A DNA stretch of 64,000 bases, taken from the NCBI GenBank assembly GCA_014729775.1, contig WJJJ01000022.1, positions 13,313 to 77,312 of the forward strand, given 5' to 3'. The DNA comes from Candidatus Omnitrophota bacterium (GTDB lineage Bacteria > Omnitrophota > Gorgyraeia > Duberdicusellales > 4484-171). The notes under the pieces were generated by a model, which saw only the letters and a program-made list of their open reading frames with translations, was not told the DNA's origin and ran no database searches. Both the position numbers and the translations under genes were made by a program. Of the stretch, positions 1 through 64,000 are shown piece after piece; within the stretch, counting starts at the first letter, position 1, and each line of letters begins with the position of its first letter.

Positions 1-450
1 GCTTTGGCTTCTTTCTCCCCGGCGGTAAAGAAAAATAAAGAATCCGTCTTGCGAATGATCTGCGCCAACAGTTCGTCGGTTTCCTGTCCGGTGTACCGGA
101 CCACCGGCTTCGCCGAAACGAACGCGTACTCTTTTATCGGCTTCAGCTCATCCGGAGAGAACTGCTCGCATAACAGCTGCTCACGATTCAACGCTCCCAG
201 CACTTTTTCGATCCGGTCCGGACTGACGCCTTTCGCCTTCAACGCCTCGGCTTTATCCAGATCCTCCACGATCAAATCCAGCGTTTCTTGAGGATCGATC
301 ACGACCGCCTCGCACACTTCACGACGCTGATCGGTGAACGCGAACCCGTAAAAGGAAACCTTCGGCGAACGGAACCGTTCAGCGCGCCGTGTCAATCGCG
401 GATCTCGAAAAGCCTTCTTGCCAATCAGCTCTTGATTTTTGGTGTAGATC
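1..450 (-). CDS. Hypothetical protein, 3' end beyond window start (partial)
   Basis: Minus-strand frame reads without stops from a GTG near 450 to position 1 (VKIYTKNQELIGKKAFRDPRLTRRAERF...AQIIRKTDSLFFFTAGEKEAK). It has protein-like composition, unlike the Ser-rich antisense ORF 4..291. It lies directly downstream of the EF-G-like gene on the same strand. No start ATG in frame, so an alternative start is assumed. Confidence 0.4.
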
Positions 451-486
451 TTCACAATTGAAGCGTTCCTTGCTCCCGGCAGTAAC

Positions 487-2478
487 TCACGCTGTCTGTT
501 TTTCCTGCTGTGCCTGTGCAATAATCGTCTGACCAATCCGGTCCGGCACCACGTCGTAATGAGAGAAATGCATGGTGTAGGCACCCCGGCCGCCGGTCAC
601 CGATCGTAAGTCGGAGGCATATTTAAACATTTCCGCCAGCGGAACGAAGGCTTTCACTACTTCGTTTTTCCCGCGCATCTCCATCCCCTGAACCCTGCCT
701 CTGCGTGAACTGATATCGCCGGTTACCTGGCCCATGACCTCTTCCGGCACCGCGATCTCTACTTCCATCACCGGCTCGAGCAGCACACTGCGTCCCTGCT
801 CGAGCGCCTTTCTCAATGCCATTGAACCGCAAATCTGAAACGCCATATCCGAAGAATCCACCGGGTGATACGACCCGTCATAGAGCGTTACTTTGATGTC
901 GGCAACGTGGTATCCGGCCAAAATGCCCTGCTCCATGGCTTTGCGAATCCCCTTTTCCACCGACGGAATGAAATTCCGCGGGATCGCACCCCCGACGATC
1001 TGATTCACGAATTCAAAATCCTTGCCTCTTTCAAGCGGTTCCACTTTAATGTACACTTCGGCGAACTGTCCCCGCCCTCCGGTTTGCTTTTTATACCTAT
1101 GCTGAACGTCCGCGGGCTTCGCGATCGTTTCCCGGTAGGGAACTTTCGGCGTGCCCAAATCGACGTCCGCGCCGTATTTTCGTTTCATCCGTTCGATAAT
1201 CACGTGCAAATGGAGCTCACCCATCCCGGAAACGATCAATTCATGGGTCTGGCTGTCGCGGGAAATTTTACAGGTCGGATCTTCCAGCGCCAGCCGGGCC
1301 AGGGCGGTGGAGATCTTTTCTTCGTCCTGCCGGGTTTTCGGTTTCACCGACGCACTGTAGGCCGGAGGAGGAAACTGTAGACCGGGAAACCGCACCTGGA
1401 ACGATTTTTCGCATAAACTATCGCCGGTCACCGCCTCCTTGAGTTTCGCCACCGCGCCGATTTCTCCGGCCGAAATTCCGTCCTGGGCCACCTGCTGTTT
1501 TCCCTGCAGTATAGAGATCTGTCCTATTTTTTCTTTCGTGTGCTGATTCACGTTCATCACATCCGTATTGGAAGTGATCGAGCCGGAATGCACCCGAAAA
1601 ATACTCACTTTGCCCACAAACGGATCAATAAATGTCTTAATGATCTGTGCGGTAAAGGGACCGTCGGCTTTCGGCTCCACCCGTACTTCCTCTCCCTCCT
1701 TTTCCGCCGCGCGGGGACGCCCCTGCGCAACCGAAGGCATAAATTCCTCTATGTATTCCAGCAAGGTATCGATGCCTTTTTCCTCCACCGGCACCCCGCC
1801 GAGAATCGGAAAAAACTGCCGGTTCGCCACCGCAGCCTGCAGTGCGGGCAGCAGCTGTTCCTGCGCGATCGTTCCCGACTCAAGATACTTCTCGATCAGA
1901 GAATCATCGCTCTCCGCTACGGTTTCCATAATCGGATTATAATACTGGGGATCCTTTGTTTTGAGGACGCTTTTCGCTTCGCCGCCGGCAAACTGCACGC
2001 ACGGGACCGCCGCTTTGGAAAATGATTTTTTTATATCCTCGGCAGTTTCTTCAAAACTGGTATTCTCTTTGTCTAATTTCGTCACGAAAAATATACAGGG
2101 AAGATCAAGCCGCTGACAAAAATTCCAGGCCCGTTCGGTACCGACTTCCACCCCGTTCGCCGCATCAACCGCGATCACCGCGAAATCGACCGCACGAATG
2201 CCCGCAGCCAGCTCACCGAGGAAATCAAGATAGCCGGGGGTATCGATAAACTGGAGAAAGAGTCCGTTATGTTCAGCGTGCAGAAGAGACAGGTTAATGG
2301 AACTTCTTCTGTCCTTTTCATCCTCTTCATGGTCGCTGACCGTGGTTCCTTCTTCCACGCGTCCCAACCGTTTCGTCGCCCCGCAGGCATGAAGCAGCGC
2401 TTCGCTGAGAGCCGTTTTCCCGGATTGCGCGTGCCCGCAGAACAGAAATACCCTTTTCTTGGAGAGATCAGTCCTCAT
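487..2478 (-). CDS. Elongation factor G family paralog (divergent EF-G-like translational GTPase)
   Basis: 663 aa with EF-G domain order. G1 motif is GHAQSGKT, G3 is DTPGYLDF, G4 is TKLD (N->T), and the EF-G-like C-terminus is ...YTMHFSHYDVVP. Motifs are clearly diverged from canonical [20 protein letters not shown]. Confidence 0.85.
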   Translation of the reverse strand: MRTDLSKKRVFLFCGHAQSGKTALSEALLHACGATKRLGRVEEGTTVSDHEEDEKDRRSSINLSLLHAEHNGLFLQFIDTPGYLDFLGELAAGIRAVDFAVIAVDAANGVEVGTERAWNFCQRLDLPCIFFVTKLDKENTSFEETAEDIKKSFSKAAVPCVQFAGGEAKSVLKTKDPQYYNPIMETVAESDDSLIEKYLESGTIAQEQLLPALQAAVANRQFFPILGGVPVEEKGIDTLLEYIEEFMPSVAQGRPRAAEKEGEEVRVEPKADGPFTAQIIKTFIDPFVGKVSIFRVHSGSITSNTDVMNVNQHTKEKIGQISILQGKQQVAQDGISAGEIGAVAKLKEAVTGDSLCEKSFQVRFPGLQFPPPAYSASVKPKTRQDEEKISTALARLALEDPTCKISRDSQTHELIVSGMGELHLHVIIERMKRKYGADVDLGTPKVPYRETIAKPADVQHRYKKQTGGRGQFAEVYIKVEPLERGKDFEFVNQIVGGAIPRNFIPSVEKGIRKAMEQGILAGYHVADIKVTLYDGSYHPVDSSDMAFQICGSMALRKALEQGRSVLLEPVMEVEIAVPEEVMGQVTGDISSRRGRVQGMEMRGKNEVVKAFVPLAEMFKYASDLRSVTGGRGAYTMHFSHYDVVPDRIGQTIIAQAQQEKQTA

Positions 2479-2798
2479 ATAATGCCTCCTCCCATTTATG
2501 GTGATTTCGGATGTTCTTGAGAATTGGGACGCGAGAAAGTGAATGACACACGGTACAGCTCTCCACGATCTTTGAATTGAAGAGGAACAACGACGCAGAC
2601 TCCACTCCGCGATACTCAGCGGGGAGCGGAAAAGCGCCTACGTTTCCCTGAAACAGTTCTGCGCGAGCCGAGCAGGTGGACCGCAGCCTCGGCTGAAACG
2701 AATAAAAATCATTATAGACGAAAAACATTCGGCCGTCAATGGAAGGAGGCCGCTTTTTGAGTTTCTTAACGCTCTGTTCACCAGTATGTTAGAAAAAA

Positions 2799-3845
2799 TC
2801 AGCACAGAAACATCGCGTCCCCGAAACTATAGAAACGGAAATTATTCCGCAGGGCGTAGGAGTAACTTTCCCGGATTATTGCGGGACTGCAGAACGCAGA
2901 CACGAGAATGAGATTGGTAGACCGGGACGTATGAAAATTGGTGATCAGCCCGTCCACGATCTTAAACCGGTACCCGGGCACGATATAATAATCGGTTTCG
3001 CCGCTGTAAGCCACCACCTGCGCGCGTCCCTGCGCGTCTATTCCCGCACAGCTTTCCAGCATTCTCACACAGGTCGTCCCTACCGCGATCACCCTTCTTT
3101 TTTCCTGCTTCGCCGTATTGATCCTCGCCGCCGCGTCAGCGGACACCTCGATCCATTCGGATTCCATGGGATGGGCGCGGATATCTTCTGTTTTCACGGG
3201 ACGGAATGTCGCCACTCCGCAATGGAGGGTGATCGGCACGGTTTCCACCCCGCGGCGGACGAGCGCCTCCCGCAAAGAAGGCGTAAAATGGAGTCCGGCC
3301 GTGGGCGCGGCCACCGCCCCCGCACGACGCGCGTACACTGTCTGGTATTCGGACGGATCGGCAACCGGCTCCCGGATATAGGGCGGAAGAGGCACTTCCC
3401 CGTGCCGTTCGGCGTACCCCAGCACTTCGGCCGAAGAAAACCGGAGCACCCGTTTGCCGGAATCAGTCACTTCTTTCACCTCGGCGGAGAATGCGTCATG
3501 AGGGAAAGAAATCCGCGCTCCTTCGCGCATTTTTTTGCCCGGTTTCACTAATGCCTCCCATTCCCCCGGCGCGCGGCACCGCACCAGAAGCACCTCCACC
3601 GATGCACCCCGGGCACTACGCCCGTGCAGCCGGGCTCTGAAGACTCTGGTATCATTGAGAACCAGCAGATCTCCTTCTCCGAGGAACCGGGGCAGATCGC
3701 GAAACCGAACGCTTTCCTTTACGCCCTCGGCGCGGCTGACCACCAGCAGGCGGCTGGAATCCCGCGGCGCAGCCGGCCGCTGAGCGATATTTCTTTGCGG
3801 AACCTCGAATTCATACCGGGAAATATGGAATATTTCTTCGTTCAT
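2799..3845 (-). CDS. queA: S-adenosylmethionine:tRNA ribosyltransferase-isomerase
   Basis: 348 aa with QueA hallmarks (LPPYI, TAGLHFT, VGTTxxR). Confidence 0.9.
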   Translation of the reverse strand: MNEEIFHISRYEFEVPQRNIAQRPAAPRDSSRLLVVSRAEGVKESVRFRDLPRFLGEGDLLVLNDTRVFRARLHGRSARGASVEVLLVRCRAPGEWEALVKPGKKMREGARISFPHDAFSAEVKEVTDSGKRVLRFSSAEVLGYAERHGEVPLPPYIREPVADPSEYQTVYARRAGAVAAPTAGLHFTPSLREALVRRGVETVPITLHCGVATFRPVKTEDIRAHPMESEWIEVSADAAARINTAKQEKRRVIAVGTTCVRMLESCAGIDAQGRAQVVAYSGETDYYIVPGYRFKIVDGLITNFHTSRSTNLILVSAFCSPAIIRESYSYALRNNFRFYSFGDAMFLC

Positions 3846-3937
3846 GGAGTGTTTATTCTACCAGACTGGTACCGATTGAAAAGCATTTTTCTCGCGCTTT
3901 CTTCCCGCACGGAGAGAATTGACTTTTGGGATGAATT

Positions 3938-5101
3938 ATGATAAGAATAGCTGATATGGACACCATAAAAAAACTTCAGGAAGAAACGGAAAAACTCCGG
4001 TCGCAGTTTTACATATTTTATGAGCTTACCAAGGCCATGCGCTCCACACTGCGATTGGACGAAATCGTCTACATCATCCTCACCGGTCTGACCGCACGCC
4101 AGGGACTGGCGTTTAACCGGGCGATTCTGTTCCTTGTGGACGATACCAACCAGACCATTCAGGGATACATGGGGATCGGGCCGGTTGACGGACAGGAAGC
4201 GAATCAAATCTGGAAAAGCATTGAACACCAAAAGATGGACCTGCGCAGTCTGACCTTCGCCTACCACTGCCTCCGGGAAGGAAAAAAAACCCGGTTCAGC
4301 GAGTATGTAGAATCGATGTCCTTTCCGCTCTCTCCGGCAAGCGGTATCATTTACTCCGCACTGTTCGACAAGGGACCTGTATGTTTCTCCGCAGACCATG
4401 ATCTGCGCTACCGGGAAGATCCCCTGGTGAAACATCTTAAATTAAAGGATTTCCTGACCTCCTCGCTGTGGATCAAAGACGAACCGCGGGGACTGATTCT
4501 TGTGGACAATTACATCACCAAAAAACCTATCTCTGAAGATGACACCCGTATCTTCAACATGTTCGTGGAACAGGCCCAGGGCGCGATCGAAAATTCCAAA
4601 GTCTACGAAGACACGCTCCTGAGAGCCCATACCGATTCTCTCACCGGTCTCTGGAATCACGGGTATTTTCAATACGCACTGGACGAGGAAATGACGAAAG
4701 CGAAACGCGCGAAGACGCCGCTCTCGATCATGATGATCGATATGGATAATTTTAAGCGTTACAATGACGTGCAGGGTCATATCCAGGGAGACAAAGCCCT
4801 CAAACGGGTAAGCGCGATACTCAAAGACAACTGCCGGAAAGTGGATACCCTGTGCCGTTACGGCGGAGAAGAATTCAGCCTGATCCTGCCGGCGACTTCT
4901 CTCCAGGAAGCGTATCTGCTGGCAGAACGGATCAGAACTTCGGTGGCACACTCGGATGTGCTGGGAAGCAAATTCACGATCAGTATCGGTATCGCCGCGC
5001 TGGAAGATTTCTCCCTGGAAAAAGAGACGTTTATCCGCAGAGCCGACACCGCTCTGTACCGCGCCAAGCGGGAAGGGAAAAATCAGGTAGTGCCGGCCTG
5101 A
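3938..5101 (+). CDS. GAF-domain diguanylate cyclase (GGDEF)
   Basis: C-terminal GGDEF domain with RYGGEEF motif preceded by a GAF-like sensory region. It is the only convincing plus-strand gene in the window. Confidence 0.85.
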   Translation: MIRIADMDTIKKLQEETEKLRSQFYIFYELTKAMRSTLRLDEIVYIILTGLTARQGLAFNRAILFLVDDTNQTIQGYMGIGPVDGQEANQIWKSIEHQKMDLRSLTFAYHCLREGKKTRFSEYVESMSFPLSPASGIIYSALFDKGPVCFSADHDLRYREDPLVKHLKLKDFLTSSLWIKDEPRGLILVDNYITKKPISEDDTRIFNMFVEQAQGAIENSKVYEDTLLRAHTDSLTGLWNHGYFQYALDEEMTKAKRAKTPLSIMMIDMDNFKRYNDVQGHIQGDKALKRVSAILKDNCRKVDTLCRYGGEEFSLILPATSLQEAYLLAERIRTSVAHSDVLGSKFTISIGIAALEDFSLEKETFIRRADTALYRAKREGKNQVVPA

Positions 5102-5253
5102 CCCTCCCGTTCAAGAAATGACGACTTCCTCTCTCTTTTGCAGCCTCTCGCTGTGTCAGCATACCCGGATATCAGGCCGTCAAATAATGAGCAGGAAAAC
5201 CGCAAAGAGCAGACGTTTCTGATCCCGGGAAACTCTGTTTCAGGGATGTTTCG

Positions 5254-8200
5254 TTATTGCGCGGCGGAAGCGGCTTCTTCCTGGTCCTGATGGGCGAACT
5301 TGACCGAAACGAGCTTTGACACGCCTTTTTCTTCCATGGTGACTCCGTACAGCACATCGGCGTTGCTCATGGTCTTTTTATTATGGGTGATCAACAGGAA
5401 CTGGGAAACCTGAGAGAATTCCCTCAAAAGGTGATTGAAGCGGTCCACGTTCGCCTCATCCAGCGGCGCGTCAATTTCGTCGAGCACGCACAGCGGTGAC
5501 GGACGGACGCGAAAGATCGCGAACACGAGAGAGATCGCGGTAAGTGCCTTCTCTCCTCCGGAAAGCAAGGACACATTCTGAAGTTTTTTCCCCGGGGGCT
5601 GGACTTCTATTTCCACTCCCGATTCGAGCACGTTCTCCTTATCCAGCAGAATCAACTGGGCGCGTCCTCCGTTAAAAAGGAACCGGAAGTTCCTTTTAAA
5701 CTCATGCTGAATCTTCTCGAACGTTTCCAGAAAAAGTTCTTTGGAGGTACGGTTGATTTTCTGAATCGCTTTTTTCAGGTTTTCTTTGGAAGATATCAGA
5801 TCCGCTTTCTGCGTATCCAGGAATTCCTCCCGCTTTTTTAATTCTTCGAATTCTTCAATCGCGAACAAATTCGTTTCCCCGAGCGAATTTTTCCGTTTCT
5901 TCAGTTTATCCCGCGCCGCGCTCAACTCCTCGACCGTTTCCCGGACATCCTCCGCAGGCAGCGGCGTAAACTCCAGTTGATACACCTGCTGAAGATAATC
6001 TTTGACTTTTTCTTTCTCGTATTCCAGTCCCTGGATATCCAACTTTTTATTATAGAGAAACGTCTGCGCTTTCTGAACCTGCTCTTCAAGATCACGAATG
6101 CGTCCGTTTTGAACCCCGATGCGTTTCTCACATTCGTGAAACTCTTCCTCCAGACGCTGTTTGTGCTCCTCGGCGGCACGGGCCCGTTCCTGTCCCTGCG
6201 CGATGCCGGACTGGAGCGTTTCTATTTCCTCCCGGAGCTGACCGGCCTTATCTTCGTTGGTCTTTCGCTCCCGCTCGATCTCGGCCAGCGTTCCGGCCAC
6301 GGCGCTTTTCTCCTCCTCGAACAGGATAATGCGGGATTGAAGATCCTCTCGCTCTTTAAACAGAGACTGATTCTGCTCTTCGCGCTTGGCCTGTTCAATC
6401 TCAAGCGCGTTCATCTCTTCTCCGTTCCGCGTGAGTGTTTCCTGATACTGCTTGATCTGCTCCTGCGCGGCGTACACCGACTGCTCGAACGTCTGGGTCT
6501 TCTCCTCAAGAGTCTTCTGAGTGGTTTCAAGCGCTTCGATTTCACTCAGGACCGTCTCCATCTCGCTCTCCACCACCTGAGATTCCTCCTGCAGACGGGT
6601 AAGATCCCGGCCAAATCCTTCACGTTCCTGGAGGCGCTCCTGACACTGTTTTTCTTCTTCCGCTAATCGTTGTTCACAGTGAGAGATTTCTTCCTGCAGG
6701 CCCTGGATCTCGGCCTCGGTATGTGCAATCGATGCCGACAGGGACGCGATACGCTCGCGGGTCTGCTGTATTTTCTGCTCAAGCTGCGCTTCATCGAAGG
6801 AAACGACTTTGGCGTCCAGCGAGGCCCGGTACACTCCGCCTTCTTTTTCAATTACCGCTTCTTTCAAAGACAGAATCAGCTTATTGATCTGTTTCGGTTC
6901 CTGGTCGAATAACACCGTCACTTTTCGGGAAGAAGAGAACGAATCATACTTGGTCCTCAAGTCACGCAAGAATTCATAGGTCGATTTCAATTCCACCAGC
7001 TCTTTATCTAATTCAATCACGGTATTCTTCATTTCGTCTTTTTTGCGCGCACTTTCGCGTTCCTTGGCGGCCAGCGCCGCCTTCTTCTCTTTGCGTTCCC
7101 GCACGCGGTTTTCCAGCCCGGCCACCTCCTCCTGTACCCGCTCATACTGCTGACGGGTATCTTTCACCAGATCCTCCAGCCGGGTTTTATCCAGAAGAAG
7201 CCGCTGTTTACGTTTCCCCAATGAGGTCAGATTCGTCTGTATTTGAATAAGGGTATTGCGGGAATTCACCCGTTCCGTCTCCAGCTCAAACACCTTGGTC
7301 TTCTCCGCTTTTAACGCGGCCTGCACTTCTCTGGTATTCTGCGACAACTCCTGTTTTTTCCGGGCCAAAGACTCCATCGCTTCTTTGATCCTGGAAACCC
7401 GCTGATCAAAAGAATCGAGCTCCTGCTGTACCTGCGCGATCCGCTGTTCCTGGATCCGCAACCGTTCGCTGAAACTCGCACGGTTCGCATCAATCGTTTG
7501 GTTTCTTTTTTCAAGTTCCTGAATGCGCTGTTCGGAAACCCTGATGTGCGAGGTAGAATTCTCAATCTGCGCAGCAAGGGAGATCATTTCGGCGTTCGCT
7601 TGCTCCAGTTTTTTCCGCGTTTCCGAAAGCTGACCGTCAAGCTTCTCTTTTTCGCGGCTCGTCTCCCGGAGTTCGGCTTCTTTCTCGGTTTCTTGCTGTT
7701 TCATCCGCTGCAGCTCGTCCAATAAGGCATTCATCTGCTCTGAAAAACCGTGACACTGCAGAGAGGCAATCTTCTTTTCAGTTTCAACTAATGCCGCTTC
7801 GACCTCTTTGTACTTGCGTGCCTTTTCAACCTGCCGCTCTAAATACCGTATCTGCCGCCGCACTTCGGAAAGGATGTCTTCCAGCCGAAGAAGATTATCT
7901 TCGGTTTCCTTCAGCCGTTTGAGCGTTTCTTTTTTCCGGTCCTTATATTTGACGATCCCGCTCGCTTCATCGAAAATCAGACGCTTTTCCTCGGGTTTAT
8001 ACCCTAAAAATATCTCTATCCGGCCCTGTTCAATGAACGAATAGGTGGACTCACCGATACCGGTACCCATAAAAAGCTCCTGTACGTCTCTGAGCCGTAC
8101 GGGATTTTTGTTGATAAAATAATGGCTCTCCCCCGACCGATACAGCCGGCGGGCGATCGATACCTCTTTATAATCAATCGGCAGATAGCCGTCCTCGTTG

Positions 8201-8454
8201 GAAAAGGTAAGAGAGACTTCGGCGTAGTTGAGCGGCGGGTAGCGTTCGGTGCCGTTAAAAATAATATCCTCCATCTTGGTGCCGCGCAAAGATTTCGGAC
8301 TCTGCTCTCCAAGGGCCCACTTTGTCGCGTCAAGGATATTACTTTTCCCGCACCCGTTGGGACCGACCACTACCGTAATCCCGGGCTCGAAGGCAAGCTC
8401 AGCTTTTTGCGGGAAAGATTTAAAACCGAATATTTCTAAATGCTTTAAATACAT
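5254..8454 (-). CDS. smc: Chromosome segregation protein SMC
   Basis: 1066 aa with N-terminal Walker A GPNGCGKSN, long coiled coils, and C-terminal signature LSGGEK plus Walker B VLDEIDAPLD. Confidence 0.85.
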   Translation of the reverse strand: MYLKHLEIFGFKSFPQKAELAFEPGITVVVGPNGCGKSNILDATKWALGEQSPKSLRGTKMEDIIFNGTERYPPLNYAEVSLTFSNEDGYLPIDYKEVSIARRLYRSGESHYFINKNPVRLRDVQELFMGTGIGESTYSFIEQGRIEIFLGYKPEEKRLIFDEASGIVKYKDRKKETLKRLKETEDNLLRLEDILSEVRRQIRYLERQVEKARKYKEVEAALVETEKKIASLQCHGFSEQMNALLDELQRMKQQETEKEAELRETSREKEKLDGQLSETRKKLEQANAEMISLAAQIENSTSHIRVSEQRIQELEKRNQTIDANRASFSERLRIQEQRIAQVQQELDSFDQRVSRIKEAMESLARKKQELSQNTREVQAALKAEKTKVFELETERVNSRNTLIQIQTNLTSLGKRKQRLLLDKTRLEDLVKDTRQQYERVQEEVAGLENRVRERKEKKAALAAKERESARKKDEMKNTVIELDKELVELKSTYEFLRDLRTKYDSFSSSRKVTVLFDQEPKQINKLILSLKEAVIEKEGGVYRASLDAKVVSFDEAQLEQKIQQTRERIASLSASIAHTEAEIQGLQEEISHCEQRLAEEEKQCQERLQEREGFGRDLTRLQEESQVVESEMETVLSEIEALETTQKTLEEKTQTFEQSVYAAQEQIKQYQETLTRNGEEMNALEIEQAKREEQNQSLFKEREDLQSRIILFEEEKSAVAGTLAEIERERKTNEDKAGQLREEIETLQSGIAQGQERARAAEEHKQRLEEEFHECEKRIGVQNGRIRDLEEQVQKAQTFLYNKKLDIQGLEYEKEKVKDYLQQVYQLEFTPLPAEDVRETVEELSAARDKLKKRKNSLGETNLFAIEEFEELKKREEFLDTQKADLISSKENLKKAIQKINRTSKELFLETFEKIQHEFKRNFRFLFNGGRAQLILLDKENVLESGVEIEVQPPGKKLQNVSLLSGGEKALTAISLVFAIFRVRPSPLCVLDEIDAPLDEANVDRFNHLLREFSQVSQFLLITHNKKTMSNADVLYGVTMEEKGVSKLVSVKFAHQDQEEAASAAQ

Positions 8455-8526
8455 AACTGCCGCAGTGTTTTCGCTTCAGAAGTCATTATAGCAGGATTTA
8501 CCCCGGGGCGCCAGATGAAACCTGTG

Positions 8527-9732
8527 TTATTTGCGGGCCAGCGCGTCTTTGAACTGCGCGGTAAGCAGAGGAACGACTTTCAGCACATCGCCTACAATGC
8601 CGTAATCGGCAACCTGAAAAATCGGCGCGTCGGGATCTTTGTTCACGGCGACAATCACATCCGAAGACTGCATCCCCACCAAATGCTGAATTTGTCCAGA
8701 AATGCCGCAGGCAATATATACTTTGGGACACACGGTACGGCCGGTCTGCCCGACCTGATGGGAATAGGGTATCCAGCCTGCATCCACGCAGGCGCGGGAA
8801 GAACCGACTGCCGCCCCCAGCGTTTCGGCCAGCTCTTCGATCAAGGAAAAATTCTTCGCATCCTGCAAGCCCCGTCCGCCGGACACGATCACGTCGGCTT
8901 CGGCGATATTGACGGTAGAGGTCATTTCCCGGAAAAAATCCAGAAATTTGATCCGCGGATCACGCAGCTGCGCAGGAATTTCCGCGTCAATGATCTCCCC
9001 CTGCCGGGAAGAATCGACCGGCGATTCCGGCATCACCTTATGACGAACCGTCGCCATCTGCGGCCGGAAATGGGGACAGATAATTTGTGCCATAATATTG
9101 CCGCCGAACGCAGGCCTCGTCTGCACCAACAGGTTCGTGTCCGGATCAATATCCAGACCGGTACAGTCGGCGGTCAATCCGGCATAAAGATTCACGGCGA
9201 TCCGCGACACCAGACTCCGACCGGTCGTAGTCGCCCCGGCCAGAATAATTTCCGGTTTATGTTTCTCCACCAGCTCAACGATCACCTTTGTGTAGTTTTC
9301 GGAAATATAATGCGCCAGATCGGGATGATCGGCCACATATACTTTATCCGCTCCGCGTTCGATAAGCTGCAGCGCGCGGTCTCTGACTCCGGAGCCAAGC
9401 AGCAGCGCCCCCACATAGCTATTCCGCACGCGGGCAAGTTCCTGCGCTTTCCCCAGCAGTTCGTATGCCACCGGAGAAATTTCACCGTCCCGCTGCTCGG
9501 CAAAGACCCAGACTCCCCGGTAGCCGGAAAAATCCCGGCGGCCGGCCGGTTCCTCTCGTACGATTTCGATCGCGTCGAACGAACAGGCAGACACGCACGC
9601 GCCGCACAGGGTACATTTATCCAAGTCGATTATCGCTTTTTTTTCTTTCAGTGTGATCGCCGATACCGGACAGACCGGCACGCACGCGCCGCATCCTACG
9701 CATTTTTCGGGATATACTCGTATACCGCTCAT
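8527..9732 (-). CDS. etfA: Electron transfer flavoprotein alpha subunit with N-terminal 2x[4Fe-4S] ferredoxin domain (FixB/LctC-type)
   Basis: N-terminal CVGCGACVPVCP and CTLCGACVSAC motifs followed by an EtfA FAD-binding domain. Confidence 0.85.
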   Translation of the reverse strand: MSGIRVYPEKCVGCGACVPVCPVSAITLKEKKAIIDLDKCTLCGACVSACSFDAIEIVREEPAGRRDFSGYRGVWVFAEQRDGEISPVAYELLGKAQELARVRNSYVGALLLGSGVRDRALQLIERGADKVYVADHPDLAHYISENYTKVIVELVEKHKPEIILAGATTTGRSLVSRIAVNLYAGLTADCTGLDIDPDTNLLVQTRPAFGGNIMAQIICPHFRPQMATVRHKVMPESPVDSSRQGEIIDAEIPAQLRDPRIKFLDFFREMTSTVNIAEADVIVSGGRGLQDAKNFSLIEELAETLGAAVGSSRACVDAGWIPYSHQVGQTGRTVCPKVYIACGISGQIQHLVGMQSSDVIVAVNKDPDAPIFQVADYGIVGDVLKVVPLLTAQFKDALARK

Positions 9733-9749
9733 CGTGTTCCTTTCGGTAG

Positions 9750-10541
9750 CTAAAACAACTCTTTAATCTCTTCGAACAGCCGGGGAACCGTTTCCTGAGG
9801 ATCTCCCTGGAATACCTTCCCTCCCGTTTTCCGAGGCGGAGAGAAGACTTTCACCACCTGTGTCGGCGAGCCCTTCAATCCAATTGTCTTTTCATCTATT
9901 CCCAGGTCCTCGTTATTCCACACCGGTATTTTCGCTTTTTTCGCGGCCATTTTCCCGCGCAGTGATGGCATTCGCGGCTCATTGATCTCCTTGACAACGG
10001 TAAGTAATGCCGGCAGCTGCAATTCGAGTAATTCGTATCCGTCTTCCAACAGGCGCTCCACCACGATCACGCGCGGATCGGCGTCGAGATGGACGGTGTC
10101 GATCTTCCTCACGTACGTCGCCTGAGGTAAATCGATATGGGTCGCGATCCCGGGACCGACCTGTGCGGTGTCCCCGTCGGAAGCCTGCTTCCCGCACAGC
10201 ACCAGATCGAACTCCTTTATCTTCTCAATCGCCCTGGCCAGGACGAGACTGGTCGACCAGGTATCCGATCCGGCAAACACTCTGTCGCTGAGCAGCACCG
10301 CTTCGTCGCCGCCCAGGGCCAGCGCTTCCCGCAGCGCGGCTTCAGCCTGTGGAGGGCCCATGCTCAATAGAGTTACCTTGCCGCCGTACCGTTCTTTTAA
10401 GCGTACCGCTTCCTCAATCGCGTACATGTCGAACGGATTAATCACGGAATCCACGCCTTCCCGAACGAGCGTGTTGGTTTCCGGATTGATCTTGACTTCC
10501 GTGGTGTCGGGCACCTGTTTGATGCATACGATAATATTCAC
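9750..10541 (-). CDS. etfB: Electron transfer flavoprotein beta subunit
   Basis: 263 aa starting MNIIVCIKQVPDT, typical EtfB/FixA. Located immediately upstream of etfA. Confidence 0.85.
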   Translation of the reverse strand: MNIIVCIKQVPDTTEVKINPETNTLVREGVDSVINPFDMYAIEEAVRLKERYGGKVTLLSMGPPQAEAALREALALGGDEAVLLSDRVFAGSDTWSTSLVLARAIEKIKEFDLVLCGKQASDGDTAQVGPGIATHIDLPQATYVRKIDTVHLDADPRVIVVERLLEDGYELLELQLPALLTVVKEINEPRMPSLRGKMAAKKAKIPVWNNEDLGIDEKTIGLKGSPTQVVKVFSPPRKTGGKVFQGDPQETVPRLFEEIKELF

Positions 10542-10563
10542 TCCGTACTCCTTTCGCCTGCGT

Positions 10564-11448
10564 TTATGTTCCGGCGCCTGCGCCGGTCAGGATCCGTAAC
10601 GCTTCGGAATATTTCTGCCGGGTTTTCTCCACGATCTCCTCGGGCAGTTCGGGGGCCGGAGGATTTTTGTCCCAGTTCAGACTTTTGAGATAGTCACGCA
10701 CAAACTGTTTATCAAAACTCGGCTGCCCCCCCCCGGGCTGATACTGACTTTTCGGCCAGAAACGGGAAGAATCGGGAGTAAACACTTCATCGACCAGGAC
10801 TAAATTCCCCTGATCAAACCCGAACTCAAATTTGGTATCGGCAAGAATGATCCCTTTTTGTTCGGCGTAAAGCCGCGCTTTCTGGTAAAGATTAATGCTG
10901 ATTTCCCGGATTTTCGTTGCGAGCCCTTCTCCGATATGGGATTTCATATACTCGAAATCAACATTCTCATCATGTCCGGTTTCCGCCTTGGTCGCCGGAG
11001 TAAAAATCGGTTTTTCCAACCGGTCCGATTCTTTCAGATTCACCGGCAGATCAATACCGCACACCGTGCCGTTTTCTTGGTATTCTTTCCAGGCAGAACC
11101 GGAAATATACCCTCTAACCACGCACTCAAACGGAACCACTTCACATTTTTTTACGATCATACTGCGCCCCTTCAATACATCCCAGTAAGGCCGCAGCCGG
11201 GAGGGATATTTCTGGATATCCACGGTAATCAGATGATTGCCGATGATCTCCTCCAAGAAGGAAAACCAGAACCGGGAAATCTGCGTGAGCACCTTTCCCT
11301 TCCCCGGGATCGCCGTCGGCAGCACGACATCAAAACAGGAAATCCGGTCGGTCGCGATAAGCAGCAGCCTGTCTTCCAGATCATACACGTCGCGGACTTT
11401 TCCTTTTTTAAACAGAGGCAGTTCCTGAATATTAGTTTCGAAGACCAT
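10564..11448 (-). CDS. purC: Phosphoribosylaminoimidazole-succinocarboxamide synthase (SAICAR synthetase)
   Basis: 294 aa with long-form PurC motifs (GKVRDVYD, LIATDRISCFD, ILADTKFEFG). Confidence 0.9.
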   Translation of the reverse strand: MVFETNIQELPLFKKGKVRDVYDLEDRLLLIATDRISCFDVVLPTAIPGKGKVLTQISRFWFSFLEEIIGNHLITVDIQKYPSRLRPYWDVLKGRSMIVKKCEVVPFECVVRGYISGSAWKEYQENGTVCGIDLPVNLKESDRLEKPIFTPATKAETGHDENVDFEYMKSHIGEGLATKIREISINLYQKARLYAEQKGIILADTKFEFGFDQGNLVLVDEVFTPDSSRFWPKSQYQPGGGQPSFDKQFVRDYLKSLNWDKNPPAPELPEEIVEKTRQKYSEALRILTGAGAGT

Positions 11449-11462
11449 GGCTCACATCCTTT

Positions 11463-13337
11463 CTACTTTTTAAGGAACTCCTCCGGCGCGACGAGCTCAC
11501 CGTGCTGCCTCAGGCAATCTTGCAGCCGCTGCTCCTGCGCGTCGAGTTCCTGGAAAAACCGTGCGGGAATATCTTTTAAATTCACGTAAATGTTCCGGAT
11601 CCGTTCGATCTTGGCCAGATTTTCCTTCACCCGGAGGGAAAACTGGCGGCGGTAATCGTCCCGGGAGAACTCTTTCTTCAACACCTGCTGAAACAGCTTT
11701 TTGAGGTCTTCATACAAGGGGATATAGCCGGTAGGCGTGAGGATCGCGTCTGCCTTGCCCGAAGAACGAAGCCGTACCCACTTAAGCCACACCCGCTTAT
11801 CGTGAATCGCGTTCAGGAATCGGCCTTCTTTGTCTCTCAGGAAATAATTGACGGAAAAGATCATCGGCGCCTGGTCCGGCTTTCCGCCGAATTCAAGATT
11901 CATCTTCACATATTTCCCAAGCGAAACGGAAAGAAAGTCCATGTTTGACATAGGATTAAACACCCGGACCCCTTCCTGGCCCAAAGTTGCCGCGGTCGTT
12001 TCGGATTCGAGACTTGCCGCCTTGATACAAATCCCCTGCTCCCAGGAAAGCGCCTGCTCTACCGGCACCCAGGTATCGGAATCCCGGCCGCCGTAAATGA
12101 GTCCGCTCACCTTGACTCCGTCGGGATTTTCTAAATTTTCATCGACGTTTTCCAGATCTTTGAGCCGGATGGTATAGCGGGCGTTTTTGTGCGAGGGAGG
12201 TATTTCCTGGCCCTGCTCGTCGGCTTTTCCCGGGAACCATTGCCCATAAAAGTTTTCTCCCTTATGCGGCATCTCTCCGGGCTTGCCCATCCAGTACGGC
12301 GTCCCTTCGGGATCGACCAGCACGTTGGAAAAAATCCGTTCGCCCTCGCTGGTGAGCGCTTTATACAGAATCGGATCGTCGTCTGCATTCACGTCCTTGA
12401 TAATACCGAATATCCCCCGCTCGACGTTCACTCCGCGCACTTCACCGTCACGTACCCGCAGATAGGCGATATCATCGCCGACAATCGTTTCCCCGGGAAG
12501 CATCGCGGTTGAGGTCTTCCCGCACATACTGGGATAGGCACCGCTGAAATATGCTTTTTCCCCGTCAAGATCGGAAATCGACATCAGAAACATATGTTCG
12601 GCGAGCCATCCTTCCCGGGAAGCTTTCTGAATTGCCAGCCGCAGGGCAAGTTTCTTCAGCCCCACGGTGTTGCCGGCATATTGAGTATTCGCGCTGTATA
12701 CCAGTTCGTTTTCCAGATCGATATAGACTCTCCGCTGGTCTACGTTTTTACTCACGCCGTTCTCGAGTACTCCCGCACTGTGCACAAACCGAAAAAACTG
12801 ATCCGTTCCGGGATTGTTCCGGAACTGTTCGTATCCGGCCCGGTACAGGATATCCTCGGAATGCGCCACGTACGAAGAATCCGTAATCTGCACCGCGTAA
12901 AGAGAAAAAGGCGAATCCGCCGGTCCCAGACAGAAAAAACACACGAACATTTCTTTTCCGCACATAATTCCCCGCAGAATCTCCCCGATCTCCCGGATGC
13001 CCGATTCCCGCTCCACGGTATTCACGTAATAGCTTATTTTGGCTCCTTTCGGCATCAAATAGCGGGTATTCTTCTTATCCCGCGCCTGGTCGCGGTATCC
13101 GTCAAAATGCACGGTATGCCCGTTTACCGCAAGCGCCTTTTCCTCTCCCAGCGCGAGTGTCCGCTCCCGGATATACTTCCGGTCCTCCTCGCTGTCGGTA
13201 CGCACAAAAATCTTGTCCGGCTCCATAAGAGCGGCGTACTCACTCACGAATTCCAGAACCTTCGGATTCTTTAAGTCCCGGAGTTTGCCGTAATTTTCCG
13301 CATCCATTTTGTTCTTCAGCATGTCTTGAGATTGCAT
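11463..13337 (-). CDS. pckG: Phosphoenolpyruvate carboxykinase (GTP)
   Basis: 624 aa with the GTP-PEPCK kinase-1a/P-loop region (AYPSMCGKTSTAM) and YAGNTVGLKKLALRLA. Confidence 0.85.
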   Translation of the reverse strand: MQSQDMLKNKMDAENYGKLRDLKNPKVLEFVSEYAALMEPDKIFVRTDSEEDRKYIRERTLALGEEKALAVNGHTVHFDGYRDQARDKKNTRYLMPKGAKISYYVNTVERESGIREIGEILRGIMCGKEMFVCFFCLGPADSPFSLYAVQITDSSYVAHSEDILYRAGYEQFRNNPGTDQFFRFVHSAGVLENGVSKNVDQRRVYIDLENELVYSANTQYAGNTVGLKKLALRLAIQKASREGWLAEHMFLMSISDLDGEKAYFSGAYPSMCGKTSTAMLPGETIVGDDIAYLRVRDGEVRGVNVERGIFGIIKDVNADDDPILYKALTSEGERIFSNVLVDPEGTPYWMGKPGEMPHKGENFYGQWFPGKADEQGQEIPPSHKNARYTIRLKDLENVDENLENPDGVKVSGLIYGGRDSDTWVPVEQALSWEQGICIKAASLESETTAATLGQEGVRVFNPMSNMDFLSVSLGKYVKMNLEFGGKPDQAPMIFSVNYFLRDKEGRFLNAIHDKRVWLKWVRLRSSGKADAILTPTGYIPLYEDLKKLFQQVLKKEFSRDDYRRQFSLRVKENLAKIERIRNIYVNLKDIPARFFQELDAQEQRLQDCLRQHGELVAPEEFLKK

Positions 13338-13440
13338 TTACCCCTCCTAAATCGTGCCTAATGTACCATAATCTTATGCCCCTCGCAAGGATTTTCTCCC
13401 TGCGTTCAGACAAACATGCACGCGTGTGCGGAAAAAATTT

Positions 13441-15876
13441 TTACCGTTTTTTCAGGGAAAACTTTTTACTTTTCCGGAAAGGAAGTGAATACTCTTTGCC
13501 GTATACCCGCACTTTGACCTTTTTTCCCGTGTTCTTTTCCACCCGTTCAACCCGTAACGTTAAATAGCGGGAAGTAAACGAAAATATATACCATGCGTCC
13601 TGGAACCGCAACCGGAACCGGAGCCGTTTCCATTTACGGGGTACCCGGGGATACGCGCACAGAATACCGTCCTGGATGGTCACCCCCGCAAACCGGCGCA
13701 CCAGGATATCAATGGAACCGCCCATCACCCCGCAATGAATCCCCTCCGGCGTGGTTCCTCCCTGGATATCGTGCACATCGGACGACATCACCTCATGAAA
13801 CCATTTCATCGACTTTTTTTCCATTCCCAGCTCATGGGCGAGATAGCAGTGGACCACTTTACTCAGGGTGGATCCGTGAGAAGTCCGCTGTTCGTAATAA
13901 CGGAAATTCTTGCGAATCTGGGAAAGGTCGATCTCATACCCAAGCCCCTTAAAAATTCTCCGCACTTCCTCAAACGGGAACAGATAAAAAATCATAAGCA
14001 CGTCGGCTTGTTTCGCGACCTTGTATTCGTCCGGGTATTTCCCCTCGGCTTTCAGTATGCGGTCCATCCGCTGTATATTTTTATACTCGGCCCGGTATGC
14101 TTTCCAATTCAGCTCTTTCAGGGAAAAGTAGCCCTGGAACTGGCTGATAATTCCGTCGTCGTTGATAAGGACCTTCATTTTTTTGGTGATTTCTCCCCAG
14201 CGCGTCAATTCGCTCTTTTTGAGCGAAAGCTTTTTTTTCAACGATTCGCGGTCTTCCCCGTTCAGTATCTCAAGAATCTGCGCGGCGCTGCGTAATACCC
14301 ATACCGCCATCACGTTGGTATAGGCGTTATCATCGAGTCCGGGATGATCCGAACCGGGACACATTTCGTGAAATTCATCAGGCCCCATGACGCCCCGGAT
14401 ATGGAACCTCTGGTCCTTCTCGTCATATTCGGCCAGGCTCTCCGCCAGACGGGCGATTTCAAGAAACGTTTCCGCGCCGTACTGTTTCAGAAACGCGTAA
14501 TCTCCGGTGATCTTCCAATACTCCCAGATATTGAACGCGATAATAAAAGAAATATGTCTCTGAAGCCGGCTGTAATCCGGACCCCATTTCCCCGATAAAG
14601 GATTCAGATGAATCTCCTGGGTTTCCTCCTCTCCGGACGCGCCGCTCTGCCAGGGGAACATCGCTCCTTTAAACCGGTTCGCCCGGGCGAGTTTCCGCGC
14701 CTGGTCCAGACGGCGGTACCGGTACAGAAACAGCGCTTTCGCCACTTCGGGTTGATGAAAATCGTAAAAAGGGAACACGAACACCTCGTCCCAGAACACG
14801 TGTCCCCGGTACGCTTCCCCGTGCAGGCCTCGCGCCGGAATGCCGGCGTCGATCTCCGCGTTGTGGGCGGTCGCGACCTGAAGCAGATGAAACGTGTGGA
14901 ACCTGAGCGCCATCTGGGCGAACGCATCTCCCTCCAGATGAATATCGTGGTCGCCCCATAACCGATGCCAGGCCTTCACGTGACTTTGAAAAAGTTCCGG
15001 AAACGACGGAGCCCGTTTGGTCTCCTTGACCGCGGCATGTACCGGCCGTTTCACTTTTTTATCCCGCGAGGTATACAGTGCTACGATTTTTTCTACCGTG
15101 TACGTGTGATTTTCTTTGACCTGCATCTTCCATTCCTGGCCGATGCGTTCGCGGCCTTTCATTAACCTGCGGGTAACAGGCCGGATTCGCGGCGAGATCT
15201 CCTTGTTGTCCTGAAACACCCGCACCCGTTCGGCTTCGGCGATCTCTACTCCCGACTGACTCGTTTTCATCGATAAATACACGCCGTTTTTCTGAAACCT
15301 GCCGTTGGCGCAGGGCTGGAGGTGTTTGGAATTCAACTGACGATAACGGGCGACTCCCAAATTTTCCACCGCGCCGTCGAGCATAGTCCGTACCGTAATT
15401 TCTCCATGGTAATTTTCCGGCGTAATTTTGTATTCGATCGCCCCCAGATGCATCCGTTCCAAATGGATGAGCATCCGGGATTCCACTTTGAAACGGGCTC
15501 CCTTTGCCGTTCGGAACCTGACGGTCCGCGAAACCACGCCGTCCTTCATGTGCAGCTGCATCCGGTAAGTAAGGATCCGCGCAGTAGAAGGGCAGAACCA
15601 GTCCTCGTCCCCGGCGCGAAAAGTGACGAAATTCCACTGAGGACAGTTCACCATGTCTTCGTTGGTCACGCATTTTTTTTCAAAACACGTTTCCAGCTTG
15701 TTATAAAGACCGGCGACATAGGTGCCTGGGTAATGGATCTTCGACGCGGTAGCTTCCGGAGCCGCCGCCCGGGTTCCGAAATACCCGTTTGCCAGCGTGC
15801 ATAACGCCTCGCGCAGCTGTTCCTGCGCCGGCTGGAACCGTTTGTAGGTCAGTTTCCAGTTGCTGAACTTTTCCAT
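13441..15876 (-). CDS. Glycoside hydrolase family 65 disaccharide phosphorylase (trehalose/kojibiose/maltose-phosphorylase type)
   Basis: 811 aa with a GH65 N-terminal pattern (NWKLTY..F.P...E.LCTLANGYFGTRAA). Its start codon overlaps the stop of the upstream beta-PGM/TPP gene (TAATG). Confidence 0.75.
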   Translation of the reverse strand: MEKFSNWKLTYKRFQPAQEQLREALCTLANGYFGTRAAAPEATASKIHYPGTYVAGLYNKLETCFEKKCVTNEDMVNCPQWNFVTFRAGDEDWFCPSTARILTYRMQLHMKDGVVSRTVRFRTAKGARFKVESRMLIHLERMHLGAIEYKITPENYHGEITVRTMLDGAVENLGVARYRQLNSKHLQPCANGRFQKNGVYLSMKTSQSGVEIAEAERVRVFQDNKEISPRIRPVTRRLMKGRERIGQEWKMQVKENHTYTVEKIVALYTSRDKKVKRPVHAAVKETKRAPSFPELFQSHVKAWHRLWGDHDIHLEGDAFAQMALRFHTFHLLQVATAHNAEIDAGIPARGLHGEAYRGHVFWDEVFVFPFYDFHQPEVAKALFLYRYRRLDQARKLARANRFKGAMFPWQSGASGEEETQEIHLNPLSGKWGPDYSRLQRHISFIIAFNIWEYWKITGDYAFLKQYGAETFLEIARLAESLAEYDEKDQRFHIRGVMGPDEFHEMCPGSDHPGLDDNAYTNVMAVWVLRSAAQILEILNGEDRESLKKKLSLKKSELTRWGEITKKMKVLINDDGIISQFQGYFSLKELNWKAYRAEYKNIQRMDRILKAEGKYPDEYKVAKQADVLMIFYLFPFEEVRRIFKGLGYEIDLSQIRKNFRYYEQRTSHGSTLSKVVHCYLAHELGMEKKSMKWFHEVMSSDVHDIQGGTTPEGIHCGVMGGSIDILVRRFAGVTIQDGILCAYPRVPRKWKRLRFRLRFQDAWYIFSFTSRYLTLRVERVEKNTGKKVKVRVYGKEYSLPFRKSKKFSLKKR

Positions 15877-17465
15877 TATTTCACCGAAAGCATTTGTTGG
15901 AAGAAAGATTTGACTTCGTCCGGAGAAGAAATACGGAAATCGGCCGACGAAGGTTTCGGCTGGGCCGCGACTAATATCGTCGCCCCGCGGGTTCTGACCA
16001 CGCGAAACGCATCCTCGTCGGTCGTATCGTCACCGATATAGACAATCAGAGAATCACTCCAATTTTTCTGGAGCGTTTTCATGATCCACCGCACCGCTTT
16101 TCCCTTATTCCAGTCAAGCGCGGGGAGGATTTCGAACACTTTCTTCCCGTGCATACAGCGCAGCCGCGGATGCGCGTCCACGATTTCCTCCACGCACTGC
16201 GCGATTGCCGCGCATTCTTCCCGGGCGACAAGACGGTAATGCACGGCCACGCTGAATTTTTTCTCTTCGATCAGCGCGCCTTCAATGCCTTTGAGCCGCT
16301 CTTTCAGCTGTCGGATAATTTCATCGATCGTGGGAATCAGCGCTTCCACTTCCGGCAGGACCATGGAAAATCCGGGCCCCCGGATATCAAATCCGTGACT
16401 GCCTGCGTAAAAAATGTCTTTTATTCCGGCCAGCGATTCCACGTCTTCCCGCATGCGTCCGCTCACAATCGCAACGGTATAGCTTTTCGCCAGCTTCTCT
16501 ATTTCTCTCCGCATTTCATCGGAAATCACCGCGTCCTGCGGACGGTCCACGATCGGCGTCAGCGTACCGTCGTAATCCAGAAAAAATACGATCTCTTTTC
16601 CCGAAAAAAACGTTTCTTTCCCGGACCGGCAAAAAGACGGGTGAGCCGGGATCCCCACTTGGGGAGCCGGAGGATTTTTTCCCCAATGAGACAGAAGTTC
16701 GGGCGGGGTCCGTTGAAACCACTGATCAATATTCTCTTTACTCGCTTCCTCCAGGTCTTTGATCACCAGATCGGCTCCGTGTGCGAATAGATCATCCGTA
16801 TTCCCTTCGCGCGCGATCCCCAGTACCAGACGAAAGCCGCCGTTACGGCCCGCGCGTACGCCGCTGGTAGCGTCTTCCACGACGAACGAATCTTGGGGGA
16901 GGAATCCGAGATTGGCCGCCGCCCGGACGAAAATATCCCCTTCAGGTTTTCCCTGGAGTCCGAGCTCCGCCGACACCACCCCGTCAACCCGGGTTTCAAA
17001 CAGTTCTTCAATCCCCGCGGCTTCCAGAATAAATTTGCAATTCTTTGACGAAGACGCGACTCCGATACGGATCCCCGCGTCTTTCAGTTCCCGGATAAAG
17101 ACCAAAGAAGATTCGAACAGCTCGACCCCGTCTTCACGGATCACTTGGAGAAACTTCTCGTTTTTCCGGTTACCAATCCCGCACACGGTTTCCTGCCCGG
17201 CCTCATCGGTCGGTTCTCCGTACGGGATCTCAATCCCCCGGGACTCAAGAAAGCTTTTTACCCCCTCATAGCGGGGTTTGCCGTCCACGAACGGCAGATA
17301 TCCTTCTTCATAGGTGAATTCTTTGAACGGAGTACCGTCCCGCTCTTCCAGCATCCCAAGATACTCGTCAAACACCGCTTTCCAGGCCTTAAAATGCACG
17401 GTAGCCGTATTCGTAATGACTCCGTCCAGATCAAAAATTGCCGCTTTACATTCCGAACTGCTCAT
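15876..17465 (-). CDS. Fusion protein: HAD beta-phosphoglucomutase domain + trehalose-6-phosphate phosphatase-like (OtsB) domain
   Basis: N-terminal half carries the DLDGVITNT HAD motif I typical of beta-PGM. C-terminal half carries FFLDYDGTLTPIV and IGDDTTDEDAF, the motifs of trehalose-phosphatase-family HAD enzymes. Confidence 0.7.
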   Translation of the reverse strand: MSSSECKAAIFDLDGVITNTATVHFKAWKAVFDEYLGMLEERDGTPFKEFTYEEGYLPFVDGKPRYEGVKSFLESRGIEIPYGEPTDEAGQETVCGIGNRKNEKFLQVIREDGVELFESSLVFIRELKDAGIRIGVASSSKNCKFILEAAGIEELFETRVDGVVSAELGLQGKPEGDIFVRAAANLGFLPQDSFVVEDATSGVRAGRNGGFRLVLGIAREGNTDDLFAHGADLVIKDLEEASKENIDQWFQRTPPELLSHWGKNPPAPQVGIPAHPSFCRSGKETFFSGKEIVFFLDYDGTLTPIVDRPQDAVISDEMRREIEKLAKSYTVAIVSGRMREDVESLAGIKDIFYAGSHGFDIRGPGFSMVLPEVEALIPTIDEIIRQLKERLKGIEGALIEEKKFSVAVHYRLVAREECAAIAQCVEEIVDAHPRLRCMHGKKVFEILPALDWNKGKAVRWIMKTLQKNWSDSLIVYIGDDTTDEDAFRVVRTRGATILVAAQPKPSSADFRISSPDEVKSFFQQMLSVK

Positions 17466-17572
17466 TCATCCTCCTTGCCGTTTAAGAACATCTATTATAC
17501 AGGAAGTCCGCCGCCCGTGAAACGAAAAAATGAAACTTTGTCGCGGAAAACGTTCCAAAGCGGAATATGAAA

Positions 17573-18052
17573 TCACTTTTGGCCGGGGGACGATTTCAAA
17601 TCAGGCGGCGTAAGATCGATCACTTCTTCCGCATCCATCTCAATCACGTACTGCGGCCGGGGGAACTGCGATTCCGGATGATGTTGGGTATTGCGTTCCC
17701 GCTGGACGTTGCGGATTAGCCGCGCGGAAATCCGCTGGGTCACCCGCTCATCCCAGGCCCGCAAAATAGTCTCCGGGATATTATGACGGTCAATGAGATG
17801 GGCCCGGCCCTTGATCACGTACCCCCGGAACTGATGCTCATCCACCGCGGTAATACTGATCACGGGATTTTGCTTCAAATTCCGGAACGTCCGCCCCAGA
17901 TACAAATCCAGTAAATAAATCTTGTATCCGTCTTCAATGTAGCCGATCCCCTTGGCGGAACAGTGAATAGACCAATCCGAGGTAATGCTGGACACCACCA
18001 CAAAATGCTGTTTCAGCAGGAAATTCTCAATCCCCCGGGACAACAGGCTCAT
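17573..18052 (-). CDS. Pyridoxamine 5'-phosphate oxidase-like FMN-binding family protein
   Basis: 159 aa with PNPOx-like split-barrel fold features. Assignment is by pattern recognition only. Confidence 0.5.
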   Translation of the reverse strand: MSLLSRGIENFLLKQHFVVVSSITSDWSIHCSAKGIGYIEDGYKIYLLDLYLGRTFRNLKQNPVISITAVDEHQFRGYVIKGRAHLIDRHNIPETILRAWDERVTQRISARLIRNVQRERNTQHHPESQFPRPQYVIEMDAEEVIDLTPPDLKSSPGQK

Positions 18053-18288
18053 GCCTGCTCCTTTCTTGACGGCTGTGCGCCGCCGCAGCGCGCCTTACAC
18101 CCCGCTTTGTGCAGAATAATTTCCGCCGGGCAAAATCCGGTAAACGCTGACTGCAGCAGATTCAGACCGACGAAGGCAGTCAGCGCAAACCACCATCTGC
18201 TGACCAAAAGCCCCAGCAGTAAAGAGATCAGCACTACGCTCCCGGCAATCACCCGCACTCCCTGTTCCAACGTAAATGTCTTTTTCAT
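18049..18288 (-). CDS. DUF2892 (YgaP-like) small membrane protein
   Basis: 79 aa with two TM helices and a conserved Cys (GFCP), typical of DUF2892. Overlaps the upstream gene by 4 bp. Confidence 0.5.
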   Translation of the reverse strand: MKKTFTLEQGVRVIAGSVVLISLLLGLLVSRWWFALTAFVGLNLLQSAFTGFCPAEIILHKAGCKARCGGAQPSRKEQA

Positions 18289-18443
18289 CGCTTTTCCTCC
18301 CGGATAGTAAATTTCTCTCAGACCGCAGCTCCTGTTCCCTCACGTCTCGGGGAAGGTCACCTGCCCTGCCGGCGGCCGGCCGGGCACAGACTCCCCCGTT
18401 TTTTCTGCCCCTCCCGCACCCCGCATCCAGGATCAAGAAGATC

Positions 18444-19751
18444 TCAAAACGCATACCTCACCCGCAGGTACACGTTCTTATTCCTCTCCAGCTGTCCGAA
18501 CTCGGTAGAGTCATCTTCACCCCAGATCAAATTCGCGCCGAAGGTAAAACTCAACTGGTCGGTCACGTCATAATCGACTTTCGGACGCAGATACGCGTCC
18601 CGGTCGGAAGGAGAAAAAAACAAAAAAAGCCCGGCATCAACCGTTTGATTCCAGTACTGTTGATTGATCCGCAGCGTCAGCAAATGCCGGAATTCATCCC
18701 GCGCGACATCCCCGGGCAGCAACGCCCGGCGGTAGGAGTCATATTCAAGCCGCTGTTCAAGCAAATACTGCACGCCGATCCGAAGATCATTGCCGAGATC
18801 CTGGTCGTAGCCGACAAGATACTTGCACATTGAGTTGGGAATCAGCCGGTTATCTCCGGCGCTGTCCTCCCGGGAATGATAATAGGCAAATTCCGCGTTC
18901 GCGATTCCCTCATAAAAGGGACCGCGTACACTCATACCGTAGGCGTCAAGGCGGGGGAAATACAGCCGGCGCTGCATTTGGTTTAATATTCCCCGCGGCA
19001 TTTTATAATGTCCCCGAAACGCGTACCAGGCGAATTCGTACCGCCCGAAATTCCGGTATGCCCTCATGGCGACTTCGGAATGTTCCGGCTGTCGGGCCGG
19101 TTCCACTACGGTCCGGTTGACCGACCTGGCGGCAATTCTCTGCTGGAACACGTCATAGAAAGAAAGTCTCTGGCCGGTAAAAAAATCATTGGGTTCACAC
19201 ACCGGGATCAGAGCAAGATCCAGATTGACCGGATCGGTATAAAAGGAAACCCGGACTCCGTCGCTGGGTTTTTTCAGATATTCATCGTCGCGCCCGATAT
19301 AGAACGAAATATAATCTTTGGGAAACAAATCGTTCAAAAAGAGATAATCCCCGGTGCCCCAGGTAAACACCTGCCGGCCCATCCTCAGATCCATCCAGGA
19401 AAGAGGCGACAGGATAAGGTTCAACTCCCGCAGTTCGAATTCCGCCCGGCCGCCGTAATACTCATCCAGCAGAAAATCACCGCGAAAATTGACGGCGGCC
19501 ATCCAGTCCTTCCAGACCTCGGCGAACTCAGGGTACCAGGTCGTTTCCAGCTGGAGACGCTGTTCCAACATCGACAGATCTTCGTGTTTCGTCGTATCGT
19601 CGCCCAGCTTCCCGCCGTATCCGGCTTCCACAAATCCGCCGATCCGCGGCCCGTCTTTTCCCAGCCGGAACGCCGCCTCGGCCGGAACGCTCCGCCCGGC
19701 CAGGCACAATCCGGCAGCGCAGGCGAACACTCCCTTTAATAATCGAGCCAT
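18444..19751 (-). CDS. Outer-membrane beta-barrel protein (signal peptide, C-terminal Phe)
   Basis: 435 aa with N-terminal signal peptide MARLLKGVFACAAGLCLAG, alternating beta-strand-like segments and C-terminal ...YLRVRYAF. Confidence 0.5.
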   Translation of the reverse strand: MARLLKGVFACAAGLCLAGRSVPAEAAFRLGKDGPRIGGFVEAGYGGKLGDDTTKHEDLSMLEQRLQLETTWYPEFAEVWKDWMAAVNFRGDFLLDEYYGGRAEFELRELNLILSPLSWMDLRMGRQVFTWGTGDYLFLNDLFPKDYISFYIGRDDEYLKKPSDGVRVSFYTDPVNLDLALIPVCEPNDFFTGQRLSFYDVFQQRIAARSVNRTVVEPARQPEHSEVAMRAYRNFGRYEFAWYAFRGHYKMPRGILNQMQRRLYFPRLDAYGMSVRGPFYEGIANAEFAYYHSREDSAGDNRLIPNSMCKYLVGYDQDLGNDLRIGVQYLLEQRLEYDSYRRALLPGDVARDEFRHLLTLRINQQYWNQTVDAGLFLFFSPSDRDAYLRPKVDYDVTDQLSFTFGANLIWGEDDSTEFGQLERNKNVYLRVRYAF

Positions 19752-20536
19752 CGCCGCGGCGCCCTCCGTAAATACCGTTCGGTAAAGATATCCTCACTGA
19801 TCCCCACGTCATACTCAATATCGGAAAATTCCACAATGGTATGGGAGCCGGCGGCCAGGTCATCGGCCCGCTGGCGGATGATCGTCGGATGTCCCTGAAT
19901 TTCTTTTACCTCCAGGGCGTTAATCTCGCGATACTTTTCTCCCTGCGCGTCAAAATACTCCGCCTTGACCGGCATCATCGTCTCCTTGTCGATCGAAACC
20001 AGATAATAAGAGAACTCCACCAGATCGGGATCCTTGGGAGTGTTTTTCAACAGGTACTTTCCGCCTTCGGAAGACACCAATTCATGCGAATCGAGGTCGA
20101 CACTCCGGCCGGAAATGTCCTCATAGGTAAAGTCCGATCCGACAAAGCTGGACCGTTTGTCGCTGGCGGCGATTCTCCGTACCAGGTCCAGTGCCGGCAA
20201 ATACAGCCAACGGTCATCGTCGGAACCCACGTGCTTCCATACCATATATACCATTTCCCGCACGTCGGCGGGTTCGCGGAAATACACGTAATACTTCTGC
20301 CGGCCGCCGTCTTTGATATCGTATCTCAGGATCTGAAATTTCCTTTTGCGGGTCCGCTCCTGGCGGTCGGTCAGCGTCATTTCCACCGTGGCCCGGCCGT
20401 CGTCTCCTTCATAATAGGCGGTATTATACGCTTTTCGCGCGATCTCATCCGCTCCCATTTCGGCCCGCGCGCCGGCAATACCCTGCGCATACCCCACTAT
20501 CAACATCCCGATCATTATTCCCGTTCTCCTGTTCAT
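19736..20536 (-). CDS. Outer membrane lipoprotein-sorting (LolA-like) family protein
   Basis: Start placed at the ATG at 20536 (MNRRTGIMIGMLIVGYAQG signal peptide) with an AAGGAGG RBS. The ORF-track N-terminal extension (Arg/Gly-rich) is rejected. Start overlaps the MMPL gene stop (ATGA). Confidence 0.6.
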   Translation of the reverse strand: MNRRTGIMIGMLIVGYAQGIAGARAEMGADEIARKAYNTAYYEGDDGRATVEMTLTDRQERTRKRKFQILRYDIKDGGRQKYYVYFREPADVREMVYMVWKHVGSDDDRWLYLPALDLVRRIAASDKRSSFVGSDFTYEDISGRSVDLDSHELVSSEGGKYLLKNTPKDPDLVEFSYYLVSIDKETMMPVKAEYFDAQGEKYREINALEVKEIQGHPTIIRQRADDLAAGSHTIVEFSDIEYDVGISEDIFTERYLRRAPRRWLDY

Positions 20537-23064
20537 TGGTCCTCCTTTTTGGTAATACAGAACTTCCTTCGCGCCGCCGCGGCGCATATGCCGGCCATCA
20601 CCGCGATCACGCCGATTGCCGCGAACACGGTAATATCCCATCCCGCGAAGGTATATCCGCGCAAGACGTATCCCACCGCGGCCGCCGCGGCGATCGCCAT
20701 CACCACGCAATATCCGCAGTTACAGACGAACTTCTTTTTCTCCCCGGCAAACACCGCATCGGGAATAAGAGTGATAATCGCCGGCAGAATAATCAGGGTC
20801 GCGATACTGGACACCAGCATGATCGCGAACATAAAAAATCCTACCGTCCGGTAAGGGATAAGCGGCGCCACGAGGAGCGGCAAAAACCCGACCGCGATCA
20901 CCAGCGCGTTGCGCACAATCGCCCTGCCCGGCCCCTGAAACAAAAATCTGCTGGCCCGCTCCCATCCCGGATGTGCAGCATGAATTTCTCTCGCCCGCTG
21001 GATAAAATGTATCGCGAAATCAATAGAAAGACCCAGCGTCAGCGCCGAAAGCACCGCCACCGGCATATCGTAGTCTTTGCCTACGATCCCCAGCAACCCG
21101 TAAATACAGAGAATCGTCACGGTAAGCGGCACCATGGAAATCAGTCCCCGATACGGCGAACGGAATAAAAAAGTCATCATAAAAAACACGATAATGAAAC
21201 TCCCAAGAAAATTTTTCAGCATCCCGACGACCATTTTATCCTGCCATACCATATTAATATAGGTAAGTCCCGCCCAGTAAGATTCGAATTTATAAGGCGG
21301 CTTGTGCGTACGCATAAAATTGCTGGCCTGCGCGACCACCTGAGACATGTCTTTATTATCCCCGCTGTTGAGCTGAATCCAAAGATTTACCTTGTCATAA
21401 TCCGGAGTGGCCATATGCCACAAGTCGTCCGGTTTATGAGAATTTTCGTAGGAAATCAAGCACTGCGACACCGCCTGTTTTGTTTCGGGGACGGTGAAAT
21501 ATTCTTCCTCTCCGCCCATCAGTTCCATGTAGACTTTTTTCACGACATCGGTGAGGGAAGTCGATTTCCCTACCTGCCCCTGCTTCTCCAGATAACGCTG
21601 AAGCTGCTGGATATAATTGAGCATGTCGGGACGCTTGAACACGTCCTTGCCGTTTTCCGCTTCCAGGACCAGGTACGCGGTATAGGTACCGGCGAAGTGT
21701 TCGTTCAGTACCCTGTCGGCGATCCTTATCCGGTGATTTTCCGTGAACCAGCGAATCGGATTATCGTTTACCCGGATTTGGGAAATCCCGTAAATCGATA
21801 CCAGGATCACCGCGACCACGAACGAAAGGATAAGCTTGGCACGCTGGAGGGAAAACGTGCGCACCCCTTTGAGCACAACGTCGATCGCGCCGTGCGGACC
21901 GCTGCGGTCTTCTTTGGATGATCCCTTTTTCATCTTGCGCAGAGCGTTGTCGCTCAGCGCGCCGATGTAGGCGGGAATGAACGTCATGGTCAGCGCCCAG
22001 GCCAGCATCACCCCGATCGCCACGAATATTCCGAACGTCTGTACCGGGGGAATGGGGGAAAACGACAGGCTGAAGAAACCTACCGCCGAAGTCAAAGAAG
22101 TAAAGAGCATCGGCGAGAACAATTCCTCGATCGTTGCCAGCAGTGCGTCACGTTTATTATGACGTATGCGATATTGGTCAAAAAACTCGCTCAGGATGTG
22201 CACCGAATCCAGCACCGCGATCGGCATGAGAAAAATAGGGATCATCGAACTCATGATGTGCACCGGGAGTCCGAACCCGATCAGTAGCCCCATAGTAATC
22301 AGAACCGTTGCCACCGCCAGCAGCATCGGAGAAATAATAAGCCGCACGCTTTTAAAAAACAGCAGCATCAGCAGGAAAATTATCGCCCCCGCCAGCGGAG
22401 CGGAAACGGCCATTTGTTTGAACATCTCCACGCCGAAGGTATCTTCGGCGACGGGCAGGCCGGTAATGTAGTACTCTTCCTCTCCGGAAAACTCATCGAT
22501 AATTGCCTGGATCTCCCGGGAAATCCGGTAGCTCATGTCTTTGCGCTGGATCGGCACATAAATAGCCAGGGCTTTCCCGTCCCCGGACACCATTGTGCCC
22601 CGGAACATGGGATTATCGAGCGCCTCATCCCGGATCCGTTCCGCCTGAACAGCGGTCTCAATCGGCCCTGCCATCAGCCACTCGAAGACCACGGTCCCGG
22701 GTCCTCCCTGGCGGATATTATCTTTGGTGGAGGGAGCGATAATTTCCCGGGAGATCACGCCGTCGATTTTTTTAATCCGCTCGGTAATGCGATACACCCG
22801 GTTGAGCGTCTCCGCCTGAAACACTCCTTGGGGACTCCCCTCCCGCACGACGCCGACCACGATAAAATCGTAAATCCCGAATTCCTCTTTTACCTGGTCG
22901 TGACGCAGGCGCACCGGTTCGTCACGAGGCAGCATATTCTCCGGATCGGTGTCAACCTGGATCCGGGAGAACTGGCTCACCCCCAAAACCACCGCGATCG
23001 TAACCACGGCAAACACCGGCTTCGGCCGGCGGAAACACCACCGGACAATTTTTGCGAACATCAT
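20533..23064 (-). CDS. MMPL/RND-superfamily exporter (HpnN-like, 12-TM with two SSD-like bundles)
   Basis: 843 aa with duplicated 6-TM bundles and large periplasmic loops, typical of MMPL/RND exporters. Confidence 0.8.
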   Translation of the reverse strand: MMFAKIVRWCFRRPKPVFAVVTIAVVLGVSQFSRIQVDTDPENMLPRDEPVRLRHDQVKEEFGIYDFIVVGVVREGSPQGVFQAETLNRVYRITERIKKIDGVISREIIAPSTKDNIRQGGPGTVVFEWLMAGPIETAVQAERIRDEALDNPMFRGTMVSGDGKALAIYVPIQRKDMSYRISREIQAIIDEFSGEEEYYITGLPVAEDTFGVEMFKQMAVSAPLAGAIIFLLMLLFFKSVRLIISPMLLAVATVLITMGLLIGFGLPVHIMSSMIPIFLMPIAVLDSVHILSEFFDQYRIRHNKRDALLATIEELFSPMLFTSLTSAVGFFSLSFSPIPPVQTFGIFVAIGVMLAWALTMTFIPAYIGALSDNALRKMKKGSSKEDRSGPHGAIDVVLKGVRTFSLQRAKLILSFVVAVILVSIYGISQIRVNDNPIRWFTENHRIRIADRVLNEHFAGTYTAYLVLEAENGKDVFKRPDMLNYIQQLQRYLEKQGQVGKSTSLTDVVKKVYMELMGGEEEYFTVPETKQAVSQCLISYENSHKPDDLWHMATPDYDKVNLWIQLNSGDNKDMSQVVAQASNFMRTHKPPYKFESYWAGLTYINMVWQDKMVVGMLKNFLGSFIIVFFMMTFLFRSPYRGLISMVPLTVTILCIYGLLGIVGKDYDMPVAVLSALTLGLSIDFAIHFIQRAREIHAAHPGWERASRFLFQGPGRAIVRNALVIAVGFLPLLVAPLIPYRTVGFFMFAIMLVSSIATLIILPAIITLIPDAVFAGEKKKFVCNCGYCVVMAIAAAAAVGYVLRGYTFAGWDITVFAAIGVIAVMAGICAAAARRKFCITKKEDQ

Positions 23065-23150
23065 GCACCCCTCTTTTTTTCAGCCACGATAAATCGTATC
23101 ATCCTGCTATTTATTAAGGTTTACGAATATGTCAAGAGAAGCCCGGTCTT

Positions 23151-23645
23151 TTATGAACGACGGCTTAAGACCGTCTTCTTCAAAGCGGTAAGACGCACGT
23201 AGTGGTTTTTCTCTTCTTGGATGATTTTTTCCACGGCCGGCTGTTTTTCCGCGGGAAGATATTCCTGAAGCGCACTGTAGGTGAGGATTGATTCTTTTTC
23301 TATGAATATCCCGAAATCCACGGCTTCTCTTTCGGAGGAGAACGACTCAGCCCGCGTTCCCTTCACAAGTTCGGCGGTGAACACGTAGTTTTCCGCGATC
23401 GCCCTGATATAGGCCTGGTATTCACCCGGCTGGTATTCATAAATGTCGCTTTCTTCTGCTTCCGCCAACATCTTCTCGAATATCTGCCAGTGAACCGCTT
23501 CCTGCTCTTTGAGATAGTTCCAAATTTCGCGCACCGCCGGGGTTTCCGCGCGCGACGCAAGTTCCCCATAAAGTTTTTTCCCGTTTTGCTCGACCTGCAT
23601 CGCCAGACGGAAAATCTCTCCGATGTTAAACTGTTCCTTCATCAT
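23151..23645 (-). CDS. Rubrerythrin-like / ferritin-like diiron family protein
   Basis: 164 aa four-helix-bundle pattern with E..H pairs (EQEAVHWQ, EEKNHY). Overlaps the FDP gene by 4 bp. Confidence 0.6.
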   Translation of the reverse strand: MMKEQFNIGEIFRLAMQVEQNGKKLYGELASRAETPAVREIWNYLKEQEAVHWQIFEKMLAEAEESDIYEYQPGEYQAYIRAIAENYVFTAELVKGTRAESFSSEREAVDFGIFIEKESILTYSALQEYLPAEKQPAVEKIIQEEKNHYVRLTALKKTVLSRRS

Positions 23646-24847
23646 GCCTCCTTCTTCGGAATCTGCCCGGCAAGCGATGAAGCGGCTTCTTCGAGACGGG
23701 CGTCGATTTCCCTGCCGGGCACGTACTGCGCATACACTGGTTCATGTCCGGGGGCAATGCCCGCATCGCGCAGCCAATCCTCCATCTCACGAAACCCTCC
23801 GGGAGCCCATCCGTAGGAACCGAAGGTAAAGCCCCGCCTGTTCTTCGGTTTCAATCCCCGCATATACGTAAGGAGCCCGGCCACCGCGGGCAGTACATGG
23901 TTGTTGAGCATCGGACTTCCCACTGCAACCAGCCGGGCCCGCATCACCTCGGTGATCACGGATGAATTATCGCTCACCTGTAAGTTGATCAGGCGCGTGG
24001 AAAGACCGGCCCGGACAAATCCGGAATACAGTTTCTGTGCCATCTTCTCGGTTGAGCCCCACATCGTGTCATAAATAACCACGGCACGCGGCCAGCTTTC
24101 ATAACGGGCCCATTCCCCGTACAAAGAAAGAATCCGCGCGATGTCTTCGGGACGGCGCCAGATCAATCCGTGCGAGGGACAGATCATTTTTAGGGAAAGA
24201 TCCCCGATTCCGCTCAGCACTTTTTCCACCTGCCGTCCATAGGGCAGCACAATATTGGCGTAGTATTTCTCGGCTTCCCGAAGAGCGGTTTCCGTTCCCG
24301 CTTCGTCCGCAAAGCGCTCCGTGCTCGCGTAGTGCTGGCCGAACGCGTCGTTCGAAAACAGAATCCCCTGCTCGGGAAGGAACGACACCATTGAATCCGG
24401 CCAGTGCACCATCGGCGTGTGCACAAACCGAAGCGAATACTTTCCCAGGGAAAGCTCGTCTCCGCTGTTCACCACTTTCCAGCGCACGCGGCCGGGATCG
24501 CCGCCCCGCGTGAAAAACTGTTTTTCCAAGGCCTGTTTTCCCTGGGGCGAACAGACTAATTCGGCCCGGGGACATCGCTCCCACAGCCGGAAGATACTGC
24601 CGGAATGATCCATTTCGGCGTGCTGAGACACAAGGTAGCGGATCGCGGACAAATCGACGACTTCCTCCAAGGCGGCGCGCATTTCCTCCCACCCGTAATG
24701 CTTCACGGTGTCGATCAGCGCCGGCTGTTCATCACGAACCAGATAGGCGTTGTAGGTACTCCCGCCGGGCGTTTGGTACCCGTGAAAATTGCGCAAGTTC
24801 CAGTCAATGTAGCCGGTCCAGTAAATATCCGGTGCGATTGCGATCAT
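23642..24847 (-). CDS. Flavodiiron protein (FprA/ROO-type, metallo-beta-lactamase + flavodoxin domains)
   Basis: 401 aa with HAEMDHSG diiron-site motif in the MBL-like domain and a C-terminal flavodoxin-like domain. Confidence 0.85.
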   Translation of the reverse strand: MIAIAPDIYWTGYIDWNLRNFHGYQTPGGSTYNAYLVRDEQPALIDTVKHYGWEEMRAALEEVVDLSAIRYLVSQHAEMDHSGSIFRLWERCPRAELVCSPQGKQALEKQFFTRGGDPGRVRWKVVNSGDELSLGKYSLRFVHTPMVHWPDSMVSFLPEQGILFSNDAFGQHYASTERFADEAGTETALREAEKYYANIVLPYGRQVEKVLSGIGDLSLKMICPSHGLIWRRPEDIARILSLYGEWARYESWPRAVVIYDTMWGSTEKMAQKLYSGFVRAGLSTRLINLQVSDNSSVITEVMRARLVAVGSPMLNNHVLPAVAGLLTYMRGLKPKNRRGFTFGSYGWAPGGFREMEDWLRDAGIAPGHEPVYAQYVPGREIDARLEEAASSLAGQIPKKEA

Positions 24848-24872
24848 GCCGTCTCTCTTTGCCTCCCCGGTA

Positions 24873-25220
24873 TTACTTCATAAAGGAAATGGACAAAGGA
24901 TAACTCATCTCTTCGCCCTTATTTACTTTTAATGCAGCAATCACGATCATGATGATATTGAACAGCCCGATCACCCATAACAGTACGATCCCTATCACGA
25001 GAAACACCAGCAGCAGGGAAATCACTGCGTATATCGTGATTGAAATCTGGAAATTTAGCGCTTTCTTGCCTTCCTTGTCGATCAGCGCCGATTCGTCTTT
25101 CTTTATCATCCAAAGCACCAGCGGCGCGATGATGTTCCCGAACGGTATCACATAGCCCGCGAGCGCTCCCAGGTGGCAAAACATCGCCCATACTTTCTCT
25201 TGTTTCGGATCTCCCGCCAT
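24873..25220 (-). CDS. DUF4870-family membrane protein
   Basis: 115 aa with two or three TM helices and a conserved N-terminal region (KVWAMFCHLGALAG). Confidence 0.5.
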   Translation of the reverse strand: MAGDPKQEKVWAMFCHLGALAGYVIPFGNIIAPLVLWMIKKDESALIDKEGKKALNFQISITIYAVISLLLVFLVIGIVLLWVIGLFNIIMIVIAALKVNKGEEMSYPLSISFMK

Positions 25221-25315
25221 GTACAGCCTCCTTCCGTTTTCACGCTTGCCGCGCCTTCCCGGGACACCGTGTCCGCGCCAGCGCGAATCCCGGCTCCGGA
25301 AAGGCGCGCACAGTC

Positions 25316-25807
25316 TTATTTACCGATCATACTCAGATCTTCGGCCAACGCTTCCAGATCCTCTTCATGCTCGATTTCATCGCCTAAGATCTGCAATACC
25401 ATGTGGTAGGTGACGATGTCTTTTCCTTTCACGAACTCCATGAGCTCTTTGTACACGTCGATCGCGCACTGCTCACCCTTAATATTCTGTTCGAGCAGCG
25501 CGGCGACTTTCGGATCCGCCGGCGCGTCGTATCCGCAATTCGTTTCCTTGTACCATTCTTCGGGAGTCAACAGCGGTGTGCCGCCCAGCTGAATAATTCG
25601 CTCAGCGATCATGTCGGCGTGTTTCAGTTCCTCCTGGGCGTGCTCAACAAGTTCCTCGGTTACCTCGGTTCTCATCGGCCCTTTGGCGACCTTGGCCCCC
25701 ATCCAGTACTGGTAGTAGGCGAGCCATTCATCGGCGAGCGCCTTGTTCAATTTTTTTATCAACTGCTCGATATCCACGTCAACGATCTCTCTTCCTCTGG
25801 TTCCCAT
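25316..25807 (-). CDS. Ferritin/Dps-like family protein
   Basis: 163 aa ferritin-like helices with E/H ligands (EELKHADMIAERIIQLGG, GDEIEHEED). AAGGAGG RBS upstream. Confidence 0.65.
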   Translation of the reverse strand: MGTRGREIVDVDIEQLIKKLNKALADEWLAYYQYWMGAKVAKGPMRTEVTEELVEHAQEELKHADMIAERIIQLGGTPLLTPEEWYKETNCGYDAPADPKVAALLEQNIKGEQCAIDVYKELMEFVKGKDIVTYHMVLQILGDEIEHEEDLEALAEDLSMIGK

Positions 25808-25836
25808 TGACTCCTCCTTTCGTTCTTTCGCGGCAA

Positions 25837-26001
25837 TTACTCTTCAACCGGTTCAAACTGACTCTTATCCACTCCGCAGACTGGACACACCCAGGAATCA
25901 GGGATATTTTCAAATAACGTCCCCGGCTCCACCCCGCTGTCAGGATCCCCGACCTCCGGATCGTACTCATATCCGCACACGACGCACCGATATTTTTTCA
26001 T
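25837..26001 (-). CDS. Rubredoxin
   Basis: 54-aa ORF, below the 60-aa track cutoff: [54 protein letters not shown]. It has both CxxCG knuckles and an AAGGAGG RBS. Confidence 0.8.
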
Positions 26002-26089
26002 GCTTCCTCCTTTCTTTGAGCCCTAATTGTACCATATCCGTTCCGCTTGTAAAGCAGCACCGCCGGCACGTTTTTTCCCGAAGGGAATA

Positions 26090-26788
26090 TTACCGCGGAT
26101 GCACGTTTTTCGGAACGCGCGGCCGGTCATGACGGGCCCGCAATACCCGTTTCATCCCGTACACCGCGGCGAAGACAACCAGCGCGATCCCCAGGATCCA
26201 CGCATTCCGGGGATTGTACAAAACTTTGATCAGAGACGCGCCGAAGAACACCAGTGCGAACGATCCCGGCATAATCCCGATCAACGTAGCCAAAAAATAA
26301 TCCCGGAACCTTACTTTGGTCAGCCCCAGACTCAAATTTTGTATGTCCCAGGCGACATTGGGAATAAGACGAACCAGCAGTACCGTGAGAAAACCGTGCG
26401 TCTCGATCCTCCTGTCAAGTCCCTGCGCCCTGCCTTTCAAATATTTCGCGACCGTATCTCTGGCGAAATAACGCGCGATAAAGAACTCTGTCGCGGCGGA
26501 AATATTGGCGGCGATCTGTAAATAGAGGAACCCGAGCCAGGCGCCCCAAATAACTCCCGCGGCGGCCGAAAGCACTCCGGCGGGGAACAGGATCAGCGGA
26601 CGCAGCACATAAATTACGATATAACCCACCGGACCCCACCCGCCCAAAGAAACGACCCACGCCCGGAAATCCTCCCTTTCTATTCCGGAGAAGTCCACTC
26701 CCCGCAGACGCAGAGCCGTGAATACCCCTCCGAGGAGCGCCACCAGAAGAATTACCTTAATCCACGGCTGCAGGTTTCCTTTACTCAT
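26090..26788 (-). CDS. TVP38/TMEM64 (DedA) family membrane protein
   Basis: 232 aa with multiple TM helices and DedA-type conserved segments. Confidence 0.8.
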   Translation of the reverse strand: MSKGNLQPWIKVILLVALLGGVFTALRLRGVDFSGIEREDFRAWVVSLGGWGPVGYIVIYVLRPLILFPAGVLSAAAGVIWGAWLGFLYLQIAANISAATEFFIARYFARDTVAKYLKGRAQGLDRRIETHGFLTVLLVRLIPNVAWDIQNLSLGLTKVRFRDYFLATLIGIMPGSFALVFFGASLIKVLYNPRNAWILGIALVVFAAVYGMKRVLRARHDRPRVPKNVHPR

Positions 26789-26830
26789 ACGCCGATTTCT
26801 TTTTCATATGATTTTCCCGTCACCGCCGCT

Positions 26831-28261
26831 TCACTTTTGGCGCAAAAAACCCAGGAGGGTCTTTACCAGCGGATTCTCCATCTTCTCGCTCAGCGACTGC
26901 GCCGCGGTTTTTTGAATCAACTGGGAAAGTGTCGGATACACGAACAGCACTTCAGCCAGTTTAGGAAAGGGGATACGCAGTGTTTTCGCCAGAAGCAATC
27001 CCTGCACTACCTCGCCCGCGTCGGCCCCGGCCATGTGTGCGCCGAGCAGGTTTCCCTTTTGATCGGTAATCACCTTTAGCATCCCCTCCTGCTCCATATC
27101 GGTTTTGGCGCGGTCGCTGCTGCGGTACTGCTCCCCGTAGACTTTGACTTCTCCGTATTCCCGCCGGGCCTGCGTTTCAGTAAGCCCGATGTGGGCGATT
27201 TCCGGCTCGATAAACGTCGCCCACCCCACGCTGCCGTAATCCGCCTTCTGCCACGCGACCCGTTTCAATAACGCGTTACGCACGCATACCGCTGCCTGGT
27301 ACGCGGCCACGTGCGTGAACAGATAGGGACCGACCACATCCCCGGCCGCGAATATATCCTCCTGCGAGGTCTGTAAGAAGTCATTGACCTCCACGCCTTT
27401 CTTCGACGTTTTCACGCCGATCTTCTCAAGCCGGAGCCCTTCCAGATTCGGCACCCGTCCGGTCGCGGCGAGGATATGTTCGGCCTCGATCTCTTCCCGC
27501 TGTCCCTCTCCGCGTTCGATCGTGACTACCGCCTGCTCCTTCCGGCGGACAGCGCGCACCGCTTTCGTTGCGGTCAAGATACGAATGCCGTCTTCTTCGA
27601 GTTTCCTCCGGATAAATTCCGACAGATCCTCTTCTTCATGACCGAGAATGCGCGGCGCCATCTCCACGAGCGTAACCTGCGCGCCCAGCCGAGTAAAAGC
27701 CTGGGCCATTTCCACGCCTACCGGTCCTCCCCCCAAAACAATCAGGCTTTCCGGGACCTGGTCCAGTTCAAATACCTGTTCATTGGTAAGATATCCGGCT
27801 TCCTGCAGACCTTCGACCGGAGGCACCGCCGCGTGTGACCCCGTGCAAAGGATGATTTTTTTCGCGCTGACCCGCTGTCCATGCACCGTGAGCGTATGAC
27901 CGTTCTCAAACTGCGGATTCCCGATAAGTACGCGGATACCCCGGTCTTCGAACACCTCCGGTATTTCTTCGGCGTATACTTCTTCCCGGACACGGCGGAC
28001 ATGCTCCATTACTTTTTTACAATCCACGCGGCAGGACTCCGCCCTCACGCCAAACCGCTCAGCCGTGCGGATCGCGTGAGCCGCGTGTCCGGCCTTCAAA
28101 AGGGCTTTTGACGGGATGCATCCATACCAGGTACAGTCGCCGCCCAATTTCTTTTTTTCTATAAGGCAGGTTTTGGCACCCAGCCGATTCGCCACGTTCA
28201 CCGCGAACAAACCAGCCGCTCCTCCGCCGATTACCGCCAAATCGTATTCACTGCATTTCAT
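26831..28261 (-). CDS. FAD-dependent pyridine nucleotide-disulfide oxidoreductase (mercuric reductase / lipoamide dehydrogenase-like)
   Basis: GxGxxG FAD motif (VIGGGAAG) and redox-active disulfide GGDCTWYGCIPSK. Start chosen at the ATG at 28261 with an AAGGAG RBS. Confidence 0.8.
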   Translation of the reverse strand: MKCSEYDLAVIGGGAAGLFAVNVANRLGAKTCLIEKKKLGGDCTWYGCIPSKALLKAGHAAHAIRTAERFGVRAESCRVDCKKVMEHVRRVREEVYAEEIPEVFEDRGIRVLIGNPQFENGHTLTVHGQRVSAKKIILCTGSHAAVPPVEGLQEAGYLTNEQVFELDQVPESLIVLGGGPVGVEMAQAFTRLGAQVTLVEMAPRILGHEEEDLSEFIRRKLEEDGIRILTATKAVRAVRRKEQAVVTIERGEGQREEIEAEHILAATGRVPNLEGLRLEKIGVKTSKKGVEVNDFLQTSQEDIFAAGDVVGPYLFTHVAAYQAAVCVRNALLKRVAWQKADYGSVGWATFIEPEIAHIGLTETQARREYGEVKVYGEQYRSSDRAKTDMEQEGMLKVITDQKGNLLGAHMAGADAGEVVQGLLLAKTLRIPFPKLAEVLFVYPTLSQLIQKTAAQSLSEKMENPLVKTLLGFLRQK

Positions 28262-28358
28262 CCCATTTTCTCCTTGCTCCCCCTGCCGCACCCCTATTCT
28301 TTACGCTCGTGCATTCCGGTCCTATTATCCACTCCGATAATATCGAATGCGGATGAGT

Positions 28359-29033
28359 TCACCGCACTTCTGGATAGTATTTCTTCAATTTTTCAGACGG
28401 AAATCCGCACCAATACGCGACGGTCAGAATCCAGTTACAGGCCGTAGTCCGCAACAGCCCCTGCCTTTTCCACCGCCGGGGCGAACAGGTGACCCGCGCG
28501 CAGAGCACCCTTCTTTTGCCAATTCTCTTCAGCTTACGCGAAAACTGCACGTCATCGAATAAAGGGAGTTCGTCGAATCCCCCTACCGCAAAGAATGCGT
28601 CTCTTCTCACAAAGACCGCCTGATCGCCGTAATACACCCCGAATATTCTGGCCCGGAAATTCCCGGAAGACTCGATCATCCGGAAAATGAATCCGGAGGC
28701 CTCGATCCTCTGAGAAAAACACCCCGCGGCACATCCATCAGAAATCGCGCGTTTCATTTCCGCGATTCCCTCTTTCTTTACCCGGGTATCGGCATGGAGA
28801 AAGAGCAGCACCTCACCTCTTGCCTGCCGGGCAGCGGTGTTTAACTGCCTGGCCCTGCCCCGCGCACTCCGGATCAGTCGCACGGGATAGCGGCGCGCCA
28901 CCGCGCACGTCTCATCCGCACTTCCGCCGTCCGCCACGATCACCTCATCCGCCGAGCTAAACGGGAAATTTTCGCACGTCGTCTTTAATTCCCGCTCCTC
29001 GTTCAGCGCGGGAATAATCACGGAAATCCTCAT
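28359..29033 (-). CDS. Glycosyltransferase family 2 (TIGR04283-like)
   Basis: MRISVIIPALNEE N-terminus and a GT-A fold DxD region (ADGGSAD). Confidence 0.75.
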   Translation of the reverse strand: MRISVIIPALNEERELKTTCENFPFSSADEVIVADGGSADETCAVARRYPVRLIRSARGRARQLNTAARQARGEVLLFLHADTRVKKEGIAEMKRAISDGCAAGCFSQRIEASGFIFRMIESSGNFRARIFGVYYGDQAVFVRRDAFFAVGGFDELPLFDDVQFSRKLKRIGKRRVLCARVTCSPRRWKRQGLLRTTACNWILTVAYWCGFPSEKLKKYYPEVR

Positions 29034-29137
29034 TACACTTTCTCCGGTTCTTTTACTCTACCAGAAACCGTCGGAGGAAGTATCGCCGGGATCCCCTTTT
29101 TATTGACCTTTTTCCCTTTACCGGGAGCGCAGAAATA

Positions 29138-30340
29138 TTATTCAGCCCGGGCGAGATAGGAACCGAAGACGAGCAGTAAAATACCCGCGAGACCGGTCAC
29201 GGCCGCGCCGTAGAAAAACGCGGATTGAGGAGAAATCCACTGCCAAAGACTCCCGACGATCAGTCCTTCAAGCACGCCGACAAAGCCGATCGTGGCGTGA
29301 AACACGCCTAAGGCGGTCGCCTTGAGGTGCGCCGGAGCCAGGTCGGCAATATATGCCCGTTCGTTCGCGTCGACAATCGCCATCACTACGCCGTAGAGAC
29401 AGAAGAGCACCAGAAACATACTGAACGACTGATAAAACGCGAAGCCCAGCGCGGTGAGCGCGAAAAGAAAATATCCGGCCGCGAGCACTTTCCGCCGGCC
29501 GATCTTGTCGGATAATATGCCGAAAGGCATCGATCCCGATGCGTACACGATATTGGAAATAATATAGAGCAGAATGGGAAGGGCGTTGGCGGAAAGCCCG
29601 GTACGCGTGGCAGAAAAATATTCGCGGGCGCGCAGAAGAAAAAACATATAGCTGAAATTCGCCAGATAAAACACCGCGGCGATAAAAATAAACGCTTTGA
29701 GCGGGCCGGAAAGACTCCTTAGGCTCAGGGAAAAGGTCACGCTTTGCGGCGCCGCCTTTTTGGCTTTGATGAGCAGGACCGGAAGCAGTGAGGTAAAAGA
29801 AAACGCCGCGGCGATAAAAATAATGGCGCGGAAATCGAACCGGAACACCCAGTACAACAGCAGCGTGACCGCCGCTCCGGCAACCGCCCCGAGCGTATCG
29901 CACATCCGGTGAAATCCAAACCCCTTGCCGCGCTGTCCCGGCAGAGAATCAGCAAGGATCGCGTCCCGCGGCGCGGTGCGCAGGCCCTTGCCGATCCGTT
30001 CCAGACCGGTAAAAATGAGTACGTGCTGCCACATTCGGGAAAACCCGAGCAACAGCTTGAACACTGCGGAATTCAGATAGCCCAAAAACACGAACCGTTT
30101 ACGATCCCCGGTTTTATCGGCCATGTACCCGCTCATAATCTTCACCAGGCTGGACACGCTCTCACGGACCCCGCTGATGACCCCGACCGCGAACCCTCCT
30201 CCGCCGAGCGAAGCGATAAACAAAGGCAGAATCGGCATGATCATCTCACTGCTTAAATCATTCAGGAAGCTGACCAGCCCCAGCAGATACACGTTCTTCT
30301 TTCTCTTTTCTCCCTTCTTCATGGATTGTTCACTCTTCAT
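29138..30340 (-). CDS. MFS transporter
   Basis: 400 aa with 12 predicted TM helices and MFS loop motifs. Confidence 0.8.
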   Translation of the reverse strand: MKSEQSMKKGEKRKKNVYLLGLVSFLNDLSSEMIMPILPLFIASLGGGGFAVGVISGVRESVSSLVKIMSGYMADKTGDRKRFVFLGYLNSAVFKLLLGFSRMWQHVLIFTGLERIGKGLRTAPRDAILADSLPGQRGKGFGFHRMCDTLGAVAGAAVTLLLYWVFRFDFRAIIFIAAAFSFTSLLPVLLIKAKKAAPQSVTFSLSLRSLSGPLKAFIFIAAVFYLANFSYMFFLLRAREYFSATRTGLSANALPILLYIISNIVYASGSMPFGILSDKIGRRKVLAAGYFLFALTALGFAFYQSFSMFLVLFCLYGVVMAIVDANERAYIADLAPAHLKATALGVFHATIGFVGVLEGLIVGSLWQWISPQSAFFYGAAVTGLAGILLLVFGSYLARAE

Positions 30341-30570
30341 TGAACGCTGCCTTGCACCGCAGGATTTTCCGCGGCTTTGCCGGCGACCGTTCCCGCCGCA
30401 GTCACGGCTTTCCCGGTCATGTCCGCGATTTTGCCGACCGTCGAAACGGTTTTTCCCACGGTATCAACCGTTTTCCCCGGAAGCCGGCACAACGCGCATC
30501 CCCCGGCGGAGAATAAAAAAAGCACGGTCAGCAACCGTACTCCTGCACTCATGTACGTCCTCATTCGCAT
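30337..30570 (-). CDS. Putative small secreted/lipoprotein with G-K-[TA]-V repeats
   Basis: 77 aa with signal peptide and Cys (LFLFSAGGC), followed by GKTVDTVGKTVSTVGKIADMTGKAVTAAGTVAGKAA repeats. Its stop overlaps the MFS start (ATGA). Could be a non-functional shadow ORF. Confidence 0.3.
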   Translation of the reverse strand: MRMRTYMSAGVRLLTVLFLFSAGGCALCRLPGKTVDTVGKTVSTVGKIADMTGKAVTAAGTVAGKAAENPAVQGSVQ

Positions 30571-30573
30571 TGT

Positions 30574-31530
30574 TCATCCGCCGTTTTCTATCAACAGCTC
30601 CCGAATCTTTCCCAGCAATGCATCCATTTTCGATTGTTCATTGGGGATCACGCATCCGGCCGCGTCAAAGTGCCCGCCGCCGTCGAATTTTTCCGCGGCT
30701 TCGGCCACATTCACCCGCCCCTTGGAGCGCATACTCACCCGCAGCCACCCTTCTTTCTTTTCCCGGAAAAGCACCGAAACCTCTACCCCCTGAATGGCGA
30801 GCATTTCCGAGGCGCCGGGATCGATATCTTCGTCGGCGCCTTGCACTCTCTCGAAATCCTCCTTGGTCACGATTGACCAGGCGATTTTTCCTTTCTGCAA
30901 GAAACTGCACCGGGACAAACAGATACCCAGCAGTACCGTCGCTTCCCGGCCTTGTGACCAGTATACCATTTCCGCCAGAGATGAAAAGTCAACACCCGTC
31001 TCGAGCAGTTTCGCGCATAAGGAAAACGTGAACGGGCGGACCTGCGGTACCCGGAAGGAAAGCGTCTCCACCACGATCGAGGTGAGGATGTTCTGCGCGA
31101 TCTCCGGCGTGAGCCCGACTCCAAGATCATCCAGCAGAAGGTACACCAGCTCGCCCACGGCCGCAGCGTCCTGATCCACTACCTGCACGTCTCCGAACGG
31201 TGCCCTGTATTCGTGATGATCGATCTCGACAATCTGCGCACTCTTTTCAAATACCGGCCGCACATCCCCCAGCATCTGTTTCATGCTCACGTCGACCGAT
31301 ATCGCCAGGTCCATTTCGGCATCCGTGGTGCTTCGCACTTCTCCGGCCCCGGGAAGACGTCGAAACCGCGGAGGGAATTCGTCGTGGCTCAGCATCCAGA
31401 CGCGTTTCCCCAACGTCCGCAGTCCGAGTCCGAGCGCGAGCAGAGACCCTATGCAATCCCCGTCCGGATTGAGATGGCCGGCGACCGCGATTGTGTCCGC
31501 GGCCCGGATGAGTTCCGCGGCTTGCGGCAT
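30574..31530 (-). CDS. nrnA: DHH-family phosphoesterase NrnA (oligoribonuclease / pAp phosphatase)
   Basis: DHH motifs (AGHLNPDGDCIGS, EIDHH) and a DHHA1 C-terminal GGGH. Start set at the internal ATG at 31530 rather than the upstream TTG. Confidence 0.75.
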   Translation of the reverse strand: MPQAAELIRAADTIAVAGHLNPDGDCIGSLLALGLGLRTLGKRVWMLSHDEFPPRFRRLPGAGEVRSTTDAEMDLAISVDVSMKQMLGDVRPVFEKSAQIVEIDHHEYRAPFGDVQVVDQDAAAVGELVYLLLDDLGVGLTPEIAQNILTSIVVETLSFRVPQVRPFTFSLCAKLLETGVDFSSLAEMVYWSQGREATVLLGICLSRCSFLQKGKIAWSIVTKEDFERVQGADEDIDPGASEMLAIQGVEVSVLFREKKEGWLRVSMRSKGRVNVAEAAEKFDGGGHFDAAGCVIPNEQSKMDALLGKIRELLIENGG

Positions 31531-31535
31531 ATCCT

Positions 31536-32036
31536 TCACAGTGAATCCTTCAATTTTGAGAAAACTGCCGGAACACAATGCTGATCGAGCACCTCGAACC
31601 GTTCCTTTTGAGATTCGAACTTTTTTTCCTGCTTCAAATTCCTGCGTTCAGCTCGCTTTTCTTTTAACAGCCGGGCAAACACTCCTTTGTATTCCGGCGC
31701 CGCCCGAGAAGAAGCGAGCATCTTGTAAAAAGAAACGGCGATACGGTTCATCTCTAAACCGATATTGACCGCTCCCTGTACGGAAAACTGTTCGGGATTA
31801 AGCCGGCACAGCTCACATTCCGGAACCGACACGTCGATCTTCCCTTTCCGTGCCTGCAGTATTTCCCGCAGGGTCTCAGCGCGGAATTTCGCCTGTTCGG
31901 CCATCCCTCTGAACAGCTTTTTCGTTTTCCCGTTTTTAAGCACCGCGGCTAAATGCCGGGAGCAGTTGTACGTGACATATTCGGCGCATATCGTCTGATT
32001 GATCACCGGCCTGATGTCTTCACTTGTTTTTTTCAT
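31536..32036 (-). CDS. Hypothetical protein (Cys-containing, helical)
   Basis: 166-aa ORF with coding-like composition, CxxxxxxC and CxxC pairs. No family recognised. Confidence 0.45.
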   Translation of the reverse strand: MKKTSEDIRPVINQTICAEYVTYNCSRHLAAVLKNGKTKKLFRGMAEQAKFRAETLREILQARKGKIDVSVPECELCRLNPEQFSVQGAVNIGLEMNRIAVSFYKMLASSRAAPEYKGVFARLLKEKRAERRNLKQEKKFESQKERFEVLDQHCVPAVFSKLKDSL

Positions 32037-32063
32037 CGTGCCCCTCCATATCTCTTCACTCCT

Positions 32064-32861
32064 TCATCTCAACTGCGCGATCACCGGAGCGTGATCTGAA
32101 GGTTTTGGGCTTTTCCGGGCGCGCGCCGCGCGGGCAACAGTAATACGGACCAGCTTATCACGAACCGGAGCCGTACCCAGTGCGTAATCGATCCTCATCC
32201 CGCGATTTTTCTTCCACGCGTCCCCGTAATAATCCCACCAGGTAAAAGCTTTCTTCCTCGGATATTTTTCCCTGAATAAATCATGCAATCCCCAATTGAG
32301 CAGATCATTAAATACCTCGCGTTCCTTCGGATAGGTCCCCACGGCATTCCCGCCGGCACGTGCATTATACACGTCTGTATCGCTTCGCGCGACATTAAAA
32401 TCCCCCATCATAACTATTTTTTCCGAAGGACGGAAATGCCCGGTGAGATACGTGAGCAATTGCAGATACCATTCCAGCTTGGCGAAGTATTTTTCGCTTC
32501 CTTCCCGGTCCCCGTGAGGCGCGTACAACGAAAACACCCGGTAGCCCCGGACCATCCCCGAAAGAATACGTCTCTCCTCGTCTTCCGCCTCCTCTCCCCA
32601 TCCTTTTCGCACGTCTTTGATCGGTACCCGGGAACAAAGAGCTACGCCGTGCCGGCCGCGCCGCCCCCAGCACACGGACTGATAACCCCAGCGCGCGAAC
32701 TCGTCATAAGGAAACTTTTCGGATTCGGTTTTCACCTCCTGAAGACACAGCACGTCAATTCCGCTGTTCTTGTCCGCGCATAACCGTTCGCACAACGGCA
32801 GACGGGCATGAATCCCGTTCACGTTAAATGTGCCTACCGTCAGGGGTGTTCGTTTCACCAT
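32064..32861 (-). CDS. xth: Exodeoxyribonuclease III
   Basis: EEP-family motifs (FNVNGI, LCLQEVK, MGDFN, SDHAPV). Start set at the ATG at 32861, which overlaps the upstream gene by 7 bp. Confidence 0.85.
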   Translation of the reverse strand: MVKRTPLTVGTFNVNGIHARLPLCERLCADKNSGIDVLCLQEVKTESEKFPYDEFARWGYQSVCWGRRGRHGVALCSRVPIKDVRKGWGEEAEDEERRILSGMVRGYRVFSLYAPHGDREGSEKYFAKLEWYLQLLTYLTGHFRPSEKIVMMGDFNVARSDTDVYNARAGGNAVGTYPKEREVFNDLLNWGLHDLFREKYPRKKAFTWWDYYGDAWKKNRGMRIDYALGTAPVRDKLVRITVARAARARKSPKPSDHAPVIAQLR

Positions 32862-34018
32862 AACACGTTCGCAAGGTACCCCAGCACGAGCACCTGTGGA
32901 ACGGTCACTGCGGGAAGCCACAACGCGGTTTTTCTTCCGACGTTATGCCAAATCAGTCCGATTTCCGTATAATCGGTCGCAACGCCGGCCATGAGAAACA
33001 CAAAACTGTTTCCCAACGCTCCGGTTTCGCGAAAGATCGCGAACGCCAGCGGTGCCGACCCTTCGGAACAGACTTCGATCACCGTCGCCAGCGCCAGTGT
33101 CAGGCCTAACCCGAGAAGCGTGGGCCCCATATACGCCTGGAACAACTCCTGGGGAATGTAGGCATTGGCCGCGCTCGCGATTCCCATTCCGATCAAGATC
33201 CACCACAGGACCATATTCCCAAGCGCCAGACTCCCGTCAAAGATCCCTTTCAGGTCCTTCTTCACCCGCCGCGCCGAAAACCGATAATTTTTTCCCCGCC
33301 GGACGATATCCTCCCGGATGGAAAATCCCTGCACAACGTCGGCGGTATGGGTGTTCTTTTCTATCAGCCCCTTTTTTTCAAGAAATTGGAACACATATCC
33401 GGACACGATCCCTATGACCAGCGCCGATCCTATGATATAAACGGCGCCCGCCCCGAAGAACCCGAAGAGCATAATCGTCAAGGTGATATTCGCCCACGGC
33501 GAGGCCAATAAAAACGCGACTACCGCGGGGCCTGACGCTCCTTTTTTATGTAACTGAATCGCCAGCGCGAGGATCCCGTGTGAACAGGCGCTCATTAAAA
33601 ACCCCAAAAAAACGGAATACAGTATTGTTCTTTTCCGCGGGCGGGAAAGCACGGCCGAAATATACTCACGGGGGATAAAGTGATCAATCACTCCGCCGAG
33701 CACTAATCCCAACAGCACCGCCCACCAAATCATCCCCGCGTAGGCAGCAAGCGCCTGCCGGAACGGACGCAGGACAGGGACAAAAAACCCGGTCCCGTAC
33801 AGCGCGCCCAGCACGGCTGCGACCACCACTGCTTTGTTGGCATACCATTTCGTCCGGGGAGATCGGCACGCCGGGCATTTCTTCCCGGGAAGACCTTTCT
33901 CCCGGGAAAACTTATCGGCACAGCGCGCGCTGCAGAAAAAATAAGTACGCCCTTCGTGCTCGATTCGGATGCCTTTTTTTTCGTTTACCTGCATTCCGCA
34001 GATCGGATCTTGTGCCAT
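32855..34018 (-). CDS. Permease (DUF318/ArsP-like) with N-terminal YHS/TRASH metal-binding domain
   Basis: N-terminal ICGMQV...FFCSARC TRASH-type motif followed by 8-10 TM helices. Confidence 0.7.
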   Translation of the reverse strand: MAQDPICGMQVNEKKGIRIEHEGRTYFFCSARCADKFSREKGLPGKKCPACRSPRTKWYANKAVVVAAVLGALYGTGFFVPVLRPFRQALAAYAGMIWWAVLLGLVLGGVIDHFIPREYISAVLSRPRKRTILYSVFLGFLMSACSHGILALAIQLHKKGASGPAVVAFLLASPWANITLTIMLFGFFGAGAVYIIGSALVIGIVSGYVFQFLEKKGLIEKNTHTADVVQGFSIREDIVRRGKNYRFSARRVKKDLKGIFDGSLALGNMVLWWILIGMGIASAANAYIPQELFQAYMGPTLLGLGLTLALATVIEVCSEGSAPLAFAIFRETGALGNSFVFLMAGVATDYTEIGLIWHNVGRKTALWLPAVTVPQVLVLGYLANVLW

Positions 34019-34022
34019 AGGC

Positions 34023-34973
34023 TTACCATTTTACCTGATCAATGATCTCCTGAAGTTTTTTCGCCGACCCCTGGAACTGTTCCCGCTCCTTTTCGGATAA
34101 TTTCAACCGCAGCGCACGCACGATCCCCTTCCGGTTCACCAGTGCCGGGACACTCAGGCACACATCATCAATTCCGTAATAGCCTTCGATCAGCGAAGAA
34201 ACCGGCAGTACGGAATTTTCGTCACGGAGAATTGCTTCCACGATCCGGACCAATGCGAGGGCAACCGCATAATATGTCGCTCCTTTGGCGTCGATGATTT
34301 TATACGCGGCATTTTTCACCTCCGCAAAGATCCCTCCGAGAGTTTTCAGGTAATCGCACCTCTCGTCGCACAAGGGACAATACTCCGACAGCACCATTCC
34401 CCCGATACTCGCCAAACTCCATACGGGAAGTTCGCTGTCACCGTGTTCGCCGATGATATAGGCGTGCACGTTACGGGGATCAACGTGACAATGCTGACTG
34501 ATCAGAAACCGCAAACGCGAACTGTCAAGCACCGTTCCGGATCCGAGGACCCGGTTGGGTGAAAACCCCGATATCTTGATCGTCGCGTACGTGAGCACGT
34601 CGACCGGATTAGTCACCACCAGCAGGATCGCGTCTTTGGCGTATCGAATCACCTCAGGAATGATCTCTTTAAAAATATCTGCGTTTTTCTGCACGAGCTC
34701 AAGCCGGCTTTGCCCGGGTTTTTGTTTCGCTCCGGCGGTAATCACTACGATGTCCGCCCCCGCACACCCTTCGTATCCGGAGGCGTAGATACGCGCCGGC
34801 CGGGTAAAACTCATGCCGTGATTCAAATCCATGCACTCACCTTCGGCGCGTTTCCTGTCCCGGTCCACCAGGACGATCTCTCGGGCCGCGCCGCTCAGCA
34901 TCAACGCGTAGGCAAAAGTGCTGCCTACATTCCCTGCCCCGATAATCGAAATTTTGCTGTTGGTTTTATTCAT
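34023..34973 (-). CDS. ldh: L-lactate dehydrogenase
   Basis: IGAGNVG NAD motif, substrate loop GAKQKPGQSRLEL and catalytic IGEHGDS. ATG at 34973 with an AAGGAG RBS. Confidence 0.9.
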   Translation of the reverse strand: MNKTNSKISIIGAGNVGSTFAYALMLSGAAREIVLVDRDRKRAEGECMDLNHGMSFTRPARIYASGYEGCAGADIVVITAGAKQKPGQSRLELVQKNADIFKEIIPEVIRYAKDAILLVVTNPVDVLTYATIKISGFSPNRVLGSGTVLDSSRLRFLISQHCHVDPRNVHAYIIGEHGDSELPVWSLASIGGMVLSEYCPLCDERCDYLKTLGGIFAEVKNAAYKIIDAKGATYYAVALALVRIVEAILRDENSVLPVSSLIEGYYGIDDVCLSVPALVNRKGIVRALRLKLSEKEREQFQGSAKKLQEIIDQVKW

Positions 34974-34986
34974 CTTTTCTCCTTTT

Positions 34987-35418
34987 CTACCGCAGATCAA
35001 CAATGAGCGCCGCGATCAAGGCGAGCGCCGAAGAGAAAAAAATAAAAAAATAATTAATTCTGTCTTTTTTTGAATGCAGTCCGCAAAGAATCGTCCCTAT
35101 CACTTCGTAATCCGCGTCCGTCAAAGGATCCCGGTGCAGAAATTTTCTTACCAATTGCCGGTCTTTTAGTTCGCGCTGTACGACCGAATCTTTACGGTAC
35201 TTATAAATAAAAAAAACCGTGAATCCGCAAACCCCCACATACCAAAGAGCTTTTGCCGTACCGGTATGGAAATCAAGCACCACATTGACCGCCCGGAGAG
35301 AAATGGTAGCGACCAGCGCGATAAGAAAAAACACCATACTCTTCCTGCTGTGGGTGCACTTCTTTAACCGAAAACATTCATGGCAGACAAAGTGCTGCCC
35401 GCGGGCGGACGCACTCAT
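34987..35418 (-). CDS. Hypothetical membrane protein with N-terminal Cys/His cluster
   Basis: Start ATG at 35418 overlaps the stop of the upstream rubrerythrin-like gene (ATGA). N-terminal HFVCHECFRLKKCTH is followed by 2-3 TM helices. Confidence 0.4.
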   Translation of the reverse strand: MSASARGQHFVCHECFRLKKCTHSRKSMVFFLIALVATISLRAVNVVLDFHTGTAKALWYVGVCGFTVFFIYKYRKDSVVQRELKDRQLVRKFLHRDPLTDADYEVIGTILCGLHSKKDRINYFFIFFSSALALIAALIVDLR

Positions 35419-35936
35419 ACCCCGCCCCCCCCGGACTTCAACTGCTGCCACAGCGATTTAAAGAGATCCTTATGCCTCTGTTCTTCGGCAATGATCTCTT
35501 CCAGCCGGCTCTTCACTTCCGGTGAGGACACGTTGTTTTTACAGAGTTCATAAAAATTTATGGCCCGGTTCTCCGCTACCATTCCTAATTTCAGCGCGTC
35601 CTCCGGTGATGACACCGCACGCTTGAACCGTTCCGCATCGTGAAGAGGTGCGAACACCCCGTACTGCATACTGCTGAGCAAATCATCCTCATCGTGATCC
35701 TGTTCGGCGTGTTCCTGCTGTGCGTAGAGACAATTTTCAAAAAAATGTAAATGTTCTTTTTCCTCGTTGAGCAGCAGATCAAACGTTTCCCGCAACCGGG
35801 CATCGTCCGCCGCTTCGAGCAAATCCTGATAGAACTTTATCCCGTCTTTTTCGATCTTACAGGCAATCACATACGCTTCCACCGCGTCAAAATCGGTCAC
35901 CGTAAACTTCCCGTTTTTTTCTTCGATCTTCATCAC
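35415..35936 (-). CDS. Rubrerythrin-like / ferritin-like diiron family protein (second paralog)
   Basis: 173 aa with four-helix E..H patterns (EEKEHLHFF, EEQRHKD), similar in architecture to the 23151..23645 gene. Confidence 0.55.
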   Translation of the reverse strand: MMKIEEKNGKFTVTDFDAVEAYVIACKIEKDGIKFYQDLLEAADDARLRETFDLLLNEEKEHLHFFENCLYAQQEHAEQDHDEDDLLSSMQYGVFAPLHDAERFKRAVSSPEDALKLGMVAENRAINFYELCKNNVSSPEVKSRLEEIIAEEQRHKDLFKSLWQQLKSGGGGV

Positions 35937-35989
35937 GCTCCTTTCGTTTCGCTCAGAAACACAGAACCCCCGACACCAAACTTGAGAAA

Positions 35990-36007
35990 GATTACTTTAT
36001 AATAATC
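35990..36007. promoter_or_regulatory. Candidate operator: AT-rich near-palindrome GATTACTTTATAATAATC overlapping a -10-like TATAAA upstream of the rubrerythrin-like gene
   Basis: Inverted repeat GATTA...TAATC about 55-70 bp upstream of the ATG at 35936. Loosely resembles Fur/PerR-family boxes. Speculative. Confidence 0.25.
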
Positions 36008-36062
36008 ATTCTTCACCGTCAATCTCTTTTTTCGCCTTTTCTCTGACCGAAGGGAACTTCGT

Positions 36063-36260
36063 TTAGGAATTACGGACAAAATAGGGAGGTTCTTTCCTTT
36101 TCACCGCGAATTCGGCGAAACAAAGCGCATGGTAAGGACAGAATCGGTCTTGTGAGGAATGCGTACAGTGACCGCAGTATTTCCGGCGCAGCTCTGCGTG
36201 CTTGCGCCGGATATCCGGAACGGAGAACATCGAAAAAAAAGGGTCGTTTTTCACTTTCAT
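36063..36260 (-). CDS. Candidate small Cys-rich protein (65 aa)
   Basis: MKVKNDPFFSMFSVPDIRRKHAELRRKYCGHCTHSSQDRFCPYHALCFAEFAVKRKEPPYFVRNS. AAGGAG RBS about 10 nt upstream of the ATG. CxxC...Cx5C pattern. This is only the C-terminal part of the 224-aa track ORF; the rest is rejected. Confidence 0.3.
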   Translation of the reverse strand: MKVKNDPFFSMFSVPDIRRKHAELRRKYCGHCTHSSQDRFCPYHALCFAEFAVKRKEPPYFVRNS

Positions 36261-36788
36261 CTCTCTTGCACTCCTTGCCGGTCTCTCTTCGATGCTCCTG
36301 CGCGCGGCGGGAAACCGGGTTTTCTGGCGTGGCGCTCCCTCTCCTCCCGACACCGGAAGCAAGAGCCCCCTTCCGAAAAAGGCCTGCATGCCTCCGGCTT
36401 CCCGTCTCCCGGCGGCGCCTTCGAAAGACCGGTCCGCCCGGAAACGAGCGCCCAGAGGCACTCCGAAACGCCGATCCGCGCTCATGCTCCTCCACGGACC
36501 ACGCATCTGCTCCTCATCGAAAGACACACCGAAACGGCGGTTCATGCGAATTACCCCAATCCTCCACCAGCCACGGAAGAGGTAAGATCGGGCTTTTCTC
36601 CGAACCGTCACTGCGATCACTCTTGCGACAGGGCAACCGCGCAGCCGCAGAAAAGCGAAATAGGTATCTTCCACGGACCGTCTTTCGACACAGGCCCGGG
36701 AACCAAGGTGAACACCCCCCAGGAGCGCATTACACACCTTTATGGTGTGATATTATCACCCACATCCATTCTGTCAAGGCGCGCCGCG

Positions 36789-36823
36789 CAAAAAAAAAGG
36801 CCGCTGCGACACACGCAGCGGCC
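36789..36823 (-). terminator. Rho-independent terminator of fusA
   Basis: Minus-strand transcript reads GGCCGCUGCG-ugugu-CGCAGCGGCC followed by U9, 21 bp after the fusA stop. Confidence 0.7.
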
Positions 36824-36843
36824 AGGTTTATTTCCTCTGTGGT

Positions 36844-38940
36844 CTAGCGGGATTTCTCCGCCTTCTTTTCCTCGATGATCTTTTCGGCAATTTCGTAAGG
36901 AACCTCGACATACTTTTCGAAATGCATACTGTAGGTCGCCCTCCCGCTGGTCAACGATCTTAAAGTAGTCGCGTATCCGAACATTTCGGAAAGCGGAGCT
37001 TCGGCCGAGATCACCTGATTGCCCGCCTTGGAATCGATCCCGAGCACTTTTCCTCTTCGGGAACACACATTGCCCACGACGCTTCCGACAAAATCCTCCG
37101 GGGTATTCACTTCCAACGACATCGAAGGCTCGAGCAATACCGGAGCACAGCGCATGAAGGCCAGCTTAAAGCATTCGCTTCCCGCGATCTTAAACGCCAT
37201 TTCCGAAGAGTCGACATCGTGGTAGGAACCGTCTACCAGATTTACCCGAACGTCAACCACCGGATACCCGGCCATAACCCCCTTCTTCATCGTTTCGATA
37301 ATCCCCTTTTCCACCGCGGGAATATATTCGCGGGGAATCGCCCCGCCGGTGATCTTGTTGTTAAACTCAAATCCTTCGCCCGGATTTGCCGGCTCGATCT
37401 CCAGCACCACATGGCCGTACTGTCCCCGCCCCCCGGTTTGCTTCGCGTATTTGTGATCCTCCCGGGTATTATTGAGAATAGTCTCTTTGTAGGCCACTTT
37501 CGGCTGACCGATCACCGCCGCAACTTTAAACTCGTGCTTCAAGCGGTCAACGATCACTTCCAAATGTAATTCTCCCATCCCGGAGAGAATCGTTTCTTCG
37601 GTTTCCTGATCAAAACCGACGGTAAAGGTGGGGTCTTCCTCTGCGAGGCGCGCGAGCGCTTTCCCTAATTTTTCCTGCTCTGCCCGGCTTTCCGGTTTAA
37701 TACTGATCGCCATCACCGGCGCGGGAAATTCGATCGCCTCAAGCAGCACCGGGTTTTCCGGATCGCATAACGTATCTCCGGTCACCGTATGATCAAGTCC
37801 GATCGCCGCGCCGATATCGCCGGCATACAGCGTCTCGCGCATTTCCCGCTGATTGGCGTGCATCTGCAAAATCCTGCCGACCCGCTCTTTCCTTCCTTTC
37901 GTGGAATTCAGCACGTACGAACCGGATTCGAGCTTTCCGGAGTAGATGCGAAAATAAATCAGCTTCCCCATATGGGGATCTGCCTGCACCTTAAACGCCA
38001 GCGCCGAAAAGCGATCGTCATCGTTCGCTTTGCGGATCACTTTTTTCTCTTTGTCATCCGGATCCATCGCCTCGGTCGGCGGAAGGTCAAGCGGCGAGGG
38101 GAGAAACCGCGTTACCGCGTCCAGCAGCCGCTGTACGCCTTTATTCTTAAACGCCGAACCGCACATAAGCGGAACGATATCGTTATTCACCGTCCCTTTC
38201 CGGATCGCTTTTTCCAGTTCCTCTTTCGAAATACTGTCTTCCGATTCCAGATATTTTTCCATCAGAGAGTCTTCCAGCTCGACTGCTTTTTCCACCATCA
38301 CGTGGTGATATTTTTTGGCCGTGTCCAGGTAGTCCGCGGGAATTTCTTCAGCATGATAATTTTTCCCGAAGGACTCGTCGTCGTAGATATACGCCTTCAT
38401 ATCCATCAAATCAATGATCCCGCGAAACTTATCCTCGGCTCCGATCGGAATCTGCAGGGGGATCACGTTCGCCTTAAGCTGATTTTCTATATTTTTCAGC
38501 ACTCCGAAGAAATCGGCACCGATCCGGTCCATCTTATTCACGAACGCGATCTTCGGTACATTATACTTTTCAGACTGCCGCCAGACGGTTTCCGACTGCG
38601 GCTCCACGCCTCCCACCGCGCAAAAAATCGCGATGGCTCCGTCCAAAACCCGCAGGGACCGCTCGACCTCTACCGTAAAATCCACGTGTCCCGGAGTATC
38701 GATGATATTAATGCGGTGATCGTTCCAGAAACAGGTCGTCGCCGCGGAAGTAATCGTGATTCCCCGCTCCTGTTCCTGCTTCATCCAATCCATCTGCGCC
38801 TGCCCGTCGTGCACCTCGCCGATTTTGTGAGTTTTCCCGGTATAATACAATACACGCTCGGTAAGAGTCGTTTTCCCCGCGTCAATATGGGCCATAATCC
38901 CGATATTGCGCACCATATGCAGTTCAACCTTTCTTGCCAT
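36844..38940 (-). CDS. fusA: Elongation factor G (canonical)
   Basis: [33 protein letters not shown] and NKMD motifs with full five-domain EF-G. Start set at MARK. Confidence 0.92.
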
Positions 38941-39008
38941 GAGTATCAATCCTCCTTAGATATTCAACGGGTCTTAAAGATGTTATTGTAATAAAAAAAG
39001 AAGAGAAA

Positions 39009-40277
39009 TCAAGTGATTTTTTGCTGCTGTGCGGCCAACTCCCGCAGCGCTCGGATACGGTTCAGCACGGGCGGATGGCTGTAGGAATAGCGCACCTTCC
39101 ATGGATGCGGGGTCAGATTGGAAAGGTTTTCCACCGTAAGTTTTTTCAACGCCGAAATAAAATCCTCTTCGTGCCCGTACGTAACCGCGGCAAACCGGTC
39201 CGCTTCGTACTCATACCGCCGTGAAAACGTGTGGGCGATTATCGAACAGGCGACACTCAGCGGGGTATAGAGAAACCCGAAAAAGATGATGCTCGCATAG
39301 ACCGACGCCTGCTCCACGCCGAATGCCGCGGCGAGATCTCGGTTACCGATAAAGAACTGCAGGATGTAAAACATCACTCCGGTGGTCGCCGCGGAAAGGA
39401 TGATCCCTTTGAGAATGTGCTTCTTTTTATAATGACCGACTTCGTGCGCGAGCACCGAAACTAATTCCGGAACGTTGAGCTTTTCAATCAGCGTGTCGAA
39501 CAGCGCGATCCGTTTATATTTCCCTAAACCGGTAAAAAACGCGTTGGATTTCGTACTTCGTCTGGAGGCATCCATCGTATATACCCCCTGCAGACGAAAA
39601 TCCTGACTCCGGGCATACTCCTCTATCGCGTTACGCAATTCTCCCTCGGGGAGCGGAACGAATTTATTGAAAAGAGGAAGGATTACCACCGGAGCGATGA
39701 ACGTCACGAACAGCTGAAACACCATTACCGCGGCCCAGCACCACAACCAGGCCTGCGCGCCGGCGGAGAGAAAAAACCACAACACCCCTGCAAACAACAT
39801 CCCGCCGAGCACGACTCCCAAAAAAAGTTCTTTCACGAAATCACCGATAAAGGTGCGTACTTTGGTTTTATTGAATCCGTACTTTTCCTCGATCACAAAA
39901 GTATGATAGGCGCGAAACGGAAGCGACATGACTTCCGAAAGGAGAAAGACGACGCCGGCAAAGAACAGCCCTGCCGCGAGCGGATTCTCCGTCAAGGCGC
40001 GGACGCCCCGGTCCAACAAGCCGAATCCGCCGCACAGGATCACTGCGACGATAATGACCGTGGACACCGTATCTTTGACCACGGAGAACCCGGTATTTTC
40101 CTTGAGATACCGCTGAGAAGTCCGATATTTGTCGGGATCATACACCCCGGCGAACTCCCGGGGAAGTTCGGTGGAGACATGCCGGACATTGCGCCACTCT
40201 ACCAGCGTATCAAGCAGATACCGGCCGACAAGAAATCCCAGTACTAAAATAAGGTATAATTGCTCCATGGGCATCAC
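39009..40277 (-). CDS. M48-family zinc metalloprotease (Ste24/HtpX-like)
   Basis: Multi-TM N-terminal region and an HEVGH zinc-binding motif. Confidence 0.85.
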   Translation of the reverse strand: MMPMEQLYLILVLGFLVGRYLLDTLVEWRNVRHVSTELPREFAGVYDPDKYRTSQRYLKENTGFSVVKDTVSTVIIVAVILCGGFGLLDRGVRALTENPLAAGLFFAGVVFLLSEVMSLPFRAYHTFVIEEKYGFNKTKVRTFIGDFVKELFLGVVLGGMLFAGVLWFFLSAGAQAWLWCWAAVMVFQLFVTFIAPVVILPLFNKFVPLPEGELRNAIEEYARSQDFRLQGVYTMDASRRSTKSNAFFTGLGKYKRIALFDTLIEKLNVPELVSVLAHEVGHYKKKHILKGIILSAATTGVMFYILQFFIGNRDLAAAFGVEQASVYASIIFFGFLYTPLSVACSIIAHTFSRRYEYEADRFAAVTYGHEEDFISALKKLTVENLSNLTPHPWKVRYSYSHPPVLNRIRALRELAAQQQKIT

Positions 40278-40523
40278 AAAAAGGAAAGTTATTATATCAG
40301 ATTCTGGTGCGGTGTCCAGCGGCAGAATTGCCGATTCTTGATCATGCGCTCTCTGGCGCCATGCGCCGCAATGCCGGCGCCCTGATGAAGAACAGCGACC
40401 AAGTGGGCGATATTGAGAATTCGGGCGATCTAAAAATAAAGAGCCTGAAACGCAATATTGGGGATAAAGAGAGAACCGCCCCCTTTTTTCGTCCCCTTTT
40501 TCAACTTGTATCTTGGCGGGCGA

Positions 40524-43500
40524 TTATCGATTAGCGGGTTCCCCGTCGTCCTCGCACGTTCCTTCCCGCTCGCACGGACGAACGGTCGCGTGACCGGCCA
40601 GCCGAAGAACGACATCATCGACGATGGCATAGATACAGGGAAGCACGACCAATGTGAGAAAGGTGGCACACACAATCCCCCACACGATTGTAAGCGCCAT
40701 CGGTTTTAAAAAAGGATCACCGCCGCCGATCCCGTACGCGGTCGGCGTCAGACCGAACGCGGTGGTAATGGTGGTCAACAGTACGGGGCGCAGACGAAGC
40801 CGGCCGGCTTCAATGATCGAATCACGCCGGTCAAACCCCTGCCGGCGCAGGTTGTTGATGAATTCGACCAATACGATCGAATCATTGACGACTATGCCCG
40901 TCAGTCCCACGATCCCCATCATCATAAAAAAACTCAACGTATATCCGTGAAAAAAGAACGCCCATACCACCCCGATTAATCCGAAGGGGATAGCCAGCAT
41001 CACCATCACCGGCTGGACCAGAGAATTAAAATTTGCCGCAAGGATAAGAAAAATAAGAAACCCGGCCAGGATAAACGCCTGGATAAAACTTCTCAGGGAA
41101 CGCACGTTTTCCTCCTGCTCCCCCGCGTATTCGATTCGGTATCCGGGATACTGCACGGGCATCTCGGAGAATTTTTCCTGGAGCTTGCGGTTGGCCTCGA
41201 AAGAGGTGATCGTTTCCGTATCTACTCCGGCCCGGACGGTAATGACCCGTTTGCCGTCTTTGTGGTTAATCCTGGCCAGCGCCACGTCTTCCTCGAGACG
41301 GGCCACCCGCGGAAGAGGAATCAGGTCGCCCTGCCGGTTCGGAATCAGGATGTGTGCGAATCCGGCTCTGGTATCGCGGTATTCGAACGGAAACCGCACC
41401 CTCACGTCAATTTCTTCCTCGGCCTTCACCGGCCGAATGGACGTAGCCACACCGCCCTTGTAGGCGGTACGGATCGAAGAAGCGACGTCACGTACGGTAA
41501 GGAACGCCCGGGCGGCCCGGTTCTTGTCCACTACGATCTTCACCTCTCCCCGGCCCAGTTCATAATCCGTCGCGATATCATGCACCCCTTCCAGAGACTG
41601 AAGATAATCTTCCACGTTTTTGGCGATTTCCTCCAGCATGGAGAATTCTTCGCCGATGATCTGCACCGCGACCGGCTTGCCCACAGGAGGCCCGGCTTGG
41701 GGTTTTTCAAAATACACTTCTTCAAAACCTTCGATCGCTTCCACCTTTGGCCGCAGCGCTTCAATGATTTCGTTCACGTCCCGTTCCCGTTCCTGATGCG
41801 GGGTCAGGTAAACCGTCACCTGCGCGATATGACTGCCTGATTTACCGTAGGGATCAAACCCCCAGGTCTCACCCAACGACCCTACCTGAGTAGTATAGGC
41901 GTCGACCTCATGTTCCGGGAGCTTCCCCACCAAAGCTTCGACCTTTTCCACCATTTCATTAGTACGGTAGAGATTGCTCCCCACCGGCATCTCGGCCCGA
42001 ATATAGAATTCTTCGATCCCTTCTTCCGACCCGAACAGCACGAAAGGCATCCGGGTCATCAGCCATATCGTGGCGCCCAGCAGGGCGAGAAACACCATCA
42101 ACGCCGTATAGCGCCGACGCAGAACCCGCCGCATCCGCCTGCTGTACCAGTCCCGGAGCCGGTTGATCCAGTGCAGTTCTTTGGAAGTTCCTTCGGAGGG
42201 AGGCATCCGCACGAAATCGGCAAAATGCGAGGGCAGAATCACAAACGCTTCGAACAGGGAACATATAAGCGCGATAATGATGACCAGCGGAATCCCCCAG
42301 ATGAATTTCCCCAGCATTCCTTCCATAAACATCAGCGGTCCGAAGGCGGCGATCGTCGTCACGATAGTGGCGGTAACCGGCTTGGCAACTTCGTTGGTGC
42401 CCGCGACCGCGGCCTCGGGCGGAGACAGCCCCCTTTCCAGATGCCGCGAACAGTTCTCGGCGACGATAATGCCGTCATCGACGAGCATTCCCAGTACGAT
42501 TATCAGTCCGAACATGGTGATCAGATTTACGCTCAGCCCCATAATGCCCATAATGGAAATGGTCGCGGCAAACGCGATGGGAAGGCTCAGCGCGGTAAGG
42601 AGCGCGATGCGGTAGTTCAGGAATACCATTAACACGCCACAGACCAGAAGAATCCCCACGATTCCGTTATTCTGCAGGACACCGAGCCGGCGTTTAATAT
42701 AGTAGGCAATATCGTTGATGTAGGAAACTTTCAGGCGTTCGTCATTCTTCCCGGTGTAATTCCCCACCCGCTCCTTTACCTCCTCGACGATCTTCACCGC
42801 GTCGCCGGTGGCGCGTTTGATCACCGTGAGATTCACCGAACGGGATCCATAACTCTTATTGATCACGTCTTCGTCTTCGAAGGTAAACCGGACGCCGGCG
42901 ACATCCCGAATCCTGAGCCAGTTCCCCGCTTCGTTGGCGCGAATTACGACGTCAGCGACCTCCTCGGCGTCATAGAATTCACCGGTGGTACGGATACTGT
43001 ATTCTTCTTTTCCTCTGATCGTTCCTCCGGGAATAGTCACGTTCCGCCGCGCCAGCGCTTCCATCACCTCTTCCATACTCACGTGTTTATCCCGCAGGAC
43101 CTCCGGATCGACTTCAACCCATACCTCCTGATCGCGCCAGCCCAGCCGGGATATGCTCGAAACTCCGGGAATGTCTTCAAGGATATCTTCAAGGCGCTCC
43201 GCGTGACCCTGGAGTTCATTTTCGCTGAGCGCACCGCTTAAGGCGACCTGGATGATGGGAATTTCGCCTGAGGTAATCTCAGTCACTATCGGCTCTTCGG
43301 CGTCCCCCGGCAGATCAGTCACCCGGTCGACCGCTTGTTTGATCTCATCGACCACTTTGTCCTTGTCTTTGACGTCCTGGGCGATATCCATCCGGACCGT
43401 GGAAAAATTGTCTCTGGACGTGGAAATCATCTCTTCGATCCCGTCGACACCCTTGAGTTCTTTTTCCAAAGGGATCGTGACCAGTTTTTCGACCTCTTTC

Positions 43501-43673
43501 GGCGGCGCGCCCGGATATGCCGTCTGCACCAGCACCACATCATAGGAAACTTCGGGGAACGCCTCCCGGCGGATCTGGTAGATAAACAGGGTATACACGC
43601 CGGCGATCAGCACAAACAGCGATATCAAATTCACCAACAGCGAATGTTTTACCGAAAATTCAGAAATCTTCAT
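40524..43673 (-). CDS. RND efflux transporter permease (HAE1/AcrB family)
   Basis: About 1050 aa with 12 TM helices and large periplasmic porter/docking domains. Start set at MKISEFSVKHSLLVN. Confidence 0.9.
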   Translation of the reverse strand: MKISEFSVKHSLLVNLISLFVLIAGVYTLFIYQIRREAFPEVSYDVVLVQTAYPGAPPKEVEKLVTIPLEKELKGVDGIEEMISTSRDNFSTVRMDIAQDVKDKDKVVDEIKQAVDRVTDLPGDAEEPIVTEITSGEIPIIQVALSGALSENELQGHAERLEDILEDIPGVSSISRLGWRDQEVWVEVDPEVLRDKHVSMEEVMEALARRNVTIPGGTIRGKEEYSIRTTGEFYDAEEVADVVIRANEAGNWLRIRDVAGVRFTFEDEDVINKSYGSRSVNLTVIKRATGDAVKIVEEVKERVGNYTGKNDERLKVSYINDIAYYIKRRLGVLQNNGIVGILLVCGVLMVFLNYRIALLTALSLPIAFAATISIMGIMGLSVNLITMFGLIIVLGMLVDDGIIVAENCSRHLERGLSPPEAAVAGTNEVAKPVTATIVTTIAAFGPLMFMEGMLGKFIWGIPLVIIIALICSLFEAFVILPSHFADFVRMPPSEGTSKELHWINRLRDWYSRRMRRVLRRRYTALMVFLALLGATIWLMTRMPFVLFGSEEGIEEFYIRAEMPVGSNLYRTNEMVEKVEALVGKLPEHEVDAYTTQVGSLGETWGFDPYGKSGSHIAQVTVYLTPHQERERDVNEIIEALRPKVEAIEGFEEVYFEKPQAGPPVGKPVAVQIIGEEFSMLEEIAKNVEDYLQSLEGVHDIATDYELGRGEVKIVVDKNRAARAFLTVRDVASSIRTAYKGGVATSIRPVKAEEEIDVRVRFPFEYRDTRAGFAHILIPNRQGDLIPLPRVARLEEDVALARINHKDGKRVITVRAGVDTETITSFEANRKLQEKFSEMPVQYPGYRIEYAGEQEENVRSLRSFIQAFILAGFLIFLILAANFNSLVQPVMVMLAIPFGLIGVVWAFFFHGYTLSFFMMMGIVGLTGIVVNDSIVLVEFINNLRRQGFDRRDSIIEAGRLRLRPVLLTTITTAFGLTPTAYGIGGGDPFLKPMALTIVWGIVCATFLTLVVLPCIYAIVDDVVLRLAGHATVRPCEREGTCEDDGEPANR

Positions 43674-45192
43674 ATAGTTCCCGTTGTGTACGCGCATCCC
43701 AATAGCGGGATAACAGCGCGTTTTTGGCCCGGCCCAGGTCGATCCGGCTCAGCCGGTAGGCGTACCACGCCCGGACCTGCTCAAGCCGCGCGTTGAGCAC
43801 GTCCTCCTGATAGCGGATTATCCGGTCACTGCTGGAGAGCCCGTCGCGGAACCGTTTCTGTTCCGCTTTCAGTTTTTCCGTTTGCAATTCCACCAGCCGC
43901 CGCGCCAGCTTCACCCGTTCCGCGTGCGCGTTGACCTGCGCCGCCAGCGTGTGCAGTTCACGGAAAATCTCCCGCTCCACCCGTTTTACGAAAAGAATGT
44001 GTTTTTGTTTCAGCGCTTCCGCCTCCGCGTATTCAGCCTCCGCTTTGGTGTTTTCCAGGGGGAACCGGATCGTAACCCCGAAAAACACCGATGAGTTATG
44101 CTCGTCACGCACCCCTTCCCAGGCCTCCCCGAAGCGGTCGCTGAGTCCGTTTTTGGCGTATGTCGCTTCAAGATCAATCTGCGGCCACAGCGAATTTTTT
44201 TTCATCGCCAGATAAATATTCTGCGAATCCAACGCGGTCCTCGCCCGCTGATAATCCCGGCGCCGAGAAACCGCCTCACGCAACTCCTCCTCCAGCGACA
44301 CCGTCTCCGGTCCGACGCGCAGTTCGTCCTGCGCGGAAACTCTCCGCTGAAAATCATCTTCATTTAATAAAAACAACAATTGGTTCTTCGCGGTTTCCCG
44401 TTCCAGGCGCGCGATGATCGCTTCTGTTTCCCTCGCCTTGACGTTCGCTTGGTGGGCAAACACTTCCGAGGGAATCGCCGTGCCCAATGCCTGTTTCTGC
44501 TCGTAGGTCCGTTGGAGCGCCCGCGCGTCGGCCAGCAATTCTTCCCGTACTTTCAGTTCTTCTTCCTGCAGAGCGAGGGTCCAGTAGGCTTCCTGCGCCT
44601 CGGCCAGAACCTGTTCAATTTCATCCAGCGACAGCCACCGGGCGCCCTCTACCGCAAGCGCGGCCCGGCGAACACCGTACCTGTCCAGAATACCGAAGAA
44701 ATTTTTCCCGATCGGCTGCACCAGACTGACCGCGACCTGCCCCTCATGGGCGGGATTCGTCGTGGAAAACGCGGAATCAGTCCAGTCCCGCGCATGCTGT
44801 CCTTCCACCGAAAGAGTGGTCCCCGTAGGCAGTGTTTTCTCCAACGAGGCCGAATACAGATTGGTGAGTTTCCTTGTCCCCAGAATGATACTGGCCGGTT
44901 TGGTCTGATCATCGGTATACCCGGCATGAAGCGCGAAATAGGTATCGAACAAAGACCGCTCCTTCGGCAGTTCCGTGCGTCCGGCGGCGTATTCATACAA
45001 AGCGATTTGCACATCAAGCGAATTCCTCAACACCAAACGGCTGATTTCCTCCAAGGAATATTTTTCCGCCCTCGTCCCCGAAAACGACTTCGAATCGGCG
45101 GCGGATACGTCCACTCCGGCGCATACCGGCACCGCCAGCATACCCCACAGGACCGCCTTTAAAAAAAGAGTGACTCTTTTACGCATTTTCAC
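43660..45192 (-). CDS. TolC-family outer membrane efflux protein
   Basis: 510 aa with signal peptide and tandem OEP repeats containing coiled-coil segments. Confidence 0.8.
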   Translation of the reverse strand: MKMRKRVTLFLKAVLWGMLAVPVCAGVDVSAADSKSFSGTRAEKYSLEEISRLVLRNSLDVQIALYEYAAGRTELPKERSLFDTYFALHAGYTDDQTKPASIILGTRKLTNLYSASLEKTLPTGTTLSVEGQHARDWTDSAFSTTNPAHEGQVAVSLVQPIGKNFFGILDRYGVRRAALAVEGARWLSLDEIEQVLAEAQEAYWTLALQEEELKVREELLADARALQRTYEQKQALGTAIPSEVFAHQANVKARETEAIIARLERETAKNQLLFLLNEDDFQRRVSAQDELRVGPETVSLEEELREAVSRRRDYQRARTALDSQNIYLAMKKNSLWPQIDLEATYAKNGLSDRFGEAWEGVRDEHNSSVFFGVTIRFPLENTKAEAEYAEAEALKQKHILFVKRVEREIFRELHTLAAQVNAHAERVKLARRLVELQTEKLKAEQKRFRDGLSSSDRIIRYQEDVLNARLEQVRAWYAYRLSRIDLGRAKNALLSRYWDARTQRELYEDF

Positions 45193-45616
45193 GGCCGGTC
45201 ATGTTTTTTAATATTTTCCTGAGGATACGCAAATACTCTTCCTGCTCGGCCCGGCTCAAACAGTCTAAGATTGTTTCCCACCTCTGCTGGATCGTCTTAC
45301 GGAACCGCTCGATGAATTCGGTGCCTTTACGGCTCAGCACCACATACACCACGCGCCGGTCCTGCTGATCTCTTTCCCGCCGCAGATACCCTTTCCGCGT
45401 AAGGCGGTCGACCACTCCCGATACCGTCGGCGCGGAAACCTGAAAATTTTCAGCGATATCGGTAAGTTTCGGCCGGTCGCTTTCCGAAATATACATCAGG
45501 GTGACAATCTGCCGGTTGGTAAGCTCCTCTATTTCAAAAAAGTTCTGGCGGATACTGACCACCAGCTTCGGGATCAACAGAGAAACTTCCCGGGCGATTT
45601 TACGCGCGTGCGTCAT
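45179..45616 (-). CDS. MarR-family transcriptional regulator
   Basis: Winged-HTH MarR pattern (LTNRQIVTLMYI...LTDIAENFQVSAPTVSGVVDRLTRKGYLRRERDQQDRR). Start set at the ATG at 45616. Confidence 0.85.
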   Translation of the reverse strand: MTHARKIAREVSLLIPKLVVSIRQNFFEIEELTNRQIVTLMYISESDRPKLTDIAENFQVSAPTVSGVVDRLTRKGYLRRERDQQDRRVVYVVLSRKGTEFIERFRKTIQQRWETILDCLSRAEQEEYLRILRKILKNMTGRENA

Positions 45617-45641
45617 ATACACACCCCCTACAAATTAATAT

Positions 45642-45656
45642 GGCTAATCTTTAGCC
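45642..45656. promoter_or_regulatory. Candidate MarR operator: inverted repeat GGCTAA-TCT-TTAGCC, nested in TTAATAT...ATATTAA
   Basis: Perfect 6-bp arms with a 3-nt spacer, 26-40 bp upstream of the MarR start and embedded in AT-rich promoter-like sequence. Confidence 0.3.
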
Positions 45657-45709
45657 TAGCTAAATATTAACATAAGAAAACTCCTTCGTCAAGGCCCCGG
45701 CGCCTCTTT

Positions 45710-48700
45710 CTATTCCTTTTTTTCCTGTTTTTTCTCTTCTTCGATGATTTTCGCGGCAAGTTCGGAAGGAACCGGCTCATAGCGGCAGAAATGCATGGAA
45801 AACGTGGCCCGCCCGCTGCTCAGCGAACGGAAGGTCTGGGAATAGCCGAACATCTCGCCCAGCGGCGCCTCGGCTAAAATAAGTTTCTGCTTGCCCTTTT
45901 CTTCGATATTCAAAATTTTCCCGCGCCGGGAACAGATATTCCCCACGAGATTACTCACGTATTCTTCCGGCGCCATGACCTCCAGGGACATATACGGCTC
46001 CAGAAGAACCGGCTTCCCCTTCATGAACGCTTCCTTAAAACAGCCGATCGCGGCCATCTGAAACGCCAGATCGGAAGAATCAACCTCGTGATAGGACCCG
46101 TCCAGAAGCGTGACGTTGATATCCACTACCGGATACCCGGCGTACACCCCGCGCTTCATGATCGTACGCACCCCTTTCTCCACGGACGGGATATATCCTT
46201 GCGGAATGGCCCCTCCTTTTATTTTATTGTCGAAAGAGAAATCCTGTCCCCGTTCCGCCGGAGCAATACTCATGATCACATGGCCGTACTGGCCGTGTCC
46301 GCCGGTCTGCTTGACGTGCTTATATTCTCCTTCCACCTCTTCGGTGAGCGTTTCCCGGTAGGCCACTTTGGGCGGACTGACTTCGGCGTTCACCTTAAAT
46401 TCCTCTTTCAGCCGTTCCACGATTATTTCCAGATGCAATTCTCCCATTCCGGAGAGAAGGATCTCTTTCGTTTCTTTGTTGGTTTCCACGGAAAAGGTGG
46501 GGTCCTCTTCCACCAATTTCATGATTGCCTTGTTCAATTTATCCTGGTCCTGACGGGATTTCGGTTTAATACTAATCGACATCACCGGCTCCGGAAATTC
46601 CATCGTTTCCAGCAGCAGCGGACGTTCGCCGGCGCACAGCGTATCGCCGGTCACCGTTTGAGAAAACCCGATCGCCGCGGCGATATCACCGGCGTACACC
46701 CGTTTCCGGTTTTCCTTCTGATTGGCGTGCAGCTGAACAATTCTGCCCACCCGTTCCTTTCTCCCTTTATTCACGTTCATCACGTACGTCCCCGACTCGA
46801 TATATCCCGAATATACTCTGAAATACACCAGTTTCCCCACATGCGGATCCGACTGAACCTTAAAGGCGAACCCGGCAAAAGGCTCCTCCAGCGACGGAGA
46901 GACGGTAATGCTCTTCTCTTCGTCGGAAGGGTCCGTTCCCAGCACCGGAGGCAGGTCAACCGGTGCCGGCAAAAACAGATTCACCGCGTCCAGAAGCTGC
47001 TGCACGCCTTTGTTTTTTAACGCCGAACCACACAGCACCGGCACCAGCTTATTGACCACGGTCCCGCTGCGGATCGCGCCACGCAGTTCATCCTCGCTTA
47101 ACGAGTTTTCATTTTCCAAATATTTCTCCATGAGCTTTTCGTCGGTCGCGGCCGCGCGTTCCGCGAGCAGATGACGATACTCCTGTGCTTTCTCTTTATA
47201 TTCCTCCGGGATTTCAGCCTTCTTGACCTTTTTCCCGTCGGATCCGTCCTCAAAGATACAGGCCTGCATTGAAATCAAATCGATGATCCCGTGGAACTCA
47301 CTCTCGGCGCCGATGGGTATCTGCAGAGGAACGATCGCGATGCTGAATTTTGTTTCGATATCCTTCAACACCCCGTAAAAATTCGCGCCCAGCCGGTCCA
47401 TCTTATTGATGAACGCGATCTTAGGCACGTGATATTTATTTGATTGATGCCACACGGTTTCCGACTGGGCCTCTACCCCGCCCACGGCGCAAAACACCAT
47501 CACCGCGCCGTCAAGGACCCGCAGCGATCGTTCAACCTCAGCGGTGAAATCTACGTGGCCAGGCGTATCAATAATATTGATCCGTACGTCATCCCAAAAG
47601 CAGGTGGTCGCCGCCGAAGTAATCGTAATCCCCCGTTCCTGCTCCTGTTTCATCCAGTCCATTTGCGCCTGTCCGTCGTGCACCTCGCCGATCTTATGCG
47701 ATTTTCCCGTATAATACAACACCCGTTCGGTCAAGGTCGTCTTCCCGGCGTCGATATGTGCCATGATCCCGATATTCCGGACCTTGTGCAGATTCTTGGC
47801 GACTTCATCCAGCTCCTTTTTCAGTTCCGGATCGATCTCTTTTCGCTGATCCGCCCCTTCGCTCATGGCCTTTGCCGCAGGCGCCTTGCTCTCCTCCTCA
47901 GATTCATCCGGGACTTCTGTTCCCCCTTCTTCTTTTTCCGGCTCATCAGATCCCTTGCGGACTTTCCCTTCGGCTCCTTCCCGGGATTCTTCCCCTTCCG
48001 AAGACGAGGGAGCCTTTTCCGCGGCACCCTGCGCTTCCTGTTCTTCTTCTGCATCCGTCCCGCCGTCCTCTTCCGGCACGGAAGCCCGGGCCTCATTTGG
48101 TATTGCCTCAGCTTGAGCTTTCCCCGAAGCTCCTGCCGGTGCGGGCTCCGCTGGGACCTCGGCATCCTCCGCTCCGGCTGAATCGGCTTTTTCCTCTTCC
48201 GCGGCGTCGACACTGCCGGAATCCGCACCCGGTTCTTCATCGGCCTTTTCTTGCCGGACAGCGTCCGCCGCAGGCGCTTTGTCTTCTGCGTCGTCGCCGG
48301 AAGCCTCATTCCCCGCAGCTACGGTCTCGGTTTCCGGCGGTTTTTCGCCCGCCGCAGAATCACCGCCGCCATCGCCCTCGGCGCTCTCCACGGTTTCTCT
48401 CCCGGCGTCTGCTCCTTCCTCTCCCAACAGCCGCGCTAAATGCTCCTTCTGCCTCTTATACTGTCGCATCTGCTCGTCGCGTTCCAGGTACAGCTTCTGC
48501 TTGAGCTCGTGATCTTTTTCTAATTTTTCATATTCCTGCCGCAGGCTCTCGTACTGCTCTTTTATTTTTTCGAATTCCGCTTTGGATACCCATTCACTCT
48601 GCTCCAGCTTCCGCTGAAGCTGATTTGATTTCATTCGCAGCGCCTTGATCTCGCTGGTATTGGATTCGAGCGTGCTTTTAATCTCCCGAAGTTCATCGTC

Positions 48701-49165
48701 ACGCTCTTTCACCTCCTCGTCCAGCTGCGCGATACGCTTTTCGGCGTCGTCCAAAGACCGCTGAAGATTGACCTTTTTGGAAAATTCCTTTTCCAGCTCC
48801 TTTTCTTTTTTCAGAAATTTTTCTTTTAATTGCCGATTCTCTTCGACCATTTTTTCCATCTTTTCATGCTCGTGCGCATCCCATTTTTTCTGCCGGTCAA
48901 GCTCCTCCGCGAGATCCTTCTTTTTTTCGCGCAGCTGCTCCTGTTCCTTCTGCGCGGAGGAAAGCTTCCTTTTCATCTCCTCGTTCTTTTGCTTCAGCTC
49001 CACCCCTTCTTCCTTGAAAAACTCGGCGCGGCGGCGCTGCTCCTCAACCAACGCCTTATAATTCTCCCTCTGCTCCCGTTTCTTGCGTTCTTCAGGACTG
49101 TAGAACAGGTAATATACCAGTCCAAGCGCACCGACCATTAAAATGATGAATATCAGTTGCATCAC
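45710..49165 (-). CDS. Membrane-anchored coiled-coil / acidic-linker / EF-G fusion protein (EF-G paralog with a ~450-aa N-terminal extension)
   Basis: Single 1151-aa ORF. Residues 1-22 form a TM helix ([22 protein letters not shown]). Residues ~25-250 are K/E-rich heptad coiled coil. Residues ~250-450 are D/E/A/G-rich low complexity. A complete EF-G follows ([63 protein letters not shown]...DTPGHVDF...NKMD... through domain V), about 85% identical to fusA in the G domain. Confidence 0.8.
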
Positions 49166-49185
49166 GGCTTTTTTCTCCTCATTCT

Positions 49186-49220
49186 CCCCATTTGTCCACC
49201 CCGGGGGTGGACAAATGGGG
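49186..49220. repeat. REP-like 35-nt perfect palindrome (CCCCATTTGTCCACCCC-G-GGGGTGGACAAATGGGG)
   Basis: Seen directly in the sequence. Lies between the EF-G-fusion start and the RAYT stop. Confidence 0.6.
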
Positions 49221-49227
49221 GCTCAGC

Positions 49228-49872
49228 TCATTCATACAGAAGGTGCTTGATCCGCGCCAGTTTCCGCTGGTCATCGATCCGCTCCTCGGTAAAGCGCCGG
49301 TACTGCGCGGGTAAGATCTCCAGGTATTCGTCTTTGGCGCATATGTGCGTTTCAGACGCACCCTGCCCCAAATATTCCCGGTAGGACGAATATTCCCAGT
49401 CCTGCGGTCTCTCGACTAGCCCGGCGGTCACCGGATTCAGGTGCAGATACCGGGTCAAATGCAGCAGCTGCTCATCCGTTTCCACCCGCACGTTCTTGAA
49501 CCGGCCTTCCCATAACGGTCCTCTGCGGGAATGGGCGGTATTGAAATAGCGCGCGTAACTATTGGCGATATTGTTCATGAACAGAGAGATCCCGTCTTCG
49601 GCCCGCTGCGCGAGCACCAAATGAATATGGGTCGGCATCAGGCAATAGGCCACGACCGCGACGCCCTCCTTCTCTACGGACCGGCGCGGCGGACGATGCT
49701 TGCGCTGTACGAACCGGGAGAACTTCTCGCGCGGATCTGTCTGCCGGTAGTAGGTGATCGCGTCGATCATCCGGCCGTATTCGCCGGCGGTGGTAAAAAT
49801 CTCATACCCGGCAATACTCTTATTAAATACGTGATAGAGGTGACCGCTGACCAGCGGACAGGGACGCTTCAT
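49228..49872 (-). CDS. IS200/IS605-like Y1 (HUH) transposase of the REP-associated tyrosine transposase (RAYT) type
   Basis: 214 aa with HUH motif THIHLVL and a C-terminal Tyr region (WEYSSYREY). Flanked on both sides by inverted copies of the same palindrome. Confidence 0.8.
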   Translation of the reverse strand: MKRPCPLVSGHLYHVFNKSIAGYEIFTTAGEYGRMIDAITYYRQTDPREKFSRFVQRKHRPPRRSVEKEGVAVVAYCLMPTHIHLVLAQRAEDGISLFMNNIANSYARYFNTAHSRRGPLWEGRFKNVRVETDEQLLHLTRYLHLNPVTAGLVERPQDWEYSSYREYLGQGASETHICAKDEYLEILPAQYRRFTEERIDDQRKLARIKHLLYE

Positions 49873-49899
49873 AGTTCAAGTATACCCTATCGGGCCTGA

Positions 49900-49930
49900 A
49901 TTTGTCCACCCCCGGGGTGGACAAATGGGG
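49900..49930. repeat. Second REP-like palindrome (ATTTGTCCACCCC-C-GGGGTGGACAAATGGGG), inverted relative to the first
   Basis: Same arms as the 49186..49220 copy but with the complementary centre nucleotide and without the outer CCCC on the left arm. Confidence 0.6.
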
Positions 49931-49946
49931 GGAAAAGTGAAAGGGT

Positions 49947-52900
49947 TTACGGAGCTTCGGCACAGCCGATGGTCACGGTGATCGTCTGCTCGGTCTTCTC
50001 GGTATTGGGATTAGGCGCGACAAACTGCAGGTAGAGAGCCCGTTCTTCGCCGGCCGGCACGCTTTCGGCATTCGTCGCAAACCCGGCGAAAATCGCGCTG
50101 GTCGCGCTCACTTCCGACGTGGTGGCCACGTCGTCGGAGGCAAAATCAAACTGTCCGGGCACGTCGGACGTACCGCAGAAGATACACTTCATCACGTAAA
50201 TATCATTCCCCGCGGAGCTGCCCGAACTCCATGCCGCCGGATCGGTGAGCTGGGCGGAAAACTGTTCGTTCACATCGCCGTCGTTCTCGATCGTGATCTT
50301 ATCGGCCGAATCCATGGTCACCGTCTCCCCGGCACCGACGATCCCGGGAATATTCCACTCCGCCGGGACCGGATCGGTAATGAGAATACTGATCGTCTTG
50401 GTAATATCCGGCGCGTTGATCGCCTGCGAAGAATCCGTGGGTACGGGATCGGTCCCCAGCGACACCGCGCTGTCGCCGCCCTCAGAGGCGGTAAAATAAT
50501 AGGACAGGTTATCCATGACCCCGGCCGGATCCCAGGCAAAGGTCGTATCGTAATAATAGATCTTGCCGTCGCTATAATCGGTATCACCGGGATCCTCTTC
50601 AAGCATCGCGTATCCGGTCCACGCCCCCAGCCCGTTCTCGTCCAGATGGACCTGAATGCTGTCCGGCGCCTGATCACCGTAATGGGTGTACCTGACCCGG
50701 TAGCTAAAGGTGGTGGTCGTCCCGCCGATTTCCGGATCAAGCCCGTCGCCGGTATAGGCAGCGATATCGCCTACCCACTCCAGCAGAGGAACGCTCAACG
50801 CGTTTAAGTTCTCATCGGCCCCGATATCCGGCGGATCGGCCCGGGCATCGCCGTCAAAATCCGTGGTATACCCGGCAATGGCGTTACCCTGCTGCTGACA
50901 CAGCGAATCATCCTGGATATGGAGATCGGTGGACGAAGTAAACTGGGGATCCCGGGAAATCGAATTTGCATCCTGGCCGGTGCCGCTCACCCAGTCGCTG
51001 AGCTCGGCATAGGAACTGCCGCCCTGTCTGCCGGCCTGCGCGTTGTTCGGCGCGTAAAAATCGTTGTAGTCGGACGTGTAATTGGAATCGGCCGAATAAA
51101 AACAGTAATCCCCAGTGCTATTGGAACTGATGGACATGATATTGTTCTGAAAATCATTCCCGGTCCCCTGGTAATTATAGATACAGTAGTCATTGACGAT
51201 CGATACCGAGTTATAATACACTTCGGCATTCGTATTCCGGTACAGATAAATCCCGTAGCCCCCGTTCATGCCGTAGATCATGTTGTTGTACACTTTGACG
51301 GCGGCACTGTACCGGAAATAAATACCGAACCGGTCACCCTCCAGCGTGTTGTTTCTGATCTCATTGTCATTACAATTGTCGTCAAGATAGATATTCGCGT
51401 AATTCCCGCTGGTCCCGACCCCGGAAATGTAGTTGCCGTCAATCACGTTATTGGTCGCGTAGTTATGCAGGTAGATCCCGTGTTCGGTACAGGAGGTGAT
51501 ATCAAATCCCTGAATGGTGATGAAGTCGGCGCTGTTGAGATCAAACCCGTAGGTGCTGCCGTTGACCGTCACGGTTTCACCTAAAGCCTCCTGGAAGGTA
51601 ATGGTATTGGAGGAACTGGCGCCGTTGACCTCCTCCAGAGATACCTCCTCCACGTAGGTCCCGCTGTAGACGTCAAACGTCACCGCTCCGCCGACCCCCC
51701 GGTTGACCAGGTCACTCACCGCGGCGGTGAACGACACATAATCGCCGCTGCCGTCGGTCTTGATCGTGTATGTCCCCGATAACGGGGCCGGTTTGGGGTT
51801 TAAGTTTTCGTCGGCCCCGATGTCCGGCGGATCAGCCCGGGCATCCCCGTCGTAATCGTCGCTGTAACCGGCCAGGGCGGTCCCGGTATTCTGACAGGGC
51901 GATCCGTCGCCGATATGCAGATCGGTGGTGCTGGTATAGAGCGGATTGGAAGAAAACGAGTTGGCGTCCTGGCCTGTGGCAGTCTGCCAGTCGGACAGCG
52001 TAGACTGCACTCCTCCGTAATAGCCGATGCTTGCGCCGTTGGGCGCGTACATATCGTTGTAGTCGGAGGTGAACGGGTACGAAGCGATATTGCCGTCCTG
52101 GTTATAAAAACAGTAATGCCCGCTGTTGGTGGAATGATTGTACAGAATGTTATTTTGAAAATCGTTATTGGAACCCTGGAATTTCAAAACACAGCGAACC
52201 GCCATATAGATACTGTTGAAATAAAACTCGGTATCGTCACAGCGGTAGATATAGGCGCCGTATCCGGAAGTATCATAAATCATATTATTGTAAACCTTGG
52301 TGCCGTCGGCGTAATACAGGTACACCCCGTAGTAGTCTGCGGCGATCTCGTTGCCGGAAATCTCATTGTCATCACAACTCGTATCGATCCGGATCCCCGC
52401 GTAGTTGCCGCCGCTGCCGACGTTGTAGATATAATTTTCCCGGATCACGTTATTCGTCGCCCCGTCGGTGAGGTACACCCCGTGATCAGTGGTCGAGGTA
52501 ATATCGAACCCTTCTAACCGGATATAATCAGCCCCGTCCAGAAAAAAGGCGTACTGATCCCCGTTTACCAGCACCGTTTCTCCGGCCGCCTCCCGGAAAG
52601 TAATGGTGTTTGCCGCGCTGGCGCCGGCAATCGGGCCGATCTCGACCTCTTCCACGTAGTTAGCCCCGCCGTCGTCGTAGACGTCAAAGGTCACCGCGCC
52701 GTTGACCCCCAGTACTTCCAGATCGTCCACGGCCAGCGCAAACGAGGTATAATCGCCGGTCCCGTCCTGGTTAATCGTATAGCCGCCGCTCATCGGCGGA
52801 GGTACGGGGTTGGTGTTCTCGTCGGCGCCGATATCGGGCGTCGCAGCGCGGGCGTCGCCGTCGAAGTCATCACTGATCCCGGCGGCGGATATCCCCGCGC

Positions 52901-55900
52901 CCTGACAGGGGGAGGCATCGGCAATGTGCAGATCGTCTGCCGCGGTAAAACGCGGGTTCCGGTCGATGGAATTGGCGTCCTGCCCCGTGGCCGCCTGCCA
53001 GTCAGCCAGAGTTTCCTCATCGGATCCGTTATTGTAAGCCACGTGGGCGCCGGAAGGCGTATAGAAATCGTTGTAATCAGAGGTATACGGATAAGAGCCG
53101 ATCGCGCCGTCCATACGCAGACAGTAATCATTGGCGTTGGTTGACACATTGGCAAACACGTTATTCTGAAAATCATTGCCCAAACCGCGGTATTTTCGCA
53201 GACAGTAATCGCCGTCGTGCCGGATACTGTTAAAATAAAACTCGGTGTTGTCACAGCGGTTCAGATAGACACCGTAGTTGCCGGCGTTGTAAATCATGTT
53301 GTTGTAGATTTTATTCCCGTCGGCAAAGTACATGTAGATCCCGTAATAATCACCGTCGATCTCGTTCCCCGCGATTTCATTGTCGTCACAGCTGGTATCG
53401 AGCCGGATCGCCGCGTAGTTGCCGCCGGATCCGGTACTGTAGAAATAGTTGCCTTTGATCACGTTATTGGTCGCGCCGTTGACCAGATACACCGCCTCTT
53501 CGCTGGTCGAGGTGATGGTAAAGCCTTGAAGGGTAATGTAGTCGGCTCCGTCAAAATAAAACGCGTTGGCATCACCGTTGACCAGCACGCTTTCCCCGGC
53601 GGCTTCACGGAAGGTGATGGTATTACTTGAACTTGCTCCGGCGATCTCGCCGATCTCGACCTCTTCCACGTAGTTAGCCCCGCCGTCGTCGTAGACGTCA
53701 AAGATCACCGCTCCGCCGACGCCCAGCAATTCGAGATCCGCCACGGCCAGGGTAAAGGACGTGTAATCCCCGCTGCCGTCCTGATTAATGGTATAGTTTC
53801 CGCTCATCGGCGGGGGAACGGGATTGGTGTTCTCGTCGGCGCCGATATCGGGCGTCGCGGCGCGGGCGTCGCCGTCGAAGTCATCACTGATCCCGCCGGC
53901 AGAAGTCCCCGCGCCCTGACAGGGGGAGGCGTCGGCAATGTGCAGATCGTCTGCCGCGGTAAAGCGCGGGTTCTGCGAAATGGAATTGGCATCCTGCCCC
54001 GTCGCGGTCTGCCAGTCACTCAGAGCCGCCTGGTCGCTTCCGTAATAGCCGATACTGGCGCCGTTGGGCGCGTACATGTCGTTGTAGTCGGCGGTGAACG
54101 GATAGGTCGCGATGTCGCCGTCCTGGACATAAAAACAGTACCGGTTTGACGCGGTATAGGAATTGTACAACACATTATTCTGGAAATCATTACCCGTACC
54201 GCGGTATTTTTGAATACAGCGGCCGTTATCGTTGCTGATCGAATTAAAATAGCAGTCAGTGTTATTGGCCCGGTTCATGTACACGCCGTAGTAATCCACG
54301 CCGTAGATCATGTTGTTGTAAATCGTGGTACCATCGGCGAAATACAGGTACACGCCGTAATAATCACCGTCGATCTCGTTCCCCGCGATTTCATTGTCGT
54401 CACAGCTGGTATCGAGCCGGATCGCCGCGTAGTTGCCGCCGGAACCGATCCCGTAGAGATAATTGTCCTCGATCACGTTATTGCTCGCCCCGCTGGTTAA
54501 ATAAATCCCGTGCTGGGTCGTGGACGTGATGTCAAAGCCCTGTATCGTCACGTAATCGGCACCGTTGAGATAAAAAGCGTAGGTATCACCATTAATTGCC
54601 ACACTTTCCCCCGCCGCCTCCTGAAAAGTGATCGTATTGGCCGCGCTCGCCCCGCTGATTTCACTCAATTCGACTTCTTCCGGGTAAGTCGCGCCGCCGT
54701 CATCATACACGTCAAACACGACCGCACCGCCCACGCCGAGCAGATTCAAATCGCTCACCGCGTCGGAGAAAGAGGTATAATCCCCGGTCCCATCCTGTTT
54801 AATCGTGTAATTACCGCTCATCGGCGGCGGAGGCGGGTTGGTATTCTCGTCGGCGCCGATGTCCGGCGTGGCCGCGCGGGCGTCATCATCGTAGTCATCA
54901 CTCACGCCGCCGGCGGAGGTCCCCGCGCCCTGGCAGGGCGAGGCGTCGGCAATGTGCAGATCAGAGGTAGACGTAAACAGCGGGTTCTGCGAAATGGAAT
55001 TCGCATCCTCCGACGTCGCGGTCTGCCAATCGCCCAGAGTGGATTGTGCGCTTCCGTAGTAGCCGATCGAGGCGCCGTTGGGCGCGTACAGGTCGTTGTA
55101 ATCGGAGCTGAACGAATAGGTCGCTTTATCGCCGTCAGCGTTGTAAAAACAGTAATATCCGGAGTTTGTGGAATTGTTATACAAAATATTATTTTGAAAT
55201 TCATTCCCCGTGCCGCGGTATTTGTACAGAGAACGGCCGATGTCGCTATAGACCGAATTAAAATACACCCCGGTATCGTCGCAGCGGTTCATGTAAATCC
55301 CGTAGTAGTTCACCTCGTAAATCATATTGTTGTACACCTGTGTCCGGTCCGCCAGAAGCAGGTAGAGACCGTAATAGTCCCCTTCGATCGTATTCGCCGA
55401 CACTTCGTTATCGTGACAGCCGGTATCGATCCGGACGCTGGCGTAATTCCCCGAAGTACCGGCATCGTATATATAGGTGTCGCGCAGAATGTTGTTGGTC
55501 GCGCCGTTGGTCATATACACGCCGTGCTCGGTACAACTGGTAATCTCGAAATCTTCAATTATGACGTAGTCAGCCCCGTTAAGATAAAAACCGTACACAT
55601 CGCCGTTCACCAAAACGCTTTCCCCGGCGGCTTCGCGAAAGGTAATGGTATTGGAAGAGCCTGCACCCACGATTTCCGGAATCTCCACCTCTTCGGTATA
55701 AGTACCTCCGCCGTCGTCGTACACGTCGAAGGTCACCGCGCCGCTCACGCCCAGGGCGTCAAGGTTATCGACCGCGAGACTAAACGAGGTATAGTCTCCG
55801 GAACCGTCCTGATTAATCGTGTAACTGCCGCTCATCGGCGGCGGCGGGGCGTTGAGATTTTCATCGGCGCCGATATCGGGCGTCGCCGCGCGCGCGTCGC

Positions 55901-58900
55901 CGTCATAATCGTCGCTGATCCCGCCGGCGGAAATCCCGGCACCCTGGCAGGGGGAAATGTTCTGAATGTGCAGATCGTCGGCGGCGGTAAAGCGCGGGTT
56001 CTTGGACAGCGAATTAGCGTCCTCGGCCGTCGCGGTCTGCCAGTCGGCCAGCGAAGCCTGAGCCCCGCCGTAATAGCCGGCACTGGCCCCGGAGGGCACG
56101 TAAAAATCATTGTAATCGGAGGTGAACGAATAGCTGGCCTTGTCCCCGTCCCCGTTATAAAAACAGTAATGGCCGGAGTTGGTCGAAGTGTTGGAAAGGA
56201 TATTGTTCCGGTAATCGCCGTTTGCCCCCTGGTACTTATAGAGACACCGGCCGCCGTCGTTGTCGATCGAATTAAAGAGAAACTCCATGTCGTCACAGCG
56301 GTAGATGTACACGCCGTAGTACCCGACGTCGTAGATCATGTTGTTATAGATGCTGGTTCCGTCGGCGTAGCGTAAGTAGAGTCCGTACCGGTCGCCGACA
56401 ATTTCGTTTCCGGCAATCGTATTATCGTCACAGTCGGCGTCAACGCGGATCCCGGCATAGTTACCCGAGGTGCCGACCGTATGGATATAATTGTTCTGGA
56501 TCGTATTATTGGTGGCGTAATCATCGAGGTAAATCCCGTGTTCGGTACAACTGGTGATTTCAAACCCGTCGATCGTCACGTAATCGGAATCGGACAGATA
56601 AAACCCGTAAGTGTCTCCATCCACAGTCACATCCTCGCCCGGAAATTCCCGGATAGCGATCGTATTGGATGAGCTCGCTCCCGGGATATCCTCCAAATTG
56701 ACCTGCCCGGAATACATCCCGTCATAGACATCGATCCGCACCCAGCCGGACACGCCTTCGTCATTTAAATCGCTGGCCGCCTGCGTGATCGCGGTGTAAT
56801 TTCCGCCGCCGGCGGCAATGACCGTGTACACTCCGCTCATCGGCGTGGAACCGCCCAGATTTTCGTCGGCGCCGATGTCCGGCGGCGTGCCCCGGGCTTC
56901 CCCGTCGAAATCGGTGGTGAACCCCGCAATCCCGGCTCCTTTGGCCAGACAGGAAGAGCTATTGCTGATATGGAGGTTGGTGGAACTTAAGAAATCGGGA
57001 TCGCTGGAGATCGAATTGGCATCTTCCGACGTCGCCGTCTGCCAGTCGGACAGCGAAGCCTGGGCCCCGCCGTAATACCCGACGCGGGCGTTGGGCGCGT
57101 AAAAATCGTTATAATTTGAGGTAAAGGTATACGTGCTCTTGTCGCCGTCGGCCACAAAGAAACAGTAATAACCGAGGTTATTCCCCACCTGGAAGACGGC
57201 GTTGTTGCGGAATTCGTTGTTGGTCCCTTGATTTTTGTAAATACAGCGGTTGACTTCCTGACGGATCGAATTGTAATAAACCTCGGTATTATCGGCATCA
57301 TCCATGTAGATCGCTGCGTAACTGGCATCGGCAATCATATTGTTATCGATCACCGTGCCGTCGGCGGAATTCAGATAGACCCCGTACCGGTCGGCGGTCA
57401 TCCGGTTGGCGCTGACCGTATTATCGTTACTGGCGGTGTCGATGTACACGCTGGAATAGTTGCCGCCGGTTCCGGTCCCGTAAAGATAGTTGCCGGTAAT
57501 CGTATTGTCGGTCGCGGCATTATCCAGCAAGACGCCGTCCTGCGTGCAGTCAGTCAGCTCAAATCCCTGGATGGTGATATAATCGGCACCGTCTAAATGG
57601 ACCACGTTCTCCTCGCCTTCTGCGTCCACGGTCACGTTCTCTCCGGACGCCTCCTGGATGGTGATCGTATTCGCCGCGCCGGCTCCGGTCACCGCCGAAA
57701 GGTCGATCGTCTCGGCATAGGTACCCGAATACACGTCGATCGTCACCGCGCCGCTCACCCCCAGCGCTTCCAGATCGTTCACTGCCGCGCCGATGGACAG
57801 ATAGTCCCCGCTCCCGTCCTTTTTCACGGTATAGGTGCCGCTCATGGCGTTCCCGGCGCTGGTATTCTCATCGGCACCGATGTCCGGGGTCGCAGCGCGG
57901 GAATCACCGTCGTAATCGCCGCTGATGCCGCCAATCGCGGTCCCCTGTCCCTGACAGGCCGAATTATAGCCGATATGCAGGTCCTGAGGACTGCCGAACT
58001 GCGGGTCGCCGCTGATCGAATTGGCGTCTTCGGCGGTCGCGGTCTGCCAGTCGGCCAGCGCCGCCCGGGCCGACCCGTAATAACCGGCACTGACGCCGTT
58101 GGGAGCATAGAAATCGTTATAATCGGACGTGAACGAGTAGGTCGCCTTGTCGCCGTCCTGATTAAAGAAACAATAGTAATTCGCGTTGGCCGACGTATTC
58201 GATAAGATATTGTTCTGAAAATCGTTGTTGCTCCCCTGGTTCTTGTGGATACAACGGCCGAAGGTATTGGAGATCGAATTGAAATGCACGTCAACGTTCG
58301 ATACCTGATAGAGGTAGACCCCGTAATAATCACTTAAGATCATGTTATTGAGGAGCGTGTTGTTGCCGGAATTGTCGTCGAGCCGGATCGCCGCGTAGTT
58401 GCCTTCGGCTCCGACGTCATGTATATAGTTACCCTCGATCGTGTTGTAGCGGGCGAAATTCGTCAGGTACACCCCGTGCTGGGTGCTCTCATACATTTCA
58501 AATCCGCGAATCGTGACGTAATCGGTATCATCCAGATACCAGATATAGGTACTGCCGTTGGCGTCGATCTCCACGCTCTCGCCGGAGGCCTCCTGAATGA
58601 TGATCGTATTGGCCGCACTCGCTCCCGGGATCTGCTCCATATCGACCTGCCCGGTATAGGTTCCCGAATACACGTCCACCGTCACCGCGCCGTTGACCCC
58701 GTTGCTTTCCAGGTCGCTCACCGCGGCGATAATCGTCAGGTAATCCCCGCTGCCGTCGGTCTTCACCGTGTAGGTCCCGCTCATTGCCGCCGGCGGCGGA
58801 TTCAAATTTTCATCGGCGCCGATGTCCGGAGTGGCCGCCCGGGCGTCCCCGTCGTAATCATCACTGATCCCGCCGGCTGAGATACCCGCCCCCTGGCAGG

Positions 58901-61900
58901 GAGAGACGTCCTCCAAATGCAGGTCACTGTCACTTGCGAAATAGGGATTGGTCGAGATCGAATTGGCATCCTGGGAAGTCGCGGACTGCCAGTCCGAAAG
59001 CGTGTCCCGGACCGAATTGTAATATCCGGCCGAAGCGCCGTAGGGCGCGTAAAAATCATTGTAGTCGGACGTGAAGGGGTAGGTGGCGATGTCGCCATCG
59101 CCGTTATAAAAACAGTAATCTCCGGCATTGGTCGACGTCAATGACAATATGTTGTTTTGGAAATCATTGTCACTGCCGCGGAATTTGTAAATACAGTAAT
59201 CATTATCGATATGGATTGAGTTGAAATAAAATTCTCCTTCGTCACAGCGATTGATGTACAAACCAAAATCCCCGACCCCGGTGATCATGTTGTTGTACAC
59301 GCTCAGATTATCCGAATACTGCATGTACACGCCGAAGCGGTCGCCGTCGATCCGGTTATTGCTTATCTCGTTGTCATGACAGTTGTTGTCCAGATATACC
59401 CCCGCGTACCCTCCGGAATCGCCCACACTGTGAATGTAATTTTCGGTAATGATGTTATTCTGTGCGCCGTTGGTCAGGTATATTCCGTGCTCATCGGCAT
59501 TGGTGATCTCAAACCCGCTCAAAGTCAGATAATCGGTCCCGTCCAAAAAAAACACGTAAATATTCCCCTCGACTACCACGGTCTCCCCGGAGGCCTCCTG
59601 AATGGCGATCGTATTGGCCGCGCTCGCTCCGGGGATCTCGCCGATATCGACCTGGCTCATGTAGGTTCCCGAATACACGTCGATCGTCACCGCACCGCTG
59701 ACTCCCTTGCTTTCCAAGTCGCTTACCGCGGCAACGATCGTCAGGTAATCGCCGCTGCCGTCCTGTTTGACAGTATAGGTCCCGCTCAACGCCGCCGGCG
59801 GAGGATTCGGGTTCTCGTCGGCGCCGATATCCGGGGGATCGGCCCGGGCGTCGCCGTCGTAATCATCAGTGTACCCGGCCAACGCGGTCCCCGCGCCCTG
59901 ACAGGGCGAGGCATCCTGAATATGCAGATCGCTGGATGAGGTAAACTGCGGGTTTTGGGAAATGGAATTGGCGTCCTCAGCCGTCGCCGTCTGCCAATCG
60001 TTCAACGTCACCCGCGCGCTACCGTAATAGCCGATATTGGCCCCGACCGGCGCATACAGGTCATTGTAATCAGAGGTAAATGAGTACGTTGCTTTATCCC
60101 CGTCGGCGTTGTAAAAACAGTAAAAGCCCGAATTGGAAGAATAATTGTACAACACATTGTTCTGGTATTCGCCGTTGGTTCCCTGGTATTTGTACAGACA
60201 GCGGTCGCCGTCGATGTAGACCGAGTTGAAATTGCACTCGATGTCATCGCAGCGATAGATGTAAATCCCGTAATCATAGCAGTCGCTGATCATGTTATTG
60301 TGAATCCTGGAATCATCGGCATAGCGCAGATACACGCCGAAGCGGTCGCCTTCAATCCGGTTGCCTTCAACCTCGTTGAAATCGCAGTTCTCGTCGATCC
60401 GGATTCCGGCATAACCGCCGGTCGTGCCGACGTCGTGGATATAATTGTTGCTGATCACATTATTATTCGCGGCGTTTTCCAAAAAGATCCCGTGCTCATC
60501 AGTACCGGTAATCTCAAACCCCTCGATCACGATATAATCGGCTCCATCCAGATAAAAACCATAAGTATCTCCCTCCACCACTACCGTTTCCCCCGCGCTT
60601 TCCTTAAACGTCACGGTATTGGAGGAACCGGCACCGGTGATTTCAGATATGGCAACCTCGCTCATGTAGGTACCCGAATATACATCGATGATCACCGGGC
60701 CGTTAACGCCGTTGAATTCCAGATCGGACACTGCCGCAACGATCGTCAGGTAATCCCCGCTGCCGTCCTGTTTCACGGTATAGGTGCCGCTCATCGGCAC
60801 CGGCGGCGGATTCAGGTTTTCATCGGCACCGATATCCGGCGGTGTACCGCGCGCGTCCCCTTCGAAATCCGCCGTGTACCCGGCCAGCGCGGTCCCTGAA
60901 TTCTGACAGGGCGAGACATCCTCAATATGCAGATCGTCAACGGCCACGAACTGCGGATTCTGGGAAATGGAATTGGCGTCCTGGCCCGATGCGCCCTGCC
61001 AGTCGGACAGCGTGGCCCGCACACCCCCGTAGTAGGCAACGTTGGCCCCGTTTGGCGCGTAGATATCGTTGTAATCGGAAGTAAACGGGTAGGAGCCCAC
61101 GTCGCCGTCGAACCGCATACAGTAATGGCCCGTGTTCGTCGAGTAGTTATAAAAAATATTGTTTTTTATGTCGTGATTGGACCCCTGGTATTTGCGGAAA
61201 CAGTAATCCTGATCGATCGATACCGAATTATAGTGCACCTCGGCGTCGTCGCCGCGGAACAGGTAAATCCCGTAATTATTCACACCGGTAATGAGGTTAT
61301 TGGCCACCACCGCCCCGTCGGCATAGCGCATATAGATCCCGTTATTGTCACCGTCGATCTCATTGCCCAGGATCGAATTATCATCACAGTTATCATAGAC
61401 ATACACCCCGGACGCGCCGCTGGAAGTCCCGATGTTGTAAATATTGTTGCCTTCAATGGTATTATTATTCGCCCCGTTTTCCAGGAAAACCCCATCCTGG
61501 GTCACGTTGGTCATATCGAACCCTTTGACCGTCAGGTAGTCGGTCCCGTCCAGATGAAACACATACGTATTTCCCTCCACGGTGACGGTCTCGCCGCTCG
61601 CTTCCTGGATAGTGACCGTATTGGCCGCGCTCGCCCCGGGGATCTCTCCAATGTCCACCTGGCTCATATAGGTCCCCGAATAGACATCCACGGTGACCAC
61701 GCCGCTGACCCCTTTGCTCTCCAGATCGCTCACCGCGGCCACGATCGTCAGGTAATCGCCCGAACCGTCGGGCTTCACGGTATAGGTACCGCTCATCGGC
61801 GCGGGAGGCGGATTCAGATTCTCGTCGGCACCGATATCCGGCGGAGTAGCGCGGCTGTCTCCGTCGTAATCGGTGGGATACCCGCCGATTGCCACTCCGG

Positions 61901-64000
61901 CTCCCTGACACCCCGAAACATCCTGAATATGCAGATCGGTCCCGCTCACGAAAAACGGATTCTCGTTGAGCGAATTGGCATCTTCCGAAGTCGCGGCCTG
62001 CCAGTCAGAAAGGGTTGTCTGAGCGCCGGCATAATAGCCGATAGTGGCTCCGGCCGGGGCGTAGAGATTATTGTAATCCGAATTAAACGTGTAGGTAGCT
62101 TTATCGCCACGGGCGTAAAAACAATAGTCTCCCGAGTTCCCGGAGGTAAGATGCATGATGTTGTTTCGGAAATCTCCGTTCGTACCCTGGTAGCGATACA
62201 GACAGATGTCGTCATCCAGATACAGGGAATTAAAATACATTTCGGTATCGTCACAGCGGTACAGGTACACGCCGTAGTTCCCGACGTTATAAATCATATT
62301 ATTATAAATCTGTATGCCGTCGGCATACCGCAAATACATCCCAAACAGATCACCGTTGATCTCATTGCCGCGAATCACATTGTTGTCGCAGTTATCGTGC
62401 ACTCTGATCCCGGTATAGTTCCCGGAAGTCCCGACGTTATAAATATAGTTTCCGCTGATCACGTTGTTGCCGGCGCCGTTCTCCAATAAAATCCCGTGCT
62501 CACTGCAGTTAGTAATATCAAAACCGTCAAGGGTAATGTAATCGGCCCCGTCCAGATAAAATACGTAGGTGCCTCCTTCCACGGTCACCGACTCCCCGGC
62601 GGCCTCCTGGATGATGATGGTGTTGACCGCGCTGACGCCGGCAATTTCGGCAATGTCGACCTGGCCCATGTAGGTACCCGAATACACGTCGATCGTCACC
62701 GCCCCGCTCACTCCGCTGAATTCTAAATCGCTGACTGCGGCAATGATCGTCAGGTAATCGCCGCTGCCGTCCTGTTTGACAGTATAGGTCCCGCTCATTT
62801 TCGCCGGGGCGGGGTTGAGATTTTCATCGGCACCGATATCCGGAGGCGTACCGCGCGCGTCGCCGTCGTAATCAGCACTGACCCCGGCAACGGCATTACC
62901 TGCGCCTTGACAGGGTGAGTTATCCTGGATATGGAGGTCGGTTGAGGACACAAACTGGGGATTGAGGGCAATGGAATTGGCATCCTGCCCGGTAGCCGCC
63001 TGCCAGTTGGCCAGAGTACTTTGGGCGCCGCCGTAGTAACCGGTACTCGCGCCGGCCGGCGCGTAGAAGTCGTTATAATCGGAGGTGAATCCGCTTCCCT
63101 GGGCGTAGATACAGTAATACCCGGCGTTGGTCGAGGTGTTGAGCAACACGTTATTTTCAATCGTGTTCCCGCTGCCGTTGACTACCCGCAGGCACCGGCC
63201 GAAGGTGTGATAGACTGAATTGAAATAGACATCGGTATTGGAAGTAACATCCAGATAGATCCCATAATAATCACCAAGGATCATGTTATTTACAATACTG
63301 TTGCCGGCAGTGTAGGCGTCACAGTACACGCCCGAATAATTACCACTGTTGCCGATGTTATGGATGTAGTTCTTGCTGATGGTATTGTAATTGGCGTAGT
63401 TGGAAAGGTATACCCCGTGCCGGTTGGTGTTGGAGATATCAAACCCTTCGATCGTAACGTAATCGGCACCGTCTAAATGAAACGCGTAATCACTGCCCTC
63501 GACCGCCGCGTTCTCTCCGGCCGCCTGGCGGATGACCACCGGATTGGCGGCACTCGCCCCGGGGATTTCCTCGATCGTCACCTCGTTCATGTACGTTCCG
63601 GTATACACATCAATGGTCACCCCTGGCGCGGCGACCCCGCGGTATTCCAGATCGGCAACCACGTCGATGAGCCGGGTGTAGTCGCCGCCTCCGCCCTGCT
63701 GTACGGTGTACGTCCCGCTTAACGGCGCCGGCGGCGCGTTTAGATTCTCATCGGCGCCGATATCCGGTGGCGTGCCGCGCGCGTCCCCGTCGTAGTCAGC
63801 CGCAATTCCCCCGACCGCATTCCCCGCTCCCTGGCAGGGCGAAGCGTCCTGGATGTGCAGATCGGCCGCGTCCGTAAAAAACGGATTGGTGGAGATCGAA
63901 TTGGCGTCCTCAGCCGTCGCGGCCTGCCAGTGAGCCAGGGTGTTTTGCGCGCCGCCGTAGAAGCCGACGTTGGCGCCGTTGGGTGCGTACAGGTCGTTGT
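49947..64000 (-). CDS. Giant secreted/surface protein of tandem right-handed parallel beta-helix (PbH1/NosD-like) domains, N-terminus beyond window end (partial, >4,680 aa)
   Basis: At least 13 complete ~330-aa repeats in the window, each ending ...DYDGDARxxxPDIGADEN-LNPPP-MSGTYTVKQDGSGDY. Each carries conserved Cys (NCDxN, RCDD, DYCFY, SPCQGAG). The ORF-track GTG at 63662 is not the start: the same frame stays open to position 64000 (...DIGADENLNAPPAPLSGTYTVQQGGGGDYTRLIDVVADLEY...). A unique ~295-aa C-terminal domain ends ...TVTIGCAEAP. Confidence 0.85.
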   Translation of the reverse strand, partial: NDLYAPNGANVGFYGGAQNTLAHWQAATAEDANSISTNPFFTDAADLHIQDASPCQGAGNAVGGIAADYDGDARGTPPDIGADENLNAPPAPLSGTYTVQQGGGGDYTRLIDVVADLEYRGVAAPGVTIDVYTGTYMNEVTIEEIPGASAANPVVIRQAAGENAAVEGSDYAFHLDGADYVTIEGFDISNTNRHGVYLSNYANYNTISKNYIHNIGNSGNYSGVYCDAYTAGNSIVNNMILGDYYGIYLDVTSNTDVYFNSVYHTFGRCLRVVNGSGNTIENNVLLNTSTNAGYYCIYAQGSGFTSDYNDFYAPAGASTGYYGGAQSTLANWQAATGQDANSIALNPQFVSSTDLHIQDNSPCQGAGNAVAGVSADYDGDARGTPPDIGADENLNPAPAKMSGTYTVKQDGSGDYLTIIAAVSDLEFSGVSGAVTIDVYSGTYMGQVDIAEIAGVSAVNTIIIQEAAGESVTVEGGTYVFYLDGADYITLDGFDITNCSEHGILLENGAGNNVISGNYIYNVGTSGNYTGIRVHDNCDNNVIRGNEINGDLFGMYLRYADGIQIYNNMIYNVGNYGVYLYRCDDTEMYFNSLYLDDDICLYRYQGTNGDFRNNIMHLTSGNSGDYCFYARGDKATYTFNSDYNNLYAPAGATIGYYAGAQTTLSDWQAATSEDANSLNENPFFVSGTDLHIQDVSGCQGAGVAIGGYPTDYDGDSRATPPDIGADENLNPPPAPMSGTYTVKPDGSGDYLTIVAAVSDLESKGVSGVVTVDVYSGTYMSQVDIGEIPGASAANTVTIQEASGETVTVEGNTYVFHLDGTDYLTVKGFDMTNVTQDGVFLENGANNNTIEGNNIYNIGTSSGASGVYVYDNCDDNSILGNEIDGDNNGIYMRYADGAVVANNLITGVNNYGIYLFRGDDAEVHYNSVSIDQDYCFRKYQGSNHDIKNNIFYNYSTNTGHYCMRFDGDVGSYPFTSDYNDIYAPNGANVAYYGGVRATLSDWQGASGQDANSISQNPQFVAVDDLHIEDVSPCQNSGTALAGYTADFEGDARGTPPDIGADENLNPPPVPMSGTYTVKQDGSGDYLTIVAAVSDLEFNGVNGPVIIDVYSGTYMSEVAISEITGAGSSNTVTFKESAGETVVVEGDTYGFYLDGADYIVIEGFEITGTDEHGIFLENAANNNVISNNYIHDVGTTGGYAGIRIDENCDFNEVEGNRIEGDRFGVYLRYADDSRIHNNMISDCYDYGIYIYRCDDIECNFNSVYIDGDRCLYKYQGTNGEYQNNVLYNYSSNSGFYCFYNADGDKATYSFTSDYNDLYAPVGANIGYYGSARVTLNDWQTATAEDANSISQNPQFTSSSDLHIQDASPCQGAGTALAGYTDDYDGDARADPPDIGADENPNPPPAALSGTYTVKQDGSGDYLTIVAAVSDLESKGVSGAVTIDVYSGTYMSQVDIGEIPGASAANTIAIQEASGETVVVEGNIYVFFLDGTDYLTLSGFEITNADEHGIYLTNGAQNNIITENYIHSVGDSGGYAGVYLDNNCHDNEISNNRIDGDRFGVYMQYSDNLSVYNNMITGVGDFGLYINRCDEGEFYFNSIHIDNDYCIYKFRGSDNDFQNNILSLTSTNAGDYCFYNGDGDIATYPFTSDYNDFYAPYGASAGYYNSVRDTLSDWQSATSQDANSISTNPYFASDSDLHLEDVSPCQGAGISAGGISDDYDGDARAATPDIGADENLNPPPAAMSGTYTVKTDGSGDYLTIIAAVSDLESNGVNGAVTVDVYSGTYTGQVDMEQIPGASAANTIIIQEASGESVEIDANGSTYIWYLDDTDYVTIRGFEMYESTQHGVYLTNFARYNTIEGNYIHDVGAEGNYAAIRLDDNSGNNTLLNNMILSDYYGVYLYQVSNVDVHFNSISNTFGRCIHKNQGSNNDFQNNILSNTSANANYYCFFNQDGDKATYSFTSDYNDFYAPNGVSAGYYGSARAALADWQTATAEDANSISGDPQFGSPQDLHIGYNSACQGQGTAIGGISGDYDGDSRAATPDIGADENTSAGNAMSGTYTVKKDGSGDYLSIGAAVNDLEALGVSGAVTIDVYSGTYAETIDLSAVTGAGAANTITIQEASGENVTVDAEGEENVVHLDGADYITIQGFELTDCTQDGVLLDNAATDNTITGNYLYGTGTGGNYSSVYIDTASNDNTVSANRMTADRYGVYLNSADGTVIDNNMIADASYAAIYMDDADNTEVYYNSIRQEVNRCIYKNQGTNNEFRNNAVFQVGNNLGYYCFFVADGDKSTYTFTSNYNDFYAPNARVGYYGGAQASLSDWQTATSEDANSISSDPDFLSSTNLHISNSSSCLAKGAGIAGFTTDFDGEARGTPPDIGADENLGGSTPMSGVYTVIAAGGGNYTAITQAASDLNDEGVSGWVRIDVYDGMYSGQVNLEDIPGASSSNTIAIREFPGEDVTVDGDTYGFYLSDSDYVTIDGFEITSCTEHGIYLDDYATNNTIQNNYIHTVGTSGNYAGIRVDADCDDNTIAGNEIVGDRYGLYLRYADGTSIYNNMIYDVGYYGVYIYRCDDMEFLFNSIDNDGGRCLYKYQGANGDYRNNILSNTSTNSGHYCFYNGDGDKASYSFTSDYNDFYVPSGASAGYYGGAQASLADWQTATAEDANSLSKNPRFTAADDLHIQNISPCQGAGISAGGISDDYDGDARAATPDIGADENLNAPPPPMSGSYTINQDGSGDYTSFSLAVDNLDALGVSGAVTFDVYDDGGGTYTEEVEIPEIVGAGSSNTITFREAAGESVLVNGDVYGFYLNGADYVIIEDFEITSCTEHGVYMTNGATNNILRDTYIYDAGTSGNYASVRIDTGCHDNEVSANTIEGDYYGLYLLLADRTQVYNNMIYEVNYYGIYMNRCDDTGVYFNSVYSDIGRSLYKYRGTGNEFQNNILYNNSTNSGYYCFYNADGDKATYSFSSDYNDLYAPNGASIGYYGSAQSTLGDWQTATSEDANSISQNPLFTSTSDLHIADASPCQGAGTSAGGVSDDYDDDARAATPDIGADENTNPPPPPMSGNYTIKQDGTGDYTSFSDAVSDLNLLGVGGAVVFDVYDDGGATYPEEVELSEISGASAANTITFQEAAGESVAINGDTYAFYLNGADYVTIQGFDITSTTQHGIYLTSGASNNVIEDNYLYGIGSGGNYAAIRLDTSCDDNEIAGNEIDGDYYGVYLYFADGTTIYNNMIYGVDYYGVYMNRANNTDCYFNSISNDNGRCIQKYRGTGNDFQNNVLYNSYTASNRYCFYVQDGDIATYPFTADYNDMYAPNGASIGYYGSDQAALSDWQTATGQDANSISQNPRFTAADDLHIADASPCQGAGTSAGGISDDFDGDARAATPDIGADENTNPVPPPMSGNYTINQDGSGDYTSFTLAVADLELLGVGGAVIFDVYDDGGANYVEEVEIGEIAGASSSNTITFREAAGESVLVNGDANAFYFDGADYITLQGFTITSTSEEAVYLVNGATNNVIKGNYFYSTGSGGNYAAIRLDTSCDDNEIAGNEIDGDYYGIYMYFADGNKIYNNMIYNAGNYGVYLNRCDNTEFYFNSIRHDGDYCLRKYRGLGNDFQNNVFANVSTNANDYCLRMDGAIGSYPYTSDYNDFYTPSGAHVAYNNGSDEETLADWQAATGQDANSIDRNPRFTAADDLHIADASPCQGAGISAAGISDDFDGDARAATPDIGADENTNPVPPPMSGGYTINQDGTGDYTSFALAVDDLEVLGVNGAVTFDVYDDGGANYVEEVEIGPIAGASAANTITFREAAGETVLVNGDQYAFFLDGADYIRLEGFDITSTTDHGVYLTDGATNNVIRENYIYNVGSGGNYAGIRIDTSCDDNEISGNEIAADYYGVYLYYADGTKVYNNMIYDTSGYGAYIYRCDDTEFYFNSIYMAVRCVLKFQGSNNDFQNNILYNHSTNSGHYCFYNQDGNIASYPFTSDYNDMYAPNGASIGYYGGVQSTLSDWQTATGQDANSFSSNPLYTSTTDLHIGDGSPCQNTGTALAGYSDDYDGDARADPPDIGADENLNPKPAPLSGTYTIKTDGSGDYVSFTAAVSDLVNRGVGGAVTFDVYSGTYVEEVSLEEVNGASSSNTITFQEALGETVTVNGSTYGFDLNSADFITIQGFDITSCTEHGIYLHNYATNNVIDGNYISGVGTSGNYANIYLDDNCNDNEIRNNTLEGDRFGIYFRYSAAVKVYNNMIYGMNGGYGIYLYRNTNAEVYYNSVSIVNDYCIYNYQGTGNDFQNNIMSISSNSTGDYCFYSADSNYTSDYNDFYAPNNAQAGRQGGSSYAELSDWVSGTGQDANSISRDPQFTSSTDLHIQDDSLCQQQGNAIAGYTTDFDGDARADPPDIGADENLNALSVPLLEWVGDIAAYTGDGLDPEIGGTTTTFSYRVRYTHYGDQAPDSIQVHLDENGLGAWTGYAMLEEDPGDTDYSDGKIYYYDTTFAWDPAGVMDNLSYYFTASEGGDSAVSLGTDPVPTDSSQAINAPDITKTISILITDPVPAEWNIPGIVGAGETVTMDSADKITIENDGDVNEQFSAQLTDPAAWSSGSSAGNDIYVMKCIFCGTSDVPGQFDFASDDVATTSEVSATSAIFAGFATNAESVPAGEERALYLQFVAPNPNTEKTEQTITVTIGCAEAP
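50830..64000 (-). repeat. Tandem array of ~990-bp coding repeats with long stretches of near-identical nucleotide sequence
   Basis: Near-identical blocks recur about 1020 bp apart, for example ttccacgtagttagccccgccgtcgtcgtagacgtcaaag at ~52660 and ~53680. Another example is ggtgttctcgtcggcgccgatatcgggcgtcgc at ~52810 and ~53830. Confidence 0.8.

Follow-up and report, generated by a model that had tools for sequence, protein, structure and literature searches.

The EF-G paralog analyzed here very probably belongs to EFG II (EF-G2), an old and fast-evolving paralog found beside canonical EF-G in many bacterial phyla, and represents an Omnitrophota-specific branch of it. The substitutions in its nucleotide-binding motifs are the EFG II/EF-G2 signature (Margus 2011) and are no new remodelling of the protein. 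What is newly seen for this paralog is an invariant, near-consensus sigma-70 promoter and a conserved pairing with a YchF-like gene.

The analyzed window, i.e., the whole 64,000-nucleotide stretch of DNA, originates from a Candidatus Omnitrophota MAG. The three EF-G-family genes that an earlier note on this DNA had listed all exist, and all are on the minus strand, which that note had not given (Table 1). Two of them encode canonical EFG I proteins, in agreement with the earlier claim of a divergent paralog beside canonical EF-G. The mechanically predicted fusA ORF begins at a TTG at 38949, but the likely start is the ATG at 38940; its product contains the motifs AHIDAGKT, RGITIT, DTPGH, and NKMD, and the gene is located outside any str operon. 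The EF-G part of the second protein is 66% identical to fusA and is preceded by an N-terminal extension of ~455 aa with a TM helix, a coiled coil, and an acidic low-complexity region. The paralog itself starts with an ATG preceded by a ribosome-binding site, GGGAGGAGG. Five domains are recognized (G with a shortened G', II, III, IV, and V), with the Pfam families GTP_EFTU, EF-G_D2, EFG_III, EFG_IV, and EFG_C matched at E-values from 5e-12 (EF-G_D2) to 1.5e-48 (EFG_IV). Its AF2 model (pLDDT 86.9) superimposes on ribosome-bound EF-G, 1WDT, 9K0Z, and 8DMF with TM scores of 0.83–0.91. Every EF-G or EF-G2 structure found by Foldseek in the PDB scored 0.8–0.9, and the rank tracked conformation (ribosome-bound vs. 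free) and not subfamily; thus, Foldseek does not discriminate between subfamilies.

Table 1. Positions in the window of the EF-G-family genes, the motifs of the EFG II-type paralog, and its flanking features
Feature	Positions	Strand	Remarks
YchF-like partner gene, 5' part	3..455	minus	GTG at 455; runs off window at 1
EFG II/EF-G2-type EF-G paralog	487..2478	minus	663 aa; 663-codon ORF intact
G5 region, G-G-V-P (vs. C-G-S-A), residues 227–230	1789..1800	minus	alignment
G4, TKLD, residues 133–136	2071..2082	minus	translation and alignment
G3/switch II, DTPGY, residues 79–83	2230..2244	minus	translation and alignment
Switch I/G2, RRSSI (vs. RGITI), residues 57–61	2296..2310	minus	alignment
G1/P-loop, GHAQSGKT, residues 15–22	2413..2436	minus	read from translation and alignment
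Sigma-70-type promoter, TTGACG-17-TATAAT	2711..2739	minus	11/12 match; ~225 nt upstream of the paralog's ATG
queA (S-adenosylmethionine:tRNA ribosyltransferase-isomerase)	2799..3845	minus	upstream neighbor, separate transcription unit
fusA-like canonical EFG I	36844..38940	minus	698 aa from ATG; TIGR00484 1087 bits
Second canonical EFG I, fusion	45710..49165	minus	1151 aa; EF-G at residues ~455–1151, TIGR00484 1013 bits

Assignment to EFG II

The paralog has a five-domain fold in common with canonical EF-G, represented by that of T. thermophilus (1DAR) and by both window copies. Their domains IV and V are 52–57% and 41–55% identical, respectively, and conservation extends to the domain IV tip and the acidic G' helix, but their G domains are only 28–31% identical and all type I diagnostic residues differ. 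More divergent domains I–III and conserved domains IV–V are the published pattern across EFG II. When aligned with both window EF-Gs and a PDB EF-G, the paralog showed no offset in the motif assignment, and the alignment confirmed how G1, G3, and G4 had been read. In the P-loop, Ala and Gln take the places of the EFG I residues Ile and Asp (AHIDAGKT), and Gly15 and Leu24 are EFG II-type residues. In switch I, Arg57 is retained and the Mg-coordinating Thr is replaced by Ser60, an EFG II hallmark, while Tyr83 (TAT, 2230..2232) occupies the position of the catalytic His of EFG I. The changes in switch I, G5, and G', where ~30–35 residues of the beta-hairpin are absent, had not been included in the earlier note.

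The diagnostic positions were those of Margus, Remm and Tenson (Margus 2011), numbered as in 1WDT. At the six type I positions (Gly16, Leu25, Ser61, Thr291, Gly333, and Lys/Arg352), the paralog has G, L, S, T, G, and K, a complete match, and the same residues are found in 90–119 of 119 sequences of the Omnitrophota clade. The window fusA has A, L, T, V, A, and G at these positions, and both window EF-Gs have A16, T61, H84, A333, and G352. At the type II positions (D216, V250, L264, K471, K472, E513, and G603), the paralog has D, I, L, K, K, E, and G; all seven are counted as present, the conservative Val-to-Ile change at 250 being the sole deviation. Its RRSSI also agrees with the relaxed G2 consensus of EFG II, xxxSx (Margus 2011), and is accompanied by GHAQSGKT, DTPG, and TKLD with an invariant Asp. 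The G5 sequence of EFG II, gSAx, is replaced by G-V-P in the paralog and by G-[VIA]-A in the clade consensus. The G5 motif is also lacking in MsmEF-G2, an accepted member, and we treated G5 as a variable rather than a defining feature of EFG II. The paralog coexists with EFG I and is not located in a str operon, its neighbors being queA and the YchF-like gene; T. thermophilus EF-G-2 likewise lacks a str-operon context and coexists with EF-G1.

In neighbor-joining (NJ) trees with three EFG I sequences and without an outgroup, the only type of tree that was built, EFG I was split from the paralog and the remaining sequences in 100 of 100 bootstrap replicates, regardless of whether the full length, the G domain, or domains II–V were used, and in none of the replicates did the paralog's clade group with EFG I. 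With TIGR00484, the model for canonical EF-G (EFG I), the paralog scored 618.8 bits, under the cut-off of 659.4, and all four canonical motifs (AHxDAGKT, RGITI, DTPGH, and NKxD) are altered. It also scored under the cut-off of the EF-G2 equivalog model NF009377 of NCBIfam (595 vs. 890 bits). However, 1WDT, the archetype of EFG II, fails this model as well (533 bits); the model is therefore narrower than EFG II, and it was dropped as a membership criterion. Overall, the paralog scored higher against T. thermophilus EF-G1 than against T. thermophilus EF-G-2 (550 vs. 427 bits), because domains III–V are well conserved.

A mosaic gene, in which an EFG II-type G domain was recombined onto an EFG I body, was also considered. 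The best PDB match of the G domain is 1WDT (138 bits) and that of residues 178–653 is T. thermophilus EF-G1 (481 bits), and the identities to 1WDT and to the window fusA are 42 and 28% in the G domain but 26 and 34% in domain II. EFG II residues are, however, also present in domains II (T291, G333, and K352), IV (K471, K472, and E513), and V (G603); the tree of domains II–V separates EFG I from the paralog in all replicates, and the paralog never joins EFG I; and divergent domains I–III with conserved domains IV–V are what has been published for EFG II. Having examined per-domain identities, diagnostic residues, and partitioned trees, we rejected a mosaic origin, which we consider very improbable. 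It is extremely improbable that the protein is a ribosomal protection protein of the Tet(M)/Tet(O) type or another trGTPase (RF3, LepA, or BipA). The matches to those models are weak, sub-threshold, and due to domains in common: the score with tet_protect (NF012153) is 335.5 bits against a cut-off of 775, and those with the RF3, LepA, and BipA models are far under each cut-off. Moreover, domain IV of the protein is of the full EF-G form and includes the tip motifs of the translocase. The earlier comparison with spdEFG was also mistaken. Although spdEFG1 and spdEFG2 of Spirochaetes, Planctomycetes, and Deltaproteobacteria are likewise extra EF-G paralogs of PVC-related and neighboring phyla, the hallmark of spdEFG1, a three-residue KDG insertion in switch I, is absent from the paralog, in which the G1-to-G2 spacing is that of EFG I and EFG II residues occupy the diagnostic positions.

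Conservation of the nucleotide-binding site

More than 100 full-length orthologs with 60–66% identity were found. The His-to-Tyr change, for which the earlier note had suggested a check of conservation, is kept within a clade: of 120 Omnitrophota orthologs, 119 have Tyr at position 83. The Asn-to-Thr change in G4 turned out not to be a clade feature: Thr133 is private to the MAG of this paralog (1 of 120), and the orthologs have NKLD. Among 72 orthologs, the mean column identity is 74%; G15, A17, G20, K21, and T22 are invariant, as are S59, S60, D79, P81, G82, D136, and the domain IV tip residues, and Y83 is kept in at least 90%. Conservation also covers TGGRGQ and GSYHxVDSS, the motifs of the domain IV tip, and AESDDxLxEKYLE, the acidic helix of G'. 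These results show that the GTP-Mg-binding residues, namely GxxxxGKT in the P-loop, Ser in switch I, DxPG, and Asp in xKxD, are intact and that purifying selection acts on them. They also show that the canonical hydrolysis machinery is swapped clade-wide, with His replaced by Tyr, the P-loop Asp by Gln, and the two Ile of the "hydrophobic gate" by Ala and Ser. Judged by the Asp of xKxD, guanine specificity is retained. Use of a different nucleotide, as the earlier note had suggested, is unlikely, since this specificity Asp, D136, is invariant and, according to a figure legend, GTP is present in the 1WDT structure, which has TKLD as well.

The loss of several canonical catalytic residues and the N133T change unique to this MAG might be taken as signs of a decaying duplicate, a pseudogene, or an assembly artefact. 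We give this reading almost no credence: the ORF of 663 codons is intact and has a ribosome-binding site, nucleotide-binding and domain IV residues are invariant among the more than 100 full-length orthologs, the promoter and the operon partner are conserved, and an identical protein (P0001) is found in NCBI. For practical purposes, it is refuted by the intact ORF, the orthologs, and the conserved promoter and partner.

The wider family is similar. Among the 150 best representatives of clusters at 50% identity, the His position is occupied by Tyr in 83 and by Phe in 29 and almost never by His, and 149 of the 150 have non-canonical G motifs. The His-to-Tyr swap, singled out earlier as worth checking, is thus not unusual but the commonest state in EFG II/EF-G2. 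The earlier note had named as a refutation that the protein falls inside a well-characterized EF-G2 clade with the same substitutions and known function, and this largely applies.

Promoter and YchF-like partner gene

Both hexamers of the promoter are invariant in seven of seven aligned orthologous upstream regions. A conserved regulatory RNA leader was considered and dropped: the leaders of these seven regions are ~60–225 nt long and have no sequence in common, so that the promoter alone is conserved. When the entire window was scanned with Rfam at gathering thresholds, nothing matched, and thus no known riboswitch or leader precedes the paralog. The consensus promoter suggests that the paralog may be expressed constitutively, and as a near-consensus element it would argue against the stress-only expression of the Bacteroides and mycobacterial EF-G2. 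The upstream position of queA is limited to the closest relatives, and the gene forms a transcription unit of its own; we regarded this linkage as local synteny and discarded it as a functional clue.

The gene that follows the paralog in the same orientation is real, as the earlier note had it, but its type is known: it encodes a YchF-GTPase_C/TGS protein. It begins 32 nt past the EFG II stop codon, and its part in the window corresponds to the N-terminal 151 aa of a ~229-aa protein. The Walker A/P-loop of the YchF-like protein (~230 aa) is degenerate, and a TGS/DUF933 domain is found at its C-terminus. A YchF-like gene is located downstream on the same strand in 34 of 35 species loci of the paralog's EFG II clade, and in one of them (L006) the two genes overlap by 4 nt. 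Our literature searches found no association of YchF with EF-G2 or fusA2 and nothing on EF-G paralogs of Omnitrophota.

Characterized EF-G2 proteins and proposed function

The EFG II archetype, T. thermophilus EF-G-2 (TTHA1498; PDB 1WDT/2DY1; GHAGSGKT, DAPGYGDF, and VTKLDK), is of the same type as the paralog in its P-loop (GHA-x-SGKT followed by Leu), DxPGY, and TKLD. The paralog's model superimposes on it with a TM score of 0.83, but the overall identity is only 39%, and the two proteins differ in switch I (His-Arg-Thr-Thr-Val vs. Arg-Arg-Ser-Ser-Ile), in G5 (A-S-G vs. G-V-P), and in the G' beta-hairpin, which is retained in T. thermophilus EF-G-2. GTP binding, GTP hydrolysis, and support of poly(Phe) synthesis were found for T. 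thermophilus EF-G-2 (Connell 2007, cited in PMC3150367). Its GTP hydrolysis and translocation were shown biochemically.

M. smegmatis EF-G2 (9K0Z/9K10; TM 0.83) and the paralog have in common the His-to-Tyr change, the Asn-to-Thr and Met-to-Leu changes in G4 (T-K-L-D; T148-K-L150-D in MsmEF-G2), and an unconserved G5. The P-loop of MsmEF-G2 is, however, G-P-S-G-G, in which the His is lost, and none of its switch-I residues is conserved, in contrast to His16 and Arg57 of the paralog; its domain IV loops are displaced and its C-terminal helix is shorter, while the domain IV motifs of the paralog are canonical. MsmEF-G2 (Tyr98) lacks ribosome-stimulated GTPase activity and traps the post-translocated ribosome during stress, and the H88Y mutation nearly abolishes the ribosome-dependent GTPase of M. 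smegmatis EF-G1. B. thetaiotaomicron EF-G2 (BT_2167; 7UVP/8DMF; TM 0.87), which is also of EFG II type and without the catalytic His, is described as lacking GTPase activity and having a role in slow translocation, and it is Cur-regulated and induced by carbon starvation. It has Ser at the His position, where the paralog has Tyr, and is 718 aa long with an insertion in domain IV, compared to 663 aa for the paralog; in contrast to its regulation by Cur and starvation, the paralog has a consensus sigma-70 promoter.

The activity of the paralog cannot be inferred from its EFG II membership or its motifs, because the T. thermophilus (active GTPase and translocase), M. smegmatis (inactive, traps ribosomes), and B. 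thetaiotaomicron (without GTPase, slow) proteins differ. The statement that loss of the His usually abolishes ribosome-stimulated hydrolysis agrees with the H88Y mutant of MsmEF-G1 and with MsmEF-G2 but not with T. thermophilus EF-G-2, which is active with the same Tyr and TKLD; a loss of activity is thus not readable from the motif. By its GHAxSGKT and DxPGY, the catalytic centre of the paralog appears nearer to that of the active T. thermophilus EF-G-2 than to that of the inactive MsmEF-G2, while its degenerate G5 seems to resemble that of MsmEF-G2. We propose that the paralog, in its GTP form, would occupy the factor site of the ribosome and place domain IV in the A site. It may serve as an alternative factor of the translocase type, and any GTP turnover by it would proceed without the mechanism involving the His and the sarcin-ricin loop. 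A strong promoter of its own would drive its transcription jointly with that of the P-loop-degenerate YchF-like protein, which, as gene order suggests, probably works with it on the ribosome.

Given that the H88Y mutant is nearly dead and MsmEF-G2 traps ribosomes, the earlier idea of a factor that binds rather than hydrolyzes, or is of hibernation type, is a live option, despite the hydrolysis by T. thermophilus EF-G-2. The paralog could accordingly be a GTPase-dead, MsmEF-G2-like factor that locks post-translocation or idle ribosomes and slows translation under energy limitation. We regard this as possible but rather unlikely. Besides the mycobacterial precedents, the Tyr, T-K-L-D, and degenerate G5 in common with MsmEF-G2 and the loss of the P-loop Asp and both gate Ile speak for it, but the active T. 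thermophilus protein, the P-loop His and switch-I Arg that MsmEF-G2 has lost, the intact domain IV tip motifs, and the constitutive expression suggested by the promoter speak against it. A hydrolysis-independent slow translocase similar to that of B. thetaiotaomicron, which would let an ultra-small, host-dependent cell short of energy keep translating at little expense of GTP, is in our view unlikely. It would be consistent with the description of the Bacteroides protein, with the preservation of all translocation-relevant domain IV motifs in the paralog, and with the description of Omnitrophota as metabolically reduced and host-dependent. The catalytic centre of the Bacteroides protein is, however, different (GSSGSGKT, YGYSV, DCPGS, and NQLD; PDB sequence), and with the Bacteroidetes EF-G2 model of NCBIfam (NF058620) the paralog scored 529 bits, far under the cut-off of 1000.

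For the motif finding as first posed, little changes: the motifs have been known as an EF-G2 signature from the time of the 1WDT structure and of the family analysis of 2011, and the mycobacterial protein is now described per residue. At the scale of metagenomes, however, the sample shows that an aromatic residue (Tyr or Phe) dominates and His is nearly absent at the catalytic position of EFG II, which sharpens the question of how T. thermophilus EF-G-2 hydrolyzes GTP without that His. The Omnitrophota branch evolves slowly and has lost neither the His of the P-loop nor the Arg of switch I nor any domain IV motif; it is therefore a good natural variant for separating active and inactive modes of EF-G2. 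The tight pairing of EFG II with the P-loop-degenerate YchF-like gene represents a testable functional link. More speculatively, and with considerable doubt, EF-G2 and the NTPase-degenerate YchF derivative may make up a dedicated ribosome module of two proteins, expressed constitutively, in a large Omnitrophota lineage that includes Ca. Velamenicoccus archaeovorus. If so, the module could be, e.g., a system for low-GTP-cost translocation or for ribosome holding, and it would operate alongside a canonical and a membrane-anchored EF-G in ultra-small, host-dependent cells that translate proteins of multiple thousands of residues.

The EF-G paralog and its subfamily

As claimed in the earlier note, three EF-G genes were present in the window. 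Alignment of the target protein (i.e., the EF-G-like product of the ORF at the window's left end) with the other two placed its motifs GHAQSGKT, DTPGYLDF and TKLD in register, so the non-canonical residues do not result from an offset. Alignment also revealed RRSSI in switch I, where RGITI is expected of canonical EF-G (EFG I), G-V-P in place of G-S-A in G5, and a G' beta-hairpin short by 30–35 residues. All five EF-G modules (i.e., GTP_EFTU, EF-G_D2, EFG_III, EFG_IV and EFG_C) were found with Pfam, and a database search returned an identical copy of the protein as an NCBI entry on a 93.5-kb contig. The AlphaFold model was that of a complete EF-G (pLDDT 86.9, pTM 0.78); its TM scores against ribosome-bound EF-G, the Thermus thermophilus EF-G-2 structure 1WDT, Mycobacterium smegmatis EF-G2 (MsmEF-G2) and Bacteroides EF-G2 were 0.83–0.91, and superposition of this predicted structure does not discriminate among EF-G and EF-G2 types.

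Features of the window discussed in the text
Feature	Position	Strand	Details
YchF-like gene, 5' part	3..455	minus	starts 32 nt past the target stop; runs off the window edge
Target EF-G paralog	487..2478	minus	663 aa; ATG with GGGAGGAGG just before it
Promoter TTGACG-17-TATAAT	2711..2739	minus	between queA and target
fusA	36844..38940	minus	mechanical ORF from TTG 38949; ATG 38940
Fusion EF-G	45710..49165	minus	1151 aa; EF-G is residues ~455–1151
Weak IS200-like Y1 transposase match	49228..49872	minus	214 aa; PF01797, E = 3e-8
Giant ORF	49947..63662	minus	4571 aa, single ORF

The best PDB match of the isolated G domain was T. thermophilus EF-G-2 (1WDT/2DY1), whose sequence contains GHAGSGKT, DAPGYGDF and VTKLDK. 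The EFG II (EF-G2) subfamily is characterized by six positions conserved differently from EFG I and seven conserved in EFG II only, with domains I–III divergent and domains IV–V conserved (Margus, Remm and Tenson, 2011; PMC3150367). The target matched at 13/13 of these positions, one conservative Val-to-Ile change being allowed: G16, L25, S61, T291, G333 and K352 of the former and D216, I250, L264, K471, K472, E513 and G603 of the latter (1WDT numbering). Both canonical copies of the window had A16, T61, H84, A333 and G352. In distance-based NJ trees with three EFG I sequences and 100 bootstraps, these three split from all others, including the target, in 100/100 replicates for full length, G domain and domains II–V alike, and the target clade was never joined with EFG I. 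A mosaic origin was considered because the top score of residues 178–653 was to T. thermophilus EF-G1 (481 bits). It was rejected on two results: EFG II-specific residues occur in domains II, IV and V, and the trees of the separate partitions give the same split. The target did not reach the NCBIfam "EF-G2" equivalog NF009377 (595 < 890), and, given that 1WDT itself scores only 533, this model does not span the whole subfamily. The target is thus very probably an Omnitrophota branch of EFG II, so that the placement in a known EF-G2 clade with the same substitutions, which the earlier note had set against its own reading, is largely what the diagnostic residues and trees point to.

Substitutions in the nucleotide-binding centre

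In the best 150 matches from an exhaustive HMMER search over 1.84 billion cluster representatives, the G motifs were non-canonical in 149. The position of the catalytic His was occupied by Tyr in 83, Phe in 29, Asp in 8, Leu in 6, Ala in 5, Ser in 3 and other residues in a few, and the Asn position of G4 by Asn (114), Thr (18) or Ser (13). The H-to-Y swap, regarded earlier as unusual, is therefore the commonest state. The 120 best database homologs were 60–66% identical to the target, belonged to Omnitrophota or Omnitrophica in every case where the source was named, and conserved GHAQSGKT-type P-loops, R[KR]SSI and D[TVA]PGY. Of the two substitutions whose conservation in a clade the earlier note proposed to check, Tyr is clade-wide (119/120 sequences, target counted), but G4 is NKLD nearly throughout, the Thr of TKLD being found only in the target's MAG.

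A 72-sequence ortholog alignment had a mean column identity of 74%. Invariant in it were K21 and T22 of the P-loop, S59 and S60 of switch I, D79, P81 and G82 of switch II, the guanine-specificity residue D136, the domain IV tip motifs K463-Q471 and G535-D544, and A188, E189, D192, Y198 and L199 of the acidic G' helix. This conservation reflects purifying selection on a nucleotide- and ribosome-binding protein, not decay of the gene. With the Asp of xKxD invariant, use of a different nucleotide, as also proposed earlier, is unlikely.

The target's substitutions are already documented for EF-G2 and are not new. In MsmEF-G2, Tyr98 replaces the catalytic His88 and points away from the gamma-phosphate, Thr148 and Leu150 replace Asn and Met of NKMD, and G5 is unconserved, while H88Y in mycobacterial EF-G1 nearly abolishes ribosome-dependent GTPase activity (2026 preprint, 10.64898/2026.05.25.727771). 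MsmEF-G2 itself has no ribosome-dependent GTPase activity; under stress, it traps ribosomes in the post-translocation state. According to papers citing Connell (2007), including PMC3150367, T. thermophilus EF-G-2 binds and hydrolyses GTP, intrinsically and on the ribosome, and supports poly(Phe) synthesis. Its structure 1WDT is drawn with GTP-Mg bound. The T. thermophilus protein shares both Tyr and TKLD with the target and is active nonetheless. Bacteroides EF-G2, which translocates slowly without GTPase activity, differs from the target in having Ser rather than Tyr, as well as GSSGSGKT, YGYSV and NQLD. The P-loop GHA-x-SGKT of the target, with its His kept, resembles that of T. thermophilus EF-G-2, whereas its switch-I Arg is kept as in EFG I (RGITI) and is His in the T. 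thermophilus protein; its degenerate G5 resembles that of MsmEF-G2. The P-loop Asp of trGTPases is Gln in the target and is also lost in the T. thermophilus and M. smegmatis proteins, and the two gate Ile are Ala and Ser, lost likewise in T. thermophilus (Ala, Thr). The GTPase centre is hence non-canonical, as proposed earlier; that it may not hydrolyse GTP is supported by MsmEF-G2 and H88Y, but the active T. thermophilus enzyme carries the same Tyr. Given that the three characterized EF-G2 proteins behave differently, membership in EFG II does not settle the activity of the target, and its assignment to any one of these behaviours would carry low confidence.

Canonical EF-G copies of the window

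Both fusA (1087 bits) and the fusion EF-G (1013 bits) passed the canonical EF-G equivalog TIGR00484; they share 66% identity, and G4 is NKMD in both. The N-terminus of the fusion EF-G consists of a hydrophobic helix, a K/E-rich coiled coil of ~200 aa and ~230 aa of acidic low-complexity sequence, followed by canonical EFG I. Among its best 120 homologs, 114 were 969–1181 aa long, 101 of these 114 had an N-terminal hydrophobic 19-mer, and the G1 motif started at a median residue of 347. The NCBI annotation of the copy in this MAG covers 718 aa only, from an internal start. Such an EF-G, conserved across Omnitrophota and apparently anchored in the membrane, looks less ordinary than the EF-G2 paralog.

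Neither canonical gene lies in a str operon context in the window. In the region 36063..45192 (minus strand), the neighbours of fusA are an M48 peptidase gene and an unannotated 224-aa ORF, and the stretch between the two canonical genes encodes an AcrB-type RND pump and an outer-membrane efflux protein. Because S12-S7-EF-G-EF-Tu operons are reported on Omnitrophota chromosomes, the genome may hold a fourth EF-G copy. The transposase-like ORF sits between the fusion EF-G and the giant ORF; a 2026 preprint reports EF-G/EF-Tu genes from parts of Omnitrophota chromosomes that are hypervariable or mobile. The giant ORF is in line with reports of very long proteins in Omnitrophota. Over 1..50000, GC skew stays negative (-0.05 to -0.19) and long ORFs lie almost without exception on the minus strand; past ~50 kb, within the giant ORF, the skew flattens.

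Promoter, YchF-like partner and proposed mode of action

Upstream of the target are queA, a divergently transcribed GGDEF gene and SMC, an order common only to the closest relatives. The SMC upstream of the ortholog in locus L004 (L004:1-2552; 1617 aa, with Intein_splicing and LAGLIDADG domains) is an intein-containing SMC. In alignment A3 of seven Omnitrophota upstream regions, both promoter hexamers (-35 TTGAC, -10 TATAAT) were invariant in 7/7, together with an A-tract upstream and a GTTA box. Outside these elements, the intergenic sequence could not be aligned across these loci, which share only 60–66% protein identity; the leader was 60–225 nt long and unconserved in sequence, and Rfam returned no match.

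Orthologs of the downstream gene encode ~219–235 aa with a C-terminal YchF-GTPase_C/TGS domain and align to residues ~175–368 only of solved YchF proteins. Walker A is degenerate at their N-terminus (G-x-x-d-x-x-x-GK followed by a variable residue), and no DxxG motif was apparent in their consensus. The typical protein is ~229 aa with an intact TGS/DUF933 C-terminus (e.g., L004:7025-7717, L005:7033-7722 and L006:7007-7696; more in L007-L080). In a scan with one genome per GTDB species, the gene was directly 3' of EF-G2 on the same strand in 34/35 xHA[QHY]xGKT-type loci with enough downstream sequence, including Ca. Velamenicoccus archaeovorus LiM, at gaps of 3–253 nt; the pair in L006 has a 4-nt overlap. 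It was 3' of none of ~40 other loci (i.e., SHSGxGKT Omnitrophota, Acidobacteriota, "Clostridia" bins and EFG I). A library search combining YchF with EF-G2/fusA2 yielded no paper that connects the two. A second Omnitrophota EF-G2-like type (P-loop SHSG[AS]GKT, switch I [RH]KISI, DTPGY, often SKLD; e.g., L031, L035 and L039-L062) is 46–50% identical to the target, and in none of its loci does the YchF-like gene follow. From gene order, the EF-G2 and YchF-like pair appears to be a clade-specific operon.

The target would be made from its own strong promoter along with the YchF-like partner. It is more likely than not that it acts as an alternative translocase-type factor, which would bind GTP and the ribosome and would not use the His-SRL (sarcin-ricin loop) catalytic mechanism.

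Follow-up and report, generated by a model that had tools for sequence, protein, structure and literature searches.

EF-G is treated as a freely diffusing cytoplasmic factor, and every ribosome binds it once per codon. A locus in a Candidatus Omnitrophota bacterium (GenBank assembly GCA_014729775.1, contig WJJJ01000022.1, positions 13,313 to 77,312; the whole 64,000-nucleotide stretch analysed is hereafter called the window) raises the question of whether a bacterium can instead keep an EF-G at its membrane. A first-pass annotation, made from the letters alone, had described here a transmembrane (TM) anchor, a coiled coil, an acidic linker and a complete canonical EF-G in a single open reading frame (ORF), and Pfam, TIGR00484 and AlphaFold2 (AF2) together bear this description out. 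It had also called the architecture unusual for translational GTPases; in the open-access papers and bioRxiv preprints that we searched, no description of a membrane-anchored or N-terminally extended EF-G, or of Omnitrophota EF-G, was found, and Omnitrophota genome papers among them are silent on it. A canonical EF-G that is covalently tethered to the membrane and under strong purifying selection in many Omnitrophota lineages would show bacteria to be capable of confining an elongation factor in space. Such a protein would also provide a natural system for asking if elongation is organised relative to the membrane, a question of special interest in ultra-small cells and in a phylum noted for its giant membrane and surface proteins.

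Layout of the long EF-G

The ORF, of 1151 residues, occupies 45710..49165 of the window on the (-) strand, to which all parts of the long EF-G and the short fusA described below also belong. It starts with GTG at 49165 or with ATG at 49162, the latter being the second codon, directly after the GTG. A Shine-Dalgarno (SD) sequence, GAGGAG (49175..49180, (-)), can be read upstream, at a distance of 9 nt from the GTG and 12 nt from the ATG. In the encoded protein, a TM helix (residues 2-24) is followed by a heptad coiled coil of roughly 218 residues (32-189 and 195-249); residues 250-445 form an acidic disordered linker, and the five-domain EF-G takes up the remainder (446-1151). An AF2 model, which the first-pass annotation had called for, returns a helix at residues 2-21, helices at 32-189 and 195-249, pLDDT below 30 at 250-443, and a well-folded EF-G body with a pLDDT of about 90.

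The N-terminal signal-anchor helix (49094..49162) belongs to a 24-residue uncharged stretch, with no K/R before it and seven in the following 20 residues. Hence, by the positive-inside rule, an N-out/C-in orientation is predicted. An N-terminal TM feature was found in 109 of 116 long homologues.

One unbroken heptad phase spans residues 32-190 and thus the first coiled-coil helix (48599..49072). Hydrophobic residues recur with a period of exactly 3.5, the z score being 10 in the first helix (32-189) and 4 in the second, 195-249 (48419..48583), which AF2 also predicts and which carries in the window protein a one-heptad (7-residue) insertion relative to homologues. Between the two lies a conserved kink with a shift of heptad phase at residues 190-194 (SEWVS; 48584..48598). 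Among the long homologues, W95, W192 and V193 are invariant or near-invariant, and the motif KEKELxxEFSKNVxL of the first helix (K120, L124, F128, V132) is conserved. The heptads bear I/V/L and some Asn at position a and Leu at position d, a composition that points to parallel association, probably as a dimer; with both helices collinear the stalk would measure about 32 nm; both dimerisation and geometry are derived from heptad composition and a monomer AF2 model, and helix 195-249 might be folded back onto the first helix. The SEWVS kink is the second copy of an EWV.K motif, the two copies standing about 98 residues apart, and hhalign of the coiled-coil halves gives 75% probability (E 2.6e-5). 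Since coiled-coil composition inflates hhalign scores, this evidence for an internal duplication of the coiled coil is suggestive only.

The linker (47831..48418), delimited by composition and by AF2, is rich in D/E/A/G/P/S. From residue 248 to the start of the G domain, its 210 residues contain 31% D/E, 10% K/R and 46% P/G/A/S. Linkers across the family vary in sequence and length, and their net charge is always negative or neutral.

Integrity of the ORF and its public annotation

The NCBI annotation places the start at Met434 (47864..47866), giving a 718-residue product, and thereby hides the N-terminal extension. Homology-guided start-site calling has shortened the gene in public records to 718 residues here, 797 in the complete genome CP070797.1 and 824 for the homologue P0020. 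Hence, the architecture is under-reported, and re-annotation is needed. Taken at face value, these records would favour an annotation or assembly artefact, in which the true gene is an EF-G of about 700-718 residues and the upstream 430 codons are non-coding or a wrongly joined separate gene. Such an artefact is hardly credible, and the comparative sequence data already refute it: the frame is open and unbroken in more than 100 independent assemblies, the extension has a dN/dS well below 1, its TM helix, heptads and motifs are conserved, and CP070797.1 has the entire 1051-residue ORF. A frameshift or mis-join within the window is likewise excluded, because seven homologues align across 95-100% of the full length and the identical C-terminal 718 residues lie together with the short EF-G copy on one 93.5-kb NCBI contig. 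Furthermore, the start codon overlaps the rarA stop in many genomes, which fixes the N-terminus at the TM helix.

It had been proposed that an internal Met might give rise to a separate, untethered product. Met434 does exist, about 25 residues ahead of the G domain, but it is not a conserved second start: nearly all homologues have gaps in its alignment columns, and the sole SD-like sequence near it, GAGGAGGAG, is poorly spaced at about 19-27 nt upstream. On these two grounds an isoform starting at Met434 was rejected for the family, although this one gene may conceivably make it.

A canonical EF-G body

The complete architecture G(+G')-II-III-IV-V is present, and every Pfam domain scores above its cut-off. 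The G domain with its G' insert (GTP_EFTU, residues 461-733; 46967..47785) contains SALKNKG and is followed by domain II (GTP_EFTU_D2/EF-G_D2, 762-845; 46631..46882), domain III (EFG_III, 857-930; 46376..46597), domain IV (EFG_IV, 932-1050; 46016..46372) with the tip loops GGHGQYGH and SYHEVDSS, and domain V (EFG_C, 1053-1138; 45752..46009), which contains K1094. Motifs G1-G5, the catalytic His and the domain-IV tips, (H/R)GQYGH and SYHEVDSS, are all found, most of them without variation in 78 long homologues. At residue 957 the long forms mostly have R, and the H of the window protein (R957H) is in the minority (14 H vs 103 R). The EF-G equivalog model TIGR00484 gives 1013.4 bits against a cut-off of 659.4 and covers positions 6-690 of its 691, and the best PDB matches by phmmer are the Thermus and E. 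coli EF-Gs, with 814-830 bits.

Models of related families remain below their cut-offs, namely those of EF-G2/EF-G-like proteins (NF009377, 535 vs 890; NF058620, 505 vs 1000; NF009892, 233 vs 640), RF3 (279 vs 473), LepA (TIGR01393, 176 vs 534) and BipA (213 vs 757). The same is true of tetracycline ribosomal protection (NF012153, tet_protect), whose 426 bits against a cut-off of 775 leave the earlier suggestion of a stress or defence factor unsupported as far as Tet(M)-like proteins are concerned.

Canonical EF-G (Thermus thermophilus 1DAR/1EFG, E. coli 2RDO) has the same five domains, G motifs, DTPGH catalytic His and domain-IV tips. However, it is soluble, about 700 residues long and has about 10 residues before the G domain, whereas the window protein has 445 extra N-terminal residues, TM helix included, and does not match this usual form; being soluble, of about 700 residues and free of extensions is typical for the EF-G family, not formally defining.

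Age of the long and short paralogues

A short, soluble-type fusA paralogue, recognised by profile and identity, is encoded at 36844..38949 (a 701-residue ORF; 698 residues in NCBI) and is followed by an intrinsic terminator at about 36790-36823. The two copies had been reported as about 85% identical within the G domain. This figure applies to the G core (86%, residues 459-608) but not to the whole G domain, which is 72% identical; the G' insert stands at 50%, and overall identity is 65% in a comparison without gaps. A recent duplication, as had been assumed, does not fit the phylogeny: an unrooted NJ tree contains a single split that sets all 119 short Omnitrophota EF-Gs, together with one long form (P0154), against the other 116 long forms, and the window's long copy is up to 74% identical to long copies of other species, compared with 65% to the short copy of the same genome. 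Going by tree and identities, the duplication is thus ancient, and in the Omnitrophota genomes sampled the long and short EF-Gs are two old orthologous groups. It follows that the architecture is a property of the lineage and not an oddity of one genome.

K1094 in domain V is the sole site that cleanly separates long from short paralogues. As the catalytic part thus differs from the short form at essentially one diagnostic site, the innovation is the tether. A separate short EF-G is present in the window and in both of the related genomes that were compared, namely L004 and the complete genome in L005. Some Omnitrophota also have an EF-G in an S12-S7-EF-G-EF-Tu operon (preprint 10.64898/2026.06.07.730766), and EF-G genes in this phylum number at least two, possibly three.

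The N-terminal module as a protein family

Of the 120 database proteins most similar to the window protein, about 110 are built in the same way, with 970-1180 residues and an N-terminal hydrophobic helix. Among close pairs with unsaturated dS, dN/dS is 0.11-0.15 for the TM helix and coiled coil, 0.22-0.37 for the linker and 0.02-0.05 for EF-G. Judged by these ratios, all three segments are under purifying selection.

The module was defined by an N-terminal TM helix, a W at about 95, KEKELxxEFSKNVxL and SEWV[PAST]K.[ED][FY], all within about 240 residues. A profile built from 24 members, including the window protein, aligns with the window ORF from model position 1 to 239 (213 bits, E 1e-64), has no further match within the window, and gathers a family of 280 representatives at E<=1e-10. 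No curated Pfam or NCBIfam family covers the module; generic coiled-coil models stay below threshold (ATG16, 20.8 vs 33.7; SMC, 25 vs 567). A genome scan with a 6-sequence N-terminal alignment, whose sample is biased towards the SEWVPK clade, found the module encoded in at least 96 species-representative genomes, nearly all labelled Omnitrophota. Eighty of the 96 loci found were fetched: in 65 the module is fused to EF-G, and in 13 of the 80 species it is present without EF-G. Thus, the EF-G fusion is dispensable in some lineages. Standalone genes of 220-343 residues are found as X in the pheT-rarA-X-PPIase order that fused genes also have. They lack precisely the 2.1 kb that encode EF-G and are most closely related to fused forms, so that these are clean losses at one syntenic locus. 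The W and WV[AS]K motifs recur in a family of about 225 residues that is more distantly related.

The TM-coiled-coil module is an autonomous, separable and apparently Omnitrophota-specific family, a restriction that holds for all labelled records examined. A new membrane coiled-coil protein family is hereby defined, so far only in records labelled Omnitrophota, and its EF-G fusion partner hints at a ribosome-related role. A 224-residue ORF downstream of the short fusA (36063-36737) was considered as a standalone module and rejected, as it is Arg-rich junk with neither TM helix nor coiled coil. The first-pass annotation had overlooked that the N-terminal part is a conserved protein family in its own right.

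Proposed function and its alternatives

The explanation that we favour, and to which we give about an even chance, is that a canonical EF-G sits on a membrane-anchored stalk and an acidic leash, so that a translocase and recycling GTPase is kept near the membrane as the cargo of the module. The short N-terminal tail would lie outside and everything else would be cytoplasmic, if the positive-inside rule holds here. The leash would add about 12 nm when estimated as a random coil, and up to about 70 nm by its contour length; given these dimensions and those of the stalk, the EF-G head would act as a normal translocase and recycling GTPase, but no farther than tens of nanometres from the membrane. 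As for the biological purpose of the tether, we infer that ribosomes at or near the membrane would be served, such as those that synthesise membrane or exported proteins. A fusion at the N-terminus need not prevent EF-G from binding the ribosome, since an engineered L9-EF-G N-terminal chimera is found in solved ribosome complexes (4wpo and five further entries). Conserved non-core surface residues on the module suggest a putative binding site for a partner. EF-G would have been added as cargo to the TM-coiled-coil module, and several lineages would later have lost EF-G while keeping the module. Omnitrophota cells measure about 0.2 um (PMC10066038). In such cells the leash may reach most of the cytoplasm, and hence membrane localisation may perhaps not be the selected benefit.

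The roles could also be reversed, with the TM-coiled-coil scaffold as the functional unit and EF-G mainly a GTP-gated ribosome-binding head that docks or parks ribosomes at the membrane; the purpose would then be to organise ribosomes at the cell periphery, to let them hibernate or to partition them in very small cells, and not to add bulk translocation capacity. The existence of the module as an independent conserved family that occurs without EF-G is in keeping with this, and F128 and V132, at outer e/b heptad positions, may mark a partner-binding site. The separate short EF-G is moreover the better conserved of the two (mean identity 77.5% vs 70% for the long form), and relaxed sites of the long form are concentrated in the G' subdomain (residues 615-686). 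Nevertheless, we consider such a docking role unlikely, as the EF-G part has a dN/dS of only 0.02-0.05 and keeps all catalytic and domain-IV tip motifs, which is more than binding alone should call for. A membrane-bound store, from which soluble EF-G is set free under certain conditions by linker proteolysis or internal initiation, seems to us decidedly unlikely. The linker is indeed long, disordered and exposed, Met434 stands close before the G domain and was chosen as the start by the NCBI pipeline, and EF4 has been described as membrane-stored and stress-released (PMC4324249). However, Met434 has the shortcomings given above, and the freely varying sequence and length of the family linkers contain no visible conserved cleavage motif. 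M48 peptidase genes are found in the window (39009-40277) and near the standalone 225-residue module genes, but the two sets belong to different subtypes and may be nearby by coincidence.

Subfunctionalised EF-G pairs are established, and the long form could be a paralogue specialised in recycling only or translocation only, as in Borrelia or mitochondrial EF-G1/EF-G2, with the tether being secondary. The presence of at least two, possibly three, EF-G genes would accommodate such a division of labour, and the mitochondrial 'ribosome-releasing factor 2' is among the PDB matches. We regard it as improbable all the same: the known pairs are far more divergent, while here the copies are 65-68% identical with a single discriminating residue, and EF-G2-type models score low (NF009377 as above; 1wdt, 403 bits). 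The Borrelia, mitochondrial and Thermus pairs resemble the Omnitrophota pair in that more than one EF-G gene per genome has long been maintained. In those pairs the catalytic bodies have diverged and all are soluble, whereas in Omnitrophota the bodies are nearly interchangeable and it is the membrane tether that differs.

Comparison with membrane-associated systems

The favoured tethered translocase has partial counterparts elsewhere. FtsY, the SRP receptor, has an N-terminal membrane-targeting element, then an acidic low-complexity domain and then a GTPase, a layout similar to that of the long EF-G in a GTPase that is likewise linked to translation. However, its SRP54-type NG domain belongs to an unrelated GTPase family, it has no long coiled coil, and it acts in targeting and not in elongation; no homology between FtsY and the long EF-G was detected. 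Proteins of the RNase Y/EzrA type are anchored by one N-terminal TM helix and present a cytoplasmic enzyme at the membrane on a stalk that is helical or coiled. They share this topological scheme with the long EF-G but differ in their catalytic domains, and no homology to its stalk was detected.

LepA (EF4) has, to our knowledge, no TM helix and associates peripherally. This translational GTPase of the EF-G family has been reported at the bacterial membrane (PMC4324249); it is without EF-G domain IV and has a different function, whereas the long EF-G has both a TM anchor and domain IV. The closest functional analogues of the long EF-G are kinectin (KTN1), with eEF1B, and p180/RRBP1, N-terminally anchored membrane proteins of the ER with a long coiled coil that hold elongation machinery or ribosomes (PMC13231004, PMC12768868, PMC3326322). 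Kinectin, in contrast, is eukaryotic, and its factor is the eEF1A exchange factor, bound non-covalently, where the long EF-G is a translocase fused covalently. The module shows no sequence relationship to KTN1/RRBP1, only sub-threshold coiled-coil noise. A tentative and rather doubtful extension is that the long EF-G is a bacterial counterpart of this ER-type anchoring, in which a lineage-specific membrane coiled-coil scaffold carrying EF-G covalently would organise ribosomes and elongation in a zone under the membrane, with the conserved motif on the outer face of the stalk binding a further partner. If so, the scaffold might help to make and export the very long membrane and surface proteins that are typical of the phylum; alternatively, it might ensure that an essential factor of low copy number is supplied and partitioned reliably in cells of about 0.2 um.

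Gene neighbourhood

The reported adjacency to a REP-RAYT element is real. One REP palindrome (49186-49220) lies outside the protein, in the gap that separates the RAYT stop from the EF-G start; 21-22 nt remain from its end to the start codon of the long EF-G. A second one is found at about 49895-49929. The REP 16-mer occurs three times in the window against 0.07 expected. The RAYT gene between the palindromes (49228-49872) matches Y1_Tnp and REP_Tyr_transpos, with PF01797 above its cut-off (34.2 vs 23) and NF047646 below (69.9 vs 80). In other genomes the long EF-G gene follows rarA or fusA-spoU-PG_binding without REP; hence, from this comparison of loci, the REP adjacency is incidental. The three conserved contexts, namely rarA/pheST, fusA-spoU-PG_binding and, here, REP-RAYT with an efflux operon, contain no pointer to secretion or membrane-protein biogenesis. 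An RNase Y-like gene is located near some of the loci.

A continuous reading frame joins a transmembrane helix to an intact EF-G

The long EF-G is encoded by a 1151-codon ORF on the reverse strand (45710..49165), in which a transmembrane (TM) helix, a coiled coil and an acidic linker precede the EF-G body. Its start codon is GTG, with ATG as the next codon, and a Shine-Dalgarno sequence (GAGGAG) lies 9 nt 5' of the GTG and 12 nt 5' of the ATG. Residues 458-1145 score 1013 bits against the EF-G equivalog model TIGR00484 (cut-off 659), all five EF-G Pfam domains are found, and the nearest solved structures are those of Thermus and E. coli EF-G (814-830 bits); the protein falls below cut-off for the EF-G2-like, Tet-type ribosomal protection, RF3, LepA and BipA models. 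By every sequence test run, the body is that of an EF-G family member.

The first-pass annotation had raised the concern that a frameshift or assembly join created this architecture. Such an artefact is excluded by full-length homologues, by dN/dS and by the overlap with rarA. Of the 120 best database matches to the full-length protein, about 110 measure 970-1180 aa and have a hydrophobic helix at the N-terminus, with K/R-rich sequence after it; seven of these cover 95-100% of the query and are 49-55% identical to it. The dN/dS ratio, calculated by the Nei-Gojobori method for closely related gene pairs from public genomes and only where dS was unsaturated, is 0.11-0.15 for the TM helix and coiled coil, 0.22-0.37 for the linker and 0.02-0.05 for EF-G; thus, translation and constraint extend over the entire frame. 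Overlap between the start codon and the stop of the upstream rarA, seen in many genomes, pins the N-terminus to the TM helix.

Evidently, the extension has been hidden by homology-guided start calling. The NCBI record for the window's protein (P0001) begins at Met434 and is 718 aa long; in the complete genome CP070797.1 (locus L005), an ORF of 1051 aa (9692-12847) is called as 797 aa (10454-12847); and the 824-aa call for the homologue P0020 also starts inside the ORF. These internal starts drop the TM helix and coiled coil in part or whole, and the architecture is under-reported in such records. Nor does Met434 look like the start of a separate product, as had been suggested: its alignment columns are empty in nearly all homologues, and the sole Shine-Dalgarno-like sequence upstream, GAGGAGGAG, is ~19-27 nt off, beyond normal spacing.

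Predicted anchor, stalk and leash

Residues 1-445 were split into four parts: an uncharged stretch, a two-helix coil, an acidic segment and a short helix. The uncharged stretch comprises 24 residues at the extreme N-terminus, with no K/R before it and seven in the next 20 residues; 109 long homologues average 0.08 K/R ahead of the TM helix and 5.7 within the following 20 residues. By the positive-inside rule, the short N-tail would lie outside and all other parts of the protein in the cytoplasm. Given that the ~24-residue hydrophobic stretch lacks a basic n-region and has highly charged sequence after it, we infer that it is an anchor and no cleavable Sec signal.

In both coiled-coil helices (residues 32-189 and 195-249), hydrophobic residues recur every 3.5 positions exactly (z=10 and z=4, respectively). 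The heptad phase of the first is unbroken across residues 32-190 and shifts at the SEWVS kink; the second carries, in the window protein, an exact one-heptad insertion relative to homologues (KLEKDHE, residues 214-220). Family-wide, a positions are L/I/V (58%) or Asn (8%) and d positions are Leu in 36% of cases, a pattern that, by established coiled-coil rules, would fit a parallel dimer. The acidic segment (residues 250-445) is predicted to be disordered, with pLDDT below 30. Counted up to the start of the G domain (residues 250-458), the linker holds 31% D/E, 10% K/R and 46% P/G/A/S, and its 210 aa are among the family's longest (median 92, range 52-254). The short helix (residues 446-461) directly precedes the G domain.

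Among the long forms, conservation of the coiled coil goes well past generic heptads. W95, together with W192 and V193 in SEWV[PAST]K.[ED][FY], is invariant or nearly so, and the KEKELxxEFSKNVxL block (K120, L124, F128, V132) is conserved as well. F128 and V132 occupy the e and b positions of the heptad register, both non-core, which suggests that they form a candidate binding surface.

The N-terminal module also occurs alone

Pfam and NCBIfam hold no family for the TM-coiled-coil module and returned sub-threshold coiled-coil noise only. Against 1.84 billion representative proteins, a module profile gave 280 matches at E<=1e-10, many of them short. These include a group of ~225 aa in which a TM helix is combined with the module's W and WV[AS]K motifs; its four members with source names are all hypothetical proteins of Omnitrophica/Omnitrophota MAGs. 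Distant standalone genes of ~225 aa, for a TM helix and a coiled coil bearing these motifs, lie at L086 (8001-8684) and L087 (8001-8711), in the conserved order HD hydrolase, M48 peptidase, PAS histidine kinase, Hpt, module, aminotransferase. That M48 peptidases turn up both beside module genes and within the window may be chance.

A scan of one genome per species gave 96 module-encoding loci, of which 80 were kept, nearly all titled Omnitrophota/Omnitrophica, with a few MAGs under other labels. The module is fused to EF-G at 65 of the 80; at 13 the frame stops after the module and a tail of 1-103 residues, and the remaining two run off a contig end. In the main clade, the gene occupies a conserved slot, pheT-rarA-X-PPIase, at 59 of ~75 loci. 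In nine species X consists of the module and acidic tail only (L023, L027, L028, L030, L046, L047, L053, L057 and L058), and the PPIase of these same species starts earlier by ~2.1 kb, which matches exactly the length of the absent EF-G part. Further standalone modules are found at L034, L049, L075 and L082. The closest relatives of standalone modules are fused ones (63-68% identity), and the simplest reading of these sequences is that EF-G was lost secondarily, probably in repeated events.

The long and short EF-Gs are old paralogues

The second fusA of the window (36844..38949, reverse strand) aligns to the long EF-G without gaps at 65% identity overall. The first-pass description of the long EF-G was accurate apart from the scope of its 85% identity to this copy, which holds for the G core (86%) and fails for G' (50%) and the whole G domain (72%). 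Orthologues of the short copy are 74-80% identical to it, and nearly all of those with organism names are labelled Omnitrophota or Omnitrophica. An unrooted neighbour-joining tree of 236 EF-G bodies (best 120 matches per search; no bootstrap or outgroup) contains one split that sets all 119 short forms and the long form P0154 against the remaining 116 long forms. On average, two long forms are 70% identical, two short forms 77.5%, and a long and a short form 68%. Judged from these sequences, the long EF-G is an old, lineage-wide paralogue; the earlier view of a recent duplicate does not agree with the separation of the two groups.

P0154 (1029 aa) is a TM-anchored long form with a short-type body, 82-83% identical to the short P0061, P0062 and P0210. 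Its placement within the short group points to gene conversion between the paralogues or to a swap of modules.

The sole cleanly discriminating alignment column is K1094 (long) versus Q645 (short). The few positions that are invariant in short and relaxed in long EF-Gs cluster in the G' subdomain (residues 615-686), which contacts the L7/L12 stalk. Hence, the catalytic body is still canonical, and the N-terminal tether is the innovation.

In some Omnitrophota, an EF-G is reported to lie within an S12-S7-EF-G-EF-Tu operon (preprint 10.64898/2026.06.07.730766). None of the short orthologues inspected does, so a third EF-G copy may exist elsewhere in the window's genome.

Possible role of the tether

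The architecture, its conservation and the intact EF-G body are directly observed, and the tethered EF-G is robustly real; its purpose is a matter of inference. If its helices are collinear, we estimate that the stalk would measure ~23.5 + 8 nm, to which the acidic leash would add ~12 nm as a random coil, or up to ~70 nm when fully extended. The PDB matches include ribosome complexes solved with engineered L9-EF-G chimeras (4wpo and others), and an N-terminal fusion is probably tolerated by EF-G on the ribosome. From the anchor topology, the stalk and leash lengths and this tolerance, the EF-G head should work as a normal translocase and recycling factor, no more than tens of nanometres from the membrane.

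EF-G must visit every ribosome, with which tethering appears to conflict. The conflict is softened by the reach of the leash, which would cover most of a ~0.2-um cell, the diameter of most Omnitrophota (PMC10066038). For the same reason, selection may have favoured something other than membrane confinement. That the long EF-G instead serves as a hook for docking ribosomes is unlikely, and that it is a releasable store, as LepA/EF4 has been described (PMC4324249), is more doubtful; catalytic subfunctionalisation of the long paralogue, whose body is canonical, is quite improbable.

The tethered EF-G is likely to surprise translation specialists. In the literature searched, including Omnitrophota genome papers, we found no described counterpart of the tether among translational GTPases, nor any account of an EF-G with an N-terminal extension or membrane anchor, or of EF-G in Omnitrophota. 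Similar layouts are found in FtsY, whose GTPase follows a membrane element and an acidic domain, and in anchored enzymes of the RNase Y type, neither of them homologous. The closest functional analogue, likewise not homologous, is kinectin, which anchors the eEF1B complex to the ER (PMC13231004, PMC12768868).

Genomic surroundings in the window

Relatives in the window's own clade carry, in this order, the short fusA, a SpoU methyltransferase, a PG_binding gene and the long EF-G. In the window, the two EF-G copies are 6.8 kb apart, separated by genes for a MarR regulator, a TolC-like outer-membrane factor and an RND permease (an efflux operon) and for a Ste24-like M48 peptidase that has five TM helices at its N-terminus (39009-45622, reverse strand). 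Related genomes have just the SpoU and PG_binding genes between the copies, and their gene order is the reverse of the window's; thus, this region has been rearranged in the window. Downstream of the short fusA terminator, a 224-codon ORF (36063-36737, reverse strand) is Arg-rich, matches no family and is probably no gene.

On the other side of the long EF-G lies a RAYT, an IS200-like Y1 transposase (49228-49872, reverse strand), flanked by REP palindromes (49186-49220 and ~49895-49929); the REP 16-mer CCCATTTGTCCACCCC has 3 copies in the window versus 0.07 expected. The REP-RAYT adjacency pointed out earlier is real here but incidental, since the long EF-G occurs in other genomes without a neighbouring REP. 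Immediately upstream, on the same strand, is a giant ORF of 4571 aa (49947-63662), with many tandem units of ~330 aa matching right-handed beta-helix/NosD domains. Giant proteins are a reported Omnitrophota trait, and at locus L003 a giant gene of >3371 aa follows the long EF-G.

Follow-up and report, generated by a model that had tools for sequence, protein, structure and literature searches.

A giant, 5'-truncated gene of an Omnitrophota bacterium encodes a tandem array of predicted parallel beta-helix modules and a putative extracellular fibre

Omnitrophota are ultra-small bacteria that depend on hosts or live as predators, and little is understood of their giant ORFs. A role in adhesion or at the prey surface has been proposed for these ORFs, some of which carry Laminin_G_3 domains (Seymour 2023, PMC10066038), and the same role was put forward in a second study (West-Roberts 2023, 10.1101/2023.11.21.568195). 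An extracellular coat has been suggested for the giant protein of V. archaeovorus (PMC10066038), and the repeats of the so-called tandem-repeat scaffolds were described as ancient, with nucleotide sequences that have diverged (Nielsen & Lui 2026 preprint). The gene of the current study is located in a window of 64,000 nucleotides, i.e., the whole stretch of DNA that was analyzed, from Candidatus Omnitrophota contig WJJJ01000022.1. The SMC protein encoded in the window is 100% identical to a protein of an NCBI Omnitrophica MAG and 57% identical to the next-best matches, and all listed matches with an organism name come from Omnitrophota/Omnitrophica. Like the giants of these three studies, the gene belongs to Omnitrophota and encodes a very long protein that is built of repeats and putatively acts in adhesion outside the cell, but the visible 14 kb of the gene, truncated at the 5' end, fall below the thresholds applied to giant ORFs (>20 kb, >=10 kaa, and >30 kaa). 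Its units are predicted to be parallel helices of the PbH1 type, whereas the beta-helices of West-Roberts are antiparallel tubules (10.1101/2023.11.21.568195). The loci of Omnitrophota giants of >30 kaa contain T2SS-like and pilZ genes, whereas no secretion-system or pilZ gene was seen in the 50 kb downstream of the giant ORF.

The giant ORF is a real gene. Translation of the minus strand over 14 kb revealed no in-frame stop between the terminal stop codon and the window edge and no frameshifts, and the unit lengths keep register (Table 1). The original prediction of a truncated protein of more than 4,680 amino acids (aa) was thus borne out, and internal stops, which it had named as the sign of a pseudogene, are absent from the translated ORF. 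The visible part of the protein (501 kDa, pI 4.05) is very acidic and Lys-poor, with an abundance of Gly, Asp, Asn, Tyr, and Thr, and composition and hydropathy gave no indication of a transmembrane (TM) helix. The tail motif PDIGADEN occurs 14 times at a spacing of 308 to 338 aa, which corresponds to 13 complete units and an 85-aa partial unit at the window edge and agrees with the at least 14 tandem units that had been predicted. Each tail is followed, also as predicted, by a Pro-rich linker of 6 to 8 residues that joins the modules. The tail is highly conserved (consensus W..D..S...P...LH...S...D.D..R...P.IGADE), and the "5-6 conserved Cys" per unit that had been noted match roughly, with Cys in six alignment columns, two of them invariant, one occupied in 12 and another in 10 of the 13 units, and 3 to 7 Cys per unit. 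A whole rung has been lost in U1 and U6. Across 52 units of 17 proteins, conservation is concentrated in an Asn ladder and the tail, and does not fall on acidic or basic residues arranged like a groove.

Table 1. Coordinates of the giant ORF, its units, its C-terminal subdomains, and identical tracts (positions in the window)
Feature	Position	Strand	Remarks
Giant ORF, 5'-truncated by window edge	49947..63998	minus	4,683 sense codons; stop at 49947-49949
U0, partial unit	63744..63998	minus	last 85 aa of beta-helix unit, PDIGADEN at end
U1, 308 aa, short type	62820..63743	minus	one 24-aa rung missing; groups with P0018 V2 (unit tree)
U2-U5, 334/334/335/335 aa	58806..62819	minus	boundaries 61818, 60816, 59811; window-specific cluster
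U4	59811-60815	minus	used for AF2 model
U6, 314 aa, short type	57864..58805	minus	groups with P0018 V5 (unit tree)
U7 (56859-57863) and U8 (55857-56858)	55857..57863	minus	orthologues of P0018 V6 and V7
U9-U12, 338/338/338/337 aa	51804..55856	minus	boundaries 54843, 53829, 52815; DDGG insertion in all four
U13, 332 aa, final array unit	50808..51803	minus	
C-terminal subdomain 1, beta-sandwich module	50433..50765	minus	homologous to PDB 6fhj residues 817-915
C-terminal subdomain 2, about 160 aa, beta-rich	49950..50432	minus	end TVTIGCAEAP, no TM helix
89-nt identical tract, U10/U11	54355..54443 = 53341-53429	minus	0/2000 permutations reached this length
55-nt identical tract, U11/U12	53649..53703 = 52635-52689	minus	
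53-nt identical tract, U2/U5	62745..62797 = 59736-59788	minus	3 kb apart
32-nt identical tract, U2/U7			above chance

Structure prediction agrees with the original proposal that every unit folds into a complete right-handed parallel beta-helix. The AlphaFold2 (AF2) model of U4 (pLDDT 81.6, pTM 0.83) comprises about 10 rungs of short strands, with block-mean pLDDT values of 87 to 98 for residues 11 to 220 and of 80 to 81 up to residue 250. The highly conserved tail coincides with poor AF2 confidence (pLDDT below 50, residues 288 to 335). A Foldseek search with this model matched 57 PDB chains at an E value of <=1e-3, and almost all among the 50 listed are beta-helix proteins, e.g., the Det7 tailspike (6f7k) and other phage tailspikes, an alginate lyase (6kfn), AlgG (4ozz), and pectin methylesterases; these matches are generic (E of about 1e-5, TM score 0.3 to 0.5, 9 to 16% identity). 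On the whole visible protein, Pfam detected only Beta_helix (PF13229; 485 bits in 13 stretches, cutoff 25.9) and NosD (15 stretches), and TIGR03804 was matched by all 13 complete units. An orthologue of NosD can be dismissed: TIGR04247 scored only 29 to 35 bits per unit versus a cutoff of 300 bits, and no nos gene was found among the 37 window ORFs scanned. Proteins of the choice-of-anchor Q type carry a C-terminal sorting signal after the domain. This type was likewise rejected, as the respective model (NF041518, 58 positions, 25-bit cutoff) matched six of the 13 units weakly (best E = 0.035, 13.4 bits for U1), and no such sorting signal was detected on the giant protein, which has neither a hydrophobic helix nor a match to a sorting-signal model.

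The distinct C-terminal domain that had been recognized behind the array is present, with a length of 286 aa instead of about 295 aa and GCAEAP at its end. Its subdomain 1 has a homologue in the Paenibacillus nanensis xanthanase, a non-catalytic beta module (6fhj; phmmer E = 7.7e-7, profile search E = 4e-12) that has been described previously (PMC11002231). Subdomain 2 has no match in Pfam, NCBIfam, or PDB, and besides the window gene it was found, in a collection of 5.8 billion proteins, only in the two proteins P0001 and P0018, both of which end with TIGCxxP; the C-terminal domain has no known relatives beyond these two sequences. The giant protein itself is apparently absent from this collection, where a query with the C-terminal domain matched P0001 only, in a word-indexed search that also missed P0018. 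The AF2 model of the domain (pLDDT 37) was unusable for a fold search. The original prediction had seen no LPXTG, T9SS, or autotransporter signature, and the C-terminal domain indeed drew a blank in Pfam and NCBIfam and lacks a hydrophobic helix, with a maximum Kyte-Doolittle mean over 19 residues of 0.97 and a chain that ends four residues past the Cys. A T9SS cargo was rejected in view of the missing Por_Secre_tail (PF18962/TIGR04183) and type-B CTD (last 286 aa unmatched at E<=0.1, Pfam at E<=10), a substrate of an LPXTG sortase or PEP-CTERM exosortase in view of the hydropathy, and an autotransporter or T5SS adhesin in view of the lack of a Pfam autotransporter match and the size of subdomain 2, which has only about 160 aa. 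The domain does not qualify as a shared sorting tag either: among the loci compared, tblastn retrieved only the orthologous gene, and the neighboring giant gene of locus L065 lacks the domain.

The evolutionary history of the array can be traced with P0018, a full-length relative of 4,536 aa that is encoded on contig Ga0272442_10000824 of JGI metagenome 3300030616 and likewise on a 116-kb ENA contig and that scores 4,590 bits with the unit profile. It is composed of a signal-peptide-like N-terminus, three Laminin_G_3 domains, 10 units, and a two-part C-terminal domain that ends, as in the window protein, with TIGCxxP and shares 50% identity with it. P0018 units are 45 to 67% identical to those of the window at the amino acid level, and the unit subtypes follow one another in a collinear order, with the orthologous pairs U7-V6 (67% aa identity, bootstrap 100) and U8-V7 (64%, bootstrap 71); the tail of the partial unit U0 is 64% identical to the tails of V2 and V4. 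The differences concern the number of units (10 versus at least 14), the N-terminus, which is complete in P0018 and truncated in the window copy, and the genomic neighborhood, since P0018 is flanked by a giant CLIPPER/SdrD_B gene upstream and UbiA downstream and shows no synteny with the window. Searches for the missing 5' end of the window gene yielded a best match of 37% identity in genome contigs and of 59% in metagenome contigs, the latter being the P0018 contig. Extrapolation from this relative makes it likely that the missing N-terminus consists of a signal peptide followed by three Laminin_G_3 lectin domains. In the unit tree, U9 to U12 form a clade (bootstrap 95), in which a V8/V9-like unit has undergone a four-fold, lineage-specific expansion.

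The original prediction of near-identical DNA repeats that reflect recent duplication or ongoing concerted evolution is contradicted by the alignments. Unit pairs share 59 to 74% of their nucleotides and 47 to 73% of their amino acids (63 to 73% among U9 to U12), and identity at four-fold degenerate sites ranges from 33 to 61% versus 36.6% expected from composition alone. Synonymous sites between units are close to saturation, and the copies are old; moreover, U7-V6 and U8-V7 are orthologous across organisms. The long identical stretches about 1 kb apart do exist, but only four pairs, all in register (89, 55, 53, and 32 nt), exceed chance in codon-shuffled permutations (n = 2000, P<=0.0005 for each of the four tracts). 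The tract of U10 and U11, which is the longest exact repeat in the array, is probably a micro gene-conversion patch. Tandem Repeats Finder returned an empty result that is uninformative due to its period limit of 500 nt versus units of 1 kb, and our own alignments were used instead. Copies this divergent should not collapse in short-read assembly, and the special risk of assembly collapse that had been pointed out is not supported for an array with a longest exact repeat of 89 nt. Repeat-number variation, which had also been predicted, holds insofar as the copy number differs from that of P0018, but it arises by old unit duplications. A recombination-prone contingency locus with recently amplified, near-identical repeats, or else an assembly artefact or pseudogene, is extremely improbable. 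The four in-register tracts above chance, the deviating copy number (at least 14 versus 10), and the clustering of U9 to U12 and of U2 to U5 within this genome would fit such a locus, but the overall nucleotide identity, the near-random identity at four-fold sites, the cross-species orthologues of U7, U8, and the short-type units, and a reading frame of 14 kb that is free of stops and frameshifts with unit lengths in register speak against it, and this reading has largely been refuted already. The unit tree instead shows birth-and-death evolution with conserved orthologous units and lineage-specific expansions, in which units would occasionally be duplicated or lost and short patches would rarely be converted, without recent amplification.

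With respect to function, we consider it somewhat probable that the product of the gene is a secreted and very acidic fibre of the "beads-on-a-string" kind on the surface or in the extracellular space of an Omnitrophota bacterium, a putative glycan binder whose N-terminus is deduced by homology. The adhesin or surface-fibre role that had been raised at the outset is the best reading, given the signal peptide and Laminin_G_3 domains of the full-length relative P0018. Following its architecture, a Sec signal peptide would precede three Laminin_G_3 (concanavalin-like lectin) domains that alternate with IPT-like Ig domains, followed by the array of at least 14 modules, which are right-handed parallel beta-helices of the carbohydrate-binding/sugar-hydrolase (PbH1) type, the beta-sandwich module, and finally the domain of about 160 aa with its conserved Cys near the end. 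The lectin head and the variable faces of the beta-helices could bind glycans on other cells or polymers, and the array, with an estimated length of roughly 70 to 85 nm (4.8 A per rung, about 5 to 6 nm per unit), would mainly serve as a long spacer and multivalent binder. A glycan-binding fibre of this kind is consistent with the adhesion role proposed for the large ORFs of host-dependent or predatory Omnitrophota.

A multi-catalytic polysaccharide degrader, in which each unit acts as a lyase, hydrolase, or epimerase on cell-wall or matrix polysaccharides of the prey, is unlikely. Some catalysis by the units is still conceivable because enzymes (lyases, epimerases, esterases, and tailspike depolymerases) predominate among their closest structural matches; matches of the NosD/CASH type in Pfam and the proposed degradation of prey surface polymers by giant Omnitrophota proteins (PMC10066038; 10.1101/2023.11.21.568195) point in the same direction. 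These fold matches are generic, however, and no CAZy-type or lyase family model was matched (AlgG reached E = 0.4 at best, in one of the 13 units). Conservation across the 52 units falls on the structural Asn ladder and the tail, without a catalytic constellation in the helix body, and in two units an entire rung is missing. It would be unusual for a single chain to carry one catalytic module fourteen times. A self-assembling, S-layer-like envelope coat without a protruding adhesin would be in line with the acidic, Lys-poor composition rich in Gly, Asp, Asn, Tyr, and Thr, with a conserved C-terminal domain that could mediate attachment, and with the extracellular coat proposed for V. archaeovorus (PMC10066038), but it is highly unlikely, as neither SLH nor other S-layer anchoring domains were detected with Pfam and NCBIfam and the relative P0018 possesses a lectin head. 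Moreover, 14 modules strung in a line by Pro-rich linkers are what one expects of a fibrous adhesin and not of a lattice former. The preferred reading of a glycan-binding fibre could be taken further with the speculative and distinctly improbable idea that the conserved domain of about 160 aa with its invariant TIGC-x(2,3)-P end is an undescribed surface-attachment or sorting module of Omnitrophota, and that the array, which ranges from 10 to at least 14 units between relatives, works as a tether of tunable length presenting the N-terminal lectin head to host or prey. If true, the tether with its attachment module would be a distinct third architecture of attachment protein in Omnitrophota.

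Compared with known systems, the array is the longest of its unit type among the 150 best matches listed when 1.84 billion representative proteins were searched by profile. Giant proteins of Bacteroidota and the FCB group, e.g., MBD78936.1 of Crocinitomicaceae (5,025 aa), RPH33061.1 of Bacteroidales (7,452 aa), and MEO1263025.1 of Bacteroidota, comprise 3 to 8 kaa with many right-handed beta-helix domains and DIGAxE-type tails (unit profile E<1e-140), but their helix domains are of a longer, different subtype with only partial matches and 5 to 9 tails per protein, and in many cases the proteins have ends that resemble a T9SS-CTD (last 40 residues, by eye, without a model scan), whereas the window protein has no such end. 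Homologues with one to four units, i.e., P0002 to P0009 (about 440 aa), P0028 and P0037 (four units), P0063 (three units), and MBN2536755.1 of WOR-3, share the whole unit from the cap to the PDIGADE tail (31 to 40% identity to window units), a signal peptide, and the Pro-rich linker after the tail, but behind their units they have an FN3-like domain or another C-terminus and lack the TIGCxxP domain. AlgG/AlgE epimerases, alginate and pectate lyases of PL families, pectin methylesterases, tailspikes, and NosD have the right-handed three-sheet beta-helix with PbH1 repeats in common with the array, but they are single-domain proteins versus a 14-fold array here, and at 9 to 16% identity and TM scores of 0.3 to 0.5 the window units reach no family-specific model.

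Among the giant proteins of Omnitrophota, the Archaeovorin type (over 30 kaa, many TM helices, SecA-DEAD helicase, GT/TPR) can be rejected for a visible protein of 4,683 aa with only Beta_helix and NosD and no TM helix, with a relative, P0018, that is complete at 4,536 aa, and so can the Dockerin type, of whose numerous dockerin/EF-hand and TSP3 repeats Pfam detected none in the visible part. The gene shares with the tandem-repeat scaffolds a single dominant Pfam domain (13 stretches of Beta_helix, besides the overlapping NosD model) and nucleotide tandems that have been dissolved by divergence; the corpus of these scaffolds is confined to proteins of at least 10 kaa, and P0018 reaches only 4.5 kaa. 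The giant beta-helix protein is probably of an ordinary kind for Omnitrophota, a modest data point that does not overturn current understanding and adds one well-resolved member to the catalogue of their very large adhesin-like proteins. Unlike most giant ORFs of the phylum, it can be interpreted domain by domain, with a lectin head (by homology), a beta-helix array, an Ig-like module, and a tail, and the full-length relative P0018 allows a unit-by-unit comparison of its evolution.

The giant open reading frame is real and lies where the original prediction had placed it, and its description at the domain level was right as well. Translation revealed no in-frame stop up to the window edge, and the 4,683 codons carry no sign of a pseudogene. 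Since the frame stays open at the edge, the gene is 5'-truncated; the internal GTG at 63662, with which an ORF listing begins it, reflects the start codon demanded by that listing and not the true gene start. Fourteen copies of the motif PDIGADEN, spaced 308-338 residues apart, delimit 13 complete units (U1 to U13, N- to C-terminal) and a partial one of 85 aa. Each unit opens with a short Pro-rich linker (LNPPPAPMSGTYTV...), their full-length alignment contains 63 invariant columns, and frame and unit lengths are regular across the whole array. A C-terminal domain of 286 aa, with GCAEAP as its last residues, comes after the array. Gly, Asp, Ala, Asn, and Tyr are abundant in the visible protein (501 kDa, pI 4.05), which has only 0.9% Lys and lacks any hydrophobic segment of transmembrane quality.

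Coordinates of the giant ORF, identical tracts between its units, and other window features
Feature	Position	Strand	Details
Giant ORF	49947-63998	-	4,683 sense codons, single stop at 49947-49949 (translation)
89-nt identical tract, U10/U11	54355-54443 = 53341-53429		permutation
55-nt identical tract, U11/U12			permutation
53-nt identical tract, U2/U5			3 kb apart; permutation
32-nt identical tract, U2/U7			permutation
27-nt hairpin repeats flanking the Y1_Tnp gene	49190-49216 and 49900-49926		form ATTTGTCCACCCC(N)GGGGTGGACAAAT
REP-associated tyrosine transposase-like gene (Y1_Tnp)	49228-49872	-	NF047646, 69.9 bits, below cutoff 80
EF-G-family paralogues, three within 50 kb	487-2478, 36844-38949, 45710-49165	-	
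SMC-like protein	5254-8454		

Over its whole visible length, the protein matched in Pfam solely Beta_helix (PF13229, 13 stretches, 485 bits) and an overlapping NosD model, and the NCBIfam parallel beta-helix repeat TIGR03804 was matched by all 13 complete units. An AlphaFold2 model of U4, calculated from the alignment of the 13 units (pLDDT 81.6, pTM 0.83), predicts short strands that are regularly stacked to residue ~270, with block-mean pLDDT values of 87-98 for residues 11-220 and a weak tail (residues 288-335). Nearly all of the 50 PDB matches listed by Foldseek for this model were beta-helix proteins, e.g., the Det7 tailspike, alginate lyase, AlgG/AlgE epimerases, pectin methylesterases, and RbmB, and the viral structure library yielded generic tailspikes. 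The modeled unit thereby confirms the beta-helix fold, and at the strength of the PDB matches (E about 1e-5, TM 0.3-0.5, 9-16% identity) no particular enzyme family is implied.

Within the C-terminal domain, homology to the Paenibacillus nanensis GH9 xanthanase (PDB 6fhj) covers residues 15-125, which match residues 817-915 of the enzyme (E=8e-7 with phmmer, E=4e-12 with a profile of three sequences). This enzyme has non-catalytic beta modules between its GH9 domain and the C-terminal CBM84 (PMC11002231), among which the homologous segment appears to fall by its position. The last ~160 residues had no match in Pfam, NCBIfam, or PDB, and this small C-terminal domain is the only element of the giant protein without a family assignment. 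The C-terminal region contains no LPXTG, T9SS CTD, or autotransporter barrel, as predicted, and no PEP-CTERM-type helix; its one conspicuous feature is a Cys located 3-4 residues before the C terminus, which is kept in all three known sequences of the domain.

When 1.84 billion representative proteins were searched with a profile built from the 13 units, 25,422 of them matched at E<=1e-3. The best match, P0018 (4,590 bits), is a complete protein of 4,536 aa from JGI contig Ga0272442_10000824 that is also present on a 116-kb ENA contig. Its signal-peptide-like start precedes three Laminin_G_3 domains that alternate with IPT-like segments; these are followed by 10 units of the giant-protein type (V-numbered) and by the shared C-terminal domain (50% identity, end ITIGCQAP), whose sole other carrier is P0001, a 249-aa JGI fragment (72% identity). 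On the metagenome contig locus L065, a >3,735-aa gene with CLIPPER and SdrD_B domains (1-9957, plus strand) lies directly upstream of the P0018 gene, i.e., two giant surface-protein genes are clustered in the relative, and a PilZ-domain protein is encoded ~8.6 kb downstream. Proteins with a signal peptide and one to four such units are encoded by further uncultured bacteria, candidate division WOR-3 among them. Most other top matches among those listed comprise 3-8 kaa with five to nine beta-helix domains of a longer subtype; their named sources include Bacteroidota, a candidate division, and Sphingomonadales, and many end, as judged by eye, in a T9SS C-terminal-domain-like sequence. Very large proteins with many beta-helix domains are thus common in environmental bacteria, and the giant protein has the longest array of its unit type among the best 150 of the 25,422 matches.

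The original reading as near-identical DNA repeats from recent duplication is wrong, since the units share only 59-74% nucleotide and 47-73% protein identity in our pairwise alignments (mostly 60-81% nucleotide identity in a separate repeat search), and identity at four-fold degenerate third positions is 33-61%, where base composition alone would give 36.6%. For most pairs, synonymous divergence is therefore near saturation, which together with the regular frame and unit lengths makes a recent, hypervariable array or an assembly artefact the less likely explanation; short-read assembly should not collapse an array this diverged. Four unit pairs share an identical in-register tract beyond codon-wise permutation (at most 1 of 2,000 shuffles reached the observed length), and these tracts look like short gene-conversion patches within an otherwise old array. 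Ongoing concerted evolution is contradicted by a neighbor-joining tree that combines the 13 window units with the 10 units of P0018. In it, U7 and V6 (bootstrap 100) and U8 and V7 (71) pair as orthologues across species, and an ancient short-unit subtype is common to both proteins (U1, U6, V2, V5). Window-specific groups are the clade U9-U12 (bootstrap 95) and the looser cluster U2-U5, and both proteins have their subtypes in collinear order. The array is older than the split of the two organisms and has since been enlarged in the window by local duplications, in which roughly one unit became four and two became four; its history is one of birth-and-death evolution and rare micro-conversion rather than continuing homogenization. 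Birth-and-death without ongoing homogenization was likewise concluded for long Omnitrophota repeat proteins (10.64898/2026.06.07.730766).

Among 52 full-length units of 17 proteins, positions conserved at >=90% comprise the Asn ladder of the helix and, most prominently, the C-terminal tail (W274, D281, S284, P289, L297-H298, S303, D318, D320, R324, P328, I330-G331, D333-E334), which resembles the NCBIfam choice-of-anchor Q domain (best E=0.035, no unit reaching the model cutoff). The helix faces are variable, and U1 and U6 are each a 24-residue rung short. This combination argues against a common catalytic groove and makes a multi-catalytic depolymerase less likely; it fits a structural or binding module with diversifying surfaces. 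An S-layer-like coat is also less likely. The reading with the best support is a multivalent, putative glycan-binding fibre exported by Sec, in which a lectin head at the N terminus, inferred from P0018, would be followed by at least 14 beta-helix beads strung on Pro-rich linkers into a rod, and then by an Ig-like module and a small uncharacterised domain at the C-terminal end. With rungs of 4.8 A and about 10 of them in each unit, its length would be roughly 70-85 nm.

The Y1_Tnp gene is located directly downstream of the giant gene. The two hairpin copies differ solely at the central base and have no further copies in the window; the copy upstream of the Y1_Tnp gene starts 21 nt past the stop of the giant gene and could double as its terminator hairpin. 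GC skew in the giant gene (50001-64000) is -0.004 to -0.027 in six of seven 2-kb bins and -0.088 at 60001-62000, compared with -0.05 to -0.19 in window positions 1-50000, where the examined genes share its strand. Because GC content is unchanged, the near-zero skew probably reflects the Gly/Asp/Asn/Tyr-rich composition and not a foreign origin. The EF-G paralogue at 45710-49165 has, within one ORF, a ~460-aa N-terminal extension before a complete five-domain EF-G, consisting of a hydrophobic TM-like helix (21 letters), a ~225-aa Lys/Glu-rich coiled coil, and a ~200-aa acidic low-complexity region; no rival ORF of >=150 aa is present on the minus strand within it, and the protein may be a membrane-tethered EF-G-like GTPase. 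The SMC-like protein has a 100% identical NCBI counterpart, annotated as AAA family ATPase of a Candidatus Omnitrophica MAG, and next-best matches of 57% identity, and every organism-named match listed is from Omnitrophota/Omnitrophica. It has no intein or LAGLIDADG homing-endonuclease Pfam domains; six Omnitrophota homologues (P0191, P0248, P0267, P0272, P0274, and P0280) are 300-600 aa longer and contain such domains (PF14528, PF14890). The other genes (ETF with ferredoxin domains, rubrerythrin, flavodiiron protein, PEPCK, GH65, RND/TolC efflux) are those of an ordinary anaerobe chromosome.

An adhesion or prey-surface role has been proposed for large Omnitrophota ORFs (PMC10066038; 10.1101/2023.11.21.568195), some of which carry Laminin_G_3 (PMC10066038), and the reading as a glycan-binding fibre agrees with it. 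An assignment to the Archaeovorin or Dockerin types, described classes of Omnitrophota giant proteins, was rejected, as the protein is without TM regions and SecA, GT, TPR, dockerin, and TSP3 domains; the 50 kb downstream of the giant gene contain no T2SS-like or pilZ genes. The helices are parallel, whereas the publications on these types describe antiparallel tubules. The giant protein joins a known kind, the large and repetitive surface proteins built of beta-helices, and giant adhesin-like genes are familiar from its phylum.
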